Of a DNA stretch of 64,000 bases, positions 1 to 64,000 are shown one piece after another (the stretch's first letter is position 1; the number at the start of each line of letters is the position of its first letter). The position numbers and the translations under genes are program-made. Origin of the DNA: a virus. Its lineage: Duplodnaviria; Caudoviricetes. Location of the stretch: the IMG/VR virus record IMGVR_UViG_3300008107_000634, positions 1,991-65,990 of that record, one strand, 5' to 3'. The notes under the pieces were generated by a model. It did no database searches and was not told where the DNA came from. It saw nothing but the letters and a program-made list of their open reading frames with translations.

Positions 1-71
1 TTGCGTTGATTTTCAATAGGTTAGCGGCGGGCCGGGGCCGGGTCTAACCTCTTGAAAAAACAAGAAAACCC

Positions 72-536
72 AGGGAAGGTTGCAAGCGTTCCGCCTCCCT
101 CATTCGGAACCATTTTACCTGTCTAGCTCAGGTTAGAGGTGCGTGGTGCTAGTAGTTACTTGCCAAGAACCCAATTTATACGGACTTGAACCGTTTGGCT
201 CACAAGGTTTTCGAGGCCTTGCTTTCACTACATCCACACTTGCAATTTGGTGACGGTTCCGACTGGCTACGGATAACGCATCAAGGCTAATGCCAATCTA
301 GCGTCGCTGTGGATTATTGCTCCATGCCGTCATAAGCTCTATTTATAGCTTTCGACTGAGTGCAGATCTATAGTAGGGTTGCCGCCCTAGTAATTCGCCC
401 TCGGCAAAGGACCGCATTTTCGTGCGTCCACACTCATTCGGAAGCTATAAACTCAATTTCCGGCTTTGTTACACGGACCCCAGAGCAAAAGCCGGAAACT
501 CTTGGGCCGGTGGCGCATAAAGGAGCTGCCTTCCCT
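72..536 (-). ncRNA. Large structured non-coding RNA (~465 nt), unassigned
   Basis: Terminal helix 529-536/72-79 (8 bp). Perfect internal helices 457-467/488-498 and 442-451/342-351, plus 251-256/327-332, 261-267/292-298, several hairpins and a TTCAAGT T-loop arm at 180-194. No credible ORF; own promoter. Confidence 0.75.
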
Positions 537-547
537 ATCGTTTTTAT

Positions 548-576
548 ATTCTATCAAGCCTCTCGCAACTCGTCAA
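548..576 (-). promoter_or_regulatory. sigma70-type promoter TTGACG-17-TAGAAT driving the large ncRNA
   Basis: Near-consensus -35/-10 with 17-bp spacer just upstream of the RNA 5' helix. A second promoter TTGCAG-17-TATAAC lies at 623-651. Confidence 0.75.
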
Positions 577-731
577 CTTCTTTTTTCATCTTGCTGCACC
601 CTCGGTGCCGCTCACAGGTCTAGTTATACCCCTGAACCCTGCTCCCTGCAACAACTATTTTTTGCGTGAGATATCAATGGGTTAGCGGCAGGCCGGGGCC
701 GGGGGCTAACCCCTTGACGGGGTTAGCTTTT

Positions 732-1421
732 TTAGGCCGGAAACAGTTCCCGAGGCACATCTTTAAGCTTGACACGCTCCTGCACCTTTTTCCACGGACG
801 GCTATGGAACTGGCTAGGATGATCCACAATCGGCAGCTTCTTCTTGCGACGAAGAACCTTTTCGAGAATCACCCTTTCGATTTGCGTGTCAGGAAACGCA
901 ATATGTGCTTCCTCGAACGCGGGCTGGCCTGTTTCATAGCGATAAACGCTTTGCGCCGTTGTGCGGACATTACCGGACGGGCTGACTTCTGCCGTGTAAC
1001 GCTTCGGGCAGTTTGTTGCCCACGCATCCCAGATATCGAGCAAATGGACTCGATGGTCGAGGAAACGCTTCTCCAGCATCTTCCAGCTAGTTTCCGCGAG
1101 GACTCGAGTATCGAAGGCAGCATTATAAGCGCAGAGAATAGGCTTGTTGCGTCCATCCAGAATCTCCTTTAGATGTGTGTTGAACCTTTCGCGGATTTCT
1201 GCGAAGGTAAGAGGCATGATCTCCCGGTTATAAGCCATGTCCCAATAACGGGCGACCTTCGACTTGTAAAAGGGATTGTCGAGGGCGAGAACATCCTTAG
1301 CGATGAAGGAGCCCTCCCCATAGACCTTGCCAGCACGATCAAAGCTAGTCCAGCCAAAATCAAAGACTAGACCGTTGCGCTTAGTCGTTTCGCAGTCCAT
1401 GACAACAAACACGGTTTTCAT
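732..1421 (-). CDS. DEDDh (DnaQ-like) 3'-5' exonuclease
   Basis: Motifs DCET, AYNAAFD and H-x4-D (HIAFPD); leaderless promoter TTGACT-16-TAGAGT at 1429-1456. Confidence 0.85.
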   Translation of the reverse strand: MKTVFVVMDCETTKRNGLVFDFGWTSFDRAGKVYGEGSFIAKDVLALDNPFYKSKVARYWDMAYNREIMPLTFAEIRERFNTHLKEILDGRNKPILCAYNAAFDTRVLAETSWKMLEKRFLDHRVHLLDIWDAWATNCPKRYTAEVSPSGNVRTTAQSVYRYETGQPAFEEAHIAFPDTQIERVILEKVLRRKKKLPIVDHPSQFHSRPWKKVQERVKLKDVPRELFPA

Positions 1422-1532
1422 GAGTCACACTCTACCATAACCATCGGCCTAGTCAACTATTTTTTTCTGTGTAGTTTCAAGGGGTTAGTCGCGGGCCCGG
1501 GCTCCGCCCTAAGCCATTGACATGGCTTAGGA

Positions 1533-1952
1533 TTACGTGAGCCGATACTTCTCGCGGAGGTAGGCATAGCACACTTTGAAGATCTTATTGTGCTTGTGGG
1601 TATGCTTCTTCATAACATGATCCACCATCCAATGTGCCAGTTCGTGAAGCAGGAGAACCCGTAGAAGACGATTAGAATCTTTTGAGGTATAGTTACCGAT
1701 TACCGGGCTAGAGCTGAACTTACGGTATTCCTCATACACCGAACCCTCTGGGATAGTTACCAGAATCTCATTAGCCTCGGGATCATAAACCCCAATGCAG
1801 TCCTTATCATCCCCGGGCAGCCTGTTGCCGCTATAGACTAGCACCACCGGAGGATCTAGCTTGTCGGCGTCAAGGACAAAATCTTCGGCAATGCCACAGA
1901 CGACTTCGTCGCTGATACGCTGCATGGTTTTGGTAATATTCTTGAGAAGCAT
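1533..1952 (-). CDS. SprT-like zinc metallopeptidase
   Basis: HELAH (HExxH) followed by H-x-H-N-K-I-F. Confidence 0.65.
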   Translation of the reverse strand: MLLKNITKTMQRISDEVVCGIAEDFVLDADKLDPPVVLVYSGNRLPGDDKDCIGVYDPEANEILVTIPEGSVYEEYRKFSSSPVIGNYTSKDSNRLLRVLLLHELAHWMVDHVMKKHTHKHNKIFKVCYAYLREKYRLT

Positions 1953-2094
1953 TCCTTACCTTATCATATGCTCGGGCCTTTAGCAAGCCGAAAACTTCAT
2001 TAGATATCAATGGGTTAGCGCCGGGCCGGGGCTCCGCGTTAACGTGTTGAAATCCCGCGGTTTTTAGCCGCGGGATTTTCCCTAGGTTGGAAGA

Positions 2095-2409
2095 TCAGCC
2101 GAGCAGACCGATCAGGCGGCCAATGGCCTCCTTGGTGGCACCCTCGAAGCCCTTCGGGTCGAAACCCTTGGACTCCACGGTCAGGAGCAGCTCCTTCTTG
2201 GAAGGCCCCTCCTCCTTAGCCTGCTTGACAGGCTTGTCGGGCGCGATGTAGAGTCCATCGCGAACCAGCTTGGCGCGAACGCTGCGGACGCTCTTATCGA
2301 GAGTCTTGGCGATCTCATCCAGACCGGCGTTGCCCTTCTCGGCATACAGGGAACGAAGCAGGCTGACCTGCTCGTCGGTGTAGTTCACTTTCTTCTGTGC
2401 GTTGCTCAT
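2095..2409 (-). CDS. T5 A2-like helix-turn-helix DNA-binding protein
   Basis: LDEIAKTLDKSVRSVRAKLVRDGLYIAPDKP resembles my recollection of the T5 A2 core (LKEIAK...SVRSKL...Y..SDKP). Followed by the hairpin AATCCCGCGG/CCGCGGGATT at 2051-2078. Confidence 0.6.
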   Translation of the reverse strand: MSNAQKKVNYTDEQVSLLRSLYAEKGNAGLDEIAKTLDKSVRSVRAKLVRDGLYIAPDKPVKQAKEEGPSKKELLLTVESKGFDPKGFEGATKEAIGRLIGLLG

Positions 2410-2514
2410 GTTGTGAATATACCCTCAGCCCGATCCGTTGTCTAGAGAAAAGAAACAGCCAAAATCAATGGGTTAGCCGCGGGCCGGGGCCGGGCCCTAA
2501 GCCCTTGAAAAGGC

Positions 2515-2757
2515 TTAGGTTTTTGCCCCGTAGTATTGAACCAGTCCGGCCCTAGTCCAGTTCCCGGCAATGGTCTTAGACTCGTCGTCAGAATCCAGCG
2601 TGTATTCCTTAACCTTCCAGAAAAGGTTAGGGTTCTGGAAATGCTGCCTTTGGTAGCTCTCCGCCTGCTCTACGCTAGAGAAAAAAAGTCGCTCCGCGTG
2701 GTAAGCAAAATCCCTAACATCCTCGGCGTCGAGAATTAAGAGTTCGTAAATCTTCAT
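2515..2757 (-). CDS. hypothetical protein
   Basis: 80-aa ORF; its stop codon lies in the hairpin arm of the 2465 repeat. Confidence 0.65.
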   Translation of the reverse strand: MKIYELLILDAEDVRDFAYHAERLFFSSVEQAESYQRQHFQNPNLFWKVKEYTLDSDDESKTIAGNWTRAGLVQYYGAKT

Positions 2758-2763
2758 TTTATA

Positions 2764-3234
2764 TTATCCTTTCATGGCAGCAAGCCGCCTGTTATGGTGG
2801 GTGGAATTGATTACGCGAACCCCGAGCGCGCGGATAGCTTCGATTACCGACAGGTTATCGTCGAACATAACGACCGACCGGAACTTGTCGAGCAGCGGCT
2901 TGATAAGCCCCGTTTTAAGCGCAGCGTCGGGCGTGTCAAAGTCACCCTTGATGCGATGAAGCATGATATCGTGATCCAGCCGATGGAACTTGAGATAATG
3001 CAGATCCATATCGTGCATGGTCCGCGAGGTGCAAACCGCGACCGTAGTATCGGGATCGCGATTAGCAAGTCGCATGGTGCGGGCCAAAGGCAGAAGCGTA
3101 TCACGAAACACGGTCTTGCGCGTCTTTAGCGCAAGAAACGCATGGACATCGACGCTACCATCCGGCAGACGAGGCGTCCGATGGTCAGAGTCGATAACGG
3201 TGCCGTCGAGGTCAAAGATGAATAGCTTTTTCAT
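2764..3234 (-). CDS. HAD-family phosphatase (polynucleotide kinase 3'-phosphatase-like)
   Basis: FDLDGT motif I, CTSR motif II, K and FDDN motif IV. Confidence 0.85.
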   Translation of the reverse strand: MKKLFIFDLDGTVIDSDHRTPRLPDGSVDVHAFLALKTRKTVFRDTLLPLARTMRLANRDPDTTVAVCTSRTMHDMDLHYLKFHRLDHDIMLHRIKGDFDTPDAALKTGLIKPLLDKFRSVVMFDDNLSVIEAIRALGVRVINSTHHNRRLAAMKG

Positions 3235-3339
3235 GGGGGGATCATATCACAATGGGCAGAGACTGCAAGCACAAAAAAGATGTTAGATTTCAAGGGGTTA
3301 GCCGCGGGCCGGGGCCGGGCCCTAAGCCATTGAAATGGC

Positions 3340-3519
3340 TTAGGTTTCCTCTGCCTCTTCGTCGCTAATTTCCTCGGCCTCGCTCATTAGCCAACCCTCT
3401 GCTACTCCCATAGCAGCCTCATAGGCCACTTCCTCAGCCTTTTCAAGGCTTTCAACCTCGATTACTTCCTCTGTCATGTCAACATTAAACAAGCCGAACT
3501 TGATCCTAAACTTAGGCAT
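3340..3519 (-). CDS. small acidic protein (59 aa)
   Basis: Manually translated MPKFRIKFG...EEISDEEAEET; ATG overlaps the upstream stop; not in the ORF track. Confidence 0.6.
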   Translation of the reverse strand: MPKFRIKFGLFNVDMTEEVIEVESLEKAEEVAYEAAMGVAEGWLMSEAEEISDEEAEET

Positions 3520-3724
3520 CCTCGTCCTCCTTGCCCCACATCTCCTTCCACTCTTCCTCGGTGACTCCAGTCATAAGGAATTCACGCTGCGCAGCCGTCA
3601 GGTTAGGCATAGCGTTCTGAATCATTGCGCCACGCTGCTGCCACTCATAGAGCTGCTCGTGGGTAACGGGGATGTCGAGAGTCCGGGTGATGCCGGACCA
3701 TTGAGACTGTCGAGTAATAAACAT
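3512..3724 (-). CDS. conserved phage hypothetical protein (MFITRQSQWSG...REFLMTG)
   Basis: AAGGAG RBS just 3' of tRNA-Lys places the start at 3724. Confidence 0.7.
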   Translation of the reverse strand: MFITRQSQWSGITRTLDIPVTHEQLYEWQQRGAMIQNAMPNLTAAQREFLMTGVTEEEWKEMWGKEDEDA

Positions 3725-3743
3725 TTTTTTCTCCTTTAGATTT

Positions 3744-3819
3744 TGGTGGGTGCCGTGGGGCACGATCCCACAACCCTCGATTTAAAAGACCGATGCTCTA
3801 CCAATTGAGCTAGGCACCC
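3744..3819 (-). tRNA. tRNA-Lys(UUU)
   Basis: Cloverleaf: acceptor GGGTGCC/GGCACCC, loop CT-TTT-AA, encoded CCA; atypical T-loop ATCGTGC. Confidence 0.9.
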
Positions 3820-4040
3820 ATGTGTGCGTTGAGGATACCTGCAAGATACATGATACCCGCAACAATTTCAATGAGTAGCAGGGCATTTTCGCGCATCTTT
3901 ATGGCAGCGTAGCCCCACAAGACGCAGCTAGCAAATCCCAGCCACAGGTTCAGAGGGAACCAGACATTGGCGCTAGTCAAACCGATACCGGCGAGAACTA
4001 GCCCTGTCCCTGCCCACTTGATTAGCGCCATCCAATTCAT
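3810..4040 (-). CDS. small membrane protein (about 3 TM helices)
   Basis: Hydrophobic 76-aa ORF; TAG stop lies inside tRNA-Lys. Confidence 0.7.
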   Translation of the reverse strand: MNWMALIKWAGTGLVLAGIGLTSANVWFPLNLWLGFASCVLWGYAAIKMRENALLLIEIVAGIMYLAGILNAHMGA

Positions 4041-4193
4041 GGAAGGATCTTACCATAACGGAGAGTTAGATCAACAAGAAAATTTGCAAGAGATATCAAG
4101 GGGTTAGGGGCGGGCCGGGGCCCAGCCCTAAGTGGTTGAAATTGCTGCCTTCCTAACCCAGCGGGAGAACCTCGGGCAGCGAGGTTTTAGAAT

Positions 4194-4270
4194 TGGTGGG
4201 CCGAGAGGGACTTGAACCCCCGACCAGACCGTTATGAGCGGCCCGCTCTAACCAACTGAGCTATCAGCCC
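4194..4270 (-). tRNA. tRNA with CAU anticodon, most likely Ile2 (lysidine-type)
   Basis: Cloverleaf, loop CT-CAT-AA, C4-G69 and an Ile-type body, encoded CCA. Confidence 0.88.
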
Positions 4271-4460
4271 CCACATCTTCAAGCCACTTCTCGATCCTGA
4301 GAACACCGCCGAAGCAGTCGATAGCCTTGTGGGAGTTCACCCACTCCGCATTCCTGCCCAGCCAGTTTGTGGCAAACGTCTTAGCCTCTTCGAGGCTGTT
4401 GAACTTACCCAGAACGTGCATACCGTCCATGCTCTCCGTCGTGACTTCATACACATACAT
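4248..4460 (-). CDS. hypothetical protein
   Basis: 70 aa with upstream AGGT RBS; stop lies in the D-loop of the CAU tRNA. Confidence 0.6.
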   Translation of the reverse strand: MYVYEVTTESMDGMHVLGKFNSLEEAKTFATNWLGRNAEWVNSHKAIDCFGGVLRIEKWLEDVGADSSVG

Positions 4461-4531
4461 CTACCTTAACTCCTCTTGGGGTTGCAGTTTTATACTGGTG
4501 AATATCATACAGCCTTGCAGCCGTTTTTGCA

Positions 4532-4690
4532 CTAATCAATTTCATACTCCGTAGAGAAATCTTCCTCATATCGACCCGCATAGATAGCCTCGGCTCGAGA
4601 CTCATAGGGGCCAATCAAGTTTCCACTAGGGTCGAACCAATACCACCCATCCGGTCGAAGTATGACATCAGGGTCTAGTGCGTTTCTCAT
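4532..4690 (-). CDS. small hypothetical protein (52 aa)
   Basis: Manual translation MRNALDPDVILRPDGWYWFDPSG..IGPY; promoter-like sequence upstream. Confidence 0.5.
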   Translation of the reverse strand: MRNALDPDVILRPDGWYWFDPSGNLIGPYESRAEAIYAGRYEEDFSTEYEID

Positions 4691-4799
4691 CTTGTAAACA
4701 TATTATCAGGGTCCGAGGCAGATGTCTAGAAGAAAAAAGATGTTAGATGTCAACAGGTTAGCGGCGGGCCGGGGCCGGGCGCTAAGCCCTTGAAAGGAC

Positions 4800-5090
4800 T
4801 TAGCTATTTGCTCGCTCGACAGCCTCACGCGGAGCCCAAGGATATGCTGTCCCTCGGAGGAAGCTCTTGATCCGGCGGCGAGTCCACATCAACTCCTTGG
4901 CGCTCTGACGCAGAGAACGGATAGTAATCTGGGCGAACCTGTCATCCGGGAAACGACGAAGGATAGCCTTGGTCGCTCGGATGCAGTTAGAGACCTCGTT
5001 GTAGTCGTTACGCCACTTGTCACGCTTCCTAATCCATTGGGAGTGGAGGCGACGGGTTTCTGCGGAAGCAATCGGAAAATCATTCATCAT
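4800..5090 (-). CDS. basic hypothetical protein
   Basis: 96 aa; stop lies in the hairpin arm of the 4750 repeat. Confidence 0.65.
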   Translation of the reverse strand: MMNDFPIASAETRRLHSQWIRKRDKWRNDYNEVSNCIRATKAILRRFPDDRFAQITIRSLRQSAKELMWTRRRIKSFLRGTAYPWAPREAVERANS

Positions 5091-5313
5091 GTGTCTACCT
5101 TACAGGTCTAATTGTTACTTGTCAATCACTTTTCTACCCGGTCGTCTAAATACTACCAGAGGTAGGCTTTGACAAGTGGCTGGCCCTATGCCCGCCTAGA
5201 AAGAAGGATACCATAGGTAGGGGTAGGGTCAAGACCAGAAATTGTTGTGTGGTTTCAAAGGGTTAGCGACGGGCCGGGGCCGGGGGCTAACCCCTTGACG
5301 GGGTTAGCTTTTT

Positions 5314-6057
5314 TCACCCATTGGCGAGACCGAGATCCCGCAGTTCCTTCTTGGAAAGTTGCAGCTTGCCGCTCCTGTAGAGGTCACCGATCTTGTCATG
5401 CCACTTGTCGGTGAAGATATCCTGTCGGGAGTAGGGGATGATGATGGTAACGATCTTGTCCCTCTCCATGCGGCGGATCTCCGTTCCGGTGACCTCGCCC
5501 CAAAGCACCTCATACCAGAGTCCGTCAACCTTTCGATATTCCGTTCCATCCTTGGCGACATGGATCTTGCTGGCCTCCTCGGCCGCCTTCTGATCCTTCC
5601 AGACCTTCCTCTCCTGCCGACGGGTCAGCTTCATCTTATTGCGAAGGAGGACGCCGGTAACCGGATGCACATACAGTCCGATGAAGCTGTTCTTCAGCAG
5701 GATGGGGGAGCGATACTTGTGGTAGATGACGACCTCGCCATCGACCATCGAGGTGCGGATCGCAACGAAGTCCTCGACATGATCCCTAACGTGCTGCTGC
5801 ACGGTGTTGTCGGCACGCAGGTTCTCGCAGATCTCGCTGTAAACCTTGTCCCAGAGCCGCCCGACACGACTCTCGATGAACCGGCGCAGCGGCGACAGAT
5901 TCTCGTTCAGCTCCTTGCCGCCCCAGTTACGGACATGGGGCGCGCGCATCCCCTCCTTGCTCGGAAGCAGATCGTGATCGGCCTTCCGACCCTTTCGAGT
6001 GCCGTAACCGCCTCGCCGGGGACGCTCCACCAGAACCTTGTTCATGTCTTTACGCAT
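5314..6057 (-). CDS. conserved hypothetical protein (MRKDMNKVLVERPRRGG...)
   Basis: 247 aa with GGAG RBS; fills the cassette between repeats 5255 and 6135. Confidence 0.75.
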   Translation of the reverse strand: MRKDMNKVLVERPRRGGYGTRKGRKADHDLLPSKEGMRAPHVRNWGGKELNENLSPLRRFIESRVGRLWDKVYSEICENLRADNTVQQHVRDHVEDFVAIRTSMVDGEVVIYHKYRSPILLKNSFIGLYVHPVTGVLLRNKMKLTRRQERKVWKDQKAAEEASKIHVAKDGTEYRKVDGLWYEVLWGEVTGTEIRRMERDKIVTIIIPYSRQDIFTDKWHDKIGDLYRSGKLQLSKKELRDLGLANG

Positions 6058-6341
6058 GGTTGCTCCTTCAAAACTTTATGCTGTGATCATATGCAGGAAC
6101 TAAGGACTTGTCCAGAAAAAATAAACGTGAGATTTCAATAGGTTAGCGACGGGCCGGGGCCGGGGGCTAACCCCTTGACGGGGTTAGCTTTTTTATCGCC
6201 TCCCTCGCATTAGAAGACGATTGTAGTCGCGGGCCGCGCGCTCGAACTCCCGGTCATAATGCGCCTTGCGATCAGGATCGTCCGACTGATTCGCCAGCGC
6301 CTTGTAGTGCTCGGCCACCTTGCGCTTCATTTCCAGTTCGC

Positions 6342-6538
6342 TCACTTTACTGCCCTCCAGAAGGAATTGAGAAACTCACTTGCCCTATCGAACTGCCCGG
6401 ACTCATAAAGGCTCTGCGCCTTATTGAAAACCCCGAACAGGTAGTCGAGACGCGGAGTCTCGAGTAGCGGATCGGCCATGAGATCCAGAAGGTCGTGTGC
6501 CATCTGAAGCTCGTCTCGCAGGGTTTCACGCGTCATAT
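6342..6538 (-). CDS. hypothetical protein (MTRETLRDELQ...)
   Basis: Part of a small operon; GGAG RBS in the preceding gene. Confidence 0.55.
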
Positions 6539-6696
6539 TCCTGCACCTCCTTGATGCTCTCGGCATTGATGTTCCACGCAAACAGGATATCCTGAACGCG
6601 CTCGCAGGCTGCACGGAAATCCTGCGCGAACACCATCTGCTTGTCCGTCGCGAGGGAGACGGGGTCCTTTTCGATCACAAACACAAACCGCTTCAT
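6526..6696 (-). CDS. small hypothetical protein (MKRFVFVIEKD...)
   Basis: GGAG RBS; promoter TTGCAT-16-TAAGAT upstream. Confidence 0.55.
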   Translation of the reverse strand: MKRFVFVIEKDPVSLATDKQMVFAQDFRAACERVQDILFAWNINAESIKEVQEYDA

Positions 6697-6832
6697 TTCG
6701 TTTCTCCGTTGTTGATAGGTGTATCTTACTCTAATCCGCGCACCATGCAAGCATTATTTTTGCGTTGAGTTTCAGAGGGTTAGCGGCGGGCCGGGGCCGG
6801 GGGCTAACCCCTTGACGGGGTTAGCGATTTCG

Positions 6833-7057
6833 CTACATGGCTTGTGGCGTGTTCACCATCGCCCACTCTAGCAACTCGATGCGATTACGCAGCTTCACCT
6901 CCAGCGCTGCGCTCACGCCCAGGAGGCGAGCCTGCTCCTTCACCTCAGCGCGGAGTCGCTTGATCTCCTGCGCCATATTCATCTCCGCTGCGGTGGGGCC
7001 TGCGTTCTCGGAGTCTCGTAGAACATCAACTTGAAATTCCCGGTAGATGTCGCTCAT
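6833..7057 (-). CDS. coiled-coil hypothetical protein (MSDIYREFQ...)
   Basis: GGAGG RBS before the inferred start. Confidence 0.55.
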   Translation of the reverse strand: MSDIYREFQVDVLRDSENAGPTAAEMNMAQEIKRLRAEVKEQARLLGVSAALEVKLRNRIELLEWAMVNTPQAM

Positions 7058-7209
7058 GGCTCGGCCTCCTTCTCCGCAACCTCGAACGCGTGCGAGCAAT
7101 ACTTACCGCAATAATCATCCTCAGACAAGCAAAGGCCTACATAAATCCCCGCAAGGAAAACAAGTACCAATACCCACAATATCGCCAACCCGATTGCAAC
7201 GATCATGGC

Positions 7210-7392
7210 TTAGTTCTCCTCCTCTAGACGCCCGTCGAGGGCAGGCTCGTTTTCCTCCCAGTAGGTAAAGAGGCTATTCATAGCCGCATTGACCTCTGCG
7301 AGCGTCTGGAACGTCACGCCGCGAGGACGATAGCCAAACGTGTCCTTGTAGAAGTCGGAGTATTCTGCCACAGCCTGCTCGAGATCCGTCAT
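7210..7392 (-). CDS. conserved small phage protein (YSDFYKDTFGYRPRG)
   Basis: AAGGAG RBS; promoter TTGACG-16-TAAATT at 7418-7445. Confidence 0.7.
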   Translation of the reverse strand: MTDLEQAVAEYSDFYKDTFGYRPRGVTFQTLAEVNAAMNSLFTYWEENEPALDGRLEEEN

Positions 7393-7516
7393 TGCTTGTC
7401 TCCTTTGTTGAGTTCTGAATTTATCATGTTCATCCTATGCGTCAACCACTAATTTTGAGCGAGATATCAATGGGTTAGCGGCGGGCCGGGGCCCGGGCCT
7501 AAGCCCTTGAAAGGGC

Positions 7517-7786
7517 TTAGGTTCCGTCGTCCACATCTCCCGAGTAGCCGTAGTCCTCGTCGGTTCCCCAGCCAGCCGAAGTCATCGCCGAGTCATGGTC
7601 ATCGTCCTTCGACTCATACATCTCGTCATCTTCGTCGTAATCGGACTCGAGGAACTCGTTACTCTTCGCCATTTCGGTGACCTCATCTTCCGACATCCAC
7701 AGGAGGCAGGCCTGGATCAGGGCGTCCTTGTCGATCGTCCCTTCCGCCACCATTTCGAGAAGCAAGGTCGTGTTCTTGCGAGGCAT
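7517..7786 (-). CDS. protein with an acidic C-terminus (DSAMTSAGWGTDEDYG)
   Basis: GGGAG RBS; stop lies in the hairpin arm of the 7467 repeat. Confidence 0.65.
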   Translation of the reverse strand: MPRKNTTLLLEMVAEGTIDKDALIQACLLWMSEDEVTEMAKSNEFLESDYDEDDEMYESKDDDHDSAMTSAGWGTDEDYGYSGDVDDGT

Positions 7787-7918
7787 ATCGTTCTCCCTTG
7801 TTGATGAGCACACTCTACACTATCCGCGCAGAGTTGCAACAACTATTTTTTCGTTGAATTTCAAAGGGTTAGCCGCTGGCTGGGGCTCCGCCCTAAGCCC
7901 TTGATATGGCTTAGTTTT

Positions 7919-7994
7919 TGGTAGAGCGTAGGGGATTCGAACCCCTGTCAACGGAGTGAAGTTCCGCTATCCTAGGCCACTAGACGAACGCTCC
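7919..7994 (-). tRNA. tRNA-Glu(UUC) with non-canonical anticodon loop
   Basis: Glu-type body (GTCTAGTGGCCTAGGA...AGGGGTTCGAATCCCCT), stem GCGGA/TCCGT, loop AC-TTC-AC, encoded CCA. Confidence 0.85.
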
Positions 7995-8003
7995 ATAAGT
8001 ATT

Positions 8004-8181
8004 GGGGGCCTCACGTTTGCAACCGTGAGGCCTAACCGACGTTCCCCCAGGCAGGACTAGGCCTTCCATATGAAGGGTACTACCTGCATTTCCACAGTTT
8101 ACAGCGTCTTACTTAGACGACTGGGGCACCAGTTGCGAAGACGTCTTCGCCGGGGTCGGCAGGGCTTTCGCCCGCCCAAAT
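8004..8181 (-). ncRNA. Structured RNA, copy B of a tandem pair (unassigned)
   Basis: Shares identical 44-nt and 36-nt ends with copy A; internal stems show compensatory changes. Confidence 0.7.
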
Positions 8182-8186
8182 GTAGT

Positions 8187-8333
8187 GGGGGCCTCACGTT
8201 TGCAACCGTGAGGCCTAACCGACGTTCCCCTAGACAGGCCTTGCACCTGCATTTCCGCCATCTGCGGCGTCCTTACTTGGACGACTAGGCACCGGCTTTC
8301 GCCGGGGTCGGCAGGGCTTTCGCCCGCCCAAAT
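8187..8333 (-). ncRNA. Structured RNA, copy A of a tandem pair (unassigned)
   Basis: GAAA-capped hairpins, closing stem CCGAC-CCCC/GGGG-AAC-GTCGG, four-way junction; promoter at about 8355-8386. Confidence 0.7.
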
Positions 8334-8457
8334 TCGTTTCTCCGTCGTTGATAGGTGTATCTTACCCGAAATCTTGCCTCATGCAACAACTATTTTTTCG
8401 TTGAGTTTCAATAGGTTAGCCGCGGGCCGGGGCCGGGCGCTAAGCCCTTGAAAGGGC

Positions 8458-8595
8458 TTAGCTTTCCTCCAAGGAGAGCAGGTGAAAGAAATAGTCGGCC
8501 TGCCTGTCCAGCTCGGCCTCCTCGGCCTCCTGAGAGTCCAGCCACTCCTCGTAACCCTGCCAGAGGGTGGGATCGTTGACGGCTTCCTCGAACAT
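8458..8595 (-). CDS. small acidic protein (45 aa)
   Basis: Manual translation MFEEAVNDPTLWQGYEEWLDSQEAEEAELD...; AAGGAGG RBS; stop lies in the 8408 repeat arm. Confidence 0.6.
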   Translation of the reverse strand: MFEEAVNDPTLWQGYEEWLDSQEAEEAELDRQADYFFHLLSLEES

Positions 8596-8861
8596 CGCGA
8601 CCTCCTTGGTGAGAATGGGAACTTAGCAGAATACGCTAGAGAGTCAACCACTTTTCTACCTAGTCGTCGAATTACTACCAGTCGTTGAATTACTACCGCA
8701 GGTAGCATACCCCTCAACTGACCTCTTCGCCCGCCTCCCAGGAACCAAGGGTATCAGGGATCGCCTAAATGGCAACCTCAGAAATTATCGTGAGATATCA
8801 ATGGGTTAGCCGGGGGCCGGGGCCCTGTGCTAAGCCTTTGAAAAGGCTTAGCTTTTTAGGG

Positions 8862-9062
8862 TCAGTCTGACCAACCCCCGAGGCTATCGCGACCCCCCTC
8901 GTCGCAGTCGGTGAGGTAGGCGTGCAGGTTGTCCCACGCCTCGACCGCTGCCTCCACGTCGGTCAGCTCGGCCATCACCTCGGCGGAGGGAGCCTCGCCG
9001 AAGGCGCGCGTGTGGAACGCGACGAAGCGCGCGACGTGGTATTCAAGATCAAGATCAACCAT
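8862..9062 (-). CDS. small acidic hypothetical protein
   Basis: AGGAG RBS; occupies one cassette. Confidence 0.65.
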   Translation of the reverse strand: MVDLDLEYHVARFVAFHTRAFGEAPSAEVMAELTDVEAAVEAWDNLHAYLTDCDEGGRDSLGGWSD

Positions 9063-9258
9063 CAGTCATCTCCTATGTGGGTATTCAAAACTAGCAGAGC
9101 CAACACGCAAGTCAACCTTTATTTTTGCGTGCGATATCAACGGGTTAGCCGGGGGCCGGGGCCCGCCGCCAAGTGCTTGATATCTAACGATAATTTTTTC
9201 TCTTGCAAAGTCTAGGAAGGCAGTCTAGTCTAGCGATAGTCAATCAAGGGAGTCCTCC

Positions 9259-9456
9259 ATGAACCTCGAAGCCCACAACCTCACCCTCAACCCCGTCCCC
9301 GTCCACTCCGCGCGCGGGTGCTGGTCGTGGCACTTCACCTGCGGCAGCCGTCTAGCCTTCGTCCTCGACGTCCCCGCCCGCACCATGGAGCAGAGTCGGA
9401 GGGTGGCCATCCTCCGTGCCATCAGCATTGCGGAGGACGAGAACCTACGCAACTAA
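9259..9456 (+). CDS. hypothetical protein (plus-strand cassette)
   Basis: GGGAG RBS; promoter TTGCAA-17-TAGTCT at about 9204-9232. Confidence 0.55.
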   Translation: MNLEAHNLTLNPVPVHSARGCWSWHFTCGSRLAFVLDVPARTMEQSRRVAILRAISIAEDENLRN

Positions 9457-9534
9457 ATTTGCGTGCGATATCAATAGGTTAGCCGGGGGCCGGGGCCCGG
9501 TGCTAAGCCTTTGAAAAGGCTTAGCTTTTTAGGG

Positions 9535-9753
9535 TCAGCGGAGGAATTTTGTGACCGGGTGCGACTTGTTCTCCCCCGTGTTCGCGTTCAGGACAACCTG
9601 TCGCGTGCGAACCCACTCCAGCTCGCTCGCGTATTTTCCGTAGATCGGGTGCGTGAAAACCTTCTCGAGCACCTTCTCGACAGGCTCCGGAGTCAGCGAC
9701 GTATAGATCATCCCGCGACCCAGATTGACTTCGTGAAGATTCGCAACAACCAT
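9535..9753 (-). CDS. hypothetical protein
   Basis: 72 aa, GGGAG RBS, one cassette. Confidence 0.6.
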   Translation of the reverse strand: MVVANLHEVNLGRGMIYTSLTPEPVEKVLEKVFTHPIYGKYASELEWVRTRQVVLNANTGENKSHPVTKFLR

Positions 9754-9896
9754 TTTTCGTCTCCCTTGTTGATGGCGGCACTATATAGAAACTTGCGATC
9801 CCTGCAAGCATTATTTTTTGTGTGCGATATCAAAGGGTTAGCCGGGGGCCGGGGCCCGCCCCTAACCCTTTGAAAGGGCTAGGGATTTTGTGGGCC

Positions 9897-10140
9897 TTAC
9901 TTCCCGAAGTGCTCGACCAAGCGCTGCAGCAGATCCGAGGACTCCCAGTCCGAAGGGCCGTTGGCCATCGGGCCGGGATTGAAGGGCGACGTGCTGAGCA
10001 CGCTGTACAGGTTGGAACGCTGCCCCGAGTGGTATTCGCTCGCAAACCAATAGATGGTTTCCTCACGAGTCCACTGGTCGACGTCGGGGACCATTTCGTC
10101 GATGACGTTGTCGAGAGTTTCGCGATTCGGATCTTGCATG
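9897..10140 (-). CDS. hypothetical protein (MQDPNRETLD...)
   Basis: GGGAG RBS before the inferred start; one cassette. Confidence 0.55.
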
Positions 10141-10304
10141 GGTATCTCCCTGTTGATGGACTCACTATACAGCAGTTTCGCGTTAGCGCAAGCATTATTT
10201 TTTGCGTTGAGTTTCAAGGGGTTAGCCGGGGGCCGGGGCCCGCCCCTAACCCTTTGAATTGTCTCGGTTTTTTCGGCGGTAGAGCTTCTTCATTTTGGAC
10301 CCTT

Positions 10305-10514
10305 TCACGCTGGGAGGAGGCCATAGGCGCGAGCGGCATAGGCAGCGACCCAACGCTCACGCTCGGAGAGGTCACGGAACCTGCGAGGACCGAAAGGCTG
10401 CCCCACTTCGAGGAGACGCTCGCCCACGCGCGAGAGTTCATTGGCCCACGCAAGGTCTTCGCAGTTTTGCTCTGCATCATTGAGCATCAGGCGGGCGAGG
10501 TGCTTGAGGTCCAT
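10305..10514 (-). CDS. hypothetical protein (MDLKHLARLML...)
   Basis: GAGGAG RBS; promoter shared with the 12.5-13.5 kb cassettes. Confidence 0.6.
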   Translation of the reverse strand: MDLKHLARLMLNDAEQNCEDLAWANELSRVGERLLEVGQPFGPRRFRDLSERERWVAAYAARAYGLLPA

Positions 10515-10714
10515 GTCTGTTCTCCTCAGTTGATACATATAATATAGGGCATCGCACCCCAGTGGTCAACAGGATTCTTTCGTCTAGATGCAAAAAAGAT
10601 GTGTTTAAGATCAATGGGTTAGCCGCGGGCCGGGGCTCCGCCCTAACCTATTGAATTAGCACTGATTTTCTACCTCATAGAATTACTACCACAGGTAGTA
10701 GTTTTACTACCACC

Positions 10715-10867
10715 TCACCTATCATAGGCGCGATCGAGTCGATCTTCCTCGAGCCGGTTGGCAGCGCGCCAGCCCCGCTGCCAGCTAGCAGCGTCCTCTT
10801 CCGTCATGTTCTCGGGGCGAAGCTTGCCGCTATAGTAGGCTTCATATCCGGCATTGTAGTAGTCCAT
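10715..10867 (-). CDS. Rmf/CrpP-like small protein (50 aa)
   Basis: Manual translation MDYYNAGYEAYYSG...AASWQRGWRAA; pattern Y-x-x-G-Y-x-A...W-x-x-G-W. Confidence 0.5.
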   Translation of the reverse strand: MDYYNAGYEAYYSGKLRPENMTEEDAASWQRGWRAANRLEEDRLDRAYDR

Positions 10868-11238
10868 GCGTCGACTCCTGTTTTGAACGTCCCCTTATAT
10901 AGGGCCGAGTCTCGTTTTATGCAAGATCTTTCTTATGCAAGAAGCGCATGGCCCTATGCATCCTAGCTCTCAAAAAAAGCGTTATAGATCAATGGGTTAG
11001 CCGCGGGCCGGGGCCCGTCGCTAAGTAGTTGATTCTAAACGATAATTTTCGCGTCTCGCGCCCGATCCGCTTGCAAGAACCGTGCCAAGTCGCGACTCGG
11101 CCGAATCGGCGGGGCTAGACCCTAGCATGACCGCCGACTCTGCAGAAAAAAACGCATCGCGCGAAAATAATTCCGTTGTATCTTTAGAGGCGACGCCCTA
11201 TATATCTCCCATCGCAACGGACAACAACGGAGTCTCCC

Positions 11239-11490
11239 ATGTCCTTCGACCCCGCCGCCACCCTCGCCATCCTCGCCGCCGGTCCCGCGCTCGTGACGTT
11301 CACGAAGAAGGACGGCACGGACCGGACGATGCGCTGCACGCGCTCGCCGGACCTGCTCCCGCCCGGCGCGGGCAAGGGGACGGACACGCGGAAGGATCAG
11401 GGCAACCTGATCGCCGTCTTCGACCTCGACGCTCAGGCGTGGAAGGGTTTCTTCTTCGACAGGATGGTGGCGATCCAGCCGATCGCCTAA
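11239..11490 (+). CDS. WYL_2-like (Sm-like beta-barrel) phage protein, copy 1
   Basis: VTFTKKDGTDRTMRCT...VFDLDAQAWKGF pattern. Confidence 0.7.
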   Translation: MSFDPAATLAILAAGPALVTFTKKDGTDRTMRCTRSPDLLPPGAGKGTDTRKDQGNLIAVFDLDAQAWKGFFFDRMVAIQPIA

Positions 11491-11818
11491 CCTGTCAAGG
11501 GAAAAATGCGCCACTATGGCGCATTTTTTTTGTCTAAAGCGTTGGCACAGTTCTTGCAAGGCCGGCTGTGGTTAGGGGCAGAAAAAAGCCAACGATATCA
11601 ATGGGTTAGCCACGGGCCCGGCCCCGCCGCTAAGTATTTGATTCTAAACGATAATTTTCGCGTCTCGCGCCCGATCCGCTTGCAAGAACCGTGCCAAGTC
11701 GCGACTCGGCCGAATCGGCGGGGCTAGACCCTAGCATGACCGCCGACTCTGATTTTTGTTGAACGGAATCGGGCGCATCCCTATCTTATGCATAGTCAAC
11801 AACGCAACGGAGTCGAAC

Positions 11819-12004
11819 ATGGATAGCCTGAACCTCATTTCTCAGATCACCTACGACGAGATCAGGAACGATCCCGCGCTCTGCGGTCGAGTCATGGCCT
11901 ATCTGTCCATAGCGGTGCATGGACTCCCGGAGGATGGATTCACGCACAAGTGGCTCGCAGCCGAGTTTGCAAAGGAAGTCGCGAAGATCAAGGAGTCGCG
12001 CTGA
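11819..12004 (+). CDS. small helical hypothetical protein (paralogue family with 16463 and 16688)
   Basis: CAACGGAGTCGAAC-ATG leader; promoter TTGAAC-17-TATCTT at 11759-11787. Confidence 0.65.
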   Translation: MDSLNLISQITYDEIRNDPALCGRVMAYLSIAVHGLPEDGFTHKWLAAEFAKEVAKIKESR

Positions 12005-12090
12005 TGGATTATCTTATTCTCGGCCTCTTCGCGATCATCGGGCCTTATCTGGCCGTCTGGCTTTCGGTCTGGCTAGGCCCACGCGACTAG
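12004..12090 (+). CDS. 28-aa hydrophobic peptide
   Basis: TGATG coupling; MDYLILGLFAIIGPYLAVWLSVWLGPRD. Confidence 0.4.
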   Translation: MDYLILGLFAIIGPYLAVWLSVWLGPRD

Positions 12091-12265
12091 CCGATTCGCA
12101 AAGGCGAGGCAAGAAAAAAATCTTCGTGCCATGCGATTTTTTTCTTGCCTCTAGCAGGCGACTCGCTTAGTCTGCTAGTGTGGGAATCCGACCTAACGTG
12201 TCCAGCGGGTTGGCACGATTCTTGCAAGCCACGCAGGCCCTAGACGGATAAAAAAGCCAACGATA
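12088..12265 (+). repeat. ~180-bp non-coding block duplicated at about 15686-15865 (hairpin, sigma70 promoter, sigma54 box)
   Basis: Near-identical sequence in both places. Confidence 0.85.
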
Positions 12266-12326
12266 TCAATGGGTTAGCCCCGGGCCGGGGCCCCGCCCTA
12301 AGCCCTTGAAAAGGCTTAGGAAATTG

Positions 12327-12527
12327 TCAAGGGTCTATTTTGCCAAAATCCTTCACCCGAACCACAAGAGTGGAAGCAGCTATCATAAAACCCTCCTTGA
12401 AATGAGCGAACACGCTTCCATCTGGGTGACCAGACAGTATCACCCCCTGCTTGTCGCACATATCGCGCAGCTTCTCAACGAAGTCGCGACGGGACTTGGG
12501 GGTAGACTTCTTAGTGGTCTTGGCCAT
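12327..12527 (-). CDS. hypothetical protein (KKSTPKSR family), paralogue of 13307
   Basis: Shared N-terminus TKKSTPKSR..FV.KLR..C.K. Confidence 0.7.
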   Translation of the reverse strand: MAKTTKKSTPKSRRDFVEKLRDMCDKQGVILSGHPDGSVFAHFKEGFMIAASTLVVRVKDFGKIDP

Positions 12528-12675
12528 CTCTGTCTCCTCGGTTGATATCTACACCATAGGGCATCGCCTCCCAGAGGTCAACCTAATTCTTTATGTTTAA
12601 AATCAATGGGTTAGCCACGGGCCGGGGCCCAGCCCTAAGCCCTTGAAAAGGCTTAGGATTTTCTGGGGGCCTAGT

Positions 12676-12855
12676 TCAGTCCTTCAGGATGTCCTGAAGA
12701 ATCCACAGGTCCGACCGGACGTCGGACATGCTGGTGTAGTGGTCCTGGACACCATTAAGCATCGCGTCGGCGAGGTTGCGCGCCTGCGCCAGCTTGTCGC
12801 GAAGGCTGGCGATCTCCGCAATGAGGTCGGCGGTCTGGGTGGTGGCGTCGGTCAT
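12676..12855 (-). CDS. small coiled-coil protein (59 aa, MTDATTQTADL...)
   Basis: Manual translation; GGGAG RBS; not in the ORF track. Confidence 0.55.
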   Translation of the reverse strand: MTDATTQTADLIAEIASLRDKLAQARNLADAMLNGVQDHYTSMSDVRSDLWILQDILKD

Positions 12856-13017
12856 CTAGAACTCCCTTGTTAATGTTTACAATATAGGGTATCGCACCCT
12901 AGCGGTCAACCTAATTCTTTAGCCCGGTGCAAAAAAGATGTGTTTAAAATCAATGGGTTAGCCACGGGCCGGGGCCCAGCCCTAAGCCCTTGAAAAGGCT
13001 TAGGGTTTTCTGGGGGC

Positions 13018-13275
13018 CTACATTCCAGTAGCGTCGGAGAACCATTTCCAGTCCTTTTCCGACTTCTGCTCCAGACGCTCGACCTCGCGTTCCAGCATCT
13101 GGACGCGGGCGCGAAGGCGGTTGATTTCGGCCACCAGAGGGCTCACATCCTCGACCTTTACATAATCGCCCTCTTCGAGCGGCACCAAATAATCATCATA
13201 ATCTCCGGCGAAATCCCACCGCTGGGGCATCTGGACGGTGGTGGCTTCGGTCATCGCTGTCTCCTTGGTGATCAT
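13018..13275 (-). CDS. hypothetical protein with C-terminal coiled coil
   Basis: 85 aa; a later start at MTEATT with AAGGAG RBS is possible. Confidence 0.6.
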   Translation of the reverse strand: MITKETAMTEATTVQMPQRWDFAGDYDDYLVPLEEGDYVKVEDVSPLVAEINRLRARVQMLEREVERLEQKSEKDWKWFSDATGM

Positions 13276-13306
13276 GGGGTCAGTATAGGCGGCTTCCGGG
13301 ACAAAG

Positions 13307-13495
13307 TCAAGTGCCTATCTCAGGCCACAAGCGGACAAACTGTACCGCGTCCTCCCCTCCATCCAGGAAATGGGCAATCGCGTTCCCATCCTGGTCGCCA
13401 AACAGGAGCACGTTATGCTTGGCGCACAGGGCGCGAAGCTTGGCGACGAAGGCCGCGCGGGACTTGGGGGTCGATTTCTTGGTGGCGTCGGTCAT
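13307..13495 (-). CDS. hypothetical protein (KKSTPKSR family)
   Basis: GAGGAG RBS before MTDATKK. Confidence 0.65.
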   Translation of the reverse strand: MTDATKKSTPKSRAAFVAKLRALCAKHNVLLFGDQDGNAIAHFLDGGEDAVQFVRLWPEIGT

Positions 13496-13644
13496 CGCTG
13501 TCTCCTCTGTTGATGTCTGCACCATAGGGTATCGCGCCCTAGCGGTCAACCTAATTTTTTGGCCCTACGCAAAAAAGATGCGTTTAAAATCAATGGGTTA
13601 GCCACGGGCCGGGGCCGGGCTCTAACCTATTGAATTAGCACTAA

Positions 13645-13730
13645 TTTTCTACCAGTCATCATATTACTACCATTCGTTGAATTACTACCACTGGTAGTAG
13701 TTTTACTACCAGTCGTTGAATTACTACCAT
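13645..13730. repeat. TTACTACC(AGTCGTTGAA) repeat cluster; related clusters at 5130-5166, 8652-8706, 10666-10712
   Basis: Direct repeats with an ~18-bp unit plus a CTACC-N3-GGTAG palindrome. Confidence 0.75.
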
Positions 13731-13854
13731 TTAGCCTAATTTAGGCCTAAAAACACCCCCGTAAGTGCTTGATTCTAAAGGCTTTTTTTGGCCTTCCGAT
13801 ACCGATTCTGCCCCTTTTGCTGGTCGTTTCGCCCAGCCGGGCGTTGCCCGGAAG

Positions 13855-13995
13855 CCACACCTGTGGCAAAAGAGCAACTGTGGCAAATTTGCCACACCGT
13901 GATTTTCATGCAACTGTGGCTGGTTTGTCACGCTGTGGCCTTTCTGCAACTGTGGCCAAGATGTCACAGCGTGGCCGCCTTGCCACGCTGTGACA
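13855..13995. repeat. cluster of TGTGGC/GCCACA/GTCAC(A/G) direct and inverted repeats
   Basis: About ten occurrences in 140 bp of non-coding DNA. Confidence 0.7.
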
Positions 13996-14003
13996 TTTTT
14001 GCA

Positions 14004-14378
14004 TCACCCCTCGAGTCTGGCAAGTTGCCATTGCATTGCGGCAATCTTGCGGCGCACCGAGTCGGCATCGCCCGACTCGCCGATCGCCGTGTTACATTCA
14101 AAGCAAAGCACCGCAAGGTTTCCCGTCACATACCCTAGCTCAGGGCGAATCTTGTGGAGGCTAGGCGAAAGGGTATGCGACTCCTTGTCGCCAAAGGCGA
14201 GGAAGCGGTCGCAATGCTCGCAAACCATGGACCGGCCCTTGCGGCGCAGGACGGAGTCAATGGCGTGCGCTAGCGACTCCGAGTCCAGACAAGGAATCGC
14301 CTTGCCCTTGTCGCGCGCGACTCGCACGCGCGACAGGGTATTGTTTCGGATATTGCGAGCATCGCGGGAGGCTTTCAT
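14004..14378 (-). CDS. HNH-like endonuclease
   Basis: CEHC...PSLHKI...GYVTGNLAVLCFECN; TAATG coupling to the upstream ORF gives the start at 14378. Confidence 0.6.
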   Translation of the reverse strand: MKASRDARNIRNNTLSRVRVARDKGKAIPCLDSESLAHAIDSVLRRKGRSMVCEHCDRFLAFGDKESHTLSPSLHKIRPELGYVTGNLAVLCFECNTAIGESGDADSVRRKIAAMQWQLARLEG

Positions 14379-14572
14379 TAGCGGGACTCCGTGGCGAGGG
14401 TAAGGGCGCGGCGAGCGGCCGCATCGCGGCTCTTCCGCATAGTGCGCTCCGCGACGTCGATATCGCAGAACCATGCACCGTTGCGCATGAAACGCCATGT
14501 CCAAGAGCCGCGCGCGACGTAGACGGGCGACTCCTGCATGGTGATTCCGAGGCTGGCGAGGGTAGACGACAT
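14378..14572 (-). CDS. hypothetical protein (MSSTLASLG...)
   Basis: CAACGGAG leader; promoter TTGATT-17-TATCTT. Confidence 0.55.
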   Translation of the reverse strand: MSSTLASLGITMQESPVYVARGSWTWRFMRNGAWFCDIDVAERTMRKSRDAAARRALTLATESR

Positions 14573-15082
14573 GAGCGACTCCGTTGCGTTGTGGACTATG
14601 CATAAGATAGGGAGTCGCCATCCTAGAATCAACGGACTCGAGCTATCTATTTTTGCATGGCTGCCATGCGTATTTTGCAATGGACTCTTGCGGGCCTATC
14701 AGGCAATGTGCTAGTGTGGAGATCCGACTCGGCGCGTCCGGCGGGTTGGCACGATTCTTGCAAGGCTGCGGGGTTGGCACGATTCTTGCAAGCCGCGCAG
14801 GCCATAGATGGATAAATTGTCGTTTAGAATCAATGGGTTAGACGTGGGGCCGGCCCCGCCGCTAAGTATTTGATTCTAAACGATAATTTCCGCATTTCGC
14901 GCCAGAATCGCTTGCAAGAACCGTGCCAAGTCGCGACTCGGCCGAATCGGTGGGGCGCTACCCTAGCATGGCCGCCGACTTTGCGTCAACAGAAAAAAAC
15001 GCATCGCGCGAAAATTTTTTCGTTGAACGGAATCGGGCGCATCCCTATCTTATGCATAGTCCACAACGCAACGGAGTCGACC

Positions 15083-15307
15083 ATGAAATACATCGCCGAG
15101 TGCCGCTTCCCCGCCCACCCGAATTCCAGTCTCGCGCGTGACGGTTTCACGTCGTGGGGCGAGCGGTGGACGATCACCGCCGACTCCGTCGAGTCGGCTC
15201 GCGCCAAGGTTCTCGCGCGCTTCGCGGATCCGATGCGTCCTTCCTATCGCGAAGGCTGGGTCGAGTCGCTGGAAACCTCCGAATCGTGGGACGCCCGTCG
15301 CCGCTGA
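15083..15307 (+). CDS. hypothetical protein (MKYIAECRF...)
   Basis: CAACGGAG leader; same promoter as 11819. Confidence 0.6.
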   Translation: MKYIAECRFPAHPNSSLARDGFTSWGERWTITADSVESARAKVLARFADPMRPSYREGWVESLETSESWDARRR

Positions 15308-15357
15308 CGGGCTGGCGCGAATCGCCTAGCATCACAACGCAAACAACGGAGTCGCCC

Positions 15358-15468
15358 ATGCTTCCCATCTTCAATATCTCGACTCGCCGCGTCGGCGGTA
15401 TCCGCTTCCTGAAAATCGGGCGCTTCACGTTTTCGTTTTGCGTCGCGCGTTCCTATCGCCCTCTGTAA
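15358..15468 (+). CDS. 36-aa basic peptide (GGIRFLKIGRFTFSFCV)
   Basis: CAACGCAAACAACGGAG leader. Confidence 0.5.
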   Translation: MLPIFNISTRRVGGIRFLKIGRFTFSFCVARSYRPL

Positions 15469-15479
15469 GGAGTCCCGCA

Positions 15480-15689
15480 ATGAATCATCCCATCTTGGAT
15501 GCCGTCTATCTGACTCGCCGCTTCGCCGAGTCCTTCAATAACGGCCAGCCTTTCCCGCAAGCCGCCGCTATCGGCGCGCTGCGTGCGCTTGTGGAAAGCC
15601 TGATCCTAGAGGTTGACTCGGAGACTCGCGAGGCTGTCATGGCAAGCATGAATCGTGAAATCGAGCGCAACCAGAATCGGCGCGCCTAG
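15480..15689 (+). CDS. hypothetical protein (MNHPILDAV...)
   Basis: AAGGAG RBS. Confidence 0.55.
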   Translation: MNHPILDAVYLTRRFAESFNNGQPFPQAAAIGALRALVESLILEVDSETREAVMASMNREIERNQNRRA

Positions 15690-16155
15690 CCGATTCGCAA
15701 AGGCGAGACAAGAAAAAAAATCTTCGTGCCATGCGATTTTTTTCTTGCCCCTAGCAGGCGACTCGCTTAGTCTGCTAGTGTGGGAATCCGACCTAACGTG
15801 TCCGGCGAGTTGGCACAGTTCTTGCAAGCCACGCAGGCCTTAGATGGATAAAAAGGCCAACAATATCAATAACTTAGGCGTGGGGCCGGCCCCGCCGCTA
15901 AGTAGTTGATTCTAAAAGCTTTTTTTCGCGTTTCGCGCCCGATCCGCTTGCAAGAACCGTGCCAAGTCTCGACTCGTCCGAATCGGCGGGGCGCTACCCT
16001 AGCACGCGAGCCTGCCGCGCGTCAAGCGCCTATCTAGCCCAGTCTGGTGTAATTAGTCGCACCGGGCTGGACTATTTAGGCGACGAGCCCCCTTGCAACG
16101 AATCGGGCGCGCGCTTATCTTCCATCTATCGCAACGGACAACAACGGAGTCTCCC

Positions 16156-16404
16156 ATGTCCTTCGACCCCGCCGCCGCCCTCGCCATCCTCGCCGCTGGC
16201 CCGGCCCTCGTCACCTTCACGAAGAAGGATGGCACGGAGAGGACCATGCGCTGCACGCGCTCGCCGGACCTGCTCCCGCCCGGCGCGGTCAAGGGGACGG
16301 ACACGCGGAAGGATCAGGGCAACCTGATCGCCGTCTTCGACCTCGACGCTCAGGCGTGGAAGGGCTTCTTCTTCGACAGGATGGTGGCGATCCAGCCCGC
16401 TTGA
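16156..16404 (+). CDS. WYL_2-like protein, copy 2
   Basis: Near-identical to 11239..11490; different promoter (TTGCAA-17-TATCTT). Confidence 0.7.
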   Translation: MSFDPAAALAILAAGPALVTFTKKDGTERTMRCTRSPDLLPPGAVKGTDTRKDQGNLIAVFDLDAQAWKGFFFDRMVAIQPA

Positions 16405-16462
16405 CGGGCTGGCGCGAATCGCCTAGCATCCAAGCATCACAACGCAAACAACGGAGTCGAAC

Positions 16463-16642
16463 ATGACGCCTCGCCAGACCATCACTGACATCGCCTTCGA
16501 GGATTTCAAGAGCCCTGCCTTCACGGGCACGATCATCGCGTGCCTCGCCGAGGCCGTCGATTGCCTCGCGCAGGATGATCCCATGCGCCAGACCATCGTC
16601 GACATGATCGTGCGGGCGAAGGAGTCTCGTCGACGCGCCTAA
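16463..16642 (+). CDS. small helical protein, distant paralogue of 11819 and 16688
   Basis: Manual translation MTPRQTITDIAF...PAFTG..IA.L..AV..L...KESR; same leader. Confidence 0.55.
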   Translation: MTPRQTITDIAFEDFKSPAFTGTIIACLAEAVDCLAQDDPMRQTIVDMIVRAKESRRRA

Positions 16643-16687
16643 TGCGGCAGGCGCTACCTACCCACAACGCAAACAACGGAGTCGAAC

Positions 16688-16876
16688 ATGAAGTCTCTCA
16701 ATCTCCTCGATCAAGTCACCTTCATCGCCATGCGCAAGGACCCGGAGCTTTGCGGCCGACTCCTCGCCTATCTCGATACGGCGCTTCGCAAGCTGCCCGA
16801 GTCGAGCGTCGAGCATAGGTGGATCGCGGACCAGCTCGCGAAGGACGTCGCGAAGATCAAGGAGTCGGGTGGATGA
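16688..16876 (+). CDS. small helical protein, paralogue of 11819
   Basis: M.SLNL..Q.T....R.DP.LCGR..AYL...AK.VAKIKES. Confidence 0.65.
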   Translation: MKSLNLLDQVTFIAMRKDPELCGRLLAYLDTALRKLPESSVEHRWIADQLAKDVAKIKESGG

Positions 16877-17021
16877 TCGAAATCGAAATTGAATCTAGAC
16901 CGGGGCGGTTCCGAGGACTTGCTTTTTCAATCGGTCTCATCGCTCCTCTCCAGAGCCTTGACCAGGGAAATTTTTTGACTTTTTTAAGACTTCCCGCCAT
17001 AGGCTGAGCCTAGCACACGTT

Positions 17022-17186
17022 ACCAGCGTTTATGCACTCCGTGCATACGTCCGTAACGCAGGTGCACACGTTACCAGCGTCTATGCACTCCGTGCAATCT
17101 TGACCAGCGTTTATGCACTCCGTGCATTAAGACCCACGCCCGTGCAAACGCTTGTGCAAACGCTTGTGCAAACGCCCGTGCAAATA
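17022..17186. repeat. 3x ACCAGCGTYTATGCACTCCGTGCA plus 4x GTGCAAA at a 12-bp period, upstream of terS
   Basis: Units at 17022, 17073, 17103; GTGCAAA at 17142, 17154, 17166, 17178. Confidence 0.85.
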
Positions 17187-17223
17187 AAAAAAAATTGACC
17201 ACCTCTCGGCCCCGTGCTAGTGT

Positions 17224-17664
17224 ATGAGTATGAATGAAATCTCTACCCGCGATGTGCTTAATCGCTCTCTTGAAGCCCCAGAAATAGATCCTGTTCTACT
17301 CGGTATAGCAAACCGCCATATCGAGGGAGACACAATTCAAACTATTGCCACCCAGTTCAATATAAGTGAGGACCGGGTTGCACAGGTTTTAGATCGCCGA
17401 GAGGTTAAGCAATATGTGGATCAAGTCTACTTATCACAAGGATTTCTCAACAGATTCAAAAGAATCCAATTGATTAATCAAGTGATAGAAAAGAAGATCC
17501 AAGATGTTGCTCTTGGAGAAGAATATACTAAGAAAGATCTCCTTGAGTGGCTACGTCTACTCCAGGATATGGATAAGTCAGCTCGTCCGCAACAAAAAGG
17601 TCCTACTGTAGCTGTGCAGGTTAATAACTATGATAGCCTTATGCAAGACCTAATGGAGAAATAA
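17224..17664 (+). CDS. terS: terminase small subunit (T5-like)
   Basis: HTH N-terminus, REVKQYVDQVYL, KKDL and VQVNNYDSLM..L motifs as in T5-type TerS; leaderless promoter TTGACC-17-TAGTGT. Confidence 0.7.
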   Translation: MSMNEISTRDVLNRSLEAPEIDPVLLGIANRHIEGDTIQTIATQFNISEDRVAQVLDRREVKQYVDQVYLSQGFLNRFKRIQLINQVIEKKIQDVALGEEYTKKDLLEWLRLLQDMDKSARPQQKGPTVAVQVNNYDSLMQDLMEK

Positions 17665-18008
17665 TGGCAGGTTTTGGAATAGACCGATATGGTCCCATTT
17701 CACTTTTACGTCCTAGAATTAGTCGCGCTCATACTGTTACAGTTACAGAAGCCGATCAGGTTTTAGGCCCTTGGGCTAGTGAGACTATAGTTATAGGTCT
17801 TGTAGCTAGTGGTGGTAGTGTATTCTATCAAGGTGGTTTTGAAGACACACAAACTAGCCAAGGAGCTAATGCTCATTTCCTTGCTGAGGGAGTTCCGCTC
17901 ATGGTTAACGTAGGAACACCTGGTACGCAAGATAGACATCGTTACATGGCAGTAAGACTTGTAGACCCTACAACTACGGTCCAGTTCTATGTGACCGAGT
18001 TTGAATAA
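17664..18008 (+). CDS. hypothetical virion-associated protein
   Basis: TAATG coupling to terS. Confidence 0.65.
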   Translation: MAGFGIDRYGPISLLRPRISRAHTVTVTEADQVLGPWASETIVIGLVASGGSVFYQGGFEDTQTSQGANAHFLAEGVPLMVNVGTPGTQDRHRYMAVRLVDPTTTVQFYVTEFE

Positions 18009-18170
18009 ATGAGACGTAGTCTCTCTCAAGCTCTTAGATCTCTTAGTGAGCCTGTAAAACGTCGCTTAGCCATTCTTGGTGGTGGTATATCCATTACACA
18101 GACGGAAGATCAACTAGTCTTAGTCACAGAAGATGGTGTATACTTAACATTAGAACAACCTAGAGGATAA
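18009..18170 (+). CDS. small hypothetical protein (53 aa)
   Basis: Manual translation; fills the gap and ends LVTEDG.YL.LE. Confidence 0.5.
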   Translation: MRRSLSQALRSLSEPVKRRLAILGGGISITQTEDQLVLVTEDGVYLTLEQPRG

Positions 18171-18173
18171 CCG

Positions 18174-21100
18174 GTGGCCGCTAATGTAAAGATCAGTCAA
18201 CTTCAAGCCTTAAGCACTGTATTGGCCAACAGTTTTGTTCCTGTGGTGCAAAGCGGTGTCACATCTCGTGCTAATCTCACCACTATCTTAGCCTCTACCC
18301 GTGCTAACGACTACTCAACCTATTTAACTCTTACTGCTAATATTTACAATACATATCAGGCTTTATCTGGTGGAGGTGGAGGTGGCGGAGGTGGTATAGA
18401 TCTTAGTCTTGCTTATGCAAATGACTATGCTACTTGGTTAGCCCTTGGAAGTAGTGCTGGAAGTAACCTAGTCTATAAGAACTACTCTTCACAAGGAGAG
18501 ACAACCTTTGAGACAGGTCAGTCTAAACCTGTTAATGCTAATAACCTCTTAGTATACTTAGACGGGATTATCCAGAGACCTAGCGCAGACTATACTCTAG
18601 ATGACACCGGAAACGTTAGCTTTACCTCGGCCCCTCCTGTCGGCAGTAATGTCAATATACTTCAACTACCTCTCGGTAGCGGTGGGACCTATACGCTTCC
18701 AACAGCTTCTAATACAGACCTGGGAGGCGTTCGTGTAGATGGGTCCACTATTACTATTAACAGTGCAGGGGTTATCTCTACCAATCTAGAGGGGACTACG
18801 GCAAATGACTGGGATACCTATCAAGCAGCACTAGCGAATGACTATTCAACGTTAGTTGAATTACGTGGTAACGACTGGGCTACCCTACTCTCTGCGCGTC
18901 AGAATGATTGGGCTACCTATCAAGCGGCACTAGCGAATGATTATTCAACGTGGTTAGCTGCTCAGGCTAATGACGGCGCTACCTTACTCAACGCTCAGGC
19001 TAATGACTACTCAACGTGGTTAGCTGCTCAGGCTAATGACGGCGCTACACTCCTAGAGGCTCGTAGTAATGATTGGGCTACCTATCAAGCGGCTATATCT
19101 AATGACTACTCAACGTGGTTAGCTGCGCAGGCTAATGACGGCGCTACACTCCTAGAGGCTCGTAGTAATGACTACTCAACGTGGTTAGCTGCGCAGGCTA
19201 ATGACGGCGCTACACTCCTAGAGGCTCGTAGTAATGACTATTCAACATACCTAACTCTTACTGCTAATATCTACAATACTTATTCCACTTTACAAAATGT
19301 TAGTGGAGTAACCACTAGCATTGTATATTCTAATGATTGGAATACTTATCAAGCCGCTTTAGCAAATGACTGGTCAACCTTACTTGCAGCTCAGGCTAAC
19401 GACTGGTCAACCTTACTCACAGCTCAGGCTAACGACGGCGCTACCCTACTCTCTGCACATCAGAATGACCATGTTACATATCTCAACGCGCAGGCCAATG
19501 ACTATACAACCTTATCTGCTGCGATTGTTAATGACTACGCAACCTTAGTCAATGCACATGCTAATGATTGGAATACTTTAGTAGAAGCTCGAGCCAATGA
19601 CGGTGTTACCTTAGATCTAGCAAGGGCCAATGATTGGAATACTTTACAAACAGCACGTGCCAATGATTGGGCTACCTACCTTGATGCACAGAGTAATGAC
19701 GGAATTACTCTACTCAATGCTCGCGCTAATGATCTTGTAACGTGGAACAGCGCGCAAGGCAATGACCACTCTACTCTTTTATCTGCGCGTGCCAACGACC
19801 TTGTAACGTGGAACAGCGCTCAAGGTAATGATCACGCTACTCTGTTGAGTGCACGTGCCAACGATTTAACTACTTATCAGGCTGCATTAGCCAACGACTA
19901 TGCGACTTATCTTGCTCTGCAAGGGCAGATAGATAGTACAAATGCTAGCGCTAACGATTGGAACACTCTTTTAGCAGCTAGATCTAATGATTATGCAACT
20001 TACCTTGCTGCCCAGGCTAACGATCTAGCTACATGGAACAGCGCTCAAGGTAATGATCACGCTACTCTGTTAAGTGCACGTGCCAACGATTTAACTACTT
20101 ATCAGGCTGCATTAGCCAACGATTATGCGACTTATCTCGCACTACAAGGTCAAATAGATAGTACAGATGCTAGCGCTAACGATTGGAACACTCTTTTAAC
20201 AGCGCGCGCTAATGACTTTGCAACATGGAATAGTGCTCAGGGTAATGACCACTCTACCTTATTGAGTGCGCGTGCCAATGACCTTGTAACGTGGAATAGC
20301 GCGCAAGGCAATGACCACTCTACTCTTTTATCTGCGCGTGCTAACGACCTTGTAACGTGGAACAGCGCGCAGGGCAACGATTATTCTACTCTGTTGAGTG
20401 CTTATGCTAATGATTGGTCTACTTATTTAACACTTACCGCCAACATATATAACACTTATTTATTAATACAGGCCGGAGCAGAAACTAATGTTGAGATACT
20501 TGTCTATAGTAATGACTATAACACCTATCTTGCAGCTTTATCAAATGACCTTTTAACCTGGAATAGTGCGCAAGGCAATGATCACTCTACCTTATTGAGT
20601 GCTCGTGCTAATGACCTCTCAACGTGGAACAGCGCTCAGGGCAATGACCACTCTACCTTATTGAGTGCGCGTGCTAATGACCTATCCACGTGGAATAGCG
20701 CTCAGGGCAATGACCACTCTACTCTTCTTAGCGCGCGTGCCAATGACTTTGCAACGTGGAACAACGCGCAAGGCAATGATCACTCTACCTTATTGAGTGC
20801 ACGTGCCAATGACCTTGTAACGTGGAACAGCGCTCAAGGGAATGATCATTCTACTTTAATTTCTGCATATGCTAATGATTATAACACATTATCTGCTGCA
20901 ATTATAAACGACTTTTTAGCATATCTTAATACTTTAGCTAACGACGGAGTTACTCTTGCAGAGGCTAGAGCTAATGATTATAACTCTCTTACTTATGTAT
21001 TAGCTAATAGCGTTGCCAGATTTACCGCAGATAAATATTTTGATAGTACGGTTTATAGTAGAGACATAATTCCTCAAGCAAACACCACTTATAGTCTTGG

Positions 21101-21485
21101 GTCCGAAAGTGCTAGATGGGCAAATATTTGGGTTAAAGGTGCTACTATCTTTTTAGGAGACGCTGCGCTCTCTAGCTCTGGAGCTAGTCTATCTTTTCCA
21201 GAAGGTTCTACTCTAAATGGTGTAGATATTCTTGCTAATGACGGCGTTACACTTCTCAGCGCACGTGCCAATGACTATAACACACTACTAGCAGCCCAAT
21301 CTAATGACTATAACACACTACTAGCAGCCCAATCTAATGACTATGGTACTTATTTAACTTTAACTGCTAACATTTATAACACTTACACTGCGCTTAATAG
21401 CAATATATCTGGTGGGGGATCTGGCGGTTCTAGTAATGTAACGGTGAATAAAATGTTTGCAATATCATTAATTTTCGGAGGATAA
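18174..21485 (+). CDS. long fibre-like protein with dozens of 11-residue xNDxxTxxxAx repeats
   Basis: GTG start; KISQL N-terminal motif; 11-aa period; tail-fibre-like IIPQANTTYSLGS..RW near the C-terminus. Confidence 0.75.
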   Translation: MAANVKISQLQALSTVLANSFVPVVQSGVTSRANLTTILASTRANDYSTYLTLTANIYNTYQALSGGGGGGGGGIDLSLAYANDYATWLALGSSAGSNLVYKNYSSQGETTFETGQSKPVNANNLLVYLDGIIQRPSADYTLDDTGNVSFTSAPPVGSNVNILQLPLGSGGTYTLPTASNTDLGGVRVDGSTITINSAGVISTNLEGTTANDWDTYQAALANDYSTLVELRGNDWATLLSARQNDWATYQAALANDYSTWLAAQANDGATLLNAQANDYSTWLAAQANDGATLLEARSNDWATYQAAISNDYSTWLAAQANDGATLLEARSNDYSTWLAAQANDGATLLEARSNDYSTYLTLTANIYNTYSTLQNVSGVTTSIVYSNDWNTYQAALANDWSTLLAAQANDWSTLLTAQANDGATLLSAHQNDHVTYLNAQANDYTTLSAAIVNDYATLVNAHANDWNTLVEARANDGVTLDLARANDWNTLQTARANDWATYLDAQSNDGITLLNARANDLVTWNSAQGNDHSTLLSARANDLVTWNSAQGNDHATLLSARANDLTTYQAALANDYATYLALQGQIDSTNASANDWNTLLAARSNDYATYLAAQANDLATWNSAQGNDHATLLSARANDLTTYQAALANDYATYLALQGQIDSTDASANDWNTLLTARANDFATWNSAQGNDHSTLLSARANDLVTWNSAQGNDHSTLLSARANDLVTWNSAQGNDYSTLLSAYANDWSTYLTLTANIYNTYLLIQAGAETNVEILVYSNDYNTYLAALSNDLLTWNSAQGNDHSTLLSARANDLSTWNSAQGNDHSTLLSARANDLSTWNSAQGNDHSTLLSARANDFATWNNAQGNDHSTLLSARANDLVTWNSAQGNDHSTLISAYANDYNTLSAAIINDFLAYLNTLANDGVTLAEARANDYNSLTYVLANSVARFTADKYFDSTVYSRDIIPQANTTYSLGSESARWANIWVKGATIFLGDAALSSSGASLSFPEGSTLNGVDILANDGVTLLSARANDYNTLLAAQSNDYNTLLAAQSNDYGTYLTLTANIYNTYTALNSNISGGGSGGSSNVTVNKMFAISLIFGG

Positions 21486-21489
21486 GAGT

Positions 21490-21849
21490 ATGGCGGCCCC
21501 TAATATAGTAAACGTAGCAACAATCACAGGTAAAACTGCAGTAGCAAATGTAACTACTATTGCTTCAGATATAGTAACAAATTCTGCTGCAAGTGGTAAA
21601 GTTTTTAAGATTAACTCCCTAATAATATCTAATATAGATGGAGCTAATACAGCAGATATTACTGCTAGTGTTTATAGATCTAGTGTAGAATGGAAATTTG
21701 CTCATACAGTATCGGTCCCAGCAGACGCTTCTCTTGTTGTCTTATCCAAAGACACGACTTTGTATCTAGAAGAAAATGACACTATAAGATTGACTGCTAG
21801 TGCTAACGGAGATTTACAAGCTGTATGTTCTTATGAGGAGATTAGCTGA
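21490..21849 (+). CDS. small beta-rich virion structural protein
   Basis: MAAPNIVNV...LEENDTIRLTASAN pattern, typical of phage fibre loci. Confidence 0.6.
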   Translation: MAAPNIVNVATITGKTAVANVTTIASDIVTNSAASGKVFKINSLIISNIDGANTADITASVYRSSVEWKFAHTVSVPADASLVVLSKDTTLYLEENDTIRLTASANGDLQAVCSYEEIS

Positions 21850-23507
21850 TGAGAAGAAATAGCGGTATCATAGGACCCTTACAAAATCCATCTAGAGACT
21901 CAGCTTCTGGTATATTCAATCAGATAGACCAACAAACACTAACTGGTGGTAATAAGTGGCCTGCCGTTATTAATAGTGATTTTTCTATAACTCCCTCTGT
22001 TAATAATACTCTTGAGTGGGATTTTTCAATTCATGGAACTTTAGATGCTAATACATATGGTGAGTACACTATTGTCGCTAATAGAAACGTAGATGTAATA
22101 GTAAAAATGAGAGGTGCTGGAGGTGCTAGAGGTTATAACTATGGACAAGGTATAACTTCTACCTCTGAACAAGGCGATGGAGGAGGCGGGGGTTTTAGTC
22201 AAGGTGCTATATCTTTTTTAGCAGGTAATACTTATGTTTTGCAGATTGGACAAGGAGGTATAAGGTCTAATAACGCTAGTAATGGTGCTAGCTATATCGC
22301 CGGCGGTATAGGTAAAACTAGCACTACTTATGGAGGTACACAAGGCGGAGGATACACAGGAATATTTCGCACTGTAGTAAGTCAAGCTAATAGTTTGATT
22401 ATTGCAGGAGGCGGTGGGGCGGGAGGTGCTACTTCTGTAGGTGGAGTAGGAGGTGCTGGAGGAGGTAGTAGTGGTGCAGCAACTTCTTCTGGATCGCAGG
22501 GTGGAGGTGGAGGATCTCAGTCCGCCGGAGGCTCGGCGTCTTCATTTAACGGGGCTACTGCAGGCTCTGCTTTAACCGGAGGTGTAGCTCAAAAAAATGC
22601 AACTTCACAGGCCTCTCTTGGAGGAGGCGGAGGTGGTTATTTTGGTGGTGGAGGGGGAAACGTAGGAGGAGGAGGTGGAGGATCTGGAAGATTAGGAACA
22701 ACAGCTAATGGCGTTGTAGGTGGTACAACTACAGTAGGGTCTGGTGCTGCTCCTGGAGTTATCGCGGATAGTGATATGGGTAATCTTGCAGGTAGGGGAG
22801 GAAATGCTGCCCAAGGAACTAGTGGAGCTGATGGTAGAGTTAAAATATATAAGGCAGTAACATCAAGTTTATATTTTGATGGAGGTAGATATTTTACAAC
22901 CGATAATGCTACTGTTCCGAGTGCATACACTCTTGGTTCTGGAGACTTTACTATTGAGTTTTGGTTTAATGGAGCTGCTCAGGTTAATAAATTTTTTTAC
23001 TGTAATAGACAAGGTTTAACCTCTACTAATCCTCACGTTACTACTGGAGGAATAGGGGGCACAGGCACTAAATTACGTTGGGGGACTACAAATACTCATG
23101 GAACTATAACTATCGCAGATAGTTCCTGGCATCACTGTGCTATATCCAGACAGAGTAGTAACTTAAGACTTTGGGTAGATGGAGTTTTAGATACTTATGC
23201 AACAGATAATAATAACTACTCTACAGATAGGAATATAAATATAGGTAGAAATAGTTTTAATTCAGACTATTTAACAGGATATCTTTCTAATTTTAGAGTA
23301 ATAAAAGGCACAGCTATTTATACATCAAACTTTACACCTCCTTTATCTACTCTTACTGCTGTATCTAATACAGCTCTTTTGGTAAGTATTAATCAACTTT
23401 GGGATGTAGATTTTAGCTCTAATAGATTTAAAGGATCTATGAAAGACTCTTCTGGAAATGATAGCACCTCACCGGCACAATTTAGTACCTCTACTGTCCC
23501 TTTTTAG
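21849..23507 (+). CDS. glycine-rich tail protein with C-terminal LamG/ConA-like domain
   Basis: GGGGAGG tracts; DFTIEFW, WHHCAISR, LTGYLSNFRVIKG motifs. Confidence 0.75.
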   Translation: MRRNSGIIGPLQNPSRDSASGIFNQIDQQTLTGGNKWPAVINSDFSITPSVNNTLEWDFSIHGTLDANTYGEYTIVANRNVDVIVKMRGAGGARGYNYGQGITSTSEQGDGGGGGFSQGAISFLAGNTYVLQIGQGGIRSNNASNGASYIAGGIGKTSTTYGGTQGGGYTGIFRTVVSQANSLIIAGGGGAGGATSVGGVGGAGGGSSGAATSSGSQGGGGGSQSAGGSASSFNGATAGSALTGGVAQKNATSQASLGGGGGGYFGGGGGNVGGGGGGSGRLGTTANGVVGGTTTVGSGAAPGVIADSDMGNLAGRGGNAAQGTSGADGRVKIYKAVTSSLYFDGGRYFTTDNATVPSAYTLGSGDFTIEFWFNGAAQVNKFFYCNRQGLTSTNPHVTTGGIGGTGTKLRWGTTNTHGTITIADSSWHHCAISRQSSNLRLWVDGVLDTYATDNNNYSTDRNINIGRNSFNSDYLTGYLSNFRVIKGTAIYTSNFTPPLSTLTAVSNTALLVSINQLWDVDFSSNRFKGSMKDSSGNDSTSPAQFSTSTVPF

Positions 23508-23515
23508 GAGTTTAA

Positions 23516-23935
23516 ATGCTGTATACATATAAAGGTAAATACCCGGAACCTAAACCCTCTAGAATACGACTTCCTAACGGATTAACTAAAACGGATGATA
23601 TCACTGACGACGATCTAGCACTAATAGGATATAGAAAAGTAGATAATCCTCCAGAAATATCAGTAACACAAAAACTTGAATGGTCAGGGTCTTCTTGGCT
23701 TATTTCAGATAAAAATGAAGAAGATCTTTTAAATGAATGGAATATTGTTAGATTAGAAAGAGATAAAAGAATACGAGAAGTAGAGTGGAGATATGCTAGA
23801 TATTATAGGCACGAAAGATTAAATATTCCACAAATAGATACCATAGAAAATTTAGATAGATACATACAAGCTCTTGCGGATGTCACAAAACAGTCAACTT
23901 TCTTTAGTATCACATGGCCAACGTTAAATGAATAA
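23516..23935 (+). CDS. tail fibre assembly chaperone-like protein
   Basis: W..VR.ERD....W...YIQALADV...I.WP. Confidence 0.65.
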   Translation: MLYTYKGKYPEPKPSRIRLPNGLTKTDDITDDDLALIGYRKVDNPPEISVTQKLEWSGSSWLISDKNEEDLLNEWNIVRLERDKRIREVEWRYARYYRHERLNIPQIDTIENLDRYIQALADVTKQSTFFSITWPTLNE

Positions 23936-23999
23936 TATAAAAATCGACAAAGTTATCTGTTACTATTATAATAATAGATAAAATAGTATAGGAGTTTTA

Positions 24000-25001
24000 A
24001 TGGTAACTAGAGTTCCCATATATCTTGGCGGAACAGGTGAATCTACTCAGGCCAGTGCACAAGCCGCTTTAGGACTACATAGTTCTAACAGTGTAGCTTT
24101 CATGTCTGTTGTAGTCAACTCCGTAAATGTTTTAGCTAACGACGGTGCTACGCTCTTAACTGCGCGCAGCAACGACTGGAATACTTATTCTACATTAGCT
24201 GCTAATGACGGCGCTACGCTTTTAACTGCACGTGGTAACGACTATACTACTTATCTTGCAGCTCTATCCAACGATTATGCTACTTATCTTAACGCTCAGG
24301 CTAATGACGGCGCTACGCTTTTAACTGCGCGTAGCAACGACTGGAATACTTATTCTACGCTTGCAGCGAATGACGGCGCTACGCTTTTAACTGCACGTGG
24401 TAACGACTATACTACTTATCTTGCAGCTCTATCCAACGATTATGCTACGTATCTTAACGCTCAGGCTAATGACGGTGCTACACTTTTAACTGCACGAGGT
24501 AACGACTATACTACTTATCTAGCAGCGTTATCTAATGACGGTGCTACGCTCCTAACTGCGCGTGGTAACGACTATACTACTTATCTTGCAGCGTTATCTA
24601 ATGATTTTAGTAGCTATACTTATTTAAATTCTAATATTAGTTTTTCGGCTAATTTAGCAACCTTTAATACTAATGTAAGTTTTGCAAAAGCTAATATACT
24701 ACAACAAACTCTGACTGATGCGGCAACTATATCATGGGATACTTCTTTAGGCCAAATAGCCACAGTTACTTTAGGAGCTAGTAGAACCATGGGGGCTCCT
24801 ACAAATCTCAGAGTAGGAACTTATATTCTTCATGTAATTCAAGGAGGAACAGGTTCTTATACTATTACATGGAATGGAGTATTCAAATGGACAGCCGCAG
24901 TAGCCCCTACTCTTTCAACAGTAGTAGGAAGACGTGACGTATTTTCTTTTATATCAGACGGGACAAACCTATACGGTGCTATGATTCCTGATGTGAGGTA
25001 A
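24000..25001 (+). CDS. fibre protein with 11-aa ND repeats and C-terminal beta domain
   Basis: Same repeat as 18174; C-terminal [19 protein letters not shown] domain shared with the 63223 ORF. Confidence 0.7.
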
Positions 25002-25003
25002 TC

Positions 25004-26428
25004 ATGTTAGTTCCTATTCTTAGACCTATAAAAGTAGTAAATGTAACCGGATCTACTAATGATTTTAATCTCTATACTGCCACAGGTAATGTAGGCGTAG
25101 TAGCTGGTAGTATTACTTATCCTCATAATCTATACTGTTTTGTTACCGCTAGCATCGGCGCTACAGCTAATACGACTCCAGCTTTTCAGACTGGAACTGG
25201 TTATCATGGCGGAACAGATATCTATATTAAAAATACCAGCACCATCACAGGAGGCACAGGTCCTAACGGTGTTATAGGAACTCCGGGTGCTACAGGAACT
25301 CCGGGTGCTACAGGAACTCCGGGTGCTACAGGAACACCTGGAATTACTGGATCGACAGGCGCTACGGGAACCCCAGGAGCTACAGGATCGACAGGTACTC
25401 CCGGTGCTGGAGGTGCTGGCGGTAGAGGTAATGCTTTAGATAACCTTGGAACGGCAGGATCTGTGGGTGGTACCGGAGGAACAGGAGGTCCTGGAGGGAC
25501 TGGAGGAACAGGAGTTACTGGCGGAACCGGAGGGACTGGAGGTCCTGGCGGGACCGGAGGTCCTGGTGGCAATGGAGGTCCTGGCGGAACTGGAGGTCCA
25601 GGTACTCCTGCAGGTCCTGGTGGTATATCTTTTCTGGCAGGCTCTAATCCTAATGTTAGAGTTCTCTTAGATAACGGATCAGGAACTTTAACAGGTGGCG
25701 CAGGCGGCACCGGCGGTCCAGGTGGTCCTGGAGGCCTCGGAGGACCTGCTGGTCCTGGGGGTCCTGGAGGTCCTGGAGGTCCGGGTGGTCCAGGAGGGCC
25801 TGGGGGTCCAGGAGGACCAGCTGGAGCTGGAGGCCCTGGCGGAACTGGCGGTGGCGGCGGTGGTGGCGGGGGAGCCATGGGCTATAAAACTGTTCCTAGT
25901 AAAGGTGTGCCCTATACTGATTATTTCGGAGGGGGCGGAGGGGGCGGAGGTGCTGGCACTCCTGGAGCTGCGGGCGGTCTTGGAGGTCCTGGAAGCGGTC
26001 CAGGTGGTCTACCCGGCTCTGCGGGCACTACAACATCTTCGGGTTCAACAACAGGCGGCGCCGGAGGTGCCGGAGGCGGCGGAACCGGAAGTGCGGCAGG
26101 TGCTGGTGGCGCTGGAGGTAATTTAGGAGCTGCTGGTAGTTCAGGGTCTGCAGGCGGAGGCGCTTATCCTACTACATACGGAGCACGTGGCGGAGGCGCT
26201 GCAGGCGCTACCGGACCTACCGGTCCGGCCGGGAGCGTTGGTCCTACCGGAGCTACAGGCCCCACTGGACCAACCGGACCAACTGGTCCTACCGGCCCGG
26301 TTGGAGCTGTTGGACCTACAGGACCTACCGGACCTGCTGGAACAAACGGCGCGCAAGGAAACTCCGTTTCCGGTAATTCGAATATTACATATATAGCAAC
26401 AGGAACCAGGAACGGTCCTGTAGGATGA
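25004..26428 (+). CDS. collagen-like / Gly-Pro-Thr-rich fibre protein
   Basis: Long Gly-X-Y runs (GTPGAT, GGP, GPT). Confidence 0.75.
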
Positions 26429-26434
26429 AAATTA

Positions 26435-27052
26435 GTGTACAAAAATATTTATAACGACCCAAGAGAAAGGTCTCAAAATACCTATAGTTGGGTATATTGG
26501 GATCAAGCATTTACAGATGAAGAGTTAGATCAAATAACTCAATATTGTTTGTCTAAAGGTGCAGAGCCCTCTACAATTATGGGGACAAGTAATCAAGAAG
26601 AAGTAGAACGAGTTAGAGTATCTCAAACCCATTTTCACCACAGAGATAACAATACTGCTTGGATATTTGATAGATTTAATGATATAATCATGAGATTGAA
26701 TGAAAGATTTTATGGATTTAATCTTAATGGATATGACTCTTTTCAGTATACTGAATACGACAGCAGTAAATTAGGTAGATATGATTGGCATATGGATACC
26801 CAGCTAGGAGCTAACACCTTAATAGAAACTAGAAAACTATCTCTAGTTTTAAATCTTTCTAAACCAGAGGAAGACTACAGGGGTGGCTCTTTTCAACTTA
26901 ATCTCGGAATGGAAGAAGAGGCAGAGACTGTGCCTTTTCCTCGTGGTAGAATTATTGCCTTTCCATCTTTTATGATACACAGGGTTACTCCTGTAGTAGA
27001 AGGTATACGTAGATCCATAGTAGTTTGGGTAACTGGGCCTAAATTCATATAA
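26435..27052 (+). CDS. 2OG-Fe(II) oxygenase (PKHD/prolyl-hydroxylase type)
   Basis: WHMD, RKLS, FPSF..HRVTPV..G.R.S.V.W motifs. Confidence 0.88.
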
Positions 27053-27060
27053 GGAGATGT

Positions 27061-27942
27061 ATGTTACTAGCGTTTATTCCTAGACCTCAAAAAGTAGTAA
27101 GACTTTCTAGCCCTGCTAGTGACTATAATCTCTATACTTCTCAGGGCGTAACCTATCCCTTAGATCTCTACTGTTTTATAACAGCTCCAATATCTAGTAC
27201 AGCTACAGCGACTCCTGCTTTTAGAACGGGGTCTAGTTGGTCTGCTGGATCTTTGCTATATATTCAAAATAGCACTACTATTACAGGAGCTACGGGATCT
27301 ACTGGCCCTAATGGAGCAGGCGGAGCCGGAGGTATAGGGTCTACAGTAGCAGGACCTGTTATTAACTCTACAGCAGGTAGTGCTGGTACTTCTGGGACTC
27401 CTGGTGGAACAGGAGGTCCTGCTTTTACAGCCGATACTGTTTCTGGTCTTGTAACTATCCTAGATAATGCTAGTGGAACACTTACTGGAGGTTCTGGAGG
27501 GCCTGGAGGTAGTGGTGGTGGAGGCGGTGGTGGGGGCGGAGCTGCCGGGTATACCTATAATCCTGCTAGCAAGGGTGTTCCTGCATATTATGATTACTAT
27601 AGAGGCGGTGGAGGAGGTGGCGGAGCAGGCTCTCCTGCAGGAGCCGGAGGAGCCGGAAATACTCCTGGTAGCAGCGGAACTAGTACTACAGGAGGAGCAG
27701 GTAGTCCTGGTGGCGGAGGCTCTACTATGGTGGCAGGTGCCGGAGGACCTGGAGGTAATCTTGGAGCAGCCGGAACCGCTGGAGGATCAAATACCGATTA
27801 TCCACTAGGAAGTGCAAACGGTGGTAAGGCTGGCGGATCTGCTGGTCCCAACGGCTCTACAGGCCCGCAAGGAAACTCCGTTTCCGGTAATTCGAATATC
27901 AAATATATAGCAACAGGCACAAGAAATGGACCGATTGGATGA
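27061..27942 (+). CDS. Gly-rich fibre protein, paralogue of 25004
   Basis: Shared N- and C-terminal domains. Confidence 0.72.
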   Translation: MLLAFIPRPQKVVRLSSPASDYNLYTSQGVTYPLDLYCFITAPISSTATATPAFRTGSSWSAGSLLYIQNSTTITGATGSTGPNGAGGAGGIGSTVAGPVINSTAGSAGTSGTPGGTGGPAFTADTVSGLVTILDNASGTLTGGSGGPGGSGGGGGGGGGAAGYTYNPASKGVPAYYDYYRGGGGGGGAGSPAGAGGAGNTPGSSGTSTTGGAGSPGGGGSTMVAGAGGPGGNLGAAGTAGGSNTDYPLGSANGGKAGGSAGPNGSTGPQGNSVSGNSNIKYIATGTRNGPIG

Positions 27943-28628
27943 TAGCACACTCTTTATTTCCTACTCTTATAGGAGAATGGAAACATCCAGACCCTGAGTC
28001 TATCAAACAAGCCTTGTTCAAACGCGTGTTTCATCATATAGATGCCCATGGATATTCTATGGAAACTACAGGAGATGTAGACTTACATCTTGATCAAGAG
28101 TTTGATCCTCTATTTGATTTTGCGGCTAGTTGCGCCGGTGAGTATCTAGACACCTTGAAACTAGATAGAAACGTTTTTAGTCTTAATCTAGTTAAGACTT
28201 GGCTCAATATCATAACAGAGTTTCACACACCACCACATAATCATCAAGATGCTCATCTATCTTTTGTCTACTATATTCAGATACCCGAGGGATTAGATAA
28301 GCCTATTTATTTTTCTTGTGAACACAAACCTAACGATTTATTTCATGGTATGATTAATGCTAATATCCTAGAATGGAATACCTGGAATAGCCCGACTTGG
28401 TTTTTTAAACCGCAAGAAGGACAGCTATTTATGTTTCCAGGTAAACTATATCATCACACAGGAGGGTATGGCTCTGGTCAGCCAGACATGGGATGTAAAA
28501 CCCTTGATGACCTTAAACCTAGAAGAATATCTATTGCAGGAGACTTCTTGTTAACCTATAATCGTAAGATAGGTAGAGCCTATGGTATACAACCCGTGTC
28601 TAATTGGAGAACGTTCAATGGCAGTTAA
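27939..28628 (+). CDS. putative 2OG-Fe(II) oxygenase (TIGR02466-like)
   Basis: W.N..., H.H...HLS.VYY, P.EG.L..FP..L.H, RISIA motifs. Confidence 0.8.
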   Translation: MIAHSLFPTLIGEWKHPDPESIKQALFKRVFHHIDAHGYSMETTGDVDLHLDQEFDPLFDFAASCAGEYLDTLKLDRNVFSLNLVKTWLNIITEFHTPPHNHQDAHLSFVYYIQIPEGLDKPIYFSCEHKPNDLFHGMINANILEWNTWNSPTWFFKPQEGQLFMFPGKLYHHTGGYGSGQPDMGCKTLDDLKPRRISIAGDFLLTYNRKIGRAYGIQPVSNWRTFNGS

Positions 28629-29103
28629 ATTTAGAATACTTGATAAAGATGTTAATCAGCACTCTATAGTTGTTAGATATTATACAGATATCCTCAGTGA
28701 AGATAGTTTAGCAACATCTTTTGTTGTTGATAGCGACGGAAATACTATAATAGATAGAGGCCCTGATGGGACCCCAAAAAGATGTCAAACAGACTATAGT
28801 ATTAATATCTGGGATGTTAGTGCTACCCAACCAGGAGCTAATACAGATATAATCTTTCAACAGATCAATGACAGTGCTCCATACGACTGGTTCGATCTCA
28901 AAGAGCAGATCGTAGATGCTAATGTAGACACAGATATGTTTGTCGTAGATTCATTAATAGGGCAGGTAAGAGAAGCTGTAAGGCCTATCAGATTAGAACC
29001 TATTATTGCAAATGCAAATGCAAATGCAAATATTTCTGAGAGTGAAATAGAGCAATTAATTCAACGTATAATTAATAACACAGCGCCGGAGACTTCAGGA
29101 TGA
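28618..29103 (+). CDS. hypothetical protein (QHSIVVRYYTD family)
   Basis: GGAG RBS before MAVKFRI. Confidence 0.65.
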   Translation: MAVKFRILDKDVNQHSIVVRYYTDILSEDSLATSFVVDSDGNTIIDRGPDGTPKRCQTDYSINIWDVSATQPGANTDIIFQQINDSAPYDWFDLKEQIVDANVDTDMFVVDSLIGQVREAVRPIRLEPIIANANANANISESEIEQLIQRIINNTAPETSG

Positions 29104-29414
29104 ATGTAAAATTTAAAATAATTGAAACAGATCTCTCTCAACATTCAATTGTTGTAAGATATTATACAGATTATTTCACAGAGGATAATCTTGCTAGATC
29201 AGCTAAGCAGGCTGCTCCTTATGATTGGTTCAAGTTAAGATATGATGTTTTAGATCCTAATGTCGACACATCTCTATCAGCAGTAGATTCTTTATTAGGT
29301 AAAGAGTTCACAGCAGAAAAACCAATTCCAATTCCAATTCCGGTTCAAAAAGAACAAATAACAGAAGATCAAATCGAAGCTTTAATACGAAATCTTACTT
29401 CTAATGTTACATGA
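29100..29414 (+). CDS. internally shortened paralogue of 28618
   Basis: Same N- and C-terminal motifs; the middle segment is missing. Confidence 0.55.
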   Translation: MNVKFKIIETDLSQHSIVVRYYTDYFTEDNLARSAKQAAPYDWFKLRYDVLDPNVDTSLSAVDSLLGKEFTAEKPIPIPIPVQKEQITEDQIEALIRNLTSNVT

Positions 29415-30556
29415 ATAAAAAACTTGGATACTATAGTGTAGGACTACAAGAATTTGATTCTAAGATTAAAGCTTGTCAGTTGGCCTCTAAAGTATTAGAA
29501 AAAATACAAAGTCCTAATATAGTTAAGTGGCATTTTAACGATGAGATATTTAGCACCTATAACTGGTCTATAGAACCTAGAGAGTCTTTAGCAGATTTAT
29601 ATAAAAAAAGAGCTAAACATTTAAGAGAGCAGTATGACTATATAATAATCAGTTATAGTGGTGGTGCGGATAGCCATAACGTAGTCATGTCTTTTTTAAA
29701 TCAAGGACTATTTATAGATGAATTAGTTGTAACTCACATGGATAAGGCGATGAAAGACTACGCAATAGTAGATAGAGACGATAGATCCGCTAAATATGCT
29801 TATTATTCAGAATACCATTTACAGACTTTACCTAGGTTAGAAGAGATTAGACTACTATCTCCAACTACTAAAATACGTATTTTTGATGTTAGCGAATCTG
29901 TATTTAAAGCTTTTTCTAGACACATGGATGAGGGCTGGGTTTATCATGTTAGAGAAGAACTAAACCCTATTGATGCTTCCAGATATAACTATTTACAGTT
30001 TTCAGAATTCAAAACACAGCTAGATTTTGGTAAAAAAATAGCTATAGTTCTAGGGGTAGATAAACCTATTGTAAAACTCGACGAGACTTATAACAAGTTT
30101 TACTTATGTTTTAGAGATAGATTGGCTAATATAACACCTATAGGAGAATATGCCAAAGACTATACTAATACGACCATAGAATATTTCTATTGGTCTCCAG
30201 ATGCTTGTGATCTCTTATGTAAACAAGCACATACTATCATTAATTGGCTAAAGCAAAACCCTGGATTTCAAAAATATTTCTTAAATAAGCCAGTATCGAG
30301 AGTTATTTCTGAACGCATCTTAAGACCTCTAATATATACTACTTGGAAATCTGAATGGTTTCAAGCAAATAAAGCTATGTTTGATTGGCACTCGGACTTT
30401 GATGCCTGGTTTATTGAAAACTATAAAAATACTTTAGAATACTTATTATGGAAAAAAGGTATTTTTTATGTAGCCAGGACGTGCACGCCTTTTATATCTA
30501 ATAGTAAAAATCCTGATGGATTGGTAACCTTCGAAAAAAGATACGAAATAGTATAA
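29411..30556 (+). CDS. PP-loop (adenine nucleotide alpha-hydrolase-like) ATP pyrophosphatase 1
   Basis: SYSGGADSHN motif. Confidence 0.7.
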   Translation: MNKKLGYYSVGLQEFDSKIKACQLASKVLEKIQSPNIVKWHFNDEIFSTYNWSIEPRESLADLYKKRAKHLREQYDYIIISYSGGADSHNVVMSFLNQGLFIDELVVTHMDKAMKDYAIVDRDDRSAKYAYYSEYHLQTLPRLEEIRLLSPTTKIRIFDVSESVFKAFSRHMDEGWVYHVREELNPIDASRYNYLQFSEFKTQLDFGKKIAIVLGVDKPIVKLDETYNKFYLCFRDRLANITPIGEYAKDYTNTTIEYFYWSPDACDLLCKQAHTIINWLKQNPGFQKYFLNKPVSRVISERILRPLIYTTWKSEWFQANKAMFDWHSDFDAWFIENYKNTLEYLLWKKGIFYVARTCTPFISNSKNPDGLVTFEKRYEIV

Positions 30557-31872
30557 TGGATTTAGAGTTACTAATTGCAGCCGCTACAGGAACTACCGCA
30601 GGTATATTAATAGGTCTATTACCCGGACTAGGGACTACTTCTCTTTTATTAGTGTGTTTTCCTTTTCTAGTAAAACAATCTCTCATTTTTTGCATAGTAT
30701 TTTATTGTGTAGCATCTTCTATTAGTCAGTATTTTGGCAGTGTAACTACTCTCACTTTCGGTATACCAGGAGAAAATACTAGTTTACCCCTATTCTCTAT
30801 AAGAGACAAAATATTAGAATCTAATAGGCTAAATGAGATATATTATTTATGTGCGTTCGGTAGTCTTATAGCTTCTTTATTATCTTTAGTTGTTCTATAC
30901 TTTAGTATAGATTTTTTCCTATCTAATGTTTTTTATCTAAAATCTTATTTCTCTTTATTTTTTGCAATCGTTGGACTTTTTTTATGTGTGCTCTATTCTA
31001 ACAATAGGATAATTACTTCAATTATTTTATTGCTCACAGGTTGGTTTTTTGGTAAGGTAGGCTACAATGAAATATTAAATTCAAATTTTATGACGTTTGA
31101 TAATTCTTATCTATACTCAGGAATTCCGTCTTTACCTGCAATTATGGGTATATATGCTTTACCAAGTTTGTATTTTATGACTAAAAGATTAAAAGAACTA
31201 AAAGAGATACGTAATAACTCTTTAGTAGAATTTAATATGGTTAATTCTACTTTTGAAAACTTAACTACCGTATTTAGATCTTCTCTAGTCGGGTTTGTAA
31301 GCGGATTAATACCTTATATAGGTAATAGTATAAGTAGTAATATGGCTTTTAATATGGAGAAAAAATTAAAGCCTAATAATTATGTTGCTCAGGCTACCGC
31401 ATCAGAATCTGCCAATAATTCAGCAAATATATCTGTATTAGTTCCTTTATTATTTCTTGGAGTAGCCATAGTTCCTAGTGAGTTTGTTCTGTTAGAGATA
31501 ATAGCTTCTAGTAATAGCTTTATCAATTGGAAAACTATCTATAGTAATTTTATTACGATTTTATTAATATTGCTGGTTACTAATGCTTTTGCTTTTTATA
31601 TTTCTTGGATATGCCTTAAAGGGTTTAATAAATTCATAGCTAGAACAGCGTCTTATTTACCTATATTAATTTTTGGACTAGTTACATCATCTATTTTCTA
31701 CTTAGGTTTTAATCTAAATCAAGGAACTTTTTACTTAGTTGTTCTTTTCTTTTTCTTTTCGCTAGGATTATTGCTAAGTAAATTAGATCTATTACCTTTT
31801 ACCTATGCTTTTTTATTGCAGAACAACGTAGAACAACTTTTTTATAGGTTTTATCAAATCTACATACTATAA
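30556..31872 (+). CDS. TctA-like tripartite tricarboxylate transporter permease
   Basis: GLLPGLG, FGIPGE, GLIPYIG, ESANNSA, LGV motifs; highly hydrophobic. Confidence 0.8.
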   Translation: MDLELLIAAATGTTAGILIGLLPGLGTTSLLLVCFPFLVKQSLIFCIVFYCVASSISQYFGSVTTLTFGIPGENTSLPLFSIRDKILESNRLNEIYYLCAFGSLIASLLSLVVLYFSIDFFLSNVFYLKSYFSLFFAIVGLFLCVLYSNNRIITSIILLLTGWFFGKVGYNEILNSNFMTFDNSYLYSGIPSLPAIMGIYALPSLYFMTKRLKELKEIRNNSLVEFNMVNSTFENLTTVFRSSLVGFVSGLIPYIGNSISSNMAFNMEKKLKPNNYVAQATASESANNSANISVLVPLLFLGVAIVPSEFVLLEIIASSNSFINWKTIYSNFITILLILLVTNAFAFYISWICLKGFNKFIARTASYLPILIFGLVTSSIFYLGFNLNQGTFYLVVLFFFFSLGLLLSKLDLLPFTYAFLLQNNVEQLFYRFYQIYIL

Positions 31873-31879
31873 GGTATTT

Positions 31880-33124
31880 ATGTTAGAAACACATCCATAC
31901 TACAGTTTTTATTCTTATAACAACAATAAATATCATGGCAAAGTTATGGCTTTGGCGGCTCTTGGTGCTACTAAAAATAACGCAGATATAGTTTGGAAAC
32001 TGCCTAATTTTGAAAAAGAATTAGAAAAACTAAATTTATTACAAGAACCCAGAGAGTCATTACAAGACTTATACTTAACAAGAGCACAAGATTTAAGAAA
32101 TACATACGATTACTTAATATTAAATTATAGTGGCGGACCAGATAGTCATAACATATTAGAAACTTTTTTACTAAATAATATATTTCTAGATGAAATATTT
32201 ATATATAGTTATTTTAGCGAAGAAACTATAGTTAATTTACAAAATAACTATCCAACTACTTTTGTTATGTTCCCTGAATTTTATGAGGCACAAAAAAGCG
32301 CTATTCCAGTAGCAAGATACTTAGTAGAAAAATATTCTCCACATACTAAGATAACATATGTAGATAATTTCTATCAGTTGCATAAAGTATTTTGGGAAAA
32401 TATCAATGAAAAAAATTACCTTGAAAATATAAAAGGAAATGCCAGCGTCCTACTAACACATAGACACATTGCTAGATATAGAAATCCAAACTTTGTTCCA
32501 GAGTGGAAAACTATTAAAAATAGAAAAAAAACTGCTCACATATGGGGCATAGAAAAACCTAACATAGTTTATGATAATATAGGCGTATACTTTGAGCTAT
32601 TAGATCATACTATATTAAGTAGAATAGATTTACAACATATTCTTACTGTAGACGGCATACCTAATAATCACGAATTATTTTATATACATCCTAAGTCTGT
32701 AAAAATGTTTTTAAAACAGGCTCATATTATAGCTAAAACTTTTTCTAAAGATTTTTTTAAAAATCCAGAAATATCTACTAGCACTAGAAAAAAACAAGAT
32801 GCTTTAGCTAGAGTTATATATTCCTTCAAAACTAAATTACCTTATTCAGGTCTTAAATTAGGTGATTTAATCACTAAATATGAGGACGTGCCTTTATTGA
32901 AAGAATTAGCAAAAACAGGAATTATTCCAGGATACGCTGATATGACAGAACCTTTGAATTTAAAATTATATGCAGACGATAAAAATTCTCTATCATCTAT
33001 CAACTACGATAAATTTCTATCTTTTATTTATCATAGTCTTTTTAAGGGAGCAGATAAGAAACAGCTCTTACACACATTGTGCTTAGGTTTTACTAGTAAA
33101 AGATACTATATTAAAATTCATTAG
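31880..33124 (+). CDS. PP-loop ATP pyrophosphatase 2
   Basis: NYSGGPDSHN motif; paralogue of 29411. Confidence 0.7.
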   Translation: MLETHPYYSFYSYNNNKYHGKVMALAALGATKNNADIVWKLPNFEKELEKLNLLQEPRESLQDLYLTRAQDLRNTYDYLILNYSGGPDSHNILETFLLNNIFLDEIFIYSYFSEETIVNLQNNYPTTFVMFPEFYEAQKSAIPVARYLVEKYSPHTKITYVDNFYQLHKVFWENINEKNYLENIKGNASVLLTHRHIARYRNPNFVPEWKTIKNRKKTAHIWGIEKPNIVYDNIGVYFELLDHTILSRIDLQHILTVDGIPNNHELFYIHPKSVKMFLKQAHIIAKTFSKDFFKNPEISTSTRKKQDALARVIYSFKTKLPYSGLKLGDLITKYEDVPLLKELAKTGIIPGYADMTEPLNLKLYADDKNSLSSINYDKFLSFIYHSLFKGADKKQLLHTLCLGFTSKRYYIKIH

Positions 33125-33133
33125 GAGATATAC

Positions 33134-33985
33134 GTGTTAAAGACTTTAATAATAATTTTTTCAACAATAGCTTATTCTGCTATAGCTTCGGAATTAACCA
33201 TTATAAATAATGGATCTTCTACTGGCATCAATAGTCAACTATTACAAGAATATGTTAAAAATTTTTCTGACTATAAAGTTGAAATAAACAATACTAACGC
33301 TAACTGTGCTACCAGCAAAATATTATGGAATAATTCTAAAAAACCTACTTTATATGTTTTAATTACTAATATAGACGGCTCTTTAGATAAAAATAACCAT
33401 ATTTGTTACATGCAAATTACTAAAGAAAATTTACTATTTATGAACTACTCTGCTCCAATGGAACTATGTGCAATAGGTTCAAAAAATTGGAATGATTTTA
33501 TTAAATCGGGCAGTAAGCACGTAATAGGCACTACAGCAACTACTACAAAAATACCAGAACAGTTCCTAAATAAACTTGCAGATGCTTATGGTATTAGTAT
33601 AAAATCAATTAGAATTAACACTAATTCTGAGTTTATAACTATGGCTAAATCTCAAGAATTAGATTTTGGGTTTAGAACAGGTCTTAGTGGAAACGATTTT
33701 TTTAAGGATAAATGTTTTTGGAATGTATCACAGCTAGATAATCTTAATCATATAACAAATATGAAAAACTTATATGATTTATTATATGAAGAATCAGTTA
33801 TTTTATACAAAAATTTATCAGATGAACAAGTAGAAGAATTTAGAAGAAAATTAAAAGAATCTTGGTCTTCTGCAACTTCTATAAAACTCAGAAATCAAAG
33901 AGGCTATGATGATTCTTTAGTTAGCTATAAAACCGAAGAAGAAAGACTTAAACTATTCAACAAGTTTTTGTCTAAATTTCCATAA
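33134..33985 (+). CDS. secreted TctC/Bug-like solute-binding protein (divergent)
   Basis: Signal peptide; position next to tctA-like gene; G.S.G early motif. Confidence 0.45.
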   Translation: MLKTLIIIFSTIAYSAIASELTIINNGSSTGINSQLLQEYVKNFSDYKVEINNTNANCATSKILWNNSKKPTLYVLITNIDGSLDKNNHICYMQITKENLLFMNYSAPMELCAIGSKNWNDFIKSGSKHVIGTTATTTKIPEQFLNKLADAYGISIKSIRINTNSEFITMAKSQELDFGFRTGLSGNDFFKDKCFWNVSQLDNLNHITNMKNLYDLLYEESVILYKNLSDEQVEEFRRKLKESWSSATSIKLRNQRGYDDSLVSYKTEEERLKLFNKFLSKFP

Positions 33986-34123
33986 CAGAAACCTTGATAA
34001 CCCCATAGATATATTATTTCAAAAACATACTTATTTTCAACCTAATAATGAACTAATTTTTACTACAGCAACCATATATTTTAACATTTTACAGATACAA
34101 ACAAGAAAGTTATTATATCTTTA

Positions 34124-34783
34124 ATGGCTAAAAAGTATAAACAGCAATTTGAAGAGCAACCTAGGTATCAAAAAAGTCTTATACCTAAAACAGAAAATCA
34201 AAGAAGATACTACAGCAGCTTACAAGACTATCCGATTACCATCGGATTAGGCAGCGCCGGAAGCGGTAAAACATATATAGCAGCCTATCAAGCAGCTTGG
34301 GAATACGAGCGAGGCCTAGTAGATAAGATTATCCTAGTAAGACCTGCAGTTACCAATGAGAGTTTTGGCTTTCTACCTGGAACTCTTGAAGAAAAATTAG
34401 ATCCTTATATGCGACCTCTGTTCGATTGCCTTGAACAGAGGTTTGGCGTTAAGAAGCTAGATTCGATGATACAGTCTGGCGAAATAGAACTAGCTCCACT
34501 AGCATTTATGCGTGGTAGAACTTTTAATAAGAGCTTTGTCATCCTAGACGAGGCTCAAAATAGCACCCGAGATCAGATGATGATGTTTTTAACTAGGTTT
34601 GGTGAAGGTGTAAAAGTAGCTATTACGGGAGATCTCGATCAAAGCGATCTTAGACATGATAATGGATTAGAGTGGGCAGTTAGACGATTGTCTAATTGTG
34701 CCAGCGTATCAATAGTACGTTTTTATCAAGATGATGTTGTTAGAAGCCATCTTGTCAAAGAACTTATGAGGCATTTACAATGA
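34124..34783 (+). CDS. phoH: PhoH-family ATPase
   Basis: GSAGSGKT, RPAV, GFLPG, PLAFMRGRTF, DEAQN, GD..QSD. Confidence 0.95.
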   Translation: MAKKYKQQFEEQPRYQKSLIPKTENQRRYYSSLQDYPITIGLGSAGSGKTYIAAYQAAWEYERGLVDKIILVRPAVTNESFGFLPGTLEEKLDPYMRPLFDCLEQRFGVKKLDSMIQSGEIELAPLAFMRGRTFNKSFVILDEAQNSTRDQMMMFLTRFGEGVKVAITGDLDQSDLRHDNGLEWAVRRLSNCASVSIVRFYQDDVVRSHLVKELMRHLQ

Positions 34784-35058
34784 GTGATGATGTAGATAAG
34801 ATTAAAGAAATTGCCTATAATAATAAGGCTAGATTAGAGACTCACGAGGCTCTATGCACTCTAAGATATGAACAGATTTTAGAAAAGTTAGAATTTAGTA
34901 ATAGTCAGATAGCCGCCCTTGCCGCTAAACTAGAAACATTGTCTACTATAGCCGTGCAAGGTAAAACGTCTATCTCTACTACAGTTTGGTTACTAGGAGC
35001 AGGAGCAGGAGCGTTTACGTTCTTCATTTTTATACTCAAAACATTTAGACTTATTTAA
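34780..35058 (+). CDS. small coiled-coil membrane protein (holin/XhlA-like)
   Basis: HEALC.LRYEQI coiled coil plus one C-terminal TM helix. Confidence 0.45.
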   Translation: MSDDVDKIKEIAYNNKARLETHEALCTLRYEQILEKLEFSNSQIAALAAKLETLSTIAVQGKTSISTTVWLLGAGAGAFTFFIFILKTFRLI

Positions 35059-36320
35059 TGCCGTTTTTTAAACTTAATATTCAGAAGTTACTTGAAAAAA
35101 TACCCTCTAGGTATGCTAGAGATGAAAAAGTAATATTTAACGATTCTCAATGGGGTCTTTTTAAAGGCCTTGAAGAACACCGATTTTGGGTGCATATTGC
35201 CGCGCGTCGTACAGGTAAGAGCTTTGGCGCATCTATCCTTGCACTAGCTAAACTACTTGAGCCTAATCAACAAGTTATCGTAGTGGCTCCTAACTTTACC
35301 CTAAGTTCTATTATTTGGGATTATGTAACAGATTTAATACAAGAACTTAAGATAGAGTGTGATCGTTTCAATCAAAAAGATAAAGTAATAAAACTTATTA
35401 ATGGTTCTACGTTTAGGCTGCTTTCTGCTAACAATAGAGACTCTCTTGTTGGTAGAGCAGCTAATTTTTTAATTGTAGACGAGGCAGCAGTCATAGATGA
35501 TGATGAGTATTTTACCAGAGACTTACGCCCTGCTCTTTCTACCTTTAATGATTCTAGGGCTCTCTTTATTACTACTCCTCGCGGAAAAAACAATTACATC
35601 TATGAGTATTTTAATCGTGGTCCTGACGAGCGCTATTCTGAGTGGGGTAGCTCTCTATATACTTGGAGAGCTAATCCACGTCTTTCAATAACGGATATCG
35701 AAGAAGCTCGTAGTATTATGTCTGAACAGCTCTTTAAACAAGAGTATGAATGTGAGTGGTCTACTTTCGAAGGTCAGATATATGCAGTGGATGAGACTAG
35801 ACATTTATTAGACCTGTCTGATATACAACCTAAAGATAGTCGATTTGATTTTATCGGTGGATTAGATCTTGGATATAGAGACGAAACCGTATTCTTAGTA
35901 GTGGCTACAGATGGTGAGAATTTCTATGTAGTAGATGAGTATATTAGTAAAGAAGCTACTACCTCTACTCATGCAGAACATTTTAGAGAACTTATAGATC
36001 ATTGGGGAGTTAATTCTATCTACATAGATAGTGCGGCTCAGCAAATGAAAGCAGACCTTGCATATGAATATGATATTTACTGCGAAAACGCTAATAAGTA
36101 TCAAAATGAAGGTATAACGCATTTACAAGTTTTACTTGAACATAATAGATTAGTTTTTAGTACTACGGTTCCTAAAACCTATCAGTCTATGTGTGCATAT
36201 AGATGGAATGATAGAGGTGAGAAAGAAAAACCTCTACATGATTGGGCTTCTCATTGTTGTGATGCACTTAGATACGCTATCTATACACACGCTAAAAATA
36301 AAGTAAGTATCTACGGATAA
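35058..36320 (+). CDS. terL: terminase large subunit
   Basis: AARRTGKS Walker A, LIVDEAA Walker B, GGLDLGYRD and HCCDALRY nuclease motifs. Confidence 0.95.
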   Translation: MPFFKLNIQKLLEKIPSRYARDEKVIFNDSQWGLFKGLEEHRFWVHIAARRTGKSFGASILALAKLLEPNQQVIVVAPNFTLSSIIWDYVTDLIQELKIECDRFNQKDKVIKLINGSTFRLLSANNRDSLVGRAANFLIVDEAAVIDDDEYFTRDLRPALSTFNDSRALFITTPRGKNNYIYEYFNRGPDERYSEWGSSLYTWRANPRLSITDIEEARSIMSEQLFKQEYECEWSTFEGQIYAVDETRHLLDLSDIQPKDSRFDFIGGLDLGYRDETVFLVVATDGENFYVVDEYISKEATTSTHAEHFRELIDHWGVNSIYIDSAAQQMKADLAYEYDIYCENANKYQNEGITHLQVLLEHNRLVFSTTVPKTYQSMCAYRWNDRGEKEKPLHDWASHCCDALRYAIYTHAKNKVSIYG

Positions 36321-36388
36321 GACAAAGTAAATAAAAAAGTTTAGACAACAATATTATACACTGTTATCATATTGTATGAGGTATAACC

Positions 36389-37672
36389 TTGAGTGATACA
36401 TTTTTAGGACGTACTAGAGCATGGGTGGCTGAAAAGCTAAATCCAGTTCAGCCCTCTATAGCTAGAGACGCTGGTTATCAAGTACCTGAAACAATAGTTG
36501 ATTATGAAAGAGCTTATCGTGACGTAGAAGTAATACGTCGCGCTGTAGACATTATTATCAACGCTTGTGCAAATGTGCCATTGACCATAGATGGTGGTGC
36601 AGCTCCTAAAAAACTAAATAAACTTTTAAATATAACTCCTAATCCTTTTGAAGATAGAAATAGAATATTTCGCAGATCTTTCCTAGATTTTATGCTAGAT
36701 GGTAATGCCTTTTTTTACTATGATGGAACATCTCTATATGCATTACCTGCTAACGAAGTAGCTATTCAGCCCGATGAAAAGACTTTCGTTAAAAATTATC
36801 AATATCAACTCAGAAGTGGTTCGGTTCTTTACGGTTTTGACAAGCCAAAAGTTAATAATATAAACTTTGACCCGGATGAGATTATCCATGTAAAATCAGA
36901 TAATGAAGATTCAATCTTTAGAGGTTCCTCTAGGTTAAAGCCTCTTAGAAGACTGATAGAGCTGTATTATGCTTTAACAGACTTCCAAAGACAGTTCTTC
37001 AAAAATAATGCAATACCTGGCATAGTTTTACAGACAGATTCTGTACTAAGTCAGAAGGTAAAAGAAAGACTACTAGAAGCCTGGAGAAATACTTATTCTA
37101 ACGTATTTCAGGGAGCTAGAAGTCCCGCCATCCTAGACGGTGGTTTGAAAATTGAAAAGTTTAGTAACATCAACTTCAGAGAACTAGATTTCGAAGCCTC
37201 AGTTGATAGATTACAGCAAGATATGTGTAAGGCGTTAGGTGTACCTTATGTCTTACTAAAAAGCGGTAATAATGCTAACATAGAAGTAAACGAAAGACTT
37301 CTATATAATCACGTTGTTCTACCTATACTACATAGTTATTGTAGCGCCTTTCAGTTATACTTTGCGGGAGATGTAAAAATATATCCAGATAAGTATGCGA
37401 TCTCTGCTCTACAACCAGATAATAAAACTCAGGCTATGTATTATACTACTCTAGTAAATGGAGGTATCATATCTCCTAACGAAGCTAGAGAAGGTTTAAG
37501 ACTATCAAGATCTACAGATCCAGAAATGGATAAGATAAGAGTGCCTCAAAATATAGTAGGTAGTGCTACAGACCCTTCTCAGGGCGGTAGACCAGTAGAA
37601 GAAGATAGAACAGAGCCTACAACAGTTACTCCCTTAGAGGATACAAACACACAAGGATCGACTAATGGATAA
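36389..37672 (+). CDS. portal protein (HK97/T5 type)
   Basis: TTG start; G.S.L, FFKNNAIPG, ALGVP, NEARE motifs. Confidence 0.92.
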   Translation: MSDTFLGRTRAWVAEKLNPVQPSIARDAGYQVPETIVDYERAYRDVEVIRRAVDIIINACANVPLTIDGGAAPKKLNKLLNITPNPFEDRNRIFRRSFLDFMLDGNAFFYYDGTSLYALPANEVAIQPDEKTFVKNYQYQLRSGSVLYGFDKPKVNNINFDPDEIIHVKSDNEDSIFRGSSRLKPLRRLIELYYALTDFQRQFFKNNAIPGIVLQTDSVLSQKVKERLLEAWRNTYSNVFQGARSPAILDGGLKIEKFSNINFRELDFEASVDRLQQDMCKALGVPYVLLKSGNNANIEVNERLLYNHVVLPILHSYCSAFQLYFAGDVKIYPDKYAISALQPDNKTQAMYYTTLVNGGIISPNEAREGLRLSRSTDPEMDKIRVPQNIVGSATDPSQGGRPVEEDRTEPTTVTPLEDTNTQGSTNG

Positions 37673-40526
37673 GAAATTTTACTTAAGTGCCTCATTTGAA
37701 GCGAATTCTGTACAGAAGAAAACAGGTAGCAAAAGTTTAAAAATTGCTGGCTATGCTAATACTGTAGATAAGGATCGCGCAGGTGATGTTGTACTTCCAG
37801 CAGCATGGGCTAAGGGAATAGACAGGTTTCGTAAGAATCCTGTTTTATTATATCAGCACAAACACGAAAATCCGATCGGCAGAGTAGACAAAGTAACTGT
37901 TGATAAAAAAGGTATGTTCATTGAGGCTTCCGTTAGTGAAGCTGCTGAAAAATTACACGGGGTTCATAGTCTCATAAAAGACGGAGCCCTAAAAAGTTTT
38001 AGCGTAGGTTTTCTAGTAAAAGACGGAAAACTAGATAAGGCTAACGATACATTCGTTATATCTGATGTTGAACTACTAGAAATCAGCGTTGTAAGTGTTC
38101 CTGCTAACCAGGAAAGTCTTTTCTCTGTAAAGAAGAATTTTGAAAATCAAGAAGAGTATGAGACCTTTAAAAAGTCTTTTCCAGTTCAAGATGCAAAAGA
38201 AGAAGAAGAGATTAAAGCTTCTATGACTTCAGAAGAGAAGGCTATCTTAGAAAACGAAGGCCCATATAGAATTGGTATAACTACTCGTGATATGGGACAC
38301 TATCATATTTTCCAAATGACAGATACAGACGATGGCGCTACTATTTTCGGCTCTGATTCTAGAGAGCACGTTCATCAGATAATTAATGGCCAAATTCAGG
38401 CTGCAGAAGGCCACACTCACAGAATTCTTACTACCGCGGTTCACGCAGAGCAAGAAGACGAAGAAGAGGAAAGCGTTCCTAATATCTTTTTAATGAGTGG
38501 AACAGAAGATACTGTGCAGAAAACAGTAGAGACAAAAGATTCTGAACAAGCCGAAGAAGATACTGTAGAAGAAACAGATCCTTACGAGCCAATTCCTTTT
38601 GTAAATCTATTAAGCGCAAGCACTGGAGCACTAGCTAATGGACAATTTGTTCAGCTAAAAGGTGAGAGGTATGTAATTACTAAGATTGCTACTTCGGATA
38701 GTCCAAGTTTCCAGTTTAAACAAGTAGATTTACAGGGACAGCATCTTGATAAAATTTTAAACATTGACGCTACTTCCCTAGAAGTGTTAAATATATGGGA
38801 TGTAGGAACAAATTTTGATATTCAGCTAGCAGAGATCGAAGAACTCAGTCTAGATGAAGATACAAAACAGACTATCCTAACAAACTTTAAAAACTTAAAT
38901 AACGTAACCGAAAAAGATCTATATGATCTCAAAACAGACAACCTAGTAAAAACTAACCCAACTCTACAAGAAAAACTAAACAAAACAATAAACTTAGTAT
39001 CTACTAAAAACTGGACTGATTCTGACTTTGTAGTCGCAAATAGAATTTGTCAAGTTATTCATAAATTGAAAGAAATTGAGCACAGTGAAGCATCTATGCG
39101 ACAAATAATGCTAAAGCTTCACGGTCATTTAGAAGCTCAAACAAAGGAGAAATTAAATATGGCTACTCAGGCTGTTGACGAACCAGTTGTTATTGGTTCT
39201 ACTGCTGAAACCAAGGCTGAGGCTACTGCCACAGCTAAGGTTGCCGAGCCTCGTGTTGCTGAGCTAGTTGAAAAGACTGGTGAAGCTATCATCAAGGAAG
39301 CAGACGCAAAGGATAAGTACGGTGAGTATACTCCTCGTGAATCTGAAAAGGCTGCTGAACTTCAGGCTCAGATCAAGAAGTACAAAGACGAAATTGCTGC
39401 ACTACAGAACAGCAAGATGGTATTCCAGGAGCAGTCACGTGCTTCTCAGTTCACTCAGCGTGAACTTGCTAATGCCTACCTACTATCTAAGGCACTTCGC
39501 AAGGAATCTGTATTCGACACCAAGCTAGGTGCTCGTATGAAGGCAGTAACAACTGTAGATCAGTTCCTATCAAACTTTAGCTCAGATGTTTATACTGAAC
39601 TACAGCAGGAACTAGTTGTTGCTAAAATGCTACGTCGTATGTCAGTAGACGCAAAGACTTTCAGAGTCCCAGTTGCTGACGAAGACACCGATGGTGATGT
39701 AGCACAGTTCGCTAGCGGAACATATACCACAGGTATTGCCGACGCTACCAACGTGCCAACTTCAAACCAGAGCACAATCAAGTCTGTAGACTTCACACCT
39801 CACAAGTTCATGGCTACAACACACCTAGCTAAGGACGAAGAAGAAGATACAATTCTTCCTCTACTAGACTTCCTACGTACCGCTTCTATGCGTCGTATGG
39901 GCCGTGCAATCGACAAGGCTCTACTACGCGGTGACGGTTCACTAAGCGGGTTCACTGCTTCACCAACTAATGCTATCACAGCAGGAACTGGTTATGCTGC
40001 AGTATTCAAGGGAATTGCAACCCTAGCCAATGATATCTCTGGTCTCCGTGTTCAGACCGGCGGTAACTCAACCAAGGCTACCCCAGCTAACATTGCTAGC
40101 GCACGTGCCGTATTAGGTAAATACGGTCTACAGCTAGGAGATCACCTAGTATATCTAACAACTATTGAAGGATATAACGAGCTAGTATCAAATTCAGACT
40201 TCCGCACAGTTGATAAGTTCGGTCCAAACGCAACCTATCTAACAGGTGCTCTTGGAGCTGTATACGGAATTCCAGTTATGATCACTGAGTTCCTAGACGT
40301 TGTAGGCGGTGCAGACCGTCACATCGGTCTACTAGTATACAAGCCAGGGTTCCTAGTAGCTGAGCGCCGTGCAATGGAGATTGAGAGCGAATACGATCCA
40401 CGTCGTCAGCTAACTGCAATCTACATGAGCACACGCCTAGACATGAAGGCACTAACAACTAACTCAAGTGCTGCCCTTGATGCAACCAAGTATTCAATGG
40501 CATCAGTAATCCGTTCTGGAGCATAA
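37665..40526 (+). CDS. prohead protease-linker-major capsid protein fusion (HK97 fold)
   Basis: IAGYAN..DR.GD, LKSFSVGF, LLEISVVSVPAN at the N-terminus; capsid fold at the C-terminus; in-frame RBS-ATG at 39159. Confidence 0.9.
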   Translation: MDKKFYLSASFEANSVQKKTGSKSLKIAGYANTVDKDRAGDVVLPAAWAKGIDRFRKNPVLLYQHKHENPIGRVDKVTVDKKGMFIEASVSEAAEKLHGVHSLIKDGALKSFSVGFLVKDGKLDKANDTFVISDVELLEISVVSVPANQESLFSVKKNFENQEEYETFKKSFPVQDAKEEEEIKASMTSEEKAILENEGPYRIGITTRDMGHYHIFQMTDTDDGATIFGSDSREHVHQIINGQIQAAEGHTHRILTTAVHAEQEDEEEESVPNIFLMSGTEDTVQKTVETKDSEQAEEDTVEETDPYEPIPFVNLLSASTGALANGQFVQLKGERYVITKIATSDSPSFQFKQVDLQGQHLDKILNIDATSLEVLNIWDVGTNFDIQLAEIEELSLDEDTKQTILTNFKNLNNVTEKDLYDLKTDNLVKTNPTLQEKLNKTINLVSTKNWTDSDFVVANRICQVIHKLKEIEHSEASMRQIMLKLHGHLEAQTKEKLNMATQAVDEPVVIGSTAETKAEATATAKVAEPRVAELVEKTGEAIIKEADAKDKYGEYTPRESEKAAELQAQIKKYKDEIAALQNSKMVFQEQSRASQFTQRELANAYLLSKALRKESVFDTKLGARMKAVTTVDQFLSNFSSDVYTELQQELVVAKMLRRMSVDAKTFRVPVADEDTDGDVAQFASGTYTTGIADATNVPTSNQSTIKSVDFTPHKFMATTHLAKDEEEDTILPLLDFLRTASMRRMGRAIDKALLRGDGSLSGFTASPTNAITAGTGYAAVFKGIATLANDISGLRVQTGGNSTKATPANIASARAVLGKYGLQLGDHLVYLTTIEGYNELVSNSDFRTVDKFGPNATYLTGALGAVYGIPVMITEFLDVVGGADRHIGLLVYKPGFLVAERRAMEIESEYDPRRQLTAIYMSTRLDMKALTTNSSAALDATKYSMASVIRSGA

Positions 40527-40589
40527 TAGTAGTTTAGGCACGGGAGTAGGTAGTAGAGATACTACCTACTACCCATAAGGAGAAACAAA

Positions 40590-41210
40590 ATGGCAGGAGC
40601 CGGACAAAAATTCCTACATATCGTTGATGCCGATCTAAGCTACAATGCTCAGTTTAAGACTTTTGATGAAATTCCATCACACGCTTTAAACTTCGGATCA
40701 ACAATTAGATTTATGCCTGGTGTTTACGAAATGGGAACTATCAATCTAGATAGTTTAACTTTCGAAGGCATCGGCAACCCAGCAGACGTAGTACTAGCAA
40801 ACCTAGTTATAGGTGGCGCATCTGCAAACACTAATATTTTCCGTAATGTAACACTAAGCGGAAATAGCGGTGTAGCTGCTAGCACAGGCCGTAGCGTATT
40901 TATTACCAACGGTGCTACAGGAACTGTAAGGTTTGAAAACGTAACCTTCACAAATGGAGACCTTGGTATTGATAACCAAGCTCTAGTAGCTCTAGTAGTT
41001 GATCGTTGCGATGCACGTGCAGTAGACAGAGCAATCCGTTCTAATGCAGTAGTATCTGCAAACGTTCGTTTCAGTGTTCTAAATGCCTCTTCAAATGCAT
41101 ATTTCACTGGAGCAAACGCTACCCTAAAAGCAGTTCAAGTAATTGCTAGCCAGAGTGGCGGATCAAATACTGGTAATACGGTTGAAACAGTATCAGCACT
41201 AATTTCATAA
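40590..41210 (+). CDS. beta-helix-like virion protein (possible capsid decoration)
   Basis: Follows the capsid gene; PG.Y and repetitive beta-strand pattern. Confidence 0.5.
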   Translation: MAGAGQKFLHIVDADLSYNAQFKTFDEIPSHALNFGSTIRFMPGVYEMGTINLDSLTFEGIGNPADVVLANLVIGGASANTNIFRNVTLSGNSGVAASTGRSVFITNGATGTVRFENVTFTNGDLGIDNQALVALVVDRCDARAVDRAIRSNAVVSANVRFSVLNASSNAYFTGANATLKAVQVIASQSGGSNTGNTVETVSALIS

Positions 41211-41233
41211 GATTAGTCTACTGATAATCAAGT

Positions 41234-41273
41234 GAGAGGTAGCTGTTAGAAATAATGGCTACCTCTTTTTTTT
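41234..41273 (+). terminator. rho-independent terminator
   Basis: AGAGGTAGC...GCTACCTCT stem followed by a T-run. Confidence 0.8.
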
Positions 41274-41283
41274 AGAGGAAAAT

Positions 41284-42561
41284 ATGGCAAACTATGTAAC
41301 TCTAGCAGAAGTTAAAAACTATCTTAAGATTAACAGCACAGAGCATGATGGTAGATTAGCAAATCTAATTACCTATGGCTGCTCTGTGATAGAGAGTTAT
41401 TGTGGGCGAGTTTTCTCTTCTAATTCATATACTGAGATATTTGATGGCGGAACCTCTAGCTTATTTGTTAAAAACATACCCGTAAATAATGTTCATCAGG
41501 TTTTAGAATATGATGGCAGACAGTATCAAGTTTTAGACGGTCCTACAATAGACAGTTCGATAGTTGACGCTTCTAGAGTAAATAAAACAGTTACTTCTAA
41601 TACAGGGTTTAGTCTTCAAACTAGATTTGTAAAATATGGAATTTCATCCGGTCAGTTAAACGGTTCTGGAGGATATTTATCTTTAACAGACGACGATGAT
41701 TTCTGGTTTGATAGCTTACCTTTTGCGGTTGAAGGCTGGTTTAGATTTAATACTTTAGTCAGCTCTCAGACCCTTTTCTCACAAGTAGAAGACAGTAATA
41801 ACTATTGGAAGTTTGGTTTTAGCAACACACAAGGACTAGTTTTTGAAGCTAAGCAAGGCGGAACTCAAATTGCCTATGTAGCTAATGGTTCTGTTACTGG
41901 CTATACTGCTAATCAATATGTCCATGTTATGTTTTCTAGAGATGAGAATAACGGTTGCAGAATATTTAAAGGCGGATCTTTAGTAAGTCCTGTAGTAACA
42001 GTATCTAATGTATTCCCTAACCTATCCGCACCCGTAGAGATAGGAAGACAAAATTTAACAGATAAACAGTATTTCTCAGGTCAGTTAGATGAGATAAGAA
42101 TGTCCCTAAATAGTTACAGAGCCAATGCTAATTTTGTGCCACAAACCTACACATATTCAACAGATACAAACACTACGTTATTAATGCATTTTAACGGTTC
42201 TAAAGATGCTATTACTACCTATGATTCATCTTTAAATAGAGAACAGTATACATGGTATGGAGCTACTGGAGAAATAACTAAACACGTTGGGCAAGACACA
42301 GGTAGAGAGACTCTTAGTATCTTAGGTGTTAAACAGTTTTATAACTATACGCATGGTGTAAAAATTACTTATAACGGTGGTTATGATACTATACCTTCTG
42401 ATGTTAAACTAGTTACTTTAGACTATATTAAAGAATTACATAAAGGGTTAGAAAATAGAGCGGTTTCTCTACAAGGAGAAAGTATTTCGTCCTTTGAATT
42501 TACAGGTGGGTTTGCTCCGCATATTCGTCGCGTGTTGGATCTTTATAGGATTGTGATGTAA
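41284..42561 (+). CDS. head-tail connector with inserted LamG-like domain
   Basis: YVTLAEVK.YL..IESYCGR N-terminus and ITY.GGY..IP.D.KL C-terminus flanking FAVEGW/FSGQLDEIR. Confidence 0.8.
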   Translation: MANYVTLAEVKNYLKINSTEHDGRLANLITYGCSVIESYCGRVFSSNSYTEIFDGGTSSLFVKNIPVNNVHQVLEYDGRQYQVLDGPTIDSSIVDASRVNKTVTSNTGFSLQTRFVKYGISSGQLNGSGGYLSLTDDDDFWFDSLPFAVEGWFRFNTLVSSQTLFSQVEDSNNYWKFGFSNTQGLVFEAKQGGTQIAYVANGSVTGYTANQYVHVMFSRDENNGCRIFKGGSLVSPVVTVSNVFPNLSAPVEIGRQNLTDKQYFSGQLDEIRMSLNSYRANANFVPQTYTYSTDTNTTLLMHFNGSKDAITTYDSSLNREQYTWYGATGEITKHVGQDTGRETLSILGVKQFYNYTHGVKITYNGGYDTIPSDVKLVTLDYIKELHKGLENRAVSLQGESISSFEFTGGFAPHIRRVLDLYRIVM

Positions 42562-44045
42562 TGGTTGATAAGCCTATAGTTTTTATTGAAAACACAGGAT
42601 TCCAAGAACTCACTGCTAAGTATTATAAAAGAGATAATAAATTATCTAAAGATCAGGAATCTTCTTATGCTAAAGCTTATGAAACATATGTAGGACAGTT
42701 ATTTGGAACTATACTTCCTAGAACTTCAAGTTCAGATACTAGACCTGACATACCTATCACTAAAGCTGATGTAGATAAACTTCTTGAAAATAATCAAACA
42801 GAAGATAGCACCATATTTAGTTTTCTTGATGAATTAAGACAGAATTTAGCAAAATTAGAAGAAGGAGTAGATTTTCAATCTTTAAGAGAAGCCTTTGTTA
42901 ATGCTGCTAACACAGAAAAAGACCCTAATAGAAGATTATCTTTATTACAAACTATAGGAGGTATTGAAATTAAAGGTTCTTTCGGTATAGACTTATTAGG
43001 TGGTAGTGACGATTCTTTAAAAATTAGTAGAAAAACTCCTAGAGGATTAACAGGTAGACAGATAAATATAAAAAGTATTTTAGGAGGAGTAAAACCTGAA
43101 GGATCTAGTTTAGTTATACCGATAGTCACTTCTATAGATACTAGTAAAGTAGAAGCTAAACGTCTTGCTCGTACTATTAAAGATTTTTTTGACAGGGCAA
43201 AAGATAATTTACATAGCGCTATTACTGGAGAATATTCTGGGACTGATCCTAAATTATTATATTTTAAAAATTCAGTTGCAGTTAAACAAATCAGAGCTAA
43301 GGGTCAGAATCTATGGATGCAGTATGTAATAAGATCTGGCGCAACTGTTAAGTCATATTCAGCCTATTTACCAGAGAGTTTTAAAGTACAGAACACCAAC
43401 TTACAGGTGCAGAGTTCTAGTTTATATATAGCATATACAACTGCATATGAAAATAAAGTTTTGGAAAGACTAAAAACAGCTATTCAAACTAAATCAGGAC
43501 AAGCTGTAGATAAAATAATTAAAGATACAGATATCAAAGACCTATTGTTGGCTCCACCTACTGTAACTACTCAAATATTAGTACCTTCCGGAGGCTCTAT
43601 ACCTATTTCTACAGTTAAATACCCAAACAATTATATACCTCGTATAAATAAAGCAGCTTTTCAAAGTAGAATTAATTCTATTGTATCTATTTTAAGAGAG
43701 ACTAGAGGGTCTACTAAAACTATGGGTGATTTCATCACCGACGACACTATAACTGCTCTAACTAAAAGAGAGATGCTTCGTCGTATGCCTATCGGTCCTG
43801 TGGGAGGACCTCCTAAGTCTTCTAGAGTATTAACCTATCGCACAGGTAGATTTGTAAATAGCCTACAGGTAATGGCTAATATAAGAACACAGAATATGCA
43901 ATATTATTATGATCCTAACTACTGGGTTCACGAAGCTACTTCTAGAAATCCAAAAGATCTTATTGGTTCTTCCCTCAACTCTGTAACTAGAAGTCTGTTT
44001 GGTAAGAGGTTTAACCTAATAAAAGCTAATCAGAGTTTAGAATAA
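42561..44045 (+). CDS. neck/tail completion protein (T5-like)
   Basis: C-terminal LTYRTGRF..S..YYY...Y..HE..RNP.DLI. Confidence 0.6.
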   Translation: MVDKPIVFIENTGFQELTAKYYKRDNKLSKDQESSYAKAYETYVGQLFGTILPRTSSSDTRPDIPITKADVDKLLENNQTEDSTIFSFLDELRQNLAKLEEGVDFQSLREAFVNAANTEKDPNRRLSLLQTIGGIEIKGSFGIDLLGGSDDSLKISRKTPRGLTGRQINIKSILGGVKPEGSSLVIPIVTSIDTSKVEAKRLARTIKDFFDRAKDNLHSAITGEYSGTDPKLLYFKNSVAVKQIRAKGQNLWMQYVIRSGATVKSYSAYLPESFKVQNTNLQVQSSSLYIAYTTAYENKVLERLKTAIQTKSGQAVDKIIKDTDIKDLLLAPPTVTTQILVPSGGSIPISTVKYPNNYIPRINKAAFQSRINSIVSILRETRGSTKTMGDFITDDTITALTKREMLRRMPIGPVGGPPKSSRVLTYRTGRFVNSLQVMANIRTQNMQYYYDPNYWVHEATSRNPKDLIGSSLNSVTRSLFGKRFNLIKANQSLE

Positions 44046-44491
44046 TGGCAACAAGTAGACGTAGAGAGATAGTTAACTATCTTATCACACAACTGAAAAC
44101 TATAAACGGCTCTACGAGCCAATATGGATATCAGTTTAAAACCAACTTATCACAGAACGTGTTTAAAGGTCTTAAATATATAGATCAGATAAATGATTTT
44201 CCTGCTATTTATATTCAAGCAGGAGAAGAACTCTATAGATATAATTCTAAAACAAATACAGAAGCTTTTATGACTATTATGATTAGAATTTATGCACACG
44301 AAGAGCATAGTCTGTATAAACTAGAAGATCTTGTGGATGATATTACTCATGTTTTAGAGCGTGTTAAATATGACCAAAGTCACAAGATCATATCTGCCGA
44401 AATTGCGTCTATAGACACGGACTCCGGTTTACTAGATCCCTATGGGTTAGGAGAAATAATGATTACGGTTCAGTATGATGTGGATGATTGA
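44045..44491 (+). CDS. tail terminator-like protein 1
   Basis: SRRREI...LK.ING, INDFPAI, D.G.L.PYGLGEI. Confidence 0.7.
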   Translation: MATSRRREIVNYLITQLKTINGSTSQYGYQFKTNLSQNVFKGLKYIDQINDFPAIYIQAGEELYRYNSKTNTEAFMTIMIRIYAHEEHSLYKLEDLVDDITHVLERVKYDQSHKIISAEIASIDTDSGLLDPYGLGEIMITVQYDVDD

Positions 44492-44973
44492 TGAGTAGCA
44501 AACGTAGACAGATTATGAATGAAATAGTTTCGGCGCTCAAACTAATAGACGGAACTACAGAGACCCTACCTAACAGCCCTCGTAGTCCGTATACTTTTTG
44601 TACTAATGTATTTACAAACGTTTTTGCAAAACAAGAATATTTATCAACTTTAAACGACTTTCCTAGTATTTGTTGTTATCCTATTAGTTCCGAAACTAGA
44701 GCTAGAATAGGAGATGCACAAGTTTTTTCTAGTTTTATTTTAGAAGTCAGAGGTTATGTCTATAGCGACGATAATCCTATAGAAAAAGCAGCTGATTTAG
44801 CTCAAGATATTCAATATATTATTGATTCTATGAAATATCGTTCTACTTTTAAAGACCTAAACGTAACTGAATGTAGAGTTCAGTCTCTATCAACAGATGA
44901 AGGCATAATGGAACCTTATGGAGTAGTAGAGATTAGAGCGTTAATAGTATATATACAAGATTCTAACATTTGA
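44488..44973 (+). CDS. tail terminator-like protein 2 (paralogue)
   Basis: Same motifs: SKRRQI, LNDFPSI, DEG.MEPYGV.E. Confidence 0.65.
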   Translation: MMSSKRRQIMNEIVSALKLIDGTTETLPNSPRSPYTFCTNVFTNVFAKQEYLSTLNDFPSICCYPISSETRARIGDAQVFSSFILEVRGYVYSDDNPIEKAADLAQDIQYIIDSMKYRSTFKDLNVTECRVQSLSTDEGIMEPYGVVEIRALIVYIQDSNI

Positions 44974-45068
44974 AATTTTTATTATTTGCGCCCTATAGTA
45001 AGTGGTGTTATACTTATAAAATATAAGAGGGACCGCCTAACTCATAGGGTTATATTAAGGAGTTAATT

Positions 45069-46325
45069 ATGGCACAAACATTGAACCTTCAAAGAAATAG
45101 TGAAGTGTTCCTTTCTACTGTAAGTCTTAACGATGGAGACGCAGTATCAGCAATGACACCGGCAAATACTTGGAAGGTTGAAATCCTTGCAGGTTATGCA
45201 ATGTCACAGGCTGCAGCTACTCAGGACATCAACAGCTTAGAGAGCGGTACTACACCAGATCGCTCTAGTAAGCGTTTTAAAACAGCAATGAACCCTGTAG
45301 AGTGGAATTTCCAAACATATATCCGTCCAACTGGTATTGAAAATACTACTGGCGGTACTTTGGTTCACACGTCAGGTAATTCAATGCCTACCTCAGATTG
45401 GTATCTATGGCAAGCTCTTATGTCAAATACTTCTACCTATACTACCAATAAGCTTACTAGCGTATGGCAGGCAGGTGGAAAGTTTGCTAGTGCTGCTAGA
45501 AATGCTAGCGGTAATACTGCTGCTCATACACCTAATTTCGGTACATCTGCTACTTATAATATGTATTTTAAACTTGATAACGTTATATATCAGGTATCTA
45601 ATACAGCAGTTAATCAGGCTGCAGTAGACGCTGCTATTGACGCAGTTGCTACTACTACTTGGTCTGGATTTGGCACTAACCTAATAGAACTAACTGGTAC
45701 TCCTAGAAATAATGCAGTATCTGTGTTTGGTGGTATTTTAAATAATGGAACCACAATAGACGCTAACAGTAATGCTTACGTAACCACTGCAACTCATTCT
45801 TATCAGCCTTGGGATCAGTGGAACGTAGCAGGAACAATCTCTACTGCAAGCTTCATTAAGAATAGACTTTCAAGCCTAACTGTTAAGTTTCAGCCTGAAG
45901 GCGGTTCTTCAACAACTTATACTTTCCCAATCACGACTCTCACCTTCAACTATAACAATAATATCACCTTCATCACTCCAGAAGAACTATCAAAGGTCAA
46001 TACCCCTATTGGTAGCTTCACGGGTTCTAGAGAAGTAACAGGATCATTCACTGCTTACCTACGTGGTGCAGACGGAGATTCTGCTCAATTCCTACGTGAT
46101 CTAGCTAATGATCGTCGTCCAGCTCCTACTGCATTCTCAAATGCAAACCTAGTTGTTGGAGGAGTTACTGCTCCATATTTAGCATTCAATATGCCTGCAG
46201 TAGTATTTGACGTTCCAACTCACGGAATTGAAGATATTATTTCAATATCAGTAAACTTCAAAGCACAGGAACCAATCAATACCGTTACAACCGGTGGTGA
46301 AGTAGACCTATACGCTAAGAAGTAA
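45069..46325 (+). CDS. major tail tube protein
   Basis: AAGGAG RBS; promoter TTGCGC-17-TATACT; EW.F.TYIRP and P.GSFTGSR..TGS motifs. Confidence 0.85.
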   Translation: MAQTLNLQRNSEVFLSTVSLNDGDAVSAMTPANTWKVEILAGYAMSQAAATQDINSLESGTTPDRSSKRFKTAMNPVEWNFQTYIRPTGIENTTGGTLVHTSGNSMPTSDWYLWQALMSNTSTYTTNKLTSVWQAGGKFASAARNASGNTAAHTPNFGTSATYNMYFKLDNVIYQVSNTAVNQAAVDAAIDAVATTTWSGFGTNLIELTGTPRNNAVSVFGGILNNGTTIDANSNAYVTTATHSYQPWDQWNVAGTISTASFIKNRLSSLTVKFQPEGGSSTTYTFPITTLTFNYNNNITFITPEELSKVNTPIGSFTGSREVTGSFTAYLRGADGDSAQFLRDLANDRRPAPTAFSNANLVVGGVTAPYLAFNMPAVVFDVPTHGIEDIISISVNFKAQEPINTVTTGGEVDLYAKK

Positions 46326-46328
46326 CAT

Positions 46329-46431
46329 TTAACTAGTTGAGGGGCTAGTTAACTTAATACCAAAGGCGCTTACCGCGACAATCTTTCGGGATCCCCTCAT
46401 CCGATCGTGCGTCGATCAAACGGTAAGCGCC
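46329..46431 (+). ncRNA. kissing-loop structured element between tail tube and chaperone genes
   Basis: Loop GAGGGG of hairpin 46329-46352 is complementary to loop CCCCTC inside the 11-bp stem 46365-46375/46421-46431. Confidence 0.55.
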
Positions 46432-46457
46432 ACTTTATTTTTAAATTATGAGGAAAA

Positions 46458-46847
46458 ATGTCTAAAATTAAATCACTACTTGTCACTGGAGACAAGACTA
46501 TTGATGTAGAATTTCCAGAAGCAGAAGGTTTCGTAGTTACTATTAGCTATGTTCCTCGCGAAGACTTAATGAAAATTAGAAATCAGGCACTAGTGTACAA
46601 ATTCAACAAACGCACCCGCCAAAGAGAAGAGGAGGTGGATAATGACAAGTTTGTTGAGGCTTACGCTGAACGCGTAATTAAAGGCTGGAAAGGTCTTAAA
46701 GTTAAACATCTTCCAAAGTTGCTACCGGTAGATATATCGGCAATGAACGCAGAAGATGAGTTACCATATTCTACTGAAGAAGCTCTTGAACTACTAAAAA
46801 ATAGTAGTATTTTCGATCAGTTTATTACTAGAAGCATTCTCTGTTAA
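46458..46847 (+). CDS. tail assembly chaperone (G-like); 3' end appears frameshifted
   Basis: Position before the tape measure gene; plausible C-terminus LEAFSVKKRETDLKN sits in the +1 frame. Confidence 0.75.
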   Translation: MSKIKSLLVTGDKTIDVEFPEAEGFVVTISYVPREDLMKIRNQALVYKFNKRTRQREEEVDNDKFVEAYAERVIKGWKGLKVKHLPKLLPVDISAMNAEDELPYSTEEALELLKNSSIFDQFITRSILC

Positions 46848-46946
46848 GAAAAGAGAAACTGATCTAAAAAACTAAAAAGTTACCTTCAGGAAACGTTTTC
46901 TGGGGGTAACATTACTAAAGAACAATATTTTGAAATATGTCGACAA

Positions 46947-47219
46947 ATGGGCAAAGAGCCTGTTGAGGAAGATATTCCTGTTGAACCAGGGGATTTATCT
47001 TTAGAAACTCAGCAGGCTCTTTTAATATTTAGTATTTTACCAGATAAAATTGAAGGTATGAACGGACTTTGGTTAGGCAAAGAATTTTCTGGTATAGGAG
47101 ACATCTTTGATTTCTACGAAATAGAGCATAGACGAGAGGTATTTGAACTGCTAACATATATTATTACTGAATATGCAAAATATTACGAGAAACAAAGAGA
47201 AATAAAATCAAGGAGATAG
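46947..47219 (+). CDS. tail assembly chaperone C-terminal (T-like) frame
   Basis: Open from 46863; reachable by a -1 slip at A-AAA-AAC (46866-46872). Confidence 0.7.
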   Translation: MGKEPVEEDIPVEPGDLSLETQQALLIFSILPDKIEGMNGLWLGKEFSGIGDIFDFYEIEHRREVFELLTYIITEYAKYYEKQREIKSRR

Positions 47220-47220
47220 A

Positions 47221-50200
47221 GTGGCCGGCACTATTACAACTATAGTAAGAGCTTTATTTCAATCTCAGGGCGCTGACAAAGTAGTTTCTGATATTAATAA
47301 AGTAGGAAAAGCAGGAGAAGAAAGCGCTAAAAAGCAAACACGTTTAGGTAATGAATCTACCAATACAGGTCGTGCCTTCTCCTCTCAGGCTTCTGGATTA
47401 GGTGGATTAGTTGCTGCCTATGCAGGAGCGGCTGCGACTACCTTTGCTTTACAACAGGCCTTTGCTGCTTTAAAGTCAGCAGCAGATTTCCAACAAATTA
47501 TTTCCGGAACAAACGCGTTAGCTGCTAGTTTTGGTCAGTCTGGTTCTCAAATTTTAAATAGTATTCAAGATATAACTAAAGGACAGCTTTCTTTAAAAGA
47601 AGCTTCTGCTGCTGCTAACTTAGCTTTATCAGCAGGGTTTAATCCTCAACAAATAAATTCACTATCAGAAGTTGCTACTAAGGCTAGTAGAACTCTGGGT
47701 AGAGATCTTACTGATTCATATAACAGATTAGTTAGAGGTGCTGCTAAATTAGAGCCTGAACTATTAGACGAACTGGGTATTTTTACAAGAATTGAACCAG
47801 CCATTGAAGCCTACGCATCTAAAACAGGAAAAGCTGCTTCTAGCTTAACTAACTTTGAACGTAGACAGGCGTTCGTTAATGCTATTATAGATGAGGGTTC
47901 TAGAAAATACTCAGAGATTAGTCTTTCTACTGATACCAGTTCGGAAGCTCTTAATAGATTAGCAGCGCGAATAGTAGATGTTGGAAATAAACTAGGAAGT
48001 ATTTTAACAGACTTTTTAGCTCCAATAGCTAACTTTTTTGGAAAAGACCTAGGTAACTCTGTATTGATCTTCTTAGGTATCTTAACTCTTGCTCTTGGCA
48101 AGGGAAGAACTTTGTTAGAGGCTTTTTTTACAGACCTGTCTACCCGAGCTCTAGAAACCGGTGCTAGAGTTTCTTCTGCATTAACAGGACCTGCATTTAC
48201 TACTAATATAGAAAAAGCTGGAGAAGCTTTAAAAGGCATTGGAGTCGGTTTAACTAAAGCAGAAGCAGCAACTATTAGATCTATTAAAGAAGGAACAGTT
48301 CAGCCTCAACAGATACAGGCACGTATAGACGAATTAAAAGCTCTACAAGAAAGGCAACAAAGTAGACAGTTCGAAAAAGGATTACAAGGTAAAGCTTTAG
48401 ATCAATCTATATCTAAAGCTAATGCTGCTGCAATAGCTATCAGGGAATTAGAAGAAGCTCAAAAGAAAGCATCTAATTCTTCTGTTATAGCTGGTTCTAC
48501 TTTTGAAAAATTAGGCGGAGGATTGAGTAGATTAGCCACAGGAATAAGCTCGGCTTTAGGATATTTTAATCTTTTCCTAGCTACTTTAGGTGCTGCTCAG
48601 TTAATAGGCCAGGCATTTGGTGTTGATATTTTAGGATCTATAACTAATTATTTTGTTAAATTACAAGAAACTATAAAGGCTACTGACGAAGCTTTAACAG
48701 GTTTAGTCAATGAATTGGCTAAAGAAAAACTAGGAGAGTTTAAATTTAGAGTATCTAAAAAAGATATAGAAGAAAGTGCTGATTATGCTAGAGGTATTTT
48801 GGAAGACGCTTTAACTAAAGCTAGTTCAGTTTTTGGTGCTAAATTCGAAGATTCTCTAGATACTTTTTTAAAGTCAGACATATCTACATATGATCGAATC
48901 ACAGGTAATACAAAAAAAATACTTTTAGCAAAAGAAATAATACAAGAAATAGCTAAAATTAAACCAGATGCTGATTTGATAAAAATATTAACTACTGCCC
49001 CTGCAGAAGTTGGCGGTCAGACTAGTGATTATATAAAATTATTTGCTTCTGGCGAGTTGGCTAAGGGGGCTATAAATTTTGCAGATAAACAAGTTACAAT
49101 ACTAGATAATTCTGGAAAAATAGATAAACTTACAGGAGATTTGGCTTTAAATATAGGTTTAGGTATATCTGAATTAGCAAAATTTAACCAAGAACAAAAA
49201 ACAGGATTACTAACTGCTGAATCTGCTTCTCAAAGAGTTATTGCGTTAGAAACAAGACTAAAAACTATTAGAGAAGAAGAAGAAAAAAGAAGTTTTCAGG
49301 CAGCTAAAATAGAAGATCAAAACGATAAAGCTCGACAGTTAGGTGCTTTAAGTGATATAGCTACTCAAAGAATACGACTAGAAGAGCAATTGAAAGTAAC
49401 TCAAGCAGTAGCTAAAGAACTATCTGAAAGAGAAAGAGTTAGAAAACTTGTAGAATCTACATTTTCTTCACAGATTAAAGCATTAGAAAATCTACCTGTA
49501 AGTGGGATTATTAACCCAAATAAGACCCTAGCTAGGAGTCAAGAAGAAGTACAAAGAAATCAGATTAATCTTCTAAAAGATCTAGCAGAGGCCAGTATAA
49601 AGGCTATAGATGCAGAACAGGTAGCACTGAGTACTAATAAAAGAACTTTAGAACAGAATAAAAGTACTCTTACAAATTTACTTCAACAAGAGATATCTGG
49701 TAGAGATACTACAGAAGCTAGAGCCATAGTTTTAGCAGATATAGAAAAGTTAGAAAAAGAAATAAGCAATTCTAGTAATATAATTAATACTAGACAAGTA
49801 GAGTTGAATAAATATCTTTCTGCTCAGGTTGGCTTTATGACTGAGGCCGGTAAACAAACATTTCAACTGTCTATTCAAGAAGAAAAAAGAACTTTACAAT
49901 ACCAAAAACAACTAGACGTTTTAGAAAAACAATATGAGCAATTATTAATTCAAAATAAAATAAACCTTACACAAGCTCAAGGTGAAGCTACTCAGAGAGC
50001 AGGCCAAGCTCAAGTACGCCTATTAGAATCTAGAATTAATTATCAAAAAGAATTAGAAAAAGCAGTAGATGCTACGTTAAAATTACAACAAGCAGAGTTA
50101 GAAGTCCAAAAAAATCAAATAGATAGAACTCTTCAACTTGCAGATGCCAGAAGCGAATTAAATAAGGCTAGATTTGAATTAACTACTACTAAAACATTAG

Positions 50201-52209
50201 CCCCCCTGCAATTACAGCAAGAAACACTATCTAGAACTCCAAATCTAGTAGCTCAGGAAACTCTACTTAAATTAGAACAGGATATAGCTAATGTAAATTA
50301 TGCTAGAGAACTGTCCTTAATCCAAGAACGAAAAGCGGCAGCAGAAAAAGAATTTATAGCTTCAGAGAATAAATTAAAATTACAAGAAGAAGATTTACAA
50401 GCACAGTTAGCTGCTTTAGAAGGTAGAAAAGTATTAATAGATAATCAAAGACGTTTCGAAGATGAAGCTATAAAGAAAAGAGATGCTTTAGATAAATTAA
50501 AAATTCAAAATGAATTAGCTGTTCTTAAGTTACAAGATGATTTAGCGCGAGTTAAAGCTATAGCCGATCTTGATATAGCTCTTGATAATAAACTACAGCG
50601 AGATTTTGAATTAGATCTAGTAGCTAAGCAACTAGATTTATTACAACAGCAAAAAGAAGTATTCAAGATATTTTTATCAAGATATGAAGAATTAATAAAT
50701 AGACAACTAGGTCAGGGAAGTATTTCAGCTACTAATATATTTGAAAATTTTGAACAAGACTTAGCTAAGGCTCAAAATAGACTAATTAAGAATATAGAAT
50801 TATCTAATCAAATATATAACCAAGAAAGTAGAAATATACTTGAAAGAACAAAAGGCGAACTAGACGTAAATAAGGCAAGGGCTGGCGGAGCTAGTGCAGA
50901 ACTAGCAAGACTAGCAGAAATTCAAAAACAAACTGAAGAAACAACAGCCTTAGCTAGAGTAGCTGAAGATCAAGGTAGAGAAGCAGATGCAAAATTATTA
51001 AAAGATAAGATAGCTGGACTAAAAACTGAAGCTAACTTAGCTTCTATTAGATATGATACCACTATAGCTCAGGCTGCTAAAGATGAAGTAATAGCTGCTC
51101 AAGCATACGCTTCTAAACTTCAAGAAATAGCAGACCAAAGAAATAAAGTTAAACAACTTTTTGAAGATATTAGTAGAGGTATTAAAGAAAACCTATCTAC
51201 AGCAGTATTAGATTTCTTTAAAGCTATCAACCAAGGTATTCCTACTATTCAAGCTTTTAGAGAAGGTATGCAGAAGTTAGCTATTAGTGTTGCAGAAACT
51301 ATCCAAACAGCTATTTTAAAGAAATTCTTAATTGAGCCTTTACAGAATTTGGTTGGAGGCGCTATTGGTTCTCTATATACTGCTATAACAGGAGACCAGC
51401 TAGCCAAAACAGGTGATCAAATATTGCAGAGTGTATTTACAGGTAATGCCCTTAGAGTTACAATGGTCGGAGCAGGTGGTCCTGCTCCTGGACAAACTGG
51501 AGCAGCGGGAGTTACTTCTACGAACGGCCCACAAACAGTAGGAGGTATGCCTGCAGCTACTAACGAAGCAGCGCAGGCATCACAAGGATTCGGTGATAAG
51601 CTAAAAGAGCTAGGGGTTAACTTTCAGACAGTAGGAACTGTAGCTGCTACTACTTTTGCGGCTACTTTAGCAGCTACTCGTGATTGGAAAAAAGCATTTA
51701 TCTATACTGTAGTAAGTGCTCTAGGAACTGCTTTAACTCAAATAGCTACTAAACAATTATTTAGTGGCGCAGCAGGAGCTGGAGGAGCTGGTTTATTTAG
51801 TGGAATAGGCAGCTGGTTTAGCGGATTATTTAGTGGGCCTACTCCTGCAGGTGTTATGCCTAGCCTCTCTGGACCTTTATATAGTTCGGTCGGAGGACCT
51901 GTAAAACACATGGCCGCTGGCGGATATGCGGGTCTAAGAGACCGAGTTCCCGCACTATTGGAACCTGGTGAGTTTGTCATTCGTCGTCCAGCCGCTATGG
52001 CCATAGGAGGACAAACCCTTAATCAGATGAATGCAACTGGACAAACTGCTCCAGGAAATGTTATGGTAAATGTAAATAATCAAGGAACCTCACAAGAAGT
52101 AGTGGGAACTCCGAAGGTATCTGTAAACGGAAGAGATATGATAGTAGATATAGTAGTAAGAGATATTCAGAATAACGGTCCAATTCGTAAGACCTTGAGA
52201 GGTATGTAA
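47221..52209 (+). CDS. tape measure protein
   Basis: 1662 aa, helical, Ala/Leu/Gln/Lys-rich; C-terminal GG...D.VPA.L.PGEFVI. Confidence 0.92.
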   Translation: MAGTITTIVRALFQSQGADKVVSDINKVGKAGEESAKKQTRLGNESTNTGRAFSSQASGLGGLVAAYAGAAATTFALQQAFAALKSAADFQQIISGTNALAASFGQSGSQILNSIQDITKGQLSLKEASAAANLALSAGFNPQQINSLSEVATKASRTLGRDLTDSYNRLVRGAAKLEPELLDELGIFTRIEPAIEAYASKTGKAASSLTNFERRQAFVNAIIDEGSRKYSEISLSTDTSSEALNRLAARIVDVGNKLGSILTDFLAPIANFFGKDLGNSVLIFLGILTLALGKGRTLLEAFFTDLSTRALETGARVSSALTGPAFTTNIEKAGEALKGIGVGLTKAEAATIRSIKEGTVQPQQIQARIDELKALQERQQSRQFEKGLQGKALDQSISKANAAAIAIRELEEAQKKASNSSVIAGSTFEKLGGGLSRLATGISSALGYFNLFLATLGAAQLIGQAFGVDILGSITNYFVKLQETIKATDEALTGLVNELAKEKLGEFKFRVSKKDIEESADYARGILEDALTKASSVFGAKFEDSLDTFLKSDISTYDRITGNTKKILLAKEIIQEIAKIKPDADLIKILTTAPAEVGGQTSDYIKLFASGELAKGAINFADKQVTILDNSGKIDKLTGDLALNIGLGISELAKFNQEQKTGLLTAESASQRVIALETRLKTIREEEEKRSFQAAKIEDQNDKARQLGALSDIATQRIRLEEQLKVTQAVAKELSERERVRKLVESTFSSQIKALENLPVSGIINPNKTLARSQEEVQRNQINLLKDLAEASIKAIDAEQVALSTNKRTLEQNKSTLTNLLQQEISGRDTTEARAIVLADIEKLEKEISNSSNIINTRQVELNKYLSAQVGFMTEAGKQTFQLSIQEEKRTLQYQKQLDVLEKQYEQLLIQNKINLTQAQGEATQRAGQAQVRLLESRINYQKELEKAVDATLKLQQAELEVQKNQIDRTLQLADARSELNKARFELTTTKTLAPLQLQQETLSRTPNLVAQETLLKLEQDIANVNYARELSLIQERKAAAEKEFIASENKLKLQEEDLQAQLAALEGRKVLIDNQRRFEDEAIKKRDALDKLKIQNELAVLKLQDDLARVKAIADLDIALDNKLQRDFELDLVAKQLDLLQQQKEVFKIFLSRYEELINRQLGQGSISATNIFENFEQDLAKAQNRLIKNIELSNQIYNQESRNILERTKGELDVNKARAGGASAELARLAEIQKQTEETTALARVAEDQGREADAKLLKDKIAGLKTEANLASIRYDTTIAQAAKDEVIAAQAYASKLQEIADQRNKVKQLFEDISRGIKENLSTAVLDFFKAINQGIPTIQAFREGMQKLAISVAETIQTAILKKFLIEPLQNLVGGAIGSLYTAITGDQLAKTGDQILQSVFTGNALRVTMVGAGGPAPGQTGAAGVTSTNGPQTVGGMPAATNEAAQASQGFGDKLKELGVNFQTVGTVAATTFAATLAATRDWKKAFIYTVVSALGTALTQIATKQLFSGAAGAGGAGLFSGIGSWFSGLFSGPTPAGVMPSLSGPLYSSVGGPVKHMAAGGYAGLRDRVPALLEPGEFVIRRPAAMAIGGQTLNQMNATGQTAPGNVMVNVNNQGTSQEVVGTPKVSVNGRDMIVDIVVRDIQNNGPIRKTLRGM

Positions 52210-53150
52210 TGGTATCCTATTATCCTAGTGGAGCAAATGTATCCCCAGATAACTATTCCATAGTAAGTAGTGTTACCTATACTTCTACAGGTTTGACTAC
52301 TAGTTTTAATATAGGCCGCTATGTCGGCACTCCGGCCGAAGTCGCTATAGTAGTTGACGGAATAGTACAGGCCTATAATAGCTATACTCTATCTAATAAT
52401 AAAGGAACGGTTAATTTTATAGTAGCTCCAGGTGCTACGAGTCTAGAGATAAAAACTTTAGCAGTGCCAGATTTTCTGAAAATAACTAAAGATAGTCTTC
52501 AGATCTCTCCTATATTTTATAGTAATAGCTCAGTTCTTAGTTATAATGGAAATAATTATCAGATAAATGGGTCTAGAACTGCATGGGCTATCACAGGAAC
52601 TCCTGCTGAGGCAAATCAGATGATGGTATCTGTAGACGGTGTCGTTCAAAATCCATCAGCATATACTTTTCCAAGTTCTACCTTAGGTAGTTATGGTATA
52701 GATATATCTCCGGCACTAGCTTCAAATGTTGCTAATTTAGATATCCGAGTTTTTTCCGGCACCTCTACGCAAGTAGAAAGATTTACTACTATGTCTGATA
52801 GAAAACCAGATCGTGGCTTCTCTACTGATAAACAATTTGATACTTTAACTTTCGAGAGTCAGGCAGGATATGAGACTAGACGTCTGCGCAGTCGTCGTCC
52901 TCGTCGTAATTATAATCTTACCTATACAAACATATCTGGAGTTCATAAAATAGCTATAGATAATTTCTATAATGCTAGAAGTGGTGATTATGAATCTTTT
53001 GTATTCGATCTTAGCCATATTAATGATAGCGGCTCTGTAACTGTTCGTTTTGACGGTCCTGTTCAGACTACTCATGTGGCTAGTTCTGGATCACAACCTT
53101 CTCAAAATTTCTATACTGTTAGCATGAAGCTAAAAGAGGTATTTAGTTAA
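52209..53150 (+). CDS. distal tail (Dit / gpM-like) protein
   Basis: Follows TMP; GYE.R..R..R.Y.LTY..I..FY.AR.G.YESF.F..VRF pattern. Confidence 0.7.
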   Translation: MVSYYPSGANVSPDNYSIVSSVTYTSTGLTTSFNIGRYVGTPAEVAIVVDGIVQAYNSYTLSNNKGTVNFIVAPGATSLEIKTLAVPDFLKITKDSLQISPIFYSNSSVLSYNGNNYQINGSRTAWAITGTPAEANQMMVSVDGVVQNPSAYTFPSSTLGSYGIDISPALASNVANLDIRVFSGTSTQVERFTTMSDRKPDRGFSTDKQFDTLTFESQAGYETRRLRSRRPRRNYNLTYTNISGVHKIAIDNFYNARSGDYESFVFDLSHINDSGSVTVRFDGPVQTTHVASSGSQPSQNFYTVSMKLKEVFS

Positions 53151-54688
53151 TGACTTCTAGAAACTACGACTACATATTAAAAGTAAATACAACTACAGGG
53201 TTTAAGGCCGGTAATACTATTATAGGCGTTACTTCTCTAACAGAGGCAATCATAGCCAATGTAGATGTAGCTACTAGTAATATTAAGGTAAAACTATCTA
53301 ATACGATTGCTGAATTTCACGTTGGTGAACAGATATTCAGTAACTACATAGTTAAGACTACTAGTTCTAATACTCATGACATAGGCAACACTACTTCTAC
53401 TTACACTCAACAAACTACAGGAACTGCTACGGTTAGTGCTATTAACGTAAGCAAGTTTATTAAAGAGAAGAATAGTTTTGAGCAAAAGCCGCTGGTTAGA
53501 CTATATACTATATATTATCCTGGAGAGTGGTATCCTACTAATGAATATGGTAATCCAAGTGGAGACGGAGCAGGACTTGTCTGGCCTTATAGTTTTCCAT
53601 TTAAATTCGCTGAAATTCGCGGAGATTATATCTCAGACATAAACTATAGAGTTCATATGGGTGGTCAGGAGTTTATACCATATCCTATTAACAGCGGTGT
53701 CTTAAGCACAGATTCGTCTGGTAAAATAAATGACCTATCTATTACAGTATCTAACTTTGATAATCTTATAGGATCTCTTGTAGAAAACCCATTTCTTGTA
53801 GGTAATAATAGTACAGGATCTACCACTGCTTATGTTAACGGAGAATTAGTAAACGGCATAGATCCTAGAACAGTTCCTTCACATGGTAGTTACGATGCTA
53901 GCGTAAGGGAAGCCAGAGGACTTAATGCAGCATTTGATTATGATTCCACTTTATCTACTGGCGGAACTTGGACTAAACTAAAATTAGATTCTAGAGATCT
54001 CCTTGGTGCTGTTGTAGAGATAAAAACTACTTTTGCCAATTTTCTCGATGTGTGGCCTGAATACAGCACCGTATCAACTGAATCTTATAATGGATCTTCA
54101 AGTAATTTAATTAATATGGTAACTACTTTACCTTATAGAGTAGGAGATATTGTTACCAATAGTGTGACAGGTTCTAATAAATTTGAAATAGTAGCAATTA
54201 ATCACCCATATCTAGTATGTAATACAGATGTAGGCGCTAATTTTATACCAGGATCTAACGTATTTATAGTAAATCAAGAACGTGATTCTGAAAACTATGT
54301 GCTAGATACTTTTAAAATTGATAGTCTTAGTGAATTAAATGAGCAAACTGCAACATTTTCATTAACCAGTTGGTTACAGTATTTTAAATTACAATTACCT
54401 AGACGTAAATTCTATAAGAATGTCTGCCCTTGGGTGTATAAAGGAAGTGAGTGTCAGTATCCTACTGGCGGAACAGGTCTCATACCTGGATCTAACACTT
54501 TAATTGTATCTAATGGAACCTTATTAGCAGACGGAGCTACTGCTAATGGATTTTTTAATATTCGTAATGAAACTGTATACACTTTATCAGAAGACGTATG
54601 CGCTAAAAACTTACAGGCTTGTGAGTTACGAGGTAATCAATTTCATTTTGGAGGATTTCCTGGCACAGGAGGGACTTTACCAAGATAA
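53150..54688 (+). CDS. minor tail protein L-like
   Basis: LPRRKFYKNVCPWVYKGSEC...CAKNLQAC..R...FGGFPG cysteine motif. Confidence 0.85.
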   Translation: MTSRNYDYILKVNTTTGFKAGNTIIGVTSLTEAIIANVDVATSNIKVKLSNTIAEFHVGEQIFSNYIVKTTSSNTHDIGNTTSTYTQQTTGTATVSAINVSKFIKEKNSFEQKPLVRLYTIYYPGEWYPTNEYGNPSGDGAGLVWPYSFPFKFAEIRGDYISDINYRVHMGGQEFIPYPINSGVLSTDSSGKINDLSITVSNFDNLIGSLVENPFLVGNNSTGSTTAYVNGELVNGIDPRTVPSHGSYDASVREARGLNAAFDYDSTLSTGGTWTKLKLDSRDLLGAVVEIKTTFANFLDVWPEYSTVSTESYNGSSSNLINMVTTLPYRVGDIVTNSVTGSNKFEIVAINHPYLVCNTDVGANFIPGSNVFIVNQERDSENYVLDTFKIDSLSELNEQTATFSLTSWLQYFKLQLPRRKFYKNVCPWVYKGSECQYPTGGTGLIPGSNTLIVSNGTLLADGATANGFFNIRNETVYTLSEDVCAKNLQACELRGNQFHFGGFPGTGGTLPR

Positions 54689-55074
54689 TGGATTGGACTA
54701 CATACTTATACCTGCCCTATGAAAGTTATAACTGTTTGACTCTTATAGAGAAGATATGTGAAGATCAAGGATATCGTATTCAGGGTATCGAAGAAATGAG
54801 TCAGTATCATTTCAAACATAACTGGGGCTCTTCAGTATCTTACGAAGATATAGATAGATTTATTACACTTAATCAAGCAAAATTAGTAAATCTTTCAGAC
54901 ATACAAGAATTTGATATTATTCTTTTTAAATTGCGAGATATTAGACCACAACATTTCGGTGTTTATATTGGATTAAATAGATTTATTCATCATAGAAAAT
55001 ACATAAAAATTGATGAACTTAATCAAGAATATAGAGATAAGATAAAGTATATAATTAGATGGAAAGATATTTAA
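54688..55074 (+). CDS. NlpC/P60-like protein 1 (gpK C-terminal-like)
   Basis: NCL, HFGVYIG..RFIH. Confidence 0.75.
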   Translation: MDWTTYLYLPYESYNCLTLIEKICEDQGYRIQGIEEMSQYHFKHNWGSSVSYEDIDRFITLNQAKLVNLSDIQEFDIILFKLRDIRPQHFGVYIGLNRFIHHRKYIKIDELNQEYRDKIKYIIRWKDI

Positions 55075-55481
55075 AATACGAAGGATTTCCCTATAAACAT
55101 TTAGGAGATAATCCAGATATAGGTATAGATTGTTTTAATCTCGTTCGATGGGTATATAAACACGAATTAGGTATAGAGATACCTCTATCTACTGCAGATT
55201 TTTGTAGTAATCCAGAAGAAAAATGGTATATAGAAACTAATAACCATTTGTTTGGTAAGCCTAGTGCTGAGAGAGCTGGGTTTAGGTCTGTTAAAACTCC
55301 GAAAGAATACGATATGATTATTATGTCTATTGGAACTACCAATATTGCTAATCACTGCGCTCTCTATCTTGGTAAAGATAAAATTCTACAGACTATGATA
55401 GGTAATAACAGTTGGATAGCTCCTTACGGTAGATATTATAAACAATATACGGTGGATATTTATAGATGGCATCAGTTTTAG
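55059..55481 (+). CDS. NlpC/P60-like protein 2
   Basis: GIDCFNL, NHCALYLG. Confidence 0.8.
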   Translation: MERYLKYEGFPYKHLGDNPDIGIDCFNLVRWVYKHELGIEIPLSTADFCSNPEEKWYIETNNHLFGKPSAERAGFRSVKTPKEYDMIIMSIGTTNIANHCALYLGKDKILQTMIGNNSWIAPYGRYYKQYTVDIYRWHQF

Positions 55482-55837
55482 AAAAATTAAAAGATCAAAT
55501 GACTACTCATTTTATTAATGAGTATCCTAGGGAGGCATGCGGTATAATAACTACTGACTGGGAGTATGTGCCTTGTAAAAATATCAGCGGATCTCCAAAA
55601 ACTAATTTTATCTTAGATCCTGTTAGTTTATTACAATATGAAGATACTACGTGGGGCATAGTTCATTCTCATCCAGGAAGTGATAATCCTATACCTAGCG
55701 AAGAAGATATGGCCAGCACAGTTTTCGACTGCTACAAGTTTATAGTAGGGTTCAATAACCGTTTCTATATTTATTGGTATGATAAAAAACTAAAATCTCT
55801 TATGTATGAAGAGTTAGAAGAGCGACATCTTGTCTAA
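55466..55837 (+). CDS. JAB/MPN metalloprotease (gpK N-terminal-like)
   Basis: E.CG, HSHP...PS..D. Confidence 0.85.
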   Translation: MASVLEKLKDQMTTHFINEYPREACGIITTDWEYVPCKNISGSPKTNFILDPVSLLQYEDTTWGIVHSHPGSDNPIPSEEDMASTVFDCYKFIVGFNNRFYIYWYDKKLKSLMYEELEERHLV

Positions 55838-56609
55838 TGTAACCGTATCATTTCATAAAAGTCTTTTACCTTACACTAATGGTATCAAACAATTAGAAAT
55901 GACGACAGATGTCATCTATTTCTTGTTTTTAAACTCTCTGAATCTATTTCCCGAGTTAGAACGTCTTGTAAGACATGCACGATTTAGTAAGCTTGAAGAG
56001 ATAGCTATAATCCATAAAGGTAAGTGTCTATCTCCCGAAGAGTTTTTATTCTTAGCTAAAGATGGAGAGACTTATCATATAGTTCCTATTTTTCGTGGTA
56101 GTGGACTTGAAGCTATGGCTATAGGTTTTGCCATAGGTTTTGCCACTAGCTTTACTATATCTTTAGTGCAGGGAGCAAGTTTCGGTCAAGCTTTACTAAG
56201 AGGTTTAATAGGCGGAGCTGCAGGCGCCTTAGGGGCTGGAGCCTTTCAATCTTTTGGGACGGTTGCTTTAGAGGGAGCATCTTTAGCTACCGGTGGATTT
56301 GCTGCCTCAGGTATAACAGCCCCAACAGTAGGATCTTATCTAGCCGCAGGACTTGCAAGCGCAGTGGGTAGTATAGCTCAAAATGTATTAGTTCCTATTA
56401 AACCTAAAATTAAAAGTATGGATTCTGCTGATTCTGGAGATAGGCGTAATAATGATGCTTTTGATAGCCAAATAAATACTGTGCACCCAAATCAATCTAT
56501 ACCACTTAATTATGGTATGTTAAGAGTAGCAGGGCAAATTATTAGTGCAGATGTAGATACTATATCTCACGATAAAGGTGCTATAATATCGGTGGCAAGC
56601 TATGTATAA
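55830..56609 (+). CDS. tail assembly protein I-like 1
   Basis: HIVP, hydrophobic Gly/Ala stretch, N.IPL.YG..RV.GQ.IS. Confidence 0.75.
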   Translation: MSNVTVSFHKSLLPYTNGIKQLEMTTDVIYFLFLNSLNLFPELERLVRHARFSKLEEIAIIHKGKCLSPEEFLFLAKDGETYHIVPIFRGSGLEAMAIGFAIGFATSFTISLVQGASFGQALLRGLIGGAAGALGAGAFQSFGTVALEGASLATGGFAASGITAPTVGSYLAAGLASAVGSIAQNVLVPIKPKIKSMDSADSGDRRNNDAFDSQINTVHPNQSIPLNYGMLRVAGQIISADVDTISHDKGAIISVASYV

Positions 56610-57156
56610 TATACGCTTTCATAAAATATTATTACCATCCAATTCACAAACCCAAATATCAGCTGATATTCATAAAGTATCGGATCTTTTGTCTTATATT
56701 AAGAATCTTTATCCAAGTCTGGACAAATCTAGAATATTATTATTAACTACGGAATTTAAACCATTTCCAGATGCCTGGTTAACTAGAGACGAGATACCAG
56801 ATGATCAAACGGGGTGTTATATAGTTCCTTTAATATGTGGAAACTTAGAGACAATAACAGCTTCTGTAGTAGGACAGGCTGTCGTAAGAGCAGTAGTAGG
56901 AACAGTTATTAGCTTTGCTCTAGGCGCAGTTATACAAGCTATTATGCCTAAGCCAAAAAGATCTGATACAGGTATAACAGATCAGGATAGAAGAAATAAT
57001 GATGCTTTCGATGGTATAATAAATACAGTTGACAGCAGTAATTCTATACCTTTAAACTATGGTATGTTGAGAGTTGGCGGCCAGATTATTAGTGCGGATG
57101 TAAATACTATTAATCACGAAAAAGGTGATGTAATTAATGTATCAAGCTATGTATAA
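56602..57156 (+). CDS. tail assembly protein I-like 2
   Basis: Paralogue with the same C-terminal motif. Confidence 0.75.
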   Translation: MYNIRFHKILLPSNSQTQISADIHKVSDLLSYIKNLYPSLDKSRILLLTTEFKPFPDAWLTRDEIPDDQTGCYIVPLICGNLETITASVVGQAVVRAVVGTVISFALGAVIQAIMPKPKRSDTGITDQDRRNNDAFDGIINTVDSSNSIPLNYGMLRVGGQIISADVNTINHEKGDVINVSSYV

Positions 57157-60100
57157 ATCTTACTATATTATAAACGGTAGATATGTGCCCTTTATCTCTG
57201 GAGGTAAAGGAGGATGCTTCGCGGCAGGAACCCTTATAGATATTCCTGGCGGTAATAAACCTATTGAAGAAATACGAGTAGATGATATAGTAATTAGCTT
57301 TGATCATTATGGTAAACTATCAAAGAATAAAGTCATTCAAGTATTCGAGCACGACGAAGATGAGCTAGTAGATATTTCTTTTTGGAATGGTAGTTTTAAA
57401 ATAACACCTAATCACTGGGTTTTAAATGAGAATATGGCTTTTACAGCTATAGGTAATTTACAAATAGATGATGTCTTAGTTGATAGATTAGGATATTATA
57501 GACCTATCTTAGAAATTAAAAATATAGGTAAAAGTAAAGTATATAATTTTACTGTAGAAAATGATCATACCTATATAGCCAACGGCATTCGCGTGCATAA
57601 TAAGGGTGGAGGAAAGGGAGCTTCTCCAGCTCCTGCTGTGGAGGCGCCTAATTCTCTATTTTCTACTGATATTTTCTTTGGCACTTTAGCTTTAGGAGAG
57701 GGACCAGTATATCGTATTAATCCTAATGGACCTCAAGATATAGAATTTAACGAATCTACTATAGACGACTTAATAAAAATAGATGGTGATGGAACTGTAA
57801 ATACTGAACTATTCTATACGGCACAGTCAACAGGGACAGTTACAGGTAAAGGATTGCCAGCTAGTTTAGGTAGATTTGCTGGTAAAACTGTAACGCCTCA
57901 AGGACTAAACTCTCCAGTAAGTCTTAAAAAGGGTAATTTAGAGAGTATACCTAAAGTAGTTGTTACACAAAACACGAGTCAAAGCGCCTGGGATAGCTTA
58001 GAATTTAATTTCTTAATCTCTGGGCTGCAAAGTATGGATAACAACGGTAACGTCAGTGGTTACTCGGTAGGTGTTAAAATAACTATTTATGACTATACAG
58101 GAGCTAATATACTTAAAGACGAAAACGGGGATGATTTAATAATAGAAAAAACTATATCAGGAAAAACTAATACTAATTTTAAATTTCAAATCTCAGCTAT
58201 TATACCTGATAATGTTAAGAGTGGAAATGGATATCAGTTTAAAATTGAAAAAATTACTGATGATTCAGATAGCTCTAAAATACAAGATACTATACAGTTT
58301 GTTGGATGGGATGAAATAAAAAACTCTAAACAAGTCTATCCTAGAACAGCACTGCTAGGATTTGCTTTAAAATCTACCGCTGAATATTCAGGCTCTATTC
58401 CTACTGTTACTTCGCTTGTAAAAGGCCTTATAATAAAGGTTCCTAGTAATTATAATCAACCTGTATTAGCTACAGGAGAAATTGATTGGAGAGAGTTAGA
58501 AACTCCTACTTCTGGCGCTCTTTCTTACACTACTTGTGGATATAGCTTAGAAAATCCAGGATCTTCTACTCAGCTTACAGAAGCTAATCCCATAATTTAT
58601 AAAGGATCCTGGGATGGTACTTTCGTCTATAAATGGACTCAGAATCCTATATGGGTTCTATATGATTTATTAACTAACCAGTCTTACGGATTAGGAATAC
58701 CAGAAGGTAACATAGATAAGTTTAAATTCTACAAGATAGCTCAATATTGTGATGCAGTTGACCCTAAGACAGGTAGATTTACAGGAGTCACTGGATATGC
58801 AGACGGCACCTTTAGAAGTAAACCTAGAGGTAAATTTACCACAGTAAGAGAAAATCAAATTGGAGTTAGTTTAGGAACTCAGATCATAGAGCGCAGATTT
58901 ACTTGTAATATATCTCTTAACAGCCAAAAACAAGTTATGGATATTATTAATCAGATTACTGCTATATTTAGAGGTATCTTGTTCTACTCTGGCGGAAAGA
59001 TCTCATTAAATGTAGATCTTCCTGATGAAATACCCGTAGCTGTATATAATGAGACAAATATCTTAAAAAACTCTTTACTAATTAGTGGTATCAGAGAGTC
59101 AGAAATTTTAACAGGCGTAGAGGTATCTTATCTTGAGCCTAGAAACCATTCTCGTAGAGAGTTAGTAAGAATAGACGACCCTACCGCTATATCTGAGCTT
59201 AATTCTATAGAAAATGTAAAATCTATAGATTTACCTGGTTGTGATAGACGAAGTCAGGCAATGAGGTTTGGGCAGTATTTATTAGCATCTAGCAAATATG
59301 TCAGAAGAAAGGCTACTTTTAAAACGCCTGCTGAAGGTATGACCTCTACCATTGGAGATGTTATAGCAGTATCTCAAAGAATAGGAGGTATAGCTTGGGG
59401 TTACGGAGGAAGAGTATTTGCTAACGCTACTACAGCTACTGGAAATGTAATACTAGAACACTTTACTAGTCCCGCTATTACAGGTTCTGTCATAACTGGG
59501 AACACTAAACCCATAGCTTTGAGAGTAATTAATAGAGAGACAGAGAGAGTAGAGTTGTATATATGTAATAATACTTATAGTTCTGTATCTAGTTCTAATG
59601 TTAATGCAGGCATAGACATTATTGAACTTACAGTTCAAAAAGTATACAAACCACAAACTAGAACATTTGCTTCTTTTAGTAATTTTACTTCTAATAATGT
59701 TCCCGTAAAAGGTGATATATGGTCTTTAGGAGAGGTAGATCCTTCTAATTACTATACCAACACTAATGATAAACTATTTAAGATAGTAAACGTAGAAAGA
59801 GATACTGATGAGTTAGTTACTATAACTGCTACAGAATATGTATCTAACGTATATACAGATTCTGATAGCATTATTAGTTACGTTCCTGTTAAATATACCG
59901 ATACAGCTAATCCTCTAATACCACCTCCTGCACCTATATTAAAAGTAATACCTAGACCTATAAAGAATTTAGATGGCTCAGTACAGTATGACTTAGAGAT
60001 TTATGCATCTACTGATACTACCGGATACCCAATTTCTATTGCTACAGAAATGGAATTAGCTAAACCCTCTGAAATAGTGCTGGCACAAGGCATATCGTAA
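57137..60100 (+). CDS. central tail hub / gpJ-like protein with Hint domain (start possibly 57149)
   Basis: LGEGP, YPRTA, KGL..KVP.NY, W..NP.W..YD, RF..N motifs; Hint at 57215-57601. Confidence 0.88.
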   Translation: MYQAMYKSYYIINGRYVPFISGGKGGCFAAGTLIDIPGGNKPIEEIRVDDIVISFDHYGKLSKNKVIQVFEHDEDELVDISFWNGSFKITPNHWVLNENMAFTAIGNLQIDDVLVDRLGYYRPILEIKNIGKSKVYNFTVENDHTYIANGIRVHNKGGGKGASPAPAVEAPNSLFSTDIFFGTLALGEGPVYRINPNGPQDIEFNESTIDDLIKIDGDGTVNTELFYTAQSTGTVTGKGLPASLGRFAGKTVTPQGLNSPVSLKKGNLESIPKVVVTQNTSQSAWDSLEFNFLISGLQSMDNNGNVSGYSVGVKITIYDYTGANILKDENGDDLIIEKTISGKTNTNFKFQISAIIPDNVKSGNGYQFKIEKITDDSDSSKIQDTIQFVGWDEIKNSKQVYPRTALLGFALKSTAEYSGSIPTVTSLVKGLIIKVPSNYNQPVLATGEIDWRELETPTSGALSYTTCGYSLENPGSSTQLTEANPIIYKGSWDGTFVYKWTQNPIWVLYDLLTNQSYGLGIPEGNIDKFKFYKIAQYCDAVDPKTGRFTGVTGYADGTFRSKPRGKFTTVRENQIGVSLGTQIIERRFTCNISLNSQKQVMDIINQITAIFRGILFYSGGKISLNVDLPDEIPVAVYNETNILKNSLLISGIRESEILTGVEVSYLEPRNHSRRELVRIDDPTAISELNSIENVKSIDLPGCDRRSQAMRFGQYLLASSKYVRRKATFKTPAEGMTSTIGDVIAVSQRIGGIAWGYGGRVFANATTATGNVILEHFTSPAITGSVITGNTKPIALRVINRETERVELYICNNTYSSVSSSNVNAGIDIIELTVQKVYKPQTRTFASFSNFTSNNVPVKGDIWSLGEVDPSNYYTNTNDKLFKIVNVERDTDELVTITATEYVSNVYTDSDSIISYVPVKYTDTANPLIPPPAPILKVIPRPIKNLDGSVQYDLEIYASTDTTGYPISIATEMELAKPSEIVLAQGIS
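57215..57601 (+). other. Hint (intein-like) domain, 129 aa, no endonuclease
   Basis: CFAAGT start, T.NH block B, VYNFTV...TYIANGI.VHN end; the +1 residue is Lys. Confidence 0.9.
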
Positions 60101-63100
60101 TGGCATATAAAACAATAACCGTAGAAAATACTTCTAATATATCTAATGGTATCGGAGTAGCTCTGGTAGGCAAAAATGGGTTTAATACCCTTTTAGGATC
60201 TATACCTTTGTTATGCACATCAGTAAATAGAGTAGATGTTACTGGAGATAAAACTATAAAAAATGGTAACTTAGAATTTACTGTTACTGGATTAGCTAGT
60301 GCAATAGACTTAAACTTTAATAAAAATGTATTATTAGTTAATGATGACCCGGCTGTTTTTGGTAACCTAAAGGGTATTGATTATGTAGGAATACCTATTA
60401 ATGAGAAAACAGATACAGGTGCAGATATAGGGCATGTAGGATATAATCCTATAGTAACTCAGATTAGTATGCCTATAGAGAGTTTTAACTTAAGTAATAA
60501 TACTTTAAAGGTTAATAATAGTGTAAGCGCTAACCACCCAGAGACTTTCTTATTAGATAGTTTACCTGAGCCTCCTTTCTACCTAAAAATAAGTCAACTT
60601 TTAGATCAGACTAAATTTAATAATAATAGCGTGTATCTAGAAGGATATTCACATATATTTACAAAGACTTTTAATATTGAGGCTATAGCTGTTGCAGGAT
60701 CTTCTACTGTTGATATAAACATAGTACCAAGATATAAGACTGCAATTTCAGTATATATTGATAATCAAGAACAAGCTCAGGGTGTTTTTACGTGGGATAG
60801 TAAATCTAATATTACTGTCCAGACTGGAACTGGAAAAGTTCTTACCGTAAGAACAAACCACTATACTGTCCCTATCATAGAACCAGGAGATAATATTTCT
60901 TTATTTTCTGGTAATATCTATGCTGTTTCTGAGACTAGTTACAATCCTTCAAGCCCTAGTTATAACTCCTATTTAACTACTAATTGTATTTACAGAGTTA
61001 AATTTGCTACATCGCTTACTGCTAATATATCTGGAGTTACGGGCGTAAATATATCTAATGATATTCAAGGCACTGTAGGAAATTTAAATGCTACAGCTAA
61101 TACATTCACTTTGGACTATGACAACACAATATATCCAGGAGTTTACGAATTAGGATCTTATAAAGTATATAACGTAAGTTTAAGTAAAACTTTTGAATCC
61201 TTAGACATAAGTAAAGAAGGAAAGATAAAAAATATAGCCCCAGGAAGTTATGTTGTAAGAGCTAGAAACAAGAATAGTTTTAATAGAAAAAGCGCATATT
61301 CTACTAAACAGGTAAATATTGATACTTTACCGATAGGAAAAGTAACAGATTTACAAATATCTGAATCTCTTTACAGAGATAAACAAGTTGGTATTGCTGT
61401 TAGAGCTACTATAAGTTTTACTCCTATAGTTAATCAATCTGTTACAGACTATGAAATATCTTATAAAATAGCAGATAATAGTTCTGGAGCTGATCTGCTT
61501 ACTTATACTACTGTAAAAGTGTCTGCTAGCGGTATAGCAGAAGACGGAAAATTATATTTTAAGATTGATAATATAGAAAGAGGTGCCTCTGCTGGTGCTT
61601 ATCGTTTTTATGCTAGAGTTACACCTCTTAATAATGATATCAGAGGTATTACTACAGAAACCTCAGCAGATATAGTGGGTAAAACTGCTAAACCAGACGG
61701 AGTAACCCGGTTTTCAGCCAGTCAACTTGGAGATCAAATTTTATTCTCTTGGACAGTTCCTAGAGATCAAAACGGTGATCCTCTAGAAATAGACTTATAT
61801 CAATTTGAGATAAAACAATTAACAGGAACTTATAGTTCTGTCACAGAATCTAACTGGGAATCCTCAACAAGTATAGGATCTGCTTTTGCTAACGTAAGTT
61901 TCTTAAATGCGCCTGTTAGAGAGTATGGTACTTTTACTTACTTATTAAGAACTAGAGATACAACAGGTAATCAGTGTGAAGCATCTGATATAGCTGTATA
62001 CACTATAACTACTATACGACCAGCTAGCCTATTTACTTTTAGAGCGTTCAGCGAAGATAATCCAGGTGCAAATGACTATATATCTGGATCTACTAATAAT
62101 AATTATTTTGAATATTATTATCCAAGTTTTGCTAATTCTGTTTATGGAGGAATAGCAGGAGCAGGTAGAAGTATAGTTGATAACTCTAACGGTACTTCTA
62201 TCGGATTTACGGTTGCTGCAGGCGTTACAGATCTTAATGCGTCTGCTAATGCGGTATATTATACTCAAATAAGAGATTTAGGACAACTTATTACTGGCAG
62301 GTTAGTATCTAGTGTAAACGTTATTCAAAGTGTTACTTCAACATATAATGATTTTAAAGAAAATGTTCTCGTTGGGGTATCTGACGCCTTACAAAGTCCT
62401 GGATTTTTTCAAGATAGCGCTCTTACAACGTTTTTAGATATAGCAACGTATGATACAGATAATAAAACATTGACAAGCGGAGGTCCTAGTGGTAATGTTT
62501 ATGCTATATGGAACTATGGACAGTTTGTTGATGATGTATCAAACGCTAATAGTTATGCCCTTATACTTAGTGTGACAAATTCTTCTTTAGGCATAATTCA
62601 ATTTAGTAATACTTATTTTGCAAATGGAGTGTCTACAGGTAGCAATATATTAGCTAATTTAAGTGGAAGTGCTACTTCTTATGCATTAGTTAATTTAACA
62701 CAGTATAATGACAGATTAACATCTACTTTTGAGGGGCCAAGTAATTCTATATCTTACAACGTAGACTTAAGATATTCAACTGCTAGTAATGTTTATTACT
62801 CTGGTAATAATCAAGTTAATACTAATGCTTTCGTAGGATTTGCAACCAACGATGGTTGGGCTCCTTTAACTGAATCTGATATTACTTTTAGACATTTCCA
62901 ACTTAGAGTTTCTATAGTAAATTCCAAACCCGGACAAGTGTCTACTATATTGGATAAGCTTAGATATGCAGTTAACTTAACTAGAAAAGTATTTTCTACT
63001 AGTAATACGATAAATTCTAGTAATACTACTATAGATTACGGTGCCTCTGGATTTACTGTAGTCCCTACTATAACAGTTAGTCAAACATCTGGCACAGACC

Positions 63101-63219
63101 CAGTAGTGCCAATTATTACAGGTAAAACTAATAATCAATGCGGCATATCTCTATATTATTCTAGCAATGGAGTATCTGTTACAGGTATTACCGTAGATAT
63201 CAAAGCAGATGGAGCATAA
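60100..63219 (+). CDS. tail tip/fibre protein with fibronectin-III-like domains (gpJ C-terminal-like)
   Basis: PGSYVVRARN, ATISFTP, GKTAKP.V..F.A...FSW. Confidence 0.7.
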   Translation: MAYKTITVENTSNISNGIGVALVGKNGFNTLLGSIPLLCTSVNRVDVTGDKTIKNGNLEFTVTGLASAIDLNFNKNVLLVNDDPAVFGNLKGIDYVGIPINEKTDTGADIGHVGYNPIVTQISMPIESFNLSNNTLKVNNSVSANHPETFLLDSLPEPPFYLKISQLLDQTKFNNNSVYLEGYSHIFTKTFNIEAIAVAGSSTVDINIVPRYKTAISVYIDNQEQAQGVFTWDSKSNITVQTGTGKVLTVRTNHYTVPIIEPGDNISLFSGNIYAVSETSYNPSSPSYNSYLTTNCIYRVKFATSLTANISGVTGVNISNDIQGTVGNLNATANTFTLDYDNTIYPGVYELGSYKVYNVSLSKTFESLDISKEGKIKNIAPGSYVVRARNKNSFNRKSAYSTKQVNIDTLPIGKVTDLQISESLYRDKQVGIAVRATISFTPIVNQSVTDYEISYKIADNSSGADLLTYTTVKVSASGIAEDGKLYFKIDNIERGASAGAYRFYARVTPLNNDIRGITTETSADIVGKTAKPDGVTRFSASQLGDQILFSWTVPRDQNGDPLEIDLYQFEIKQLTGTYSSVTESNWESSTSIGSAFANVSFLNAPVREYGTFTYLLRTRDTTGNQCEASDIAVYTITTIRPASLFTFRAFSEDNPGANDYISGSTNNNYFEYYYPSFANSVYGGIAGAGRSIVDNSNGTSIGFTVAAGVTDLNASANAVYYTQIRDLGQLITGRLVSSVNVIQSVTSTYNDFKENVLVGVSDALQSPGFFQDSALTTFLDIATYDTDNKTLTSGGPSGNVYAIWNYGQFVDDVSNANSYALILSVTNSSLGIIQFSNTYFANGVSTGSNILANLSGSATSYALVNLTQYNDRLTSTFEGPSNSISYNVDLRYSTASNVYYSGNNQVNTNAFVGFATNDGWAPLTESDITFRHFQLRVSIVNSKPGQVSTILDKLRYAVNLTRKVFSTSNTINSSNTTIDYGASGFTVVPTITVSQTSGTDPVVPIITGKTNNQCGISLYYSSNGVSVTGITVDIKADGA

Positions 63220-63222
63220 GTA

Positions 63223-64000
63223 ATGCCAAGTTCAAATACATTTTCAACGCCTACATCGAGCACCTCTTTAGGAACTGCTAGAATTCAAATAAATGAAACT
63301 CTGTTTGCTTTATTACAAAATTTTTATAGTTCTGGCATACCTAACTCTACAAATATAACATACGAAGGGGGAGCTACCGCTCCTCCAAATGGTATGTTGT
63401 ATGTAGATGCAACAACTGGAGCCCTTTATAAGGTAGATAGTACTTTCAATAAAAATTCTGTTTTAGGACAAAATCTTTCTAGATACGGTATAGGATACCG
63501 TATAGAAAAAGATTTAGTACATGCTGTTGCTAATATAGGAACTTATGAGATAGGTGAATTCTTTAGCACTACATATACGGGCGGACCTGCTGCTAATGCT
63601 AGAATGTATATGAAATATTCTAACAGTAGCCCTTTTATAGTAGATGTAGGAGTGCCGCCGACTGGTTCTGTAACTTCTACCATCGTGGCAGACTCTGCAA
63701 TAACTGATGCAAAATTAGCAACAGGCGGTAACTTAAAATTTAACACCGATGGTAAATTAACTGTAGGTAGCACTACTCTTAGCAGTAACCATCAACTTAC
63801 AGTATATGGTTCATATAATACTGCTTATGCGAACGCCTCTACACAGACTCTTACAGATGGGGCTACTATATCTTGGGATCTATTTTTAGGACAAGTAGCA
63901 ACTGTAACTCTTGGAGGTAATAGGACTGTTGCGGCTCCCGGTAATATGAGAGTAGGAACTTACATACTTCATGTTATACAAGACGGAGTAGGCGGTCGCA
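63223..64000 (+). CDS. tail fibre protein, truncated by the window end
   Basis: Open frame MPSSNTFSTP...; contains LTDGATISWD..GQVATVTLGGNR as in the 24000 ORF. Confidence 0.7.
   Translation, partial: MPSSNTFSTPTSSTSLGTARIQINETLFALLQNFYSSGIPNSTNITYEGGATAPPNGMLYVDATTGALYKVDSTFNKNSVLGQNLSRYGIGYRIEKDLVHAVANIGTYEIGEFFSTTYTGGPAANARMYMKYSNSSPFIVDVGVPPTGSVTSTIVADSAITDAKLATGGNLKFNTDGKLTVGSTTLSSNHQLTVYGSYNTAYANASTQTLTDGATISWDLFLGQVATVTLGGNRTVAAPGNMRVGTYILHVIQDGVGGR

Follow-up and report, generated by a model that had tools for sequence, protein, structure and literature searches.

The first 16 kb of a 64,000-nucleotide stretch of phage DNA, referred to here as the window, are punctuated by a short dyad element, raising the question of what binds this element and what it does between small genes. 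The source is an uncultured freshwater T5-like phage, and the array is a T5-type pre-early region with A2-like and dmp-like genes. It encodes a 104-residue HTH protein of the Phage_T5_A2 family (2095–2409, minus strand), a candidate binder of the element. In addition, it encodes a HAD/PNKP-type phosphatase (2764–3234, minus strand), which is kept in relatives and resembles T5 dmp by position and fold class, and a conserved 229-residue pre-early protein (phrog_20187; 732–1421, minus strand), which looks by eye like a DEDD-type exonuclease. An initial annotation interpreted the elements as inverted pairs of sites for integration host factor (IHF), a nucleoid protein that makes DNA take a U-turn.

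A search for TCAA-N4-TTAG-N20-CTAA-N4-TTGA with at most two mismatches yields 28 matches in the window, compared with 0.08 expected from 100 shuffles. The match at 6068–6111 is spurious and is not counted among the elements. A 43-bp copy with a 19-bp spacer at 13–55 brings the true total to 28, of which 27 are exactly 44 bp long, confirming the annotated rigid repeat between cassettes. When the spacer was allowed to vary from 8 to 36 bp, with at most one mismatch per arm, it was 20 bp in 28 of 29 window copies and 19 bp in the other. The spacing is likewise kept in relatives, as the initial annotation anticipated: the same scan finds a 20-bp spacer in 168 of 180 copies from viral relatives and 444 of 458 from metagenome loci (93–97%). 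Every element lies within 13–15909, and the pattern search finds none in 17–64 kb of the window. Hundreds of related phage contigs carry the element, and no paper found in a literature search describes it. There is no copy in T5 or in the Vibrio T5-like phage JSF10, and a screen of 185,579 species' genomes returns one match; the element is therefore specific to this phage lineage.

Copies of 44 bp are located at 1477–1520, 3290–3333, 4096–4139, 4750–4793, 5255–5298, 7467–7510, 8408–8451, 8798–8841, 9471–9514, 9830–9873, 10214–10257, and 12603–12646. Those at 2007–2050, 6772–6815, and 9137–9180 each contain one mismatch. The copy at 2465–2508 lies upstream of the leaderless A2-like gene, and the copy at 7861–7904 is a short way downstream of a tRNA-Glu. 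The units between neighboring elements span 334–1240 bp. The annotated rule of one element per cassette boundary nearly holds, but some units contain a tRNA or two to three ORFs, and an element is missing beside a few of the array promoters.

A larger module of about 76 bp, with two-fold symmetry, has the 44-mer at its core. This module is sequentially composed of an A-tract, 8 bp, WATCAA-N4-TTAG, and a 20-bp G/C spacer, followed by the mirror image. The TTR ends of the paired half-sites face each other, and the site centers are about 51 bp apart, roughly five helical turns.

All four published recognition elements of an IHF site (PMC1874591) are present at the correct offsets, both in the window and in about 530 further unique elements of related contigs. 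The fixed bases of the element are exactly the IHF-consensus bases. Exact matches to WATCAANNNNTTR number 29 in the window, above the background of 4.0 expected, and 23 of them fall within elements. The match initially singled out at 11583–11608 is correct. Exact WATCAANNNNTTR occurs in 22 of 56 window half-sites (16 promoter-proximal, 6 distal), and the element at 9137–9180 has an exact consensus in both halves. Exact WATCAA is present in only 39% of window half-sites, the distal half being mostly TTTCAA. The two bases ahead of TCAA were left free in the element search; among the half-sites of relatives, the second base ahead is A/T in about 95%, and the base adjoining that position is A in about 70%.

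The A-tract stands 8 bp ahead of WATCAA on the correct strand, ending 10 bp before TCAA, in 72% of window half-sites (39/54) versus 7% of control TCAA sites (9/125). The corresponding numbers in relatives are 208/293 half-sites versus 656/4260 controls. The A run prefers the WATCAA strand by 31:8 in the window and 172:36 in relatives. The AA/TT kink step peaks at −7, the predicted offset, with values of 0.46, 0.63, and 0.55 in three sets, compared with 0.1 or less at adjacent offsets. At least three of the four elements are found in 31 of 56 window half-sites and in 178 of 260 and 479 of 806 half-sites of two related sets. The initial estimate of about 56 IHF sites is thus too high. The IHF-pair reading itself is supported in part: it agrees with the consensus bases, the A-tract, the kink step, and the conserved geometry, but the distal half of this phage's elements is mostly weaker.

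Besides the IHF-consensus bases, a G after TTA is invariant and the spacer center is a conserved palindrome (GGCGCC in relatives, CGGGCC-GG-GGCCCG in the window). These two features and the rigid 20-bp G/C spacer lie beyond IHF recognition, suggesting a further or different protein. In the element at 14830–14873, dyad symmetry continues into the flanking DNA.

The pattern of variation also bears on whether the dyad is an RNA stem. The N4 positions of the two arms pair in 22–78% of copies, which does not exceed the level expected from column composition. Among 116 relatives, covariation is absent from the variable symmetric positions (z from −1.8 to +0.9), and 403 more elements give no positive signal, with one small exception. 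Where one side departs from a fixed tetramer, the other side never carries a compensating change, in the window or in relatives. As judged from these alignments, the element bears the signature of a protein site rather than of a stem, as initially annotated.

The module separates the 3′ end of a small pre-early cassette from the promoter, for host RNA polymerase, of the cassette that follows. Relative to that promoter, the proximal half-site is placed at about −55 and the A-tract of this half in the −40s. Of 22 cassettes with sigma70-type promoters, 16 have a −35 box that begins 20–22 nt away from the element edge. In three others the box begins two turns further away, at 41 nt from the element at 10611–10654 and at 40 nt from those at 12950–12993 and 13590–13633. 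An independent scan finds 21 promoter-like sites, compared with 8.9 expected. The promoter at 2416–2444 (minus strand; TAGACA-17-TATATT) illustrates the arrangement: its −35 box begins at a distance of 20 nt from the element edge, and an ATG follows 6 nt past the −10 box.

IHF is the classical sigma54 co-factor, and nine perfect sigma54 −24/−12 boxes stand at a distance of exactly 55 bp from five elements. The element at 10989–11032 has a single inward box (11073–11087, minus), and that at 11598–11641 is flanked by convergent boxes (11543–11557, plus; 11682–11696, minus). The element at 12266–12309 has an inward box (12211–12225, plus), that at 14830–14873 has three boxes around it (14747–14761 and 14775–14789, plus; 14914–14928, minus), and that at 15866–15909 has one on either side (15811–15825, plus; 15950–15964, minus). 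The element is downstream of both promoters in these modules, not between enhancer and promoter as in the textbook arrangement. Caulobacter sigma54 units with IHF and downstream enhancers appear in the reference list of PMC3096577, and IHF-dependent sigma70 promoters occur in a phage-like cluster of Caulobacter (PMC11150451). In T5, the host sigma70 RNA polymerase serves all gene classes (PMC7472727). Neither the window nor five partial relatives yielded a gene for a phage RNA polymerase, a sigma factor, or IHF/HU.

Taken on their sequence, the elements have about an even chance of being IHF-type architectural promoter and boundary sites. This reading presupposes a host that possesses IHF. Host IHF, or an IHF-family protein, would bind the freshly injected pre-early DNA, most strongly at the proximal half. 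It would then fold the upstream DNA back onto RNA polymerase and thereby set the architecture of each cassette promoter. The distal half, which is often fused to a hairpin at the mRNA 3′ end, would mark where the preceding unit ends. About 80–100 bp of conserved sequence could double as a homology patch for cassette gain, loss, and swapping. Promoter activation, one of the roles initially suggested, is the best fit to the fixed promoter register, and IHF binding, bending, and any effect on transcription are predicted. A site centered near −55 overlaps the zone where the alpha subunit of RNA polymerase contacts UP elements, and to our knowledge this is not a well-documented position for IHF activation.

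The element could instead act mainly at the RNA or transcription level without a dedicated binding protein, as a composite terminator or 3′ stabilizer plus promoter similar to the promoter-early stem-loop motif PeSL, a documented precedent (PMC2839356), with uniformity arising from recombination and gene conversion among copies. Elements do lie at gene 3′ ends, and in gene orientation every one is able to fold somehow, at −20 to −37 kcal/mol, as an outer hairpin (10-bp stem, 15 of 28 copies) or as the 44-mer on itself. In the outer hairpin, which overlaps the half opposite the promoter-proximal one, the distal half-site is the 3′ arm and the other arm is outside the 44-mer, a feature absent from the initial annotation. 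Such a hairpin forms at 2496–2519, with an A/T run beyond the outer arm, and at 674–717, where the distal half pairs with 718–727; the element at 2007–2050 has a separate terminator-like hairpin at 2051–2078. However, it is on the antisense strand of the genes that the T-run follows the hairpin, which is therefore not an intrinsic terminator for cassette mRNAs. About 80% of the relatives' elements lack the outer hairpin, and neither covariation nor compensatory change is seen over more than 500 elements. Copying among elements is consistent with the mosaic arrays of relatives, in which 9 of 26 ends of homology blocks lie no more than 25 bp from an element edge, and with whole modules duplicated inside the window. 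Gene conversion nevertheless leaves unexplained why the same 16 bases and 20-bp spacing persist among contigs with unrelated spacers and cargo, and we regard this explanation as quite improbable. The mosaicism also bears on the initial suggestion of intasome-like shuffling, in which the elements would be integron attC-like or intasome-like sites for a dedicated recombinase that moves cassettes. The layout is cassette-like, and every element is an imperfect dyad at a cassette boundary. Comparison among relatives, as initially proposed, reveals differing cassette content and breakpoints at elements, and RNA-library contigs diverge at element edges (6162/6193 for the element at 6135–6178). Yet no integrase or recombinase family was found among 50 left-arm and 35 other ORFs, and the mosaicism, including the collinear arrays of G002 and G004, fits ordinary homologous exchange, leaving the recombinase without support. 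The 20-bp G/C spacer far exceeds the length of the crossover regions that tyrosine and serine recombinases use, and attC sites vary in length and depend on a folded strand, whereas the elements are rigid and lack covariation. Dedicated recombination sites are therefore highly implausible.

An unlikely but more substantial candidate is a phage-encoded DNA-binding protein for which the dyad is the operator, the IHF likeness being partial or coincidental. The A2-like HTH protein, acting as a dimer or higher oligomer, would be the best candidate and might switch pre-early promoters off or on or serve T5-type second-step DNA transfer. It is one of only three left-arm proteins common to element-bearing contigs and is present in 37 of 45 element loci (about 55% identity, one to three paralogues per array) as well as in 22 of the 26 metagenome loci that are at least 5 kb long. 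The segment KSVRSVRSKLVREGVY, by which it may recognize DNA, hardly varies, and the same holds for the DNA tetramers. The model contains a three-helix HTH N-domain (pLDDT 82) that best matches the GcrA DNA-binding domain (Z 6.8, 33–36% identity). An operator could also accommodate the conserved center and rigid spacer that IHF leaves unexplained. However, co-occurrence is expected regardless because both protein and element belong to the same pre-early region, and T5 and JSF10 fall within the A2-defining group yet lack the element. Domains of the Myb/GcrA-like type recognize about 6 bp when monomeric, which does not explain a four-part IHF match of about 34 bp per half, including the A-tract and kink step. 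It is improbable that an unrelated operator would happen to reproduce all four IHF elements with their proper offsets.

The IHF-type architectural reading can be compared with several known systems. One is formed by the repeat regions and injection-stop signal of the left terminal repeat of T5 (bioRxiv 10.1101/866236). There, too, conserved non-coding repeats of T5-type phages occur in the pre-early region that enters in the first transfer step, with dmp, A1, and A2 as neighbors. The T5 repeats are clustered untranslated blocks with paired DnaA boxes, without a dyad per gene boundary, and T5 has zero copies of the 44-bp element. Lambda attP H′-type IHF sites (PMC1874591) share WATCAA with TTR four bp on, an AA/TT step that precedes the AA in TCAA by nine bp, and, eight bp upstream, a same-strand A-tract of 4–6 bp, all with corresponding offsets. 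Unlike these canonical sites, the putative sites of the window are paired in inverted orientation across a G/C spacer fixed at 20 bp, 28 times over, with an invariant G after TTA and a palindromic center.

In the RIP/RIB (BIME-1) repeats of E. coli, an IHF site lies between two inverted REP palindromes. These are likewise dispersed extragenic repeats that combine a G/C-rich palindrome with IHF sites at transcription-unit 3′ ends. The order is inverted in the window, with two IHF-like sites around one G/C core, and the element is phage-borne rather than host-chromosomal and has no REP-type stems. The Caulobacter flaN/flbG units with downstream ftr enhancers, as represented in the reference list of PMC3096577, similarly register −24/−12 boxes with IHF-like sites and transcribe divergent genes. 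In the window, the boxes face inward with the IHF-like pair downstream of both, occur at only 5 of 28 elements, and have no identified enhancer or activator gene.

The PeSL of T4-like phages (PMC2839356, PMC4122927) were initially named as the nearest, though different, precedent, and the comparison is apt. The PeSL stem-loop lies at variable places within the promoter and forms no rigid dyad, whereas in the window a dyad of fixed 44-bp length, whose halves carry the IHF consensus, precedes the promoter, and pairing is not conserved in its G/C part. The carrier is also a T5-like siphovirus rather than a T4-like myovirus. Both systems consist of intergenic repeats, about 100 bp long in PeSL, in a hyperplastic early region rich in ORFans. 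Both combine a G/C-rich element with a strong promoter of the sigma70 type that is preceded by an A/T-rich tract, and in both the motifs bound self-expressing cassettes and match the points of indel or replacement between relatives.

A search of the window for the pattern TCAA-N4-TTAG-N20-CTAA-N4-TTGA, with at most two mismatches, returns 28 matches against 0.08 expected, which confirms the 44-bp repeat of the initial annotation. The match at 6068 is spurious, and a 43-bp copy at 13–55 restores the total of 28. All copies of the element lie within positions 13–15909. When the spacer between the two half-sites is left free from 8 to 36 bp, 28 copies have a spacer of 20 bp and a single copy has one of 19 bp.

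The element had also been proposed not to be a conserved RNA stem, and the pairing statistics agree. Its symmetric variable positions pair as the composition of their columns predicts in the window, the viral relatives and the metagenomes, with z values of −1.8 to +0.9 in 116 unique elements of the relatives and a likewise composition-like outcome in 403 further metagenome elements. A compensatory change in the partner of a deviant fixed tetramer was never found, and no alternative pair types were seen at element positions 1–4 and 9–12. Inside the 44-mer, self-complementarity is confined to the two pairs of tetramers and to a G/C palindrome at the centre. The covariation tests on the three data sets rule out a hairpin or cruciform formed by the 44-mer. 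Because covariation is absent and departures at the fixed tetramers are uncompensated, the pairing pattern is, as judged from sequence, the mark of a protein site with two-fold symmetry.

The best-supported candidate for a protein reading the half-sites is IHF, whose recognition elements are WATCAA, a TTR four base pairs on, two AA/TT steps nine base pairs apart and an A-tract of 4–6 bp in the 5′ half (PMC1874591). All four are present at the right offsets on both flanks of the element. Exact consensus matches had been claimed for many half-sites, and WATCAANNNNTTR indeed occurs 29 times in the window (4.0 expected). Elements contain 23 of the 29, of which 16 fall on promoter-proximal half-sites, 6 on distal half-sites and 1 at a position outside the half-site count. 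Within the WATCAA core TCAA is invariant, and the full core is exact in 39% of half-sites in the window, 60% in the viral relatives and 45% at metagenome loci. The two bases preceding TCAA were free in the pattern used for the relatives, and there about 95% of half-sites have A or T as the second base before it, and about 70% have A as the adjacent base. TTA is found in 56 of 56 half-sites of the window; in the relatives it was imposed by the search pattern.

The A-tract and the dinucleotide steps show the same register. An A/T run ending 6–14 bp (mode 10) before TCAA accompanies 72% of half-sites in the window, where other TCAA sites have one in 7% of cases; the corresponding values in the relatives are 71% of half-sites and 15% of controls. 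The A run lies on the WATCAA strand, as in lambda H′, by about 4–5 to 1 (31:8 in the window and 172:36 in the relatives). The AA/TT step peaks at −7, nine base pairs before the AA of TCAA, with frequencies of 0.46, 0.63 and 0.55 in the window, relatives and metagenome loci, and stays at or below 0.10 at offsets −9, −8 and −5 in the latter two sets. At least three of the four IHF elements are present in 31/56, 178/260 and 479/806 half-sites, respectively. With the centre of each site set just outside WATCAA, the two centres are about 51 bp apart.

The claim of inverted IHF sites stands for the four sequence elements and their offsets, but it leaves three features of the dyad unexplained by IHF recognition. 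These are an invariant G after TTA, a palindromic centre (GGCGCC in the relatives and CGGGCC-GG-GGCCCG in the window) and a rigid 20-bp G/C spacer. A paper on T5 that was examined for a nick consensus, as a possible match to the GCGC centre, gives none. A pair of IHF sites is the best-supported reading of the dyad, and the motif data make it about as probable as not. A gene for a phage-borne IHF/HU protein (PF00216) was not found in five partial relatives (contigs 27–65% complete).

Because IHF does not account for the G after TTA, the centre and the spacer length, a second factor could sit at the centre of the element, or a different protein could read the whole dyad. The obvious candidate is the A2-family HTH protein, which is encoded at 37 of the 45 viral loci and, among metagenome loci of at least 5 kb, at 22 of 26, often as two or three paralogues per array, with one helix segment nearly invariant. 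This co-occurrence, however, follows simply from a shared pre-early location, and T5 and Vibrio phage JSF10, which belong to the group that defines the A2 family, contain no copy of the element even at two mismatches.

The A2-like protein of the window (104 residues, 2095–2409, minus strand) is assigned to the Pfam family Phage_T5_A2; no mention of PF26822 was found in the literature, and the family name is taken from a protein atlas. Its modelled N-terminal domain is a three-helix HTH (pLDDT 82). The best structural match of this domain is the DNA-binding domain of GcrA, with a Z score tied with generic Myb and homeodomain folds. Therefore the protein is not labelled a GcrA homologue, and no host is inferred from it. 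Comparison with solved structures by sequence gave nothing at E ≤0.33, and a Foldseek search with the model gave nothing at E ≤0.001. Diverged A2-family paralogues, two to three per array and each in its own cassette, are seen in many relatives (contigs L021, L035, L044, L089, L090 and L100); the 17-kb arm of the window has one copy.

Each element is embedded in a unit of fixed order. In the direction of the genes, a stop codon and an A-run are followed, in 15 of 28 copies, by an arm complementary to the first half-site, then by the 44-mer, 8–10 bp, an A/T tract, a sigma70-type promoter and either a Shine-Dalgarno leader or an ATG 5–10 nt past the −10 box. The −35 hexamer begins 20–22 nt from the element edge in 16 of 22 sigma70-type cassettes, with the A/T tract in between, and 40–41 nt from it, two helical turns more, in three others. 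An independent scan with a promoter consensus gave 21 promoter-like sites where 8.9 were expected; most of them are minus-strand sites beside elements. Several cassette genes look leaderless, with minus-strand starts at 1421, 1952, 2409, 3234 and 4040 and an ATG 5–10 nt after the −10 box without a Shine-Dalgarno sequence; they include all three conserved pre-early genes (those of a 229-residue protein, the A2-like protein and a HAD phosphatase). Other cassettes have a leader of the CAACAAGGAGA type.

The outer hairpin, present in 15 of the 28 window copies and about 28 of 133 elements of relatives, is always on one side only, and its stems of 7–10 bp compare with mostly 2–4 bp in controls. It is real but optional. 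In gene orientation an A-run precedes the hairpin and the G/C spacer follows it, and a terminator score is obtained on the plus strand only. Since the T-run lies on the strand antisense to the cassette genes, an intrinsic terminator for their mRNAs is ruled out. The hairpin may stabilise mRNA 3′ ends.

A second type of putative promoter is confined to the inner part of the array. Nine perfect TGGCAC-N5-TTGC (−24/−12) boxes for sigma54 all lie in 11.0–16.0 kb (11073–15964), each exactly 55 bp from the edge of one of five elements and pointing toward it, so that three elements are situated between convergent boxes. The flanks of these modules extend the dyad (cgtttagaa / ttctaaacg), and nearby genes also have their own promoters of the TTGAAC-N17-TATCTT type. 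Elsewhere the boxes recur in L094, a close relative, only. A Sigma54_activat gene (PF00158) was not found in the ORFs of the window or in the five partial relatives (27–65% complete). The fixed register of the boxes with IHF-like sites would fit a bending protein. In contrast to IHF-assisted sigma54 promoters, the IHF-like sites here are downstream of the boxes and do not separate the promoter from an upstream enhancer. A precedent comes from Caulobacter, where sigma54 units with IHF and downstream enhancers are named in titles that PMC3096577 cites.

The phage is a siphovirus that encodes TerS, TerL, portal, prohead protease, capsid, major tail protein and a tape measure protein of 1662 residues. 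Its TerL is about 41% identical to those of T5-group phages (Demerecviridae) of about 110 kb, and no named phage is closer. Megablast and tblastn searches of 50,697 phage records with the left arm, the 1103-residue tail protein and the A2-like protein gave no match. Its left arm has three tRNA genes as well as about 40 small genes, most of which are encoded by the minus strand. Three of its proteins alone recur in related contigs: the 229-residue protein, the HAD/PNKP-type phosphatase and the 104-residue Phage_T5_A2 HTH protein. Consistent conservation in the terminal repeats of T5-like phages is limited to dmp, A1, A2 and one more ORF (bioRxiv 10.1101/866236). By comparison of these two sets, the array is best read as a putative pre-early (first-step-transfer) region of the T5 type.

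The array arm (1–17000) has a G+C content of 50–58%, versus 27–49% in the virion genes that follow. The split within one phage is sharp, most virion and auxiliary genes of 28000–64000 having 27–41%. Auxiliary genes at 29411–33985 and more generally among the virion genes of 17–64 kb encode PhoH, a TctA transporter subunit, two 2OG-Fe(II) oxygenases and an NlpC/P60 domain, a set typical of pelagic phages. Clusters of short direct repeats (TACTACCA-like, CTGTGGC and CGTGCAAAC-like) occupy ORF-poor DNA at 13640–13720, 13850–14000 and 17000–17180, at the inner array end and immediately ahead of terS. These clusters may correspond to the repeat regions and injection-stop signal of T5, or they may form an origin.

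The CcrM-type methylation motif GANTC has 84 copies in 10.6–17.2 kb versus 24 expected. It is at the expected level in 1–10.6 kb (41 versus 41) and at about half of it in the late genes (86 versus 160). Many copies are inside a conserved leader, AACGGAGTCG, before start codons. The pattern hints at methylation-linked regulation and an alphaproteobacterial host. Alphaproteobacteria are a group that has IHF (PMC11150451).

About 45 IMG/VR contigs share the architecture of the array, although their spacer sequences and their cargo are unrelated. Contigs whose TerL is 63–64% identical to that of the window have 14–20 copies of the element, and a reversed-pattern control gives 0. A chance-proof version of the pattern matched at least 115 metagenome stretches, including contigs of 165–171 kb. 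In the genomes of 185,579 species it matched once, on a 1-kb contig of a Rhodobacteraceae MAG (RFQY01000469.1) that is 84% identical over 74 bp to window 6119–6192 and is probably a phage fragment binned with the MAG. Given its spread over phage contigs and the single match among species' genomes, the element is a phage feature and not a host REP; that match count and the lack of covariation rule out REP/BIME. The nearest record among those compared, G001 (40 kb), lacks the array. The phage itself turns up commonly in metagenomes of lakes and rivers, across many studies.

The array shows signs of cassette turnover. In the window, 10988–12300 resembles 14830–16875 with 69–97% identity, and L094 has the duplicated modules in another arrangement, rearranged at a module. 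The arrays of four related records (G002–G005) are collinear yet mosaic. The initial annotation had suggested comparing related genomes for cassette changes. When G002 is compared with G004, 9 of the 26 block ends lie no more than 25 bp from the edge of an element, versus about 13% by chance on our own estimate. The suggestion of intasome-like recombination sites fares less well, since no recombinase family was found among 85 ORFs. Mosaic arrays with ends near elements and no recombinase fit homologous exchange at conserved linkers. Integron attC sites are ruled out by the lack of an integrase, the rigid length, and the absence of a folded-strand signal and of covariation.

Contigs from four metatranscriptome runs span most cassettes and break at repeats; DNA carry-over is possible, and uncovered bins are uninformative. 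Contigs from RNA libraries leave the window sequence exactly at element edges (735, 2464, 6162/6193 and 9889), and one links 738 directly to 6162, so that the 5.4 kb bounded by two near-identical elements is missing from it. Either cassettes have been replaced at the strain level or the assembly took a path through the repeats.

A broader scheme, which we consider unlikely, can be drawn for a large undescribed group of aquatic T5-like and larger phages. The first-injected pre-early DNA would be a chain of autonomous promoter–gene units, separated by phased pairs of U-turn sites for host IHF, with a stiff G/C linker at the centre of each pair. The incoming DNA, which is linear and torsionally unconstrained, would be folded by IHF into a regular nucleoprotein array that fires promoters, insulates neighbours and, with at least 50 strong sites per genome, sequesters host IHF. 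The modules would also be the points at which cassettes of a phage-wide pool are exchanged. Should IHF or some other architectural protein dock at every boundary, a general, previously unnoticed design rule would emerge for early regions in phages that abound in fresh and marine waters, in which a protein-folded connector provides promoter context, unit isolation and cassette swapping. The element is also a sequence tag with which metagenomes can be searched for pre-early regions and the ORFans they carry, probably a reservoir of genes for host takeover and anti-defence, and its cassettes could serve as a natural insulated promoter set.

The PeSL cassettes had been named as the nearest precedent, and the comparison holds. 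Like a PeSL, the element is a repeated motif with a sigma70-like early promoter and an A/T-rich upstream tract, and it marks points of indel and replacement between related phages; homologous exchange at conserved linkers has been proposed for PeSLs as well (PMC2839356). As to a PeSL-type stem-loop, the hairpin occurs in 15 of 28 copies with its T-run antisense, and the G/C spacer has no conserved pairing. PeSLs are found in hyperplastic regions of T4-type myoviruses, whereas the phage studied here is a T5-like siphovirus. No description of this rigid, widespread element was found in the literature. If an architectural protein docks at every boundary, the PeSL idea would extend from T4-like to T5-like phages through a distinct and more rigid element. 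Related in kind to PeSL cassettes and to IHF-assisted promoters, the element is distinct, rigid and widespread in form.

Follow-up and report, generated by a model that had tools for sequence, protein, structure and literature searches.

Four tandem structured RNA modules in a phage cassette, one of them a candidate RNA family of phage tRNA arrays

What does a phage encode in a segment of about 465 nt that holds no open reading frame (ORF) of note? The segment lies on the minus strand of the 64,000-nucleotide stretch of DNA analysed here, which we call the window. An earlier note had described it as a single ornate non-coding RNA, transcribed from its own promoter, carried as the cargo of a cassette, and belonging either to a class such as GOLLD and ROOL or to a new one. 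The cargo part of this description agrees with the surroundings of the locus, the phage being one with tRNA genes. Small minus-strand cassettes with a 44-bp repeat between them make up the first 16 kb of the window, and the RNA locus occupies one such repeat-bounded cassette (Table 1). At least 22 copies of this repeat are present over window positions 13-15909, on one strand only. The segment is also as poor in ORFs as had been claimed; the longest minus-strand ORFs across 60-600 in the ORF listing are 34 aa, and the protein-coding reading was rejected.

Table 1 Features of the RNA locus and its borders. Positions are those of the window; minus-strand features are mostly given in the direction of transcription.
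Feature	Position	Strand	Description
44-bp boundary repeat, upstream of the RNA cassette	674..717		Repeat families D1 and D2; regex match
Sigma-70-type promoter	576-548	minus	-35 TTGACG, 17-nt spacer, extended -10 TGnTAGAAT; A-tract just upstream
RNA locus	72-536	minus	No ORF of note; between 44-bp repeat copies 674-717 and 13-55
M1, 5' leader	541-453	minus	Hairpin P0 (530-525/516-512) and H-type pseudoknot
M1 helix S1	508-504 with 480-476, inside the S2 loop	minus	Complementarity scoring
M1 helix S2, 11 bp	498-488/467-457	minus	Alignment A3
M2, variable multi-hairpin domain	452-346	minus	Closed by 451-442/351-342; three hairpins
M3, tRNA-like cloverleaf	331-248	minus	5-bp acceptor-like stem (251-256/327-332), three arms, discriminator A/G, CCA at 250-248
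M4, multibranched, ~165 nt	243-81	minus	Closed by 6-bp P1 (243-238/86-81)
M4 hairpin	221-203	minus	Covarying, conserved; CAAGG/CCTTG arm
M4 T-loop-like hairpin	194-180	minus	TTCAAGT
M4 hairpin H4	132-118	minus	Palindromic apical loop in the family
M4 hairpin H5	110-87	minus	Covaries
3' tail	54..79	minus	CCTTCCCT able to pair with the 5' end 536-529; then U-rich tract
44-bp boundary repeat, downstream of the RNA cassette	13..55		Repeat families and regex match

A gene for an exonuclease-like protein of 229 aa (732-1421, minus strand) precedes the RNA locus, and we took as relatives those metagenome contigs that encode an exonuclease-like protein at 75-98% identity (L111-L119; L191, L192, L194-L196 and L198). 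Homologous RNA sequence was found just downstream of this gene in those contigs, bounded by the same 44-bp element as in the window. In three of them (L191, L192 and L194) the gene callers left the equivalent stretch of 0.8-1.3 kb empty. In relatives with an exonuclease at most 64% identical, the RNA was absent and coding genes stood in its place. No match was obtained by blastn of window 1-760 against GenBank phages. The stretch was also absent from the nearest IMG/VR record (G001) and from 46 related viral records reached through the capsid gene, which are fragments that mostly do not span the cassette region. A scan for the 11-mer that occurs twice returned two repetitive coding regions, which were dismissed as chance matches.

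The near-consensus promoter of the earlier note was recovered by the promoter scan, with 10 of 12 consensus matches plus the TG extension, and is kept in 9 of 11 homologous loci. Upstream of it on the minus strand, at 618-664, there is a second, weaker promoter-like pair (TTGCAG, 17 nt, TATAAC) that falls below the thresholds of the scan, together with a small hairpin; most relatives retain both. The RNA strand is the minus strand, as indicated by the orientation of the main promoter, the CCA encoded in module M3, the same-strand tRNAs of relatives and the conserved G-U pairs. The latter are many and would be A-C mismatches if read on the plus strand. The folding-energy z-score of the locus relative to shuffles was -2.7 for the minus strand and -4.8 for the plus strand. 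Because both strands fold better than shuffles, folding energy decides neither function nor strand, and on its own it is weak evidence for an RNA.

An Rfam cmscan, the first comparison proposed in the earlier note, gave no match for window 1-760 at E<=10, including the models of GOLLD, ROOL, tRNA, tmRNA, RNase P and group I introns. Readings of the locus as a tmRNA, an RNase P RNA or a group I intron were rejected, since none of these families matched the stretch at this threshold. A tmRNA, standard or permuted, was found neither by ARAGORN nor by the Rfam models in the window stretch and its relatives. The GOLLD and ROOL models had no match in window 1-760, in the relatives or in a distant member of the M4 family described below, and in these searches the model of the bacterial Y RNA-like YrlA, a class defined by a Ro60-binding stem together with a tRNA-like domain, had none on modules M1 to M4. 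Membership in GOLLD or ROOL was thus not borne out and, because no Rfam match was obtained at E<=10, the other branch, a new class outside the curated families, was the right one. At the gathering threshold, Rfam gave three tRNAs in the window, all of them outside the RNA locus.

The locus is four modules in tandem (M1 to M4), each with its own closing helix, and not one ornate fold. Covariation among homologues, which the earlier note had proposed to look for, is present in the form of compensatory changes in every module; no covariation was seen between modules. A structured non-coding RNA with its own promoter is genuine, and most of the helices that had been listed are real and covary in relatives. 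The single 465-nt fold did not survive the comparison: its modules close separately and are reshuffled in relatives, and only M4 is widespread.

For the leader M1, 12 copies were aligned (alignment A3). Helix S2, one of the helices listed earlier (457-467/488-498), survives three double changes in copy 1 of contig L192 and one in copies 2 and 3. The two strands of S1 are complementary throughout, with differing bases, in each of the 8 distinct types that the script scored, and a reading of alignment A3 adds L119, in which S1 pairs too and had been missed by the pattern of the script. No junction nucleotide between the helices varies, the M1 of relatives scores 76-109 bits with model R2, and all copies but one sit 8-50 nt past the start site. 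Two other folds were rejected. One was an RNAalifold alternative in which the S1 strand pairs to the 5' GGG; those Gs are missing from L192 copy 3, the S1 strand of which is still complementary to the loop. The other was an HDV-like fold, for which there is no room for P3 or P4. HDV-like theta ribozymes occur beside phage tRNAs, on their 3' side. M1 resembles them in being a compact pseudoknot with invariant junctions and a phage-tRNA neighbour, and in having S1 and S2 nested in the order of P1 and P2, but it is located 5' of the tRNA, has no room for P3, L3, P1.1 or P4, and is without an Rfam ribozyme match. M1 and M3 have their homologues within a narrow clade, so that the invariant nucleotides of both modules partly reflect shared ancestry.

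The next domain, M2, is variable. It is missing from L116, L118, L198 and L191, swapped for unrelated sequence in L111, L113, L119 and L192, and retained with stem extensions in L194. Four of the helices listed earlier belong here (442-451/342-351, 431-435/358-362 and the hairpins 409-429 and 374-389). All four can be formed by the sequence and appear in its MFE fold and, because they are located in the variable domain, they are testable by L194 alone.

M3 folds as a cloverleaf. Of the 21 pairs in the RNAalifold structure, 6 show compensatory changes, and a single cell is broken; 99.5% of cells pair, compared to 24-45% with the partners slid. All 10 sequences share the CCA, preceded by A or G. 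M3 therefore presents the four-way cloverleaf, the discriminator and the 3' CCA of a tRNA, as tRNA-like handles of the mascRNA type and viral tRNA-like ends do, and it occupies the position of a tRNA in an array. Unlike a tRNA, its acceptor-like stem is 5 bp and not 7 bp, its long second arm carries a 3-4-nt apical loop in the place of the 7-nt anticodon loop, and its third arm of 4 bp ends in an invariant 8-nt loop that lacks the T-loop consensus. No tRNA was called on M3 by ARAGORN or by the Rfam tRNA model, in window 1-760 or in the relatives; true tRNAs nearby score 43-73 bits. Because of the short acceptor-like stem, the 4-bp third arm and the missing T-loop consensus, recognition of M3 by RNase P is plausible yet unproven. 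The earlier note was right that the locus contains a tRNA-like element, but placed it at 180-221, a region that is part of M4 and no tRNA mimic with an end, and listed M3 only as two helices. The acceptor-like stem 251-256/327-332 holds, with two covarying pairs. Helix 261-267/292-298 pairs in the window and may make a loop-loop contact, but outside the window just the GGC/GCC core remains.

Of the 36 predicted pairs of M4, 13 covary among the close relatives. We searched IMG/VR contigs with a degenerate 28-nt pattern taken from the conserved centre of M4 and found the module in 42 further contigs, one copy per locus; all 42 match the M4 profile near full length, with E from 6e-8 to 9e-52. The family was defined by the helices P1-P3, H4 and H5 and by conserved junction strings, over about 160-190 nt. 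Window 249-76 falls within it, with E 1.2e-35 against a profile of 49 sequences. In an alignment of 37 distinct sequences (A6), 97.1% of the cells of the M4 core pair, compared to 83.1% in shuffles and 29-61% in slid controls, and 17 of the 23 core pairs covary; 0 of 500 shuffles come up to this. The junctions are invariant. Hairpin 87-110 of the earlier note covaries, and the CAAGG/CCTTG arm at 203-221, which that note also listed, is a conserved covarying hairpin, the loop of which takes either of two conserved alternatives that divide the family into two subfamilies. The TTCAAGT hairpin at 180-194 does exist, but it is present in 11 of 40 distinct members, confined to one subfamily, and replaced in the rest.

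Neither M1, M3 nor the T-loop region was matched when viral contigs were scanned, and for M1 and M3 the same was true across one genome per prokaryote species. With models R1 and R2, no additional copy of M3 or M1 turned up in the window, among 99 related loci or in the 42 M4 loci. The T4-type capsid protein Gp23 is encoded by 4 of the 5 large M4 contigs tested and the capsid of the window by none of them, so the M4 family crosses phage lineages; it is common to T4-like phages with large tRNA arrays and to an unrelated phage of about 100 kb. The distant M4 member matched no Rfam family, and no GenBank phage by blastn. Compared with Rfam and with GenBank phages, M4 would be an undescribed family. 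Thousands of unnamed IMG/VR motifs appear in a survey of 10,006 candidate viral RNAs (PMC10690425), and M4 may be among them.

Of 32 distinct versions of hairpin H4, 28 carry a palindrome of 6-8 nt in the apical loop. Its position is constant but its sequence is not, with more than 10 variants, and the L210 copy, for instance, has a 6-nt GC palindrome; in shuffles the count is 9.4, with any position in the region allowed. The loop of the window itself has only 4-nt palindromes. Because a contiguous palindrome cannot pair within one loop, and because palindromy is kept while the letters change, symmetric loop-loop pairing between two molecules would be the expected interaction. The palindrome thus suggests that M4 may dimerise through kissing loops.

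Each of the 42 M4 loci is a tRNA array; the median number of tRNAs is 19.5 and the maximum 41. A same-strand tRNA ends at most 20 nt upstream of M4 in 32 of these loci, usually at 2-4 nt, and the next tRNA starts at most 30 nt downstream in 29, usually at 10-13 nt. In the window, M4 begins 4 nt past the CCA of M3. Gaps of 81-93 nt upstream of M4 are filled by an uncalled tRNA-like element ending in ACCA or by another conserved module. The tRNA-like element lies between tRNA-Asp and M4 (L217:3480-3558; L222:6431-6512 and L224:9750-9830, both minus) and has no D-arm, a 6-bp T-stem, a 7-nt T-like loop and no ARAGORN call. The other module, which is also structured, precedes M4 in L215:8112-8204 and L229:4140-4232 and follows it in L116:~2030-2095 and L191:~4250-4330. 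Thus tRNA islands seem to hold several small-RNA families.

M1 is associated with tRNA genes as well. In L192, copy 2 of M1 ends on the first base of tRNA-Ala, with which a run of four tRNAs begins (Ala, Glu, Thr, Ser), and copy 3 together with M3 adjoins tRNA-Ile. In L119 the order is eight tRNAs, M4, promoter, M1, M2 and a tRNA. The position of M1 shortly past the start site and directly before tRNAs or M3, and the invariance of its junction nucleotides while the stems covary, speak for a purely cis-acting leader or spacer system, in which M1 protects long untranslated transcripts of the tRNA type or aids their processing (by antitermination or folding) and the other modules have no function in trans. 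We consider this quite improbable. M4 is conserved without M1 across unrelated lineages, R2 having detected no M1 in the 42 M4 loci, and the array of eight tRNAs in L119 is also without M1. Moreover, the invariant junctions and the covarying palindromic loop of M4 are hard to explain for a passive spacer.

Close relatives differ by the gain, loss, exchange and reordering of modules. M4 is located upstream of the promoter in L119, L192 has three copies of M1, and L111 has an extra tRNA-like insert following M3. In this insert of about 118 nt (L111:1722-1839), an acceptor-like stem of 7 bp is combined with a canonical T-arm and G-CCA, and about 70 nt lie in between; the insert is absent from L113, and ARAGORN and Rfam give no call on it. 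In L194 the neighbouring gene is 76% identical to that of the window and the RNA modules are 88-93% identical, whereas in L113 the relation is reversed, with 97% for the gene and 64-85% for the modules. The conservation of the RNA exceeds that of the flanking gene in L194 and L118. Because the identities of RNA and neighbouring gene are discordant, we take the RNA cassette to move independently and to be under selection. Exchange of RNA cassettes independently of neighbouring genes was observed among the relatives, and the architecture is one in which RNA genes are shuffled as units between phages.

These comparisons also bear on the reading of the locus as functionless, decaying remnants, either of tRNA pseudogenes or of an eroded protein gene in an empty cassette. 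There is no ORF, and M3 and parts of M4 are tRNA-like with no tRNA called, as such remnants would be. However, pairing is preserved by compensatory changes in all modules, the RNA is conserved above the flanking gene in the two relatives just named, the strong promoter is retained and M4 is present at full length in 42 other contigs, so that we find decay hardly credible.

Phage tRNA islands hold enigmatic RNAs, and among the closest parallels to the present locus are rnaC and rnaD of T4 (stable RNA species 1 and 2). There, tRNA-Arg is followed by rnaD and then by rnaC, at distances of 1-6 nt; the last bases of rnaD are ACC, with an A next in the genome, and a T-arm forms the end of rnaC. Like M4, these are small RNAs arranged head-to-tail with same-strand tRNAs in a phage tRNA cluster, and M4 adjoins tRNA genes as they do. 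The lengths and folds differ, and the window adds the pseudoknot leader and a promoter of its own. The M4 profile showed no similarity to rnaC or rnaD when compared with T4 66-76 kb (nhmmer --max), the best E of 0.27 being on a tRNA. To our knowledge, the function of rnaC and rnaD has not been known for decades.

We consider it somewhat probable that the locus represents an operon of phage small RNAs, of the tRNA-island type, in which a precursor is cut into stable small RNAs like rnaC and rnaD. RNase P and 3' trimming have established roles in tRNA operons, and because of these roles we infer cleavage of the precursor at M3 and, in other phages, at the flanking tRNAs. Host RNA polymerase would start at the promoter and produce a minus-strand precursor of about 490 nt containing the four self-contained structured modules in tandem. 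M3 with its encoded N-CCA end would serve as the processing handle: cleavage by RNase P just 5' of M3 would set free the pseudoknotted leader M1-M2, and 3' trimming to CCA would free M4 as the stable cargo RNA of about 165 nt with paired ends. In T4-like environmental phages, the same enzymes would excise M4 from between two tRNAs. M4 probably pairs with a second copy through its palindromic apical loop, and its target in trans is probably the tRNA or translation machinery, which tRNA-rich phages of this kind remodel.

Some features of the window run counter to this operon model. The fold of the earlier note was closed by AGGGAAGG/CCTTCCCT (529-536/72-79), and this 8-bp helix between the 5' and 3' ends, beside a U-tract, is indeed present in the window, where it would tie the whole transcript together. 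The 3' tail corresponds to the 3' half of a canonical terminator present in L198 and L118, and the terminator scan found no local terminator hairpin at 54-79 in the window. The order M1-M2-M3-M4 is moreover unchanged in L194. All this is in favour of a single integrated RNA of about 490 nt, similar to GOLLD and closed by the terminal helix. GOLLD has a variable 5' region and a conserved 3' region, sometimes with tRNAs in the linker (PMC12286853), and the variable 5' part, tRNA-like middle and conserved 3' domain of the window give an analogous layout. GOLLD and ROOL are RNAs of phages and prophages, often close to tRNA islands, that form RNA-only cages or homo-oligomers (PMC12286853); the present RNA is likewise phage-borne, structured and near tRNAs, and the covarying palindromic loop of M4 suggests self-association. 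Nevertheless we regard the integrated RNA as unlikely. The terminal helix is absent from L194, L113, L111 and L116, each module has its own closing helix and none covaries with another, M4 stands alone between tRNAs in the 42 contigs and M1 directly before tRNAs in L192. The conserved unit is about 165 nt here as opposed to about 580-800 nt in GOLLD and ROOL, the modules occur separately, and the Rfam models of the two classes do not match at E<=10.

The locus adds three structured RNA elements outside all curated families, namely the M4 family embedded in tRNA arrays and two clade-specific elements. M4 is small enough for direct biochemistry. A more specific proposal, which we put forward tentatively and ourselves hold rather doubtful, is that M4 represents a new class of self-associating phage RNAs of about 165 nt (kissing-loop homodimers or higher oligomers) that are excised from tRNA arrays and act on tRNAs or the translation machinery, for example by serving as decoys for host defences that target tRNAs, or as ribozymes in processing, with M1 as a new pseudoknotted processing or ribozyme element heading phage tRNA transcripts.

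Several minor observations were made in the arrays. T4-like arrays contain tRNAs with a CTA anticodon, labelled Pyl by ARAGORN (L213:4321-4395, L223:1747-1821 and L248:5464-5538), which are possible amber suppressors; the one in L248 begins 28 nt past M4. Many of the arrays contain long tRNA-Ile(TAT) calls, of 91-94 nt. Just past one of 94 nt, at L192:4938-5102, a group I intron model matched weakly, with 26.7 bits and E 0.006, which is below the gathering threshold. In the window, a tandemly duplicated ORF-poor stretch at 8004-8333 (minus strand; repeat families D5, D11 and D13) is located just upstream of tRNA-Glu 7919-7994 on the same strand, and may be another structured leader of a tRNA transcript.

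Follow-up and report, generated by a model that had tools for sequence, protein, structure and literature searches.

The locus raises a plain question: what are the two closely related sequences that stand in tandem on the minus strand, directly ahead of a tRNA-Glu gene, and what kind of molecule do they specify? The earlier note had described a tandem minus-strand pair with shared ends, read from a single promoter as one unit running through copy A, copy B and then the tRNA. In the window, by which we mean the whole 64,000-nt stretch of viral DNA that was analysed, such a pair is indeed present. It lies within a region of 54% GC (1-17 kb) composed of about 27 repeat-bounded cassettes, which also contains tRNA-Lys, tRNA-Met, a polynucleotide kinase gene and an HNH endonuclease gene. 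The window's terminase is T5-like, with 41% identity to Vibrio phage JSF10 and relatives. Read on the minus strand, a promoter-like site is followed by a leader of about 20 nt, copy A, a 7-nt spacer, copy B, an 8-nt spacer and tRNA-Glu(UUC). Copy A, the minimal form, occupies 8333..8186 (8330..8186 from P1 to P1), and copy B, the long form, 8181..8003 (8178..8003 from P1 to P1). The spacer between the P1 helices of the two copies reads CUACAUU (8179..8185, minus strand), and that between copy B and the tRNA reads AUACUUAU (7995..8002, minus strand). The tRNA-Glu(UUC) gene itself (7994..7919, minus strand) was called by ARAGORN and scores 51.8 bits with the Rfam tRNA model; it is a downstream cargo in the window's lineage only and stands outside the RNA family.

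The single promoter, which had been placed at about 8355-8386, fared less uniformly. As read from the sequence, it spans 8359..8386 on the minus strand, with a -35 element TTGCAT (8386..8381), a 16-nt spacer and a -10 element TAAGAT (8364..8359); an A-rich tract, CGAAAAAATAG, precedes it, and transcription is expected to start near 8352. The 8386..8359 site matches the consensus at 7 of 12 positions and was not called by a consensus promoter scan, but it is conserved in the sister contig L006 and is similar to the promoter of the next cassette, which makes a promoter at this place plausible. No terminator was found between the RNA copies and tRNA-Glu, hence co-transcription of copies A and B with the tRNA, as a single unit, is plausible as well. 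A cassette-boundary hairpin, CTAAGCC...GGCTTAG (7893..7914, strand unassigned), lies 3' of the tRNA. Here and at the other cassette hairpins the T-run is on the plus strand only and the genes are on the minus strand, so that these hairpins would terminate antisense rather than sense transcription.

The two copies are identical over their first 36 nt (AUUUGGGCGGGCGAAAGCCC...GGCGAA, minus strand) and over about 45 nt at the other end (GGGGAACGUCGGUUAGGCC...GGCCCCCA, minus strand). The 64-kb window contains exactly two occurrences of the 17-mer GGAACGTCGGTTAGGCC, which belongs to the 3' block; 0.02 would be expected. Between their ends the copies are set apart by two insertions and by paired substitutions. 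All pairing-preserving differences that had been noticed between the copies were recovered and could be assigned to helices of the fold described below: CCUAG/CUAGG versus CCCAG/CUGGG corresponds to P5, CGUCC/GGACG versus CGUCU/AGACG to P6, the GGC-GAAA-GCC hairpin that is swapped for a longer one to P4, and the extension of GCAGG/CCUGY by CCUUC/GAAGG to P8a. The junction words GGUGC and GGAAAUGCAGG are kept in both copies. Copy B has the core of copy A, but its P4 is longer (CGAAG-ACGU-CUUCG plus a CAA bulge), its P7 is weak and its P8 is lengthened by an internal loop and the hairpin CCUUC/GAAGG. In a test with 200 shuffles both copies folded better than all shuffled sequences (z of -3.9 for copy A and -3.5 for copy B), and the covariance model R1 scores them at 149.9 and 200.9 bits, respectively.

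Homologues were sought by exact or degenerate pattern scans of sequence collections, followed by application of model R1 to the contigs. The pattern scan returned one true contig from IMG/VR (L001) and six from the JGI metagenomes (L005-L010), copy B being 84% identical to L005. The same scan of 185,579 prokaryote genomes (GTDB) gave no genuine match. A match in a Dehalococcoidia gene (L016) and matches in coding DNA (L002-L004, L017-L033) were set aside as chance matches. The small ORF 3' of the RNA in L001 was traced through a protein collection to its encoding contigs, and on these model R1 found more copies in L042-L047, L048-L050 and L052. Model R1 found no RNA in relatives of the 240-aa gene upstream of the RNA (L013-L015, jumbo phages) or in the nearest virus record, G001. 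When the 700-bp region was compared by blastn with 50,697 phage records, only the tRNA was matched (Xanthomonas phage RTH11), the RNA being in no cultured phage record. Altogether, copies A and B and nine further sequences make up 11 distinct sequences of 146-194 nt, and the sources, where named, are freshwater metagenomes. The sister contig L006 is 90-98% identical to the window region and has the same promoter and tRNA-Glu, with a single RNA copy that represents a third variant. Thus the tandem arrangement holds for the window but is not a fixed feature, as L006 and all other loci carry one copy each.

All 11 distinct sequences fit one nested nine-helix fold, which is closed by P1 and built around three junctions. 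P1, P2, P3 and P9 meet in an outer four-way junction, P3, P4 and P5 in a three-way junction, and P5 to P8 in an inner four-way junction. Whereas the core is invariant, the peripheral arms (P4, P7 and distal P8) differ in length. P1 is a 4-bp helix (UGGG/CCCA), P2 a hairpin (GGGC-GAAA-GCCC) and P3 pairs GCCGAC with GUCGGU. In minimal forms P4 consists of 5 bp and a tetraloop (CCGGC-GAAA-GCCGG in copy A); in long forms 4 bp are followed by a 3-nt bulge and an extension of 5-8 bp. P5 is CCUAG/CUAGG, as in copy A, or CCCAG/CUGGG; P6 is CGUCC/GGACG, again as in copy A, or CGUCU/AGACG, and L048 and L049 show the intermediate state, U.G. P7 occurs as CCGC/GCGG (copy A), CCCGU/ACGGG or CCCGC/GUGGG; in copy B and L005 it is marginal and barely stable. 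Next comes the junction GAAAU. P8 (GCAGG/CCUGY; GCAGG/CCUGU in copy A) is capped by a 7-nt loop in minimal forms and continues in long forms through an internal loop, UAGUNU / AAGAAU, which bears a likeness to the loop-E motif AGUA/GAA, into a covarying hairpin. The junctions GGAAC and UUA follow. P9 is a 9-bp hairpin with the loop GUUGCAAA in copy A. Two variants of P9 exist, one with ACG/CGU and the other with CAGG/CCUG, and one of them has an 8-nt loop, the other a 4-nt loop; both retain UGCA at the apex despite the changed stem.

In a model-based alignment of the 11 distinct sequences, 98.3% of the pair cells are standard, compared with 29-55% when the partners are slid, and the covariation score exceeds that of all 500 shuffles. 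Double-sided changes affect four pairs, with compensatory changes in P5, P6, P8a and P9; comparison by hand revealed compensatory changes in P7 and P8a. Thus the structured minus-strand RNA proposed from the two copies shows real compensatory variation, and the nine additional freshwater sequences, fitting the same fold, extend this covariation to further homologues. The sequences are close relatives with a nearly invariant core, which limits the number of independent events to a few; in L049 the GAAA loop of P2 is lost. Single-sided changes convert G-C to G.U or A-U to G.U, the former in P3, P4, P5, P8 and P9. On the plus strand such changes would be A.C mismatches, which points to RNA as the functional molecule and to the minus strand as the functional strand. 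We conclude that the two copies belong to a genuine family of compact structured RNAs. Words of the 11-nt tetraloop receptor (CCUAAG / UAUGG) and a P7 loop that recalls an anticodon loop (CUAAGAA) are confined to one sub-lineage and were treated as coincidence.

The earlier note had found no match to hammerhead, HDV, twister, pistol or riboswitch patterns, and comparison with Rfam 15 (4227 covariance models) led to the same result. At the gathering threshold only tRNAs pass in the window, and at E<=10 nothing overlaps copy A or copy B; the long variants L010 and L008 gave only chance-level matches of 10-16 bits. The RNA is therefore outside every Rfam family tested, a comparison that does not extend to the 10,006 unnamed candidates of PMC10690425. 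The unit of 146-194 nt is single-copy in all loci but one, and the flanking ORFs have no Pfam or PHROGs family, which does not agree with a type III antitoxin. ToxI-like arrays consist of short direct repeats (about 34-45 nt) beside a ToxN-type endoRNase gene.

Apart from the window and L006, all loci belong to a second, jumbo-type lineage, in which a consensus promoter (TTGACA-17-TATACT) is followed by the RNA, 25-50 nt and then a 56-61-aa ORF heading a row of small same-strand genes. This lineage connects via a 56%-identical protein to phages of 142-197 kb, and the T5-like terminase of the window shares only 24% identity with that of the jumbo-type relative G004. One RNA of this lineage (L050:536-683) matches copy A at 100% identity across 147 nt; beyond this stretch the two sequences are unrelated. 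The identity begins at AUUUGGG and ends at CCCCCA, that is, at the edges of P1, where conservation in the family as a whole also begins and ends. That two lineages with distinct terminases share one and the same copy points to recent transfer between them and suggests that the function is independent of genomic context. Filled and empty sites were found as well: near-identical relatives share the upstream gene, the promoter and the downstream ORF, and differ by about 200 nt, which correspond to the RNA and a few flanking bases. L052 (with the RNA) and L053 (without it) encode an identical downstream protein. A group I or other intron was rejected by inspection of a filled against an empty site, as the boundaries do not combine a U before the insert with a G at its end.

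The RNA thus stands behind two different promoters and ahead of two types of cargo, a tRNA or a small ORF. Its arms are reassorted: L006 combines the P4 of L005 with a P7 resembling the one in L010, and each P9 variant is joined to different middles. The invariant ends of 36 and 45 nt would let recombination yield such reassortment. Furthermore, the spacer between copies A and B, CUACAUU, is similar to ACUAACAUUGG, which flanks the module on its 3' side in the other lineage; this suggests that microhomology at AUUGG served to insert copy A in front of copy B. Because conservation stops at P1, filled and empty sites exist, an identical copy has unrelated flanks and the arms are reassorted, the RNA is an autonomous, self-contained module that moves between phages.

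What might such a module do? We tentatively favor a free-standing RNA that is made early and acts in trans. Host RNA polymerase would transcribe it from the upstream promoter as the first element of the transcript, and host RNases, such as RNase P cutting at the 5' end of the tRNA, would separate it from the cargo that follows. The freed RNA would accumulate as a stable, free-standing species that acts in trans through its fold; the most plausible mode is that of a decoy or sponge to which a host or phage protein binds. Self-association via the palindromic loop of P9 (UGCA / UUGCAA) may occur as well, and the tandem pair of the window could represent a recent gain in dosage or of a variant. 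This reading is preferred because of the structure and autonomy of the RNA, the lack of a known family, the variable copy number, the loop palindrome and the precedent of T4 rnaC/rnaD. Several findings count against it. In every case the RNA comes immediately after a promoter and precedes its cargo with no terminator in between, an arrangement that suits a leader acting in cis just as well; independent covariation events are few, P7 is barely stable in copy B and L005, and L049 has lost the GAAA loop of P2; and the neighboring ORFs have no Pfam or PHROG family. It is possible, if still somewhat doubtful, that the RNA represents a new functional class of small autonomous mobile phage RNA, either a new ribozyme or a decoy or sponge against host defense, which fits behind any early promoter and whose arms are swapped by co-infecting phages via the invariant ends.

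An unlikely reading is a new class of self-cleaving or otherwise catalytic RNA, which would cut the primary transcript into unit-length RNAs and cargo. Phage hammerhead, twister and HDV-like theta ribozymes form P1-closed, context-independent intergenic modules, sometimes in tandem or beside tRNAs, and known small ribozymes share the same modular, tandem and mobile habits. The RNA described here is likewise a context-independent module delimited by P1, in which the junction core is invariant and the outer stems vary; in a phage it is present as a tandem pair beside a tRNA, it moves between phages, and a polynucleotide kinase gene lies in the same cassette region. However, neither the hammerhead and HDV models nor those for twister, twister-sister, pistol, hatchet and glmS were matched at E<=10. 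The CUGANGA core of hammerheads is absent from all 11 sequences, and GAAAU is located in a four-way rather than a three-way junction. HDV-like and theta ribozymes have a double pseudoknot, for which there is no room here, as the nested, covariation-supported helices P1-P9 fill nearly all positions. With 146-194 nt, nine helices and two four-way junctions, the RNA is much larger than the small phage ribozymes and large for a self-cleaver. No cleavage site can be read from the sequence, and the 8-nt spacer before the tRNA means that RNase P would still be needed.

A leader acting in cis, be it a processive antiterminator of the put or EAR kind that alters the RNA polymerase transcribing it, a ligand-sensing aptamer or a 5'-end stabilizer, appears unlikely to a similar degree, although the position of the RNA speaks for it: it always comes first after the promoter, is co-oriented with its cargo with no terminator between, and heads a row of small same-strand genes in the jumbo-type lineage. 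HK022 put and EAR are structured RNAs that lie right after a phage or operon promoter and act regardless of the downstream sequence, and unrelated cargo is expected of an element that directs the polymerase. The cassette boundaries of the window have hairpins, but their T-runs lie on the opposite strand, leaving no evident terminator to override; put consists of two simple stem-loops, whereas the RNA has nine helices and is optional, since close relatives have the same genes and promoter without it. The ribosome binding site is 25-50 nt away and shows no complementarity to the RNA. Two related complex folds in a row within a 5' leader recall tandem riboswitch aptamers such as those for glycine; here, however, there is no expression platform, P9 is not followed by a U-tract, the cargo is unrelated and most loci hold a single copy. 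A classical riboswitch is unlikely, because the promoters differ, conservation stops at P1 and the cargo is unrelated. That the cargo is a tRNA in the window's lineage but an unannotated ORF of 56-61 aa in the jumbo-type one speaks against a metabolite riboswitch in particular.

The same three observations disfavor a tRNA-specific role. The earlier note had considered a tRNA-processing element, and the RNA does directly precede tRNA-Glu(UUC), with the anticodon loop ACUUCAC, in the window and in L006, in a region that also has tRNA-Lys(UUU), tRNA-Met and the polynucleotide kinase gene. Yet at the ten other loci no tRNA is near the RNA, outside the window's lineage it is never beside one, and one such copy, identical to copy A, lies in the 5' leader of a small ORF; a dedicated role in tRNA processing is therefore unlikely. 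ARAGORN found only true tRNAs and did not call the RNA. Within the RNA family, the Rfam tRNA model reached 14 bits (E 3.5) at a single place, the inner domain of L008, and the 4-bp P1 and the P9 loop of 8 or 4 nt leave the four-way topology as the only similarity. A helper of tRNA-Glu maturation is very improbable, the distribution of the RNA having already largely refuted it. Least credible, to the point of being nearly negligible, is a DNA-level element, be it a recombination site, an origin or a palindrome bound by protein, or else a gene for a small protein. In its favor, the P9 apex is palindromic as DNA (TTGCAA / TGCA), the module comes and goes in the manner of a cassette, and a TTG- or ATG-started frame enters some copies. 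Against it, the G.U pairs are strand-specific and compensatory changes fall in hairpins far from any palindrome; a conserved peptide is excluded because none of the indels (8, 11 and 23 nt) is divisible by three and the reading frame is not kept between variants, being shifted by 1 nt relative to the upstream ATG. In L048-L051, public gene calls extend the 56-61-aa ORF upstream through the RNA to give the 91-aa protein P0001, an annotation artefact caused by the unrecognised RNA.

The preferred trans-acting RNA has its nearest precedent in T4. According to the T4 record, rnaC (species 1, 139 nt) and rnaD (species 2, 119 nt) are two tandem small stable RNAs with no function annotated, located in the tRNA cluster of this lytic phage on the same strand as the tRNA genes. 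A tRNA-like T-arm in rnaC compares with the cloverleaf-like outer junction found here; rnaC and rnaD are downstream of tRNA-Arg, whereas the present RNA is upstream of tRNA-Glu and elsewhere has no tRNA. Model R1, run with filters off on T4 68-76 kb, did not exceed 4.2 bits in rnaC and had no hit in rnaD, hence no homology. We know of no mobility of rnaC/rnaD between phage lineages. GOLLD and ROOL RNAs are associated with phages or prophages and tRNA genes and are about 3-5 times larger than the RNA described here. They are likewise many-branched and without established function, and in the modeled fold the palindrome of P9 would allow self-association. These large ornate RNAs are reported to form RNA-only complexes (bioRxiv 10.1101/2024.12.08.627333). 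Neither has an Rfam match at E<=10 to the 146-194 nt RNA.

The RNA joins a small group of orphan phage-encoded structured RNAs, from which it differs in its architecture and in its demonstrable transfer between lineages. Phage structured RNAs such as T4 rnaC/rnaD, GOLLD and ROOL are still unexplained. The minimal form of 146 nt is small enough for direct biochemistry and structure work, the natural minimal and extended variants mark the dispensable arms, and natural isogenic phages with and without the RNA exist. Should it prove to be a true ribozyme or an RNA-based counter-defense, a new class would be added; if it is neither, a well-delimited family is added to the catalogue and ORF calls through the RNA are corrected.

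Apart from the RNA, the surroundings in both lineages showed several features. Between 1 and 16000 the window contains about 27 copies of an intergenic repeat of about 44-80 bp (TCAATGGGTTAGC..GGGCCGGGGCC..CTAAGCC..TTGA..GGCTTAG) that bound small, one-promoter minus-strand cassettes. The segment 8825-9128 is without counterpart at that place in L006, which shows that sister phages gain and lose cassettes. At 17000-18000 the composition breaks sharply, from about 54-60% GC on the left to 43%, falling to 30-40% GC, on the right, where the minus-strand cassettes meet plus-strand structural genes (small terminase, 17224-17664); the nearest virus record, G001, does not span this break, and the linkage of the two parts is known from the window only. 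A promoter-leader unit (TTGACn, ttgtcc.ggaagccgcc, TATACT, ribosome binding site) is shared at 75-92% identity between the cassette region (window 13250-13326) and jumbo-type contigs (L001 762-841 and 1784-1832; L010, several places), and pieces of small ORFs are shared as well (window 6951-7072 with L007 551-672). Both phage lineages draw on a common early-gene pool.

The polynucleotide kinase homologue (2764-3234, minus strand; phrog_415, E 3e-23) is located among the tRNA genes, which are tRNA-Lys(UUU), tRNA-Met and tRNA-Glu(UUC) with listed positions 3744-3819, 4194-4270 and 7919-7994; from gene content, this looks like a kit for tRNA repair or replacement against anticodon nucleases. In the cmscan alignment, position 33 of the tRNA-Glu anticodon loop, ACUUCAC, is C, a position at which U is near-universal. 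On the plus strand, a 1103-aa ORF (18174-21485) carries a long array of 33-bp (11-aa) repeats, NDW.TYQAALANDYST-like, and is probably a fibre or decoration protein. Finally, the 240-aa protein upstream of the RNA in L001 (2490-3212, minus strand) ends in ...LEIPDFLRIQTDK, a tail that we take to resemble the conserved C-terminal peptide of FtsZ (DIPAFLRKQ) and that could mimic its FtsA/ZipA-binding tail.

Follow-up and report, generated by a model that had tools for sequence, protein, structure and literature searches.

Sigma-54-type boxes phased with predicted IHF sites at the edges of early cassettes in a T5-related freshwater phage

In the sigma-54 promoters Pu of Pseudomonas putida, nifH and glnHp2, a helically fixed distance separates a -24/-12 box of the TGGCAC-N5-TTGCA type from a strong IHF site, and the stable closed complex awaits an ATPase activator. 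IHF binds these promoters upstream, at about -40 to -80, in the gap between enhancer and promoter. Host sigma-54 recognition sequences also occur in phages, as in Pseudomonas phage YuA, whose promoters precede particle-formation and lysis genes and are described, in the summary that PMC10914365 gives of Ceyssens et al. 2008, as demonstrably rpoN-dependent. The phage considered here, which is widespread, uncultured, freshwater and related to T5, carries the same type of box at a helically fixed distance from a predicted strong IHF site, and a similar waiting closed complex is proposed for it. Unlike in Pu, nifH and glnHp2, the IHF site lies downstream, on the -12 side at about +10 to +43, and the boxes have neither a conserved upstream enhancer nor a dedicated gene following them. 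This geometry is the reverse of that of textbook sigma-54 promoters. Unlike those of YuA, the boxes are predicted sites that head no operon of their own, pair with IHF sites and face outward from cassettes.

An exact search of the window, the whole 64-kb stretch of DNA that was analysed, returned precisely the nine TGGCAC-N5-TTGCA boxes reported in the initial annotation, against 0.02 expected by chance. Each of them is part of a perfect 19-mer, TTGGCAC[AG][AGT]TTCTTGCAAG, in short TTGGCAC-RR-TTCTTGCAAG, and together they span positions 11070-15965, with starts at 11542, 12210, 14746, 14774 and 15810 on the plus strand and at 11070, 11679, 14911 and 15947 on the minus strand. No further box was found in the 64 kb with loose patterns, and no degenerate copy with up to four mismatches except a single chance match at 42703. 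The geometry first described was also confirmed: the gap between TTGCA and the TCAA of the IHF consensus is exactly 39 nt at eight of the nine boxes, the ninth (14746) forms a 28-bp tandem repeat with 14774, every box is directed at an IHF element, and three IHF pairs (11598, 14830 and 15866) have a box on both flanks. Two further pairs (10988 and 12266) have a single box. An extended -10-like motif, TGCTAG[GT]GT, lies co-oriented 28-30 nt upstream of seven of the nine boxes.

The leftmost IHF-pair element (10987..11034) consists of two inverted IHF-type cores flanking a GC core and has a box on its right side only; its right core matches WATCAANNNNTTR (11022-11034, minus strand) and its left core, GATCAATGGGTTA, has a single mismatch at the first position. 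The box, TTGGCACGGTTCTTGCAAG (11070..11088, minus strand), reads leftward at the 5' outer edge of the cassette of a WYL_2 (Sm-like SH3) gene (11239..11490, plus strand), which is box-bracketed even in the most divergent relatives. A conserved 'tail' of repeat family D2 (11089..11148) adjoins this box and contains the co-oriented extended -10-like motif TGCTAGGGT (11119, minus strand). Reading rightward 11 nt past the terminator of this cassette, the plus-strand box 11542..11560 faces the IHF pair TATCAATGGGTTA ... TAAGTATTTGATT (11596..11643; A-tract at 11581-11588), on whose other flank the minus-strand box 11679..11697 reads leftward, 62 bp upstream of and divergent from a rightward sigma-70 promoter (11759-11787). 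The plus-strand box 12210..12228, which reads rightward past the terminator of cassette 2, forms a half-element: an IHF site and GC core are followed by a CCTAAGCC/GGCTTAGG hairpin of terminator type (12264..12326), so that the right half has a hairpin instead of a second box.

Between the box-bearing junctions lies an iteron zone (13650..14000) of TTACTACCA and CTGTGGC repeats, three of the latter reading TTTGCCACA, one mismatch away from the DnaA-box consensus. Beside the iterons lies an endonuclease VII / HNH-like gene (14004..14378, minus strand). Of the tandem plus-strand boxes, which form a 28-bp repeat, the distal copy (14746..14764) is separated by 67 nt from the IHF core, and the proximal one (14774..14792) sits at a divergent junction next to a leftward promoter (14604-14632). 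They are followed by the most palindromic IHF pair (14828..14875; RNA fold z = -6.4 over 14803-14900) and by the leftward-reading minus-strand box 14911..14929, just upstream of which is a leftward sigma-70-like promoter, TTGACG-18-TAGGGT (14960-14989). At the last junction, the IHF pair TATCAATAACTTA ... TAAGTAGTTGATT (15864..15911) has boxes on both sides: a plus-strand one (15810..15828) that reads rightward past the terminator of cassette 3, and a minus-strand one (15947..15965) that reads leftward upstream of the second WYL_2 cassette (gene at 16156-16404), near a leftward sigma-70-like promoter (15996-16025).

The boxes thus follow an orientation rule, bracketing rightward early cassettes and facing outward: the 5'-edge box diverges from the sigma-70 promoter of the cassette, and the other box points outward just past its terminator. 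The initial annotation stated that no ORF is served, which is correct for four of the nine boxes, whereas the other five aim, past the IHF element, at cassettes on their own strand that begin 250-300 bp off. These cassettes, like every other, also have a strong sigma-70 promoter of their own, and RNA contig ends fit sigma-70 rather than sigma-54 starts (a weak indication, from contigs only). The box zone heads a T5 pre-early-like gene array, with matches to the T5 dNMPase and A2-like genes, and the cassettes sit in the T5-like pre-early / cis-acting zone of the phage. Neither a sigma-54 activator (PF00158 or a GAFTGA motif) nor rpoN was found in the window together with 10 kb to its right (G001) and 9 kb to its left, ~84 kb in all.

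The true unit is the half-element, in which a box is followed by a spacer of 37 nt (±1) and a lambda-H'-like IHF site, an A-tract plus WATCAA-N4-TTR, with the -12 side of the box always proximal to the A-tract. The layout of the predicted site, A6GC-N6-TATCAA-N4-TTR, matches that of lambda H'. The symmetric super-element of ~154 bp proposed at first occurs, at 156 bp, only where two boxed cassettes abut, and it is not obligatory, because half-elements are common and are the sole form in the most divergent relatives.

Conservation was assessed in 37 related freshwater metagenome contigs by an unbiased survey anchored on their 362 IHF half-sites. A box with at most four mismatches was present at offset 55-57 of 49 half-sites (~13%), all remaining half-sites had at least seven mismatches, and none of the 362 carried a decayed box with five or six. 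The family consensus is nTGGCAYRRNTYTTGCAAG. Its 16 variants differ solely at positions 1, 7 (C/T), 8 (G/A), 9 (G/A), 10 (any) and 12 (C/T), whereas TGGCA and TTGCA are unchanged in all of them; the hypergeometric chance that six variable sites all avoid the ten core positions is ~0.003. The published sigma-54 consensus is YTGGCACGrNNNTTGCW, and the letters allowed at the variable positions agree with it. The boxes therefore behave like selected sigma-54 recognition sites that vary at non-contact positions only, in line with their original assignment as RpoN -24/-12 elements.

Sequences upstream of the boxes fall into at least eight unrelated classes in the relatives, which makes the box a conserved island, and no upstream enhancer is shared among the box classes of the family. 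Spacer sequences divide into ten unrelated classes (mean identity 37%), yet their length stays at 36-38 nt, and the invariance of the arm claimed for the window extends to the relatives at 38-40 nt. Drift of the GG/GC positions or of the 39-bp arm had been named beforehand as evidence against the idea; the relatives show neither. An arm kept at 38-40 nt despite spacer replacement argues for a joint box-IHF nucleoprotein geometry. In the divergent relatives L049, L062, L065, L066 and L051, both flanks and the spacer are unalignable, yet the core of the box is retained and so is the spacing of 39-40 nt. Duplications arose independently at the same junction: the window, L038 and L050 repeat a 28-bp unit, L051 has a 53-bp face-to-face unit, and both kinds of copy are out of phase with IHF. 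Many contigs are close strain variants (92-98% identity) between which modules shuffle at their edges, with breakpoints in the IHF/GC core and where promoter and tail meet (e.g. 11751/11752) but not at the box.

Sequence constraint, phasing, the orientation rule and modular shuffling are thus features of this DNA. We tentatively favour the reading that the boxes are genuine docking sites for sigma-54 holoenzyme phased with IHF, serving as poised, activator-dependent outward promoters within shuffling regulatory modules. In the mechanism that we infer, host sigma-54 RNA polymerase would recognise the boxes with high affinity, and a box and the IHF site starting 38-40 nt beyond its -12 element would act as one working unit. 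Holoenzyme docked at the box would form a closed complex, and IHF at about +10 to +43 would bend the DNA near +24, so that the GC core and the DNA downstream fold back onto the polymerase. This complex would stay poised until opened by an enhancer-binding ATPase, encoded by the host or by the phage outside the surveyed DNA. Outward transcription would then cross the inter-cassette element, running in sense into the next cassette from five boxes and in antisense or into a terminator from four. A downstream enhancer has a precedent in FleQ sites, which occur upstream or downstream of sigma-54 promoters (bioRxiv 10.1101/2021.08.29.457346), and phage promoters that depend on sigma-54 have one in YuA, as outlined in PMC10914365. 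Against poised promoters count the lack of an activator in the surveyed ~84 kb and of a shared enhancer among the box classes, the sigma-70 promoters of the cassettes together with the RNA contig ends, the four gene-less boxes and the out-of-phase tandems; downstream IHF should also hinder open-complex formation. We know of no sigma-54 promoter with IHF placed downstream in this way.

In an alternative that we consider rather unlikely but the strongest competitor, the boxes would not be transcribed from: sigma-54 holoenzyme, or free sigma-54, and IHF would be captured solely to build a stable bent nucleoprotein complex on the early-entering, T5-like cis-acting zone. Such a complex might mark a boundary, structural or topological; it might stop or anchor DNA during transfer, in analogy to the T5 injection stop signal; it might silence the co-oriented TGCTAGKGT sigma-70-like promoters that lie 28-30 nt upstream; or it might serve as a sink that takes up host sigma-54. 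Every copy is a maximal-affinity consensus, favouring a locked closed complex; neither activator nor enhancer was found in the surveyed DNA or box classes; phasing to ±1 bp suits an architectural complex; independent duplications amplified box number; and, where a sigma-70-like start has a box at its +15 to +45, the box would compete with the polymerase using that start. The position of the zone, at the head of the pre-early-like array beside an HNH-type gene and DnaA-box-like iterons, recalls the T5 repeat regions that Davison proposed as a DnaA-mediated injection stop (bioRxiv 10.1101/866236), and orphan sigma-54 sites of E. coli are mostly bound inactive, their role being debated between distant or antisense promoter, decoy and architecture (PMC4591121). 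However, a sink requires neither orientation nor phasing, and the divergent relatives manage with two boxes; a pure decoy, as once suggested, leaves the ±1 bp phasing unexplained. The injection-stop analogy is positional guesswork, and the DnaA-like boxes are imperfect. Roadblocks insulating cassettes, also suggested earlier, fit poorly, as most inter-cassette elements lack boxes (49 of 362 half-sites have one) and in E. coli no roadblock effect was seen where RNAP-sigma54 was bound within genes (PMC4591121).

It is improbable that the 19-mers are sites of a different, phage-encoded or recombinase-like protein marking the inverted ends of mobile or shuffling cassettes, with IHF as an accessory factor as at transposon ends and the sigma-54 match coincidental. 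At Tn10-type ends the terminal repeat typically lies at a fixed distance from an IHF site, which the present arrangement resembles. The boxes indeed enclose rightward cassettes in the manner of inverted repeats, so the geometry of the inverted cassette ends first envisaged is right; strains show mosaic cassettes, the zone contains an endonuclease VII / HNH-like gene, and invariance (TYTTGCAAG) reaches past the minimal sigma-54 consensus, with CTTGCAAG being a palindrome. The substitution pattern nevertheless favours sigma-54: a chance match to all 10-12 informative positions is unlikely, variation is confined to the exact positions and letters that sigma-54 tolerates, and the face-to-face arms of L051 differ at free positions only, in a non-compensatory manner. 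Moreover, the box-bracketed cassettes have no target-site duplications, no recombinase or transposase was found in the surveyed DNA, and strain breakpoints miss the box. That functionless boxes hitch-hike in a recombination-spread intergenic module, their identity and spacing reflecting recent common descent, is very unlikely: window modules are repeats 72-100% identical among themselves, many contigs are close strain variants and few half-sites are boxed, but the divergent relatives keep core and spacing amid unalignable surroundings, decayed boxes are absent from the 362 sites and substitutions avoid the core.

Besides sigma-54 promoters, several systems resemble parts of the poised, IHF-phased arrangement that we favour. 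PeSL cassettes of T4-type phages are likewise repeated promoter-plus-stem-loop modules that border small early genes in a hyperplastic region and act as recombination substrates for modular shuffling (PMC2839356, PMC4122927), as the strain mosaics with module-edge breakpoints suggest here. They belong to a different phage lineage and comprise only a sigma-70 early promoter and a terminator-like hairpin, with no sigma-54 box or IHF pair. The T5 repeat regions also form a non-coding zone, beside pre-early and HNH endonuclease genes, in which direct and inverted repeats abound; its ~130-bp inverted units are separated by kilobases and bear paired sites at which a DNA-binding protein of the host would bind (predicted in our case). 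However, the T5 sites are DnaA boxes, not sites of sigma-54 or IHF, the sequences are not homologous, and the injection-stop model is itself a hypothesis (bioRxiv 10.1101/866236). The orphan and intragenic sigma-54 sites of E. coli (Bonocora et al. 2015, PMC4591121) are similarly conserved at non-canonical positions, but they are single, inside genes and unphased with IHF, whereas those of the phage are intergenic, multi-copy, perfect-consensus and IHF-coupled. Five unrelated phage contigs (L008, L012, L015, L023 and L031) from uncultured phages also have non-coding control regions with several consensus boxes, some of them paired in tandem or face to face; no activator gene was seen in them, and none of their 116 boxes has an IHF site at the 37-40 nt position. 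The IHF-phased half-element is confined to the phage family studied here.

The motif TGGCAC-N5-TTGCA occurs at nine exact sites in the 64-kb window, against an expectation of 0.02 from shuffled sequences, and all nine sites extend to a perfect 19-mer, TTGGCAC[AG][AGT]TTCTTGCAAG. The plus strand carries five of these boxes (11542, 12210, 14746, 14774 and 15810), and the remaining four (11070, 11679, 14911 and 15947) are on the minus strand; the exact search recovered every box listed in the initial annotation and none elsewhere in the window. Allowing up to four mismatches added a single match, far from the boxes and attributable to chance, and looser sigma-54 patterns revealed no additional site in front of any other gene of the window. 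The published sigma-54 consensus is YTGGCACGrNNNTTGCW, and each of the nine boxes carries the GG and GC dinucleotides ten bases apart within it. The boxes are limited to a 5-kb zone between the leftward cassette array and the small terminase gene at 17224.

The IHF site predicted beside each box is a full site with an A-tract, AAAAAAGC-N6-TATCAA-N4-TTA, which is the layout of lambda H', and it is always the A-tract side that faces the box. The gap between TTGCA and the TCAA of the IHF consensus is 39 nt for eight of the nine boxes, while the ninth, at 14746, is a tandem copy at 28 bp; exact search and site measurement confirmed both the fixed distance and the tandem partner described earlier. 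With the C of TTGCA taken as -12, the A-tract falls at about +12 to +20 and the bend at about +24; the core then occupies roughly +28 to +40, and the GC core is centred close to +51. By definition, a sigma-54 promoter has its enhancer upstream, and IHF often binds between the two; here the IHF site lies downstream of every box. The basic unit is the half-element, composed of box, spacer and IHF site, and not the symmetric element. Half-elements stand alone at 11070 and 12210, and in L065 and similar divergent relatives only one cassette is bracketed, so that each box faces an IHF element with an empty far side. The symmetric super-element of ~154 bp initially proposed as the unit does exist, with a length of 156 bp, but only where boxed cassettes abut or at the divergent junction 14640–15023, and its halves occur alone both in the window and in relatives.

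The window phage family includes one IMG/VR contig (L032) and 37 metagenome loci (L033–L069), and conservation was surveyed in the family by using the IHF core as a box-independent anchor and inspecting the region 52–66 nt upstream. A box (up to four mismatches, offset 55–57) was present at 49 of 362 IHF half-sites; no half-decayed boxes were seen, the remaining half-sites all having at least seven mismatches. TGGCA and TTGCA were invariant in the 49 family copies, and changes were confined to degenerate positions of the consensus. Among the 16 different box sequences, substitutions occur at positions 1, 7 (C/T), 8 (G/A), 9 (G/A), 10 (any) and 12 (C/T) and nowhere else, giving the family consensus nTGGCAYRRNTYTTGCAAG. 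The hypergeometric chance that all six variable sites fall outside the ten core positions (TGGCA and TTGCA) is ~0.003, and the letters permitted at the variable positions are those of the published sigma-54 consensus. The upstream flanks of the boxes comprise at least eight unrelated sequence classes, with no conserved site common to the box classes, and the spacer comprises ten sequence classes with a mean identity of 37%. Its usual length is 37 nt; the relatives that have diverged furthest have 38 nt, and a single copy has 36 nt. Drift of the GG/GC positions or of the spacing in homologues, a check proposed with the initial annotation, was thus not observed, as the core is invariant and the spacer stays within 36–38 nt.

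These results show that the box and its IHF site form a real, conserved feature with an unusual geometry. Because the 19-mer fits every informative sigma-54 position, follows the corresponding substitution pattern and forms an island in unrelated flanks, sigma-54 is its best-supported identity, and, provided that the host has rpoN, the boxes are probably sigma-54 recognition sites. Across ten spacer classes the box keeps its phase to the IHF site to within one bp, which indicates that the two sites act together. At the sequence level, identification as a sigma-54/IHF module is well supported, with either transcription or architecture as its possible output. The co-action of box and IHF argues against a mere sink or decoy and against a mere roadblock, both of which had been suggested for the boxes; moreover, RNAP-sigma54 bound in E. 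coli did not act as a roadblock (PMC4591121).

In IMG/VR, the pattern box-N36-38-IHF was found in the window family only. A GTDB scan returned six singletons in unrelated taxa, which is the chance level and therefore provides no hint of a host or prophage, and the ESM Atlas neighbours of the TctA gene were viral clusters only, with no clue to the host. Distant-mode blastn against phage and plasmid databases gave no match to 10900–16100, and the nearest record, G001, which covers ~10 kb to the right of the window, is without the boxed region, a box or PF00158. What is new here is the IHF-phased, outward-facing module, which its restriction to the window family in IMG/VR and its chance-level occurrence in GTDB mark as a new element; a literature search, with most subscription papers outside its scope, found neither sigma-54 modules with downstream IHF nor phage arrays of sigma-54 boxes described. 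In the 19-mer search of IMG/VR, sigma-54 boxes in tandem or face to face also turned up in ~20 unrelated phage contigs; dense consensus arrays in non-coding DNA are among them (L008:410–600, L015:655–750, L023:10910–11400, L031:2640–2810 and L012:2590–2720). The unrelated arrays include face-to-face pairs 1–18 nt apart and tandem runs spaced 25–37 bp. The arms of the box pairs in L008 and in the divergent relative L051 differ at free positions without compensation, which points to selection on each box and led us to reject a hairpin-arm reading of the face-to-face boxes. A general IHF link of phage sigma-54 arrays was also rejected, none of 116 boxes in the unrelated contigs having an IHF site at the critical distance, and these arrays are treated as leads. 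The window module is a well-constrained addition to such recurring, apparently undescribed clusters of sigma-54 boxes in phage genomes.

Bases 1–18,000 of the window are densely filled with one-promoter small-gene cassettes split by IHF-pair/GC-hairpin elements, and every cassette has a good sigma-70 promoter of its own and a Shine-Dalgarno sequence. All four rightward cassettes have a leftward box upstream of the sigma-70 promoter, 62–131 bp away and divergent from it, and three of them have a rightward box directly after the terminator; the fourth, which ends before terS, has no box there. The family contig L038 displays the same orientation pattern, and a WYL_2 (Sm-like) gene heads the cassette whose bracketing by boxes extends to the most distant relatives. 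The initial statement that no ORF is served holds for four of the nine boxes, which have no same-strand cassette downstream, but not for the other five, each of which has a same-strand cassette downstream. A co-oriented TGCTAG[GT]GT motif lies 28–30 nt upstream of seven of the nine boxes (copies at 11119, 11728, 12173, 14709, 14960, 15773 and 15996) and may serve as an operator or as a sigma-70 promoter directed outward. The small terminase promoter, TTGACC-17-TAGTGT, contains this extended -10-like motif too, and two of the copies near boxes also have a TTGACG -35. The copies at 11119 and 11728 are part of a GCTAG-N3-CTAGC palindrome. The terminase promoter (window 17195–17233), which has a TG extension, ends directly at the ATG of the gene, so that its mRNA may be leaderless; a second ATG is located at 17230, and three 33-bp direct repeats just upstream of the promoter (17013–17126) may be a pac or activator site.

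The window comes from an uncultured tailed phage that is a distant relative of T5. The fused prohead protease-capsid gene has its best matches in T5-like phages (~31% identity), and terminase, portal and tail genes are also present. The G+C content is 52–58% in the cassette array (1–18,000) and 27–49% in the structural genes (18001–64000). The same junction is seen in the independent IMG/VR contig L032 (1–2700 versus 2700–5793), and the sharp split is therefore not a chimeric assembly. The leftward array, annotated via precomputed Pfam matches on contigs sharing exact proteins, encodes a homologue of the T5 dNMPase (Dmp) and weak T5 A2-like proteins (window 2764–3234, minus strand; L078:8188–8658, 9013–9327 and 11548–11943), which identify it as a T5 pre-early-like region. 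Beyond the left end of the window it extends for at least 9 kb, a distance over which IHF elements are numerous and no further sigma-54 box occurs. The boxed zone also holds TTACTACCA and CTGTGGC iterons, whose arrays (13650–13730 and 13850–13995) adjoin an endonuclease VII/HNH-like gene and are both kept in L051 (7040–7300). In three of the iteron units the sequence is TTTGCCACA, which differs from a DnaA box by one mismatch, and two of these units are placed back-to-back at 13879–13896; no strict DnaA box was found in window 1–18 kb. Possible roles of this region are those of an origin, a cluster of operators or a site like the T5 iss. The interval 10900–16100 is nearly intact (~0.9 word share) in at least 14 DNA runs, which carry freshwater, lake or 'fungus' metagenome labels and belong to at least nine studies (2017–2025), and the cassettes also occur in RNA-library (metatranscriptome) contigs, indicating an abundant and widespread phage.

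Neither PF00158 nor a GAFTGA motif was detected in the window, G001 and L078–L083, contigs that include DNA left of the window (~84 kb in all, with ~20–30 kb of the phage outside). RNA contig ends match the sigma-70 starts at 15063, 11805/11812 and 11227, a weak hint only, as these are assembled contigs. Cover over the super-elements is sparse, which says nothing on sigma-54 transcripts because the RNA contigs break at repeats. A small-RNA reading was rejected, since RNAs predicted from box start to hairpin fold no better than shuffles (z 0.1 to -0.7) with the exception of the 14803–14900 palindrome, and Rfam covariance models gave no meaningful match in 9000–17500.

We tentatively favour, at somewhat less than an even chance, a poised docking module that fires outward transcription. 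A sigma-54 holoenzyme closed complex would sit on the box, the IHF bend just downstream would fold the GC core and distal DNA onto the polymerase, and an enhancer-type ATPase would trigger outward transcription across the inter-cassette element. FlrC and FleQ act at downstream enhancers of flagellar sigma-54 promoters. Such downstream enhancers have been described (bioRxiv 10.1101/2021.08.29.457346), and phage YuA uses sigma-54 promoters according to a citation in PMC10914365. Against the poised module, IHF at +10 to +43 should hinder open-complex formation, neither an activator nor a shared enhancer was found in the ~84 kb, four of the boxes have no gene to serve, and the extra tandem and face-to-face box copies are out of IHF phase.

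A non-transcribing role of the box-IHF units is less likely. It fits the perfect consensus, the lack of a detected activator and the recurrent multiplication of boxes at a single junction, as well as the surroundings, where pre-early genes, an HNH gene and DnaA-box-like iterons border a non-coding repeat zone that recalls T5 repeat regions. In one variant, the units would silence the co-oriented sigma-70-like promoters; an open complex at such a promoter would overlap with the footprint of sigma-54. With rather low probability, sigma-54 holoenzyme and IHF of the host serve as structural components and not as a transcription device; in the T5-like pre-early/cis-acting zone, the phased units would then assemble into sharply bent, locked complexes. 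These could hold or pause incoming DNA as an injection-stop or anchoring signal, with sigma-54 and IHF replacing the T5 DnaA boxes, or they could clamp outward sigma-70-like promoters until the phage displaces sigma-54; in both cases a polymerase in its closed complex would act as an architectural DNA protein. Binding by a different protein or a cassette-end function, as in the earlier suggestion of inverted cassette ends, is improbable: the geometry is attractive, but no recombinase was found in the surveyed DNA, target duplications are absent and breakpoints lie elsewhere. Transposon or MITE ends with IHF were rejected, as the flanks outside the boxes lack target-site duplication, half-elements are frequent and no transposase was found. 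Neutral hitch-hiking of the boxes is contradicted by the divergent relatives and is very improbable. Downstream-phased IHF, an outward orientation and no visible activator would represent either a new sigma-54 wiring or a locked closed complex serving as a DNA-bound structure, and the size of the 160-bp element suits direct in vitro work with E. coli proteins.

Repeat families D1–D13 are located at the cassette borders, and strain contigs, L034, L050 and L068 among them, have a mosaic structure relative to the window. They break at module edges such as 11751/11752, within the promoter/RBS segment that modules share, and within the IHF/GC core. RNA-library contigs from two metatranscriptome runs join 11480, at the 3' end of the WYL_2 gene, to 15305 or 16636, indicating strain variants with reshuffled cassettes in nature. 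Module shuffling is known for the PeSL regulatory cassettes of T4-type phages (PMC2839356, PMC4122927). The window modules resemble these in that mosaic breaks fall at module edges, and a repeated border module is combined with strain mosaicism breaking there; such shuffling accounts for copy number, not for the selective retention of the box core. For the repeat regions of T5, in which conserved non-coding inverted repeats carry DnaA boxes in pairs at the inner edge of the first-step-transfer DNA, a host-protein-mediated injection stop has been proposed (bioRxiv 10.1101/866236). A pre-early-like context, an HNH-type gene and three one-mismatch DnaA-like boxes would fit a T5-type injection-stop/repeat region, while strict DnaA boxes are lacking from 1–18 kb. 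The element lies in a zone resembling this still unexplained cis-acting repeat region of T5-like phages.
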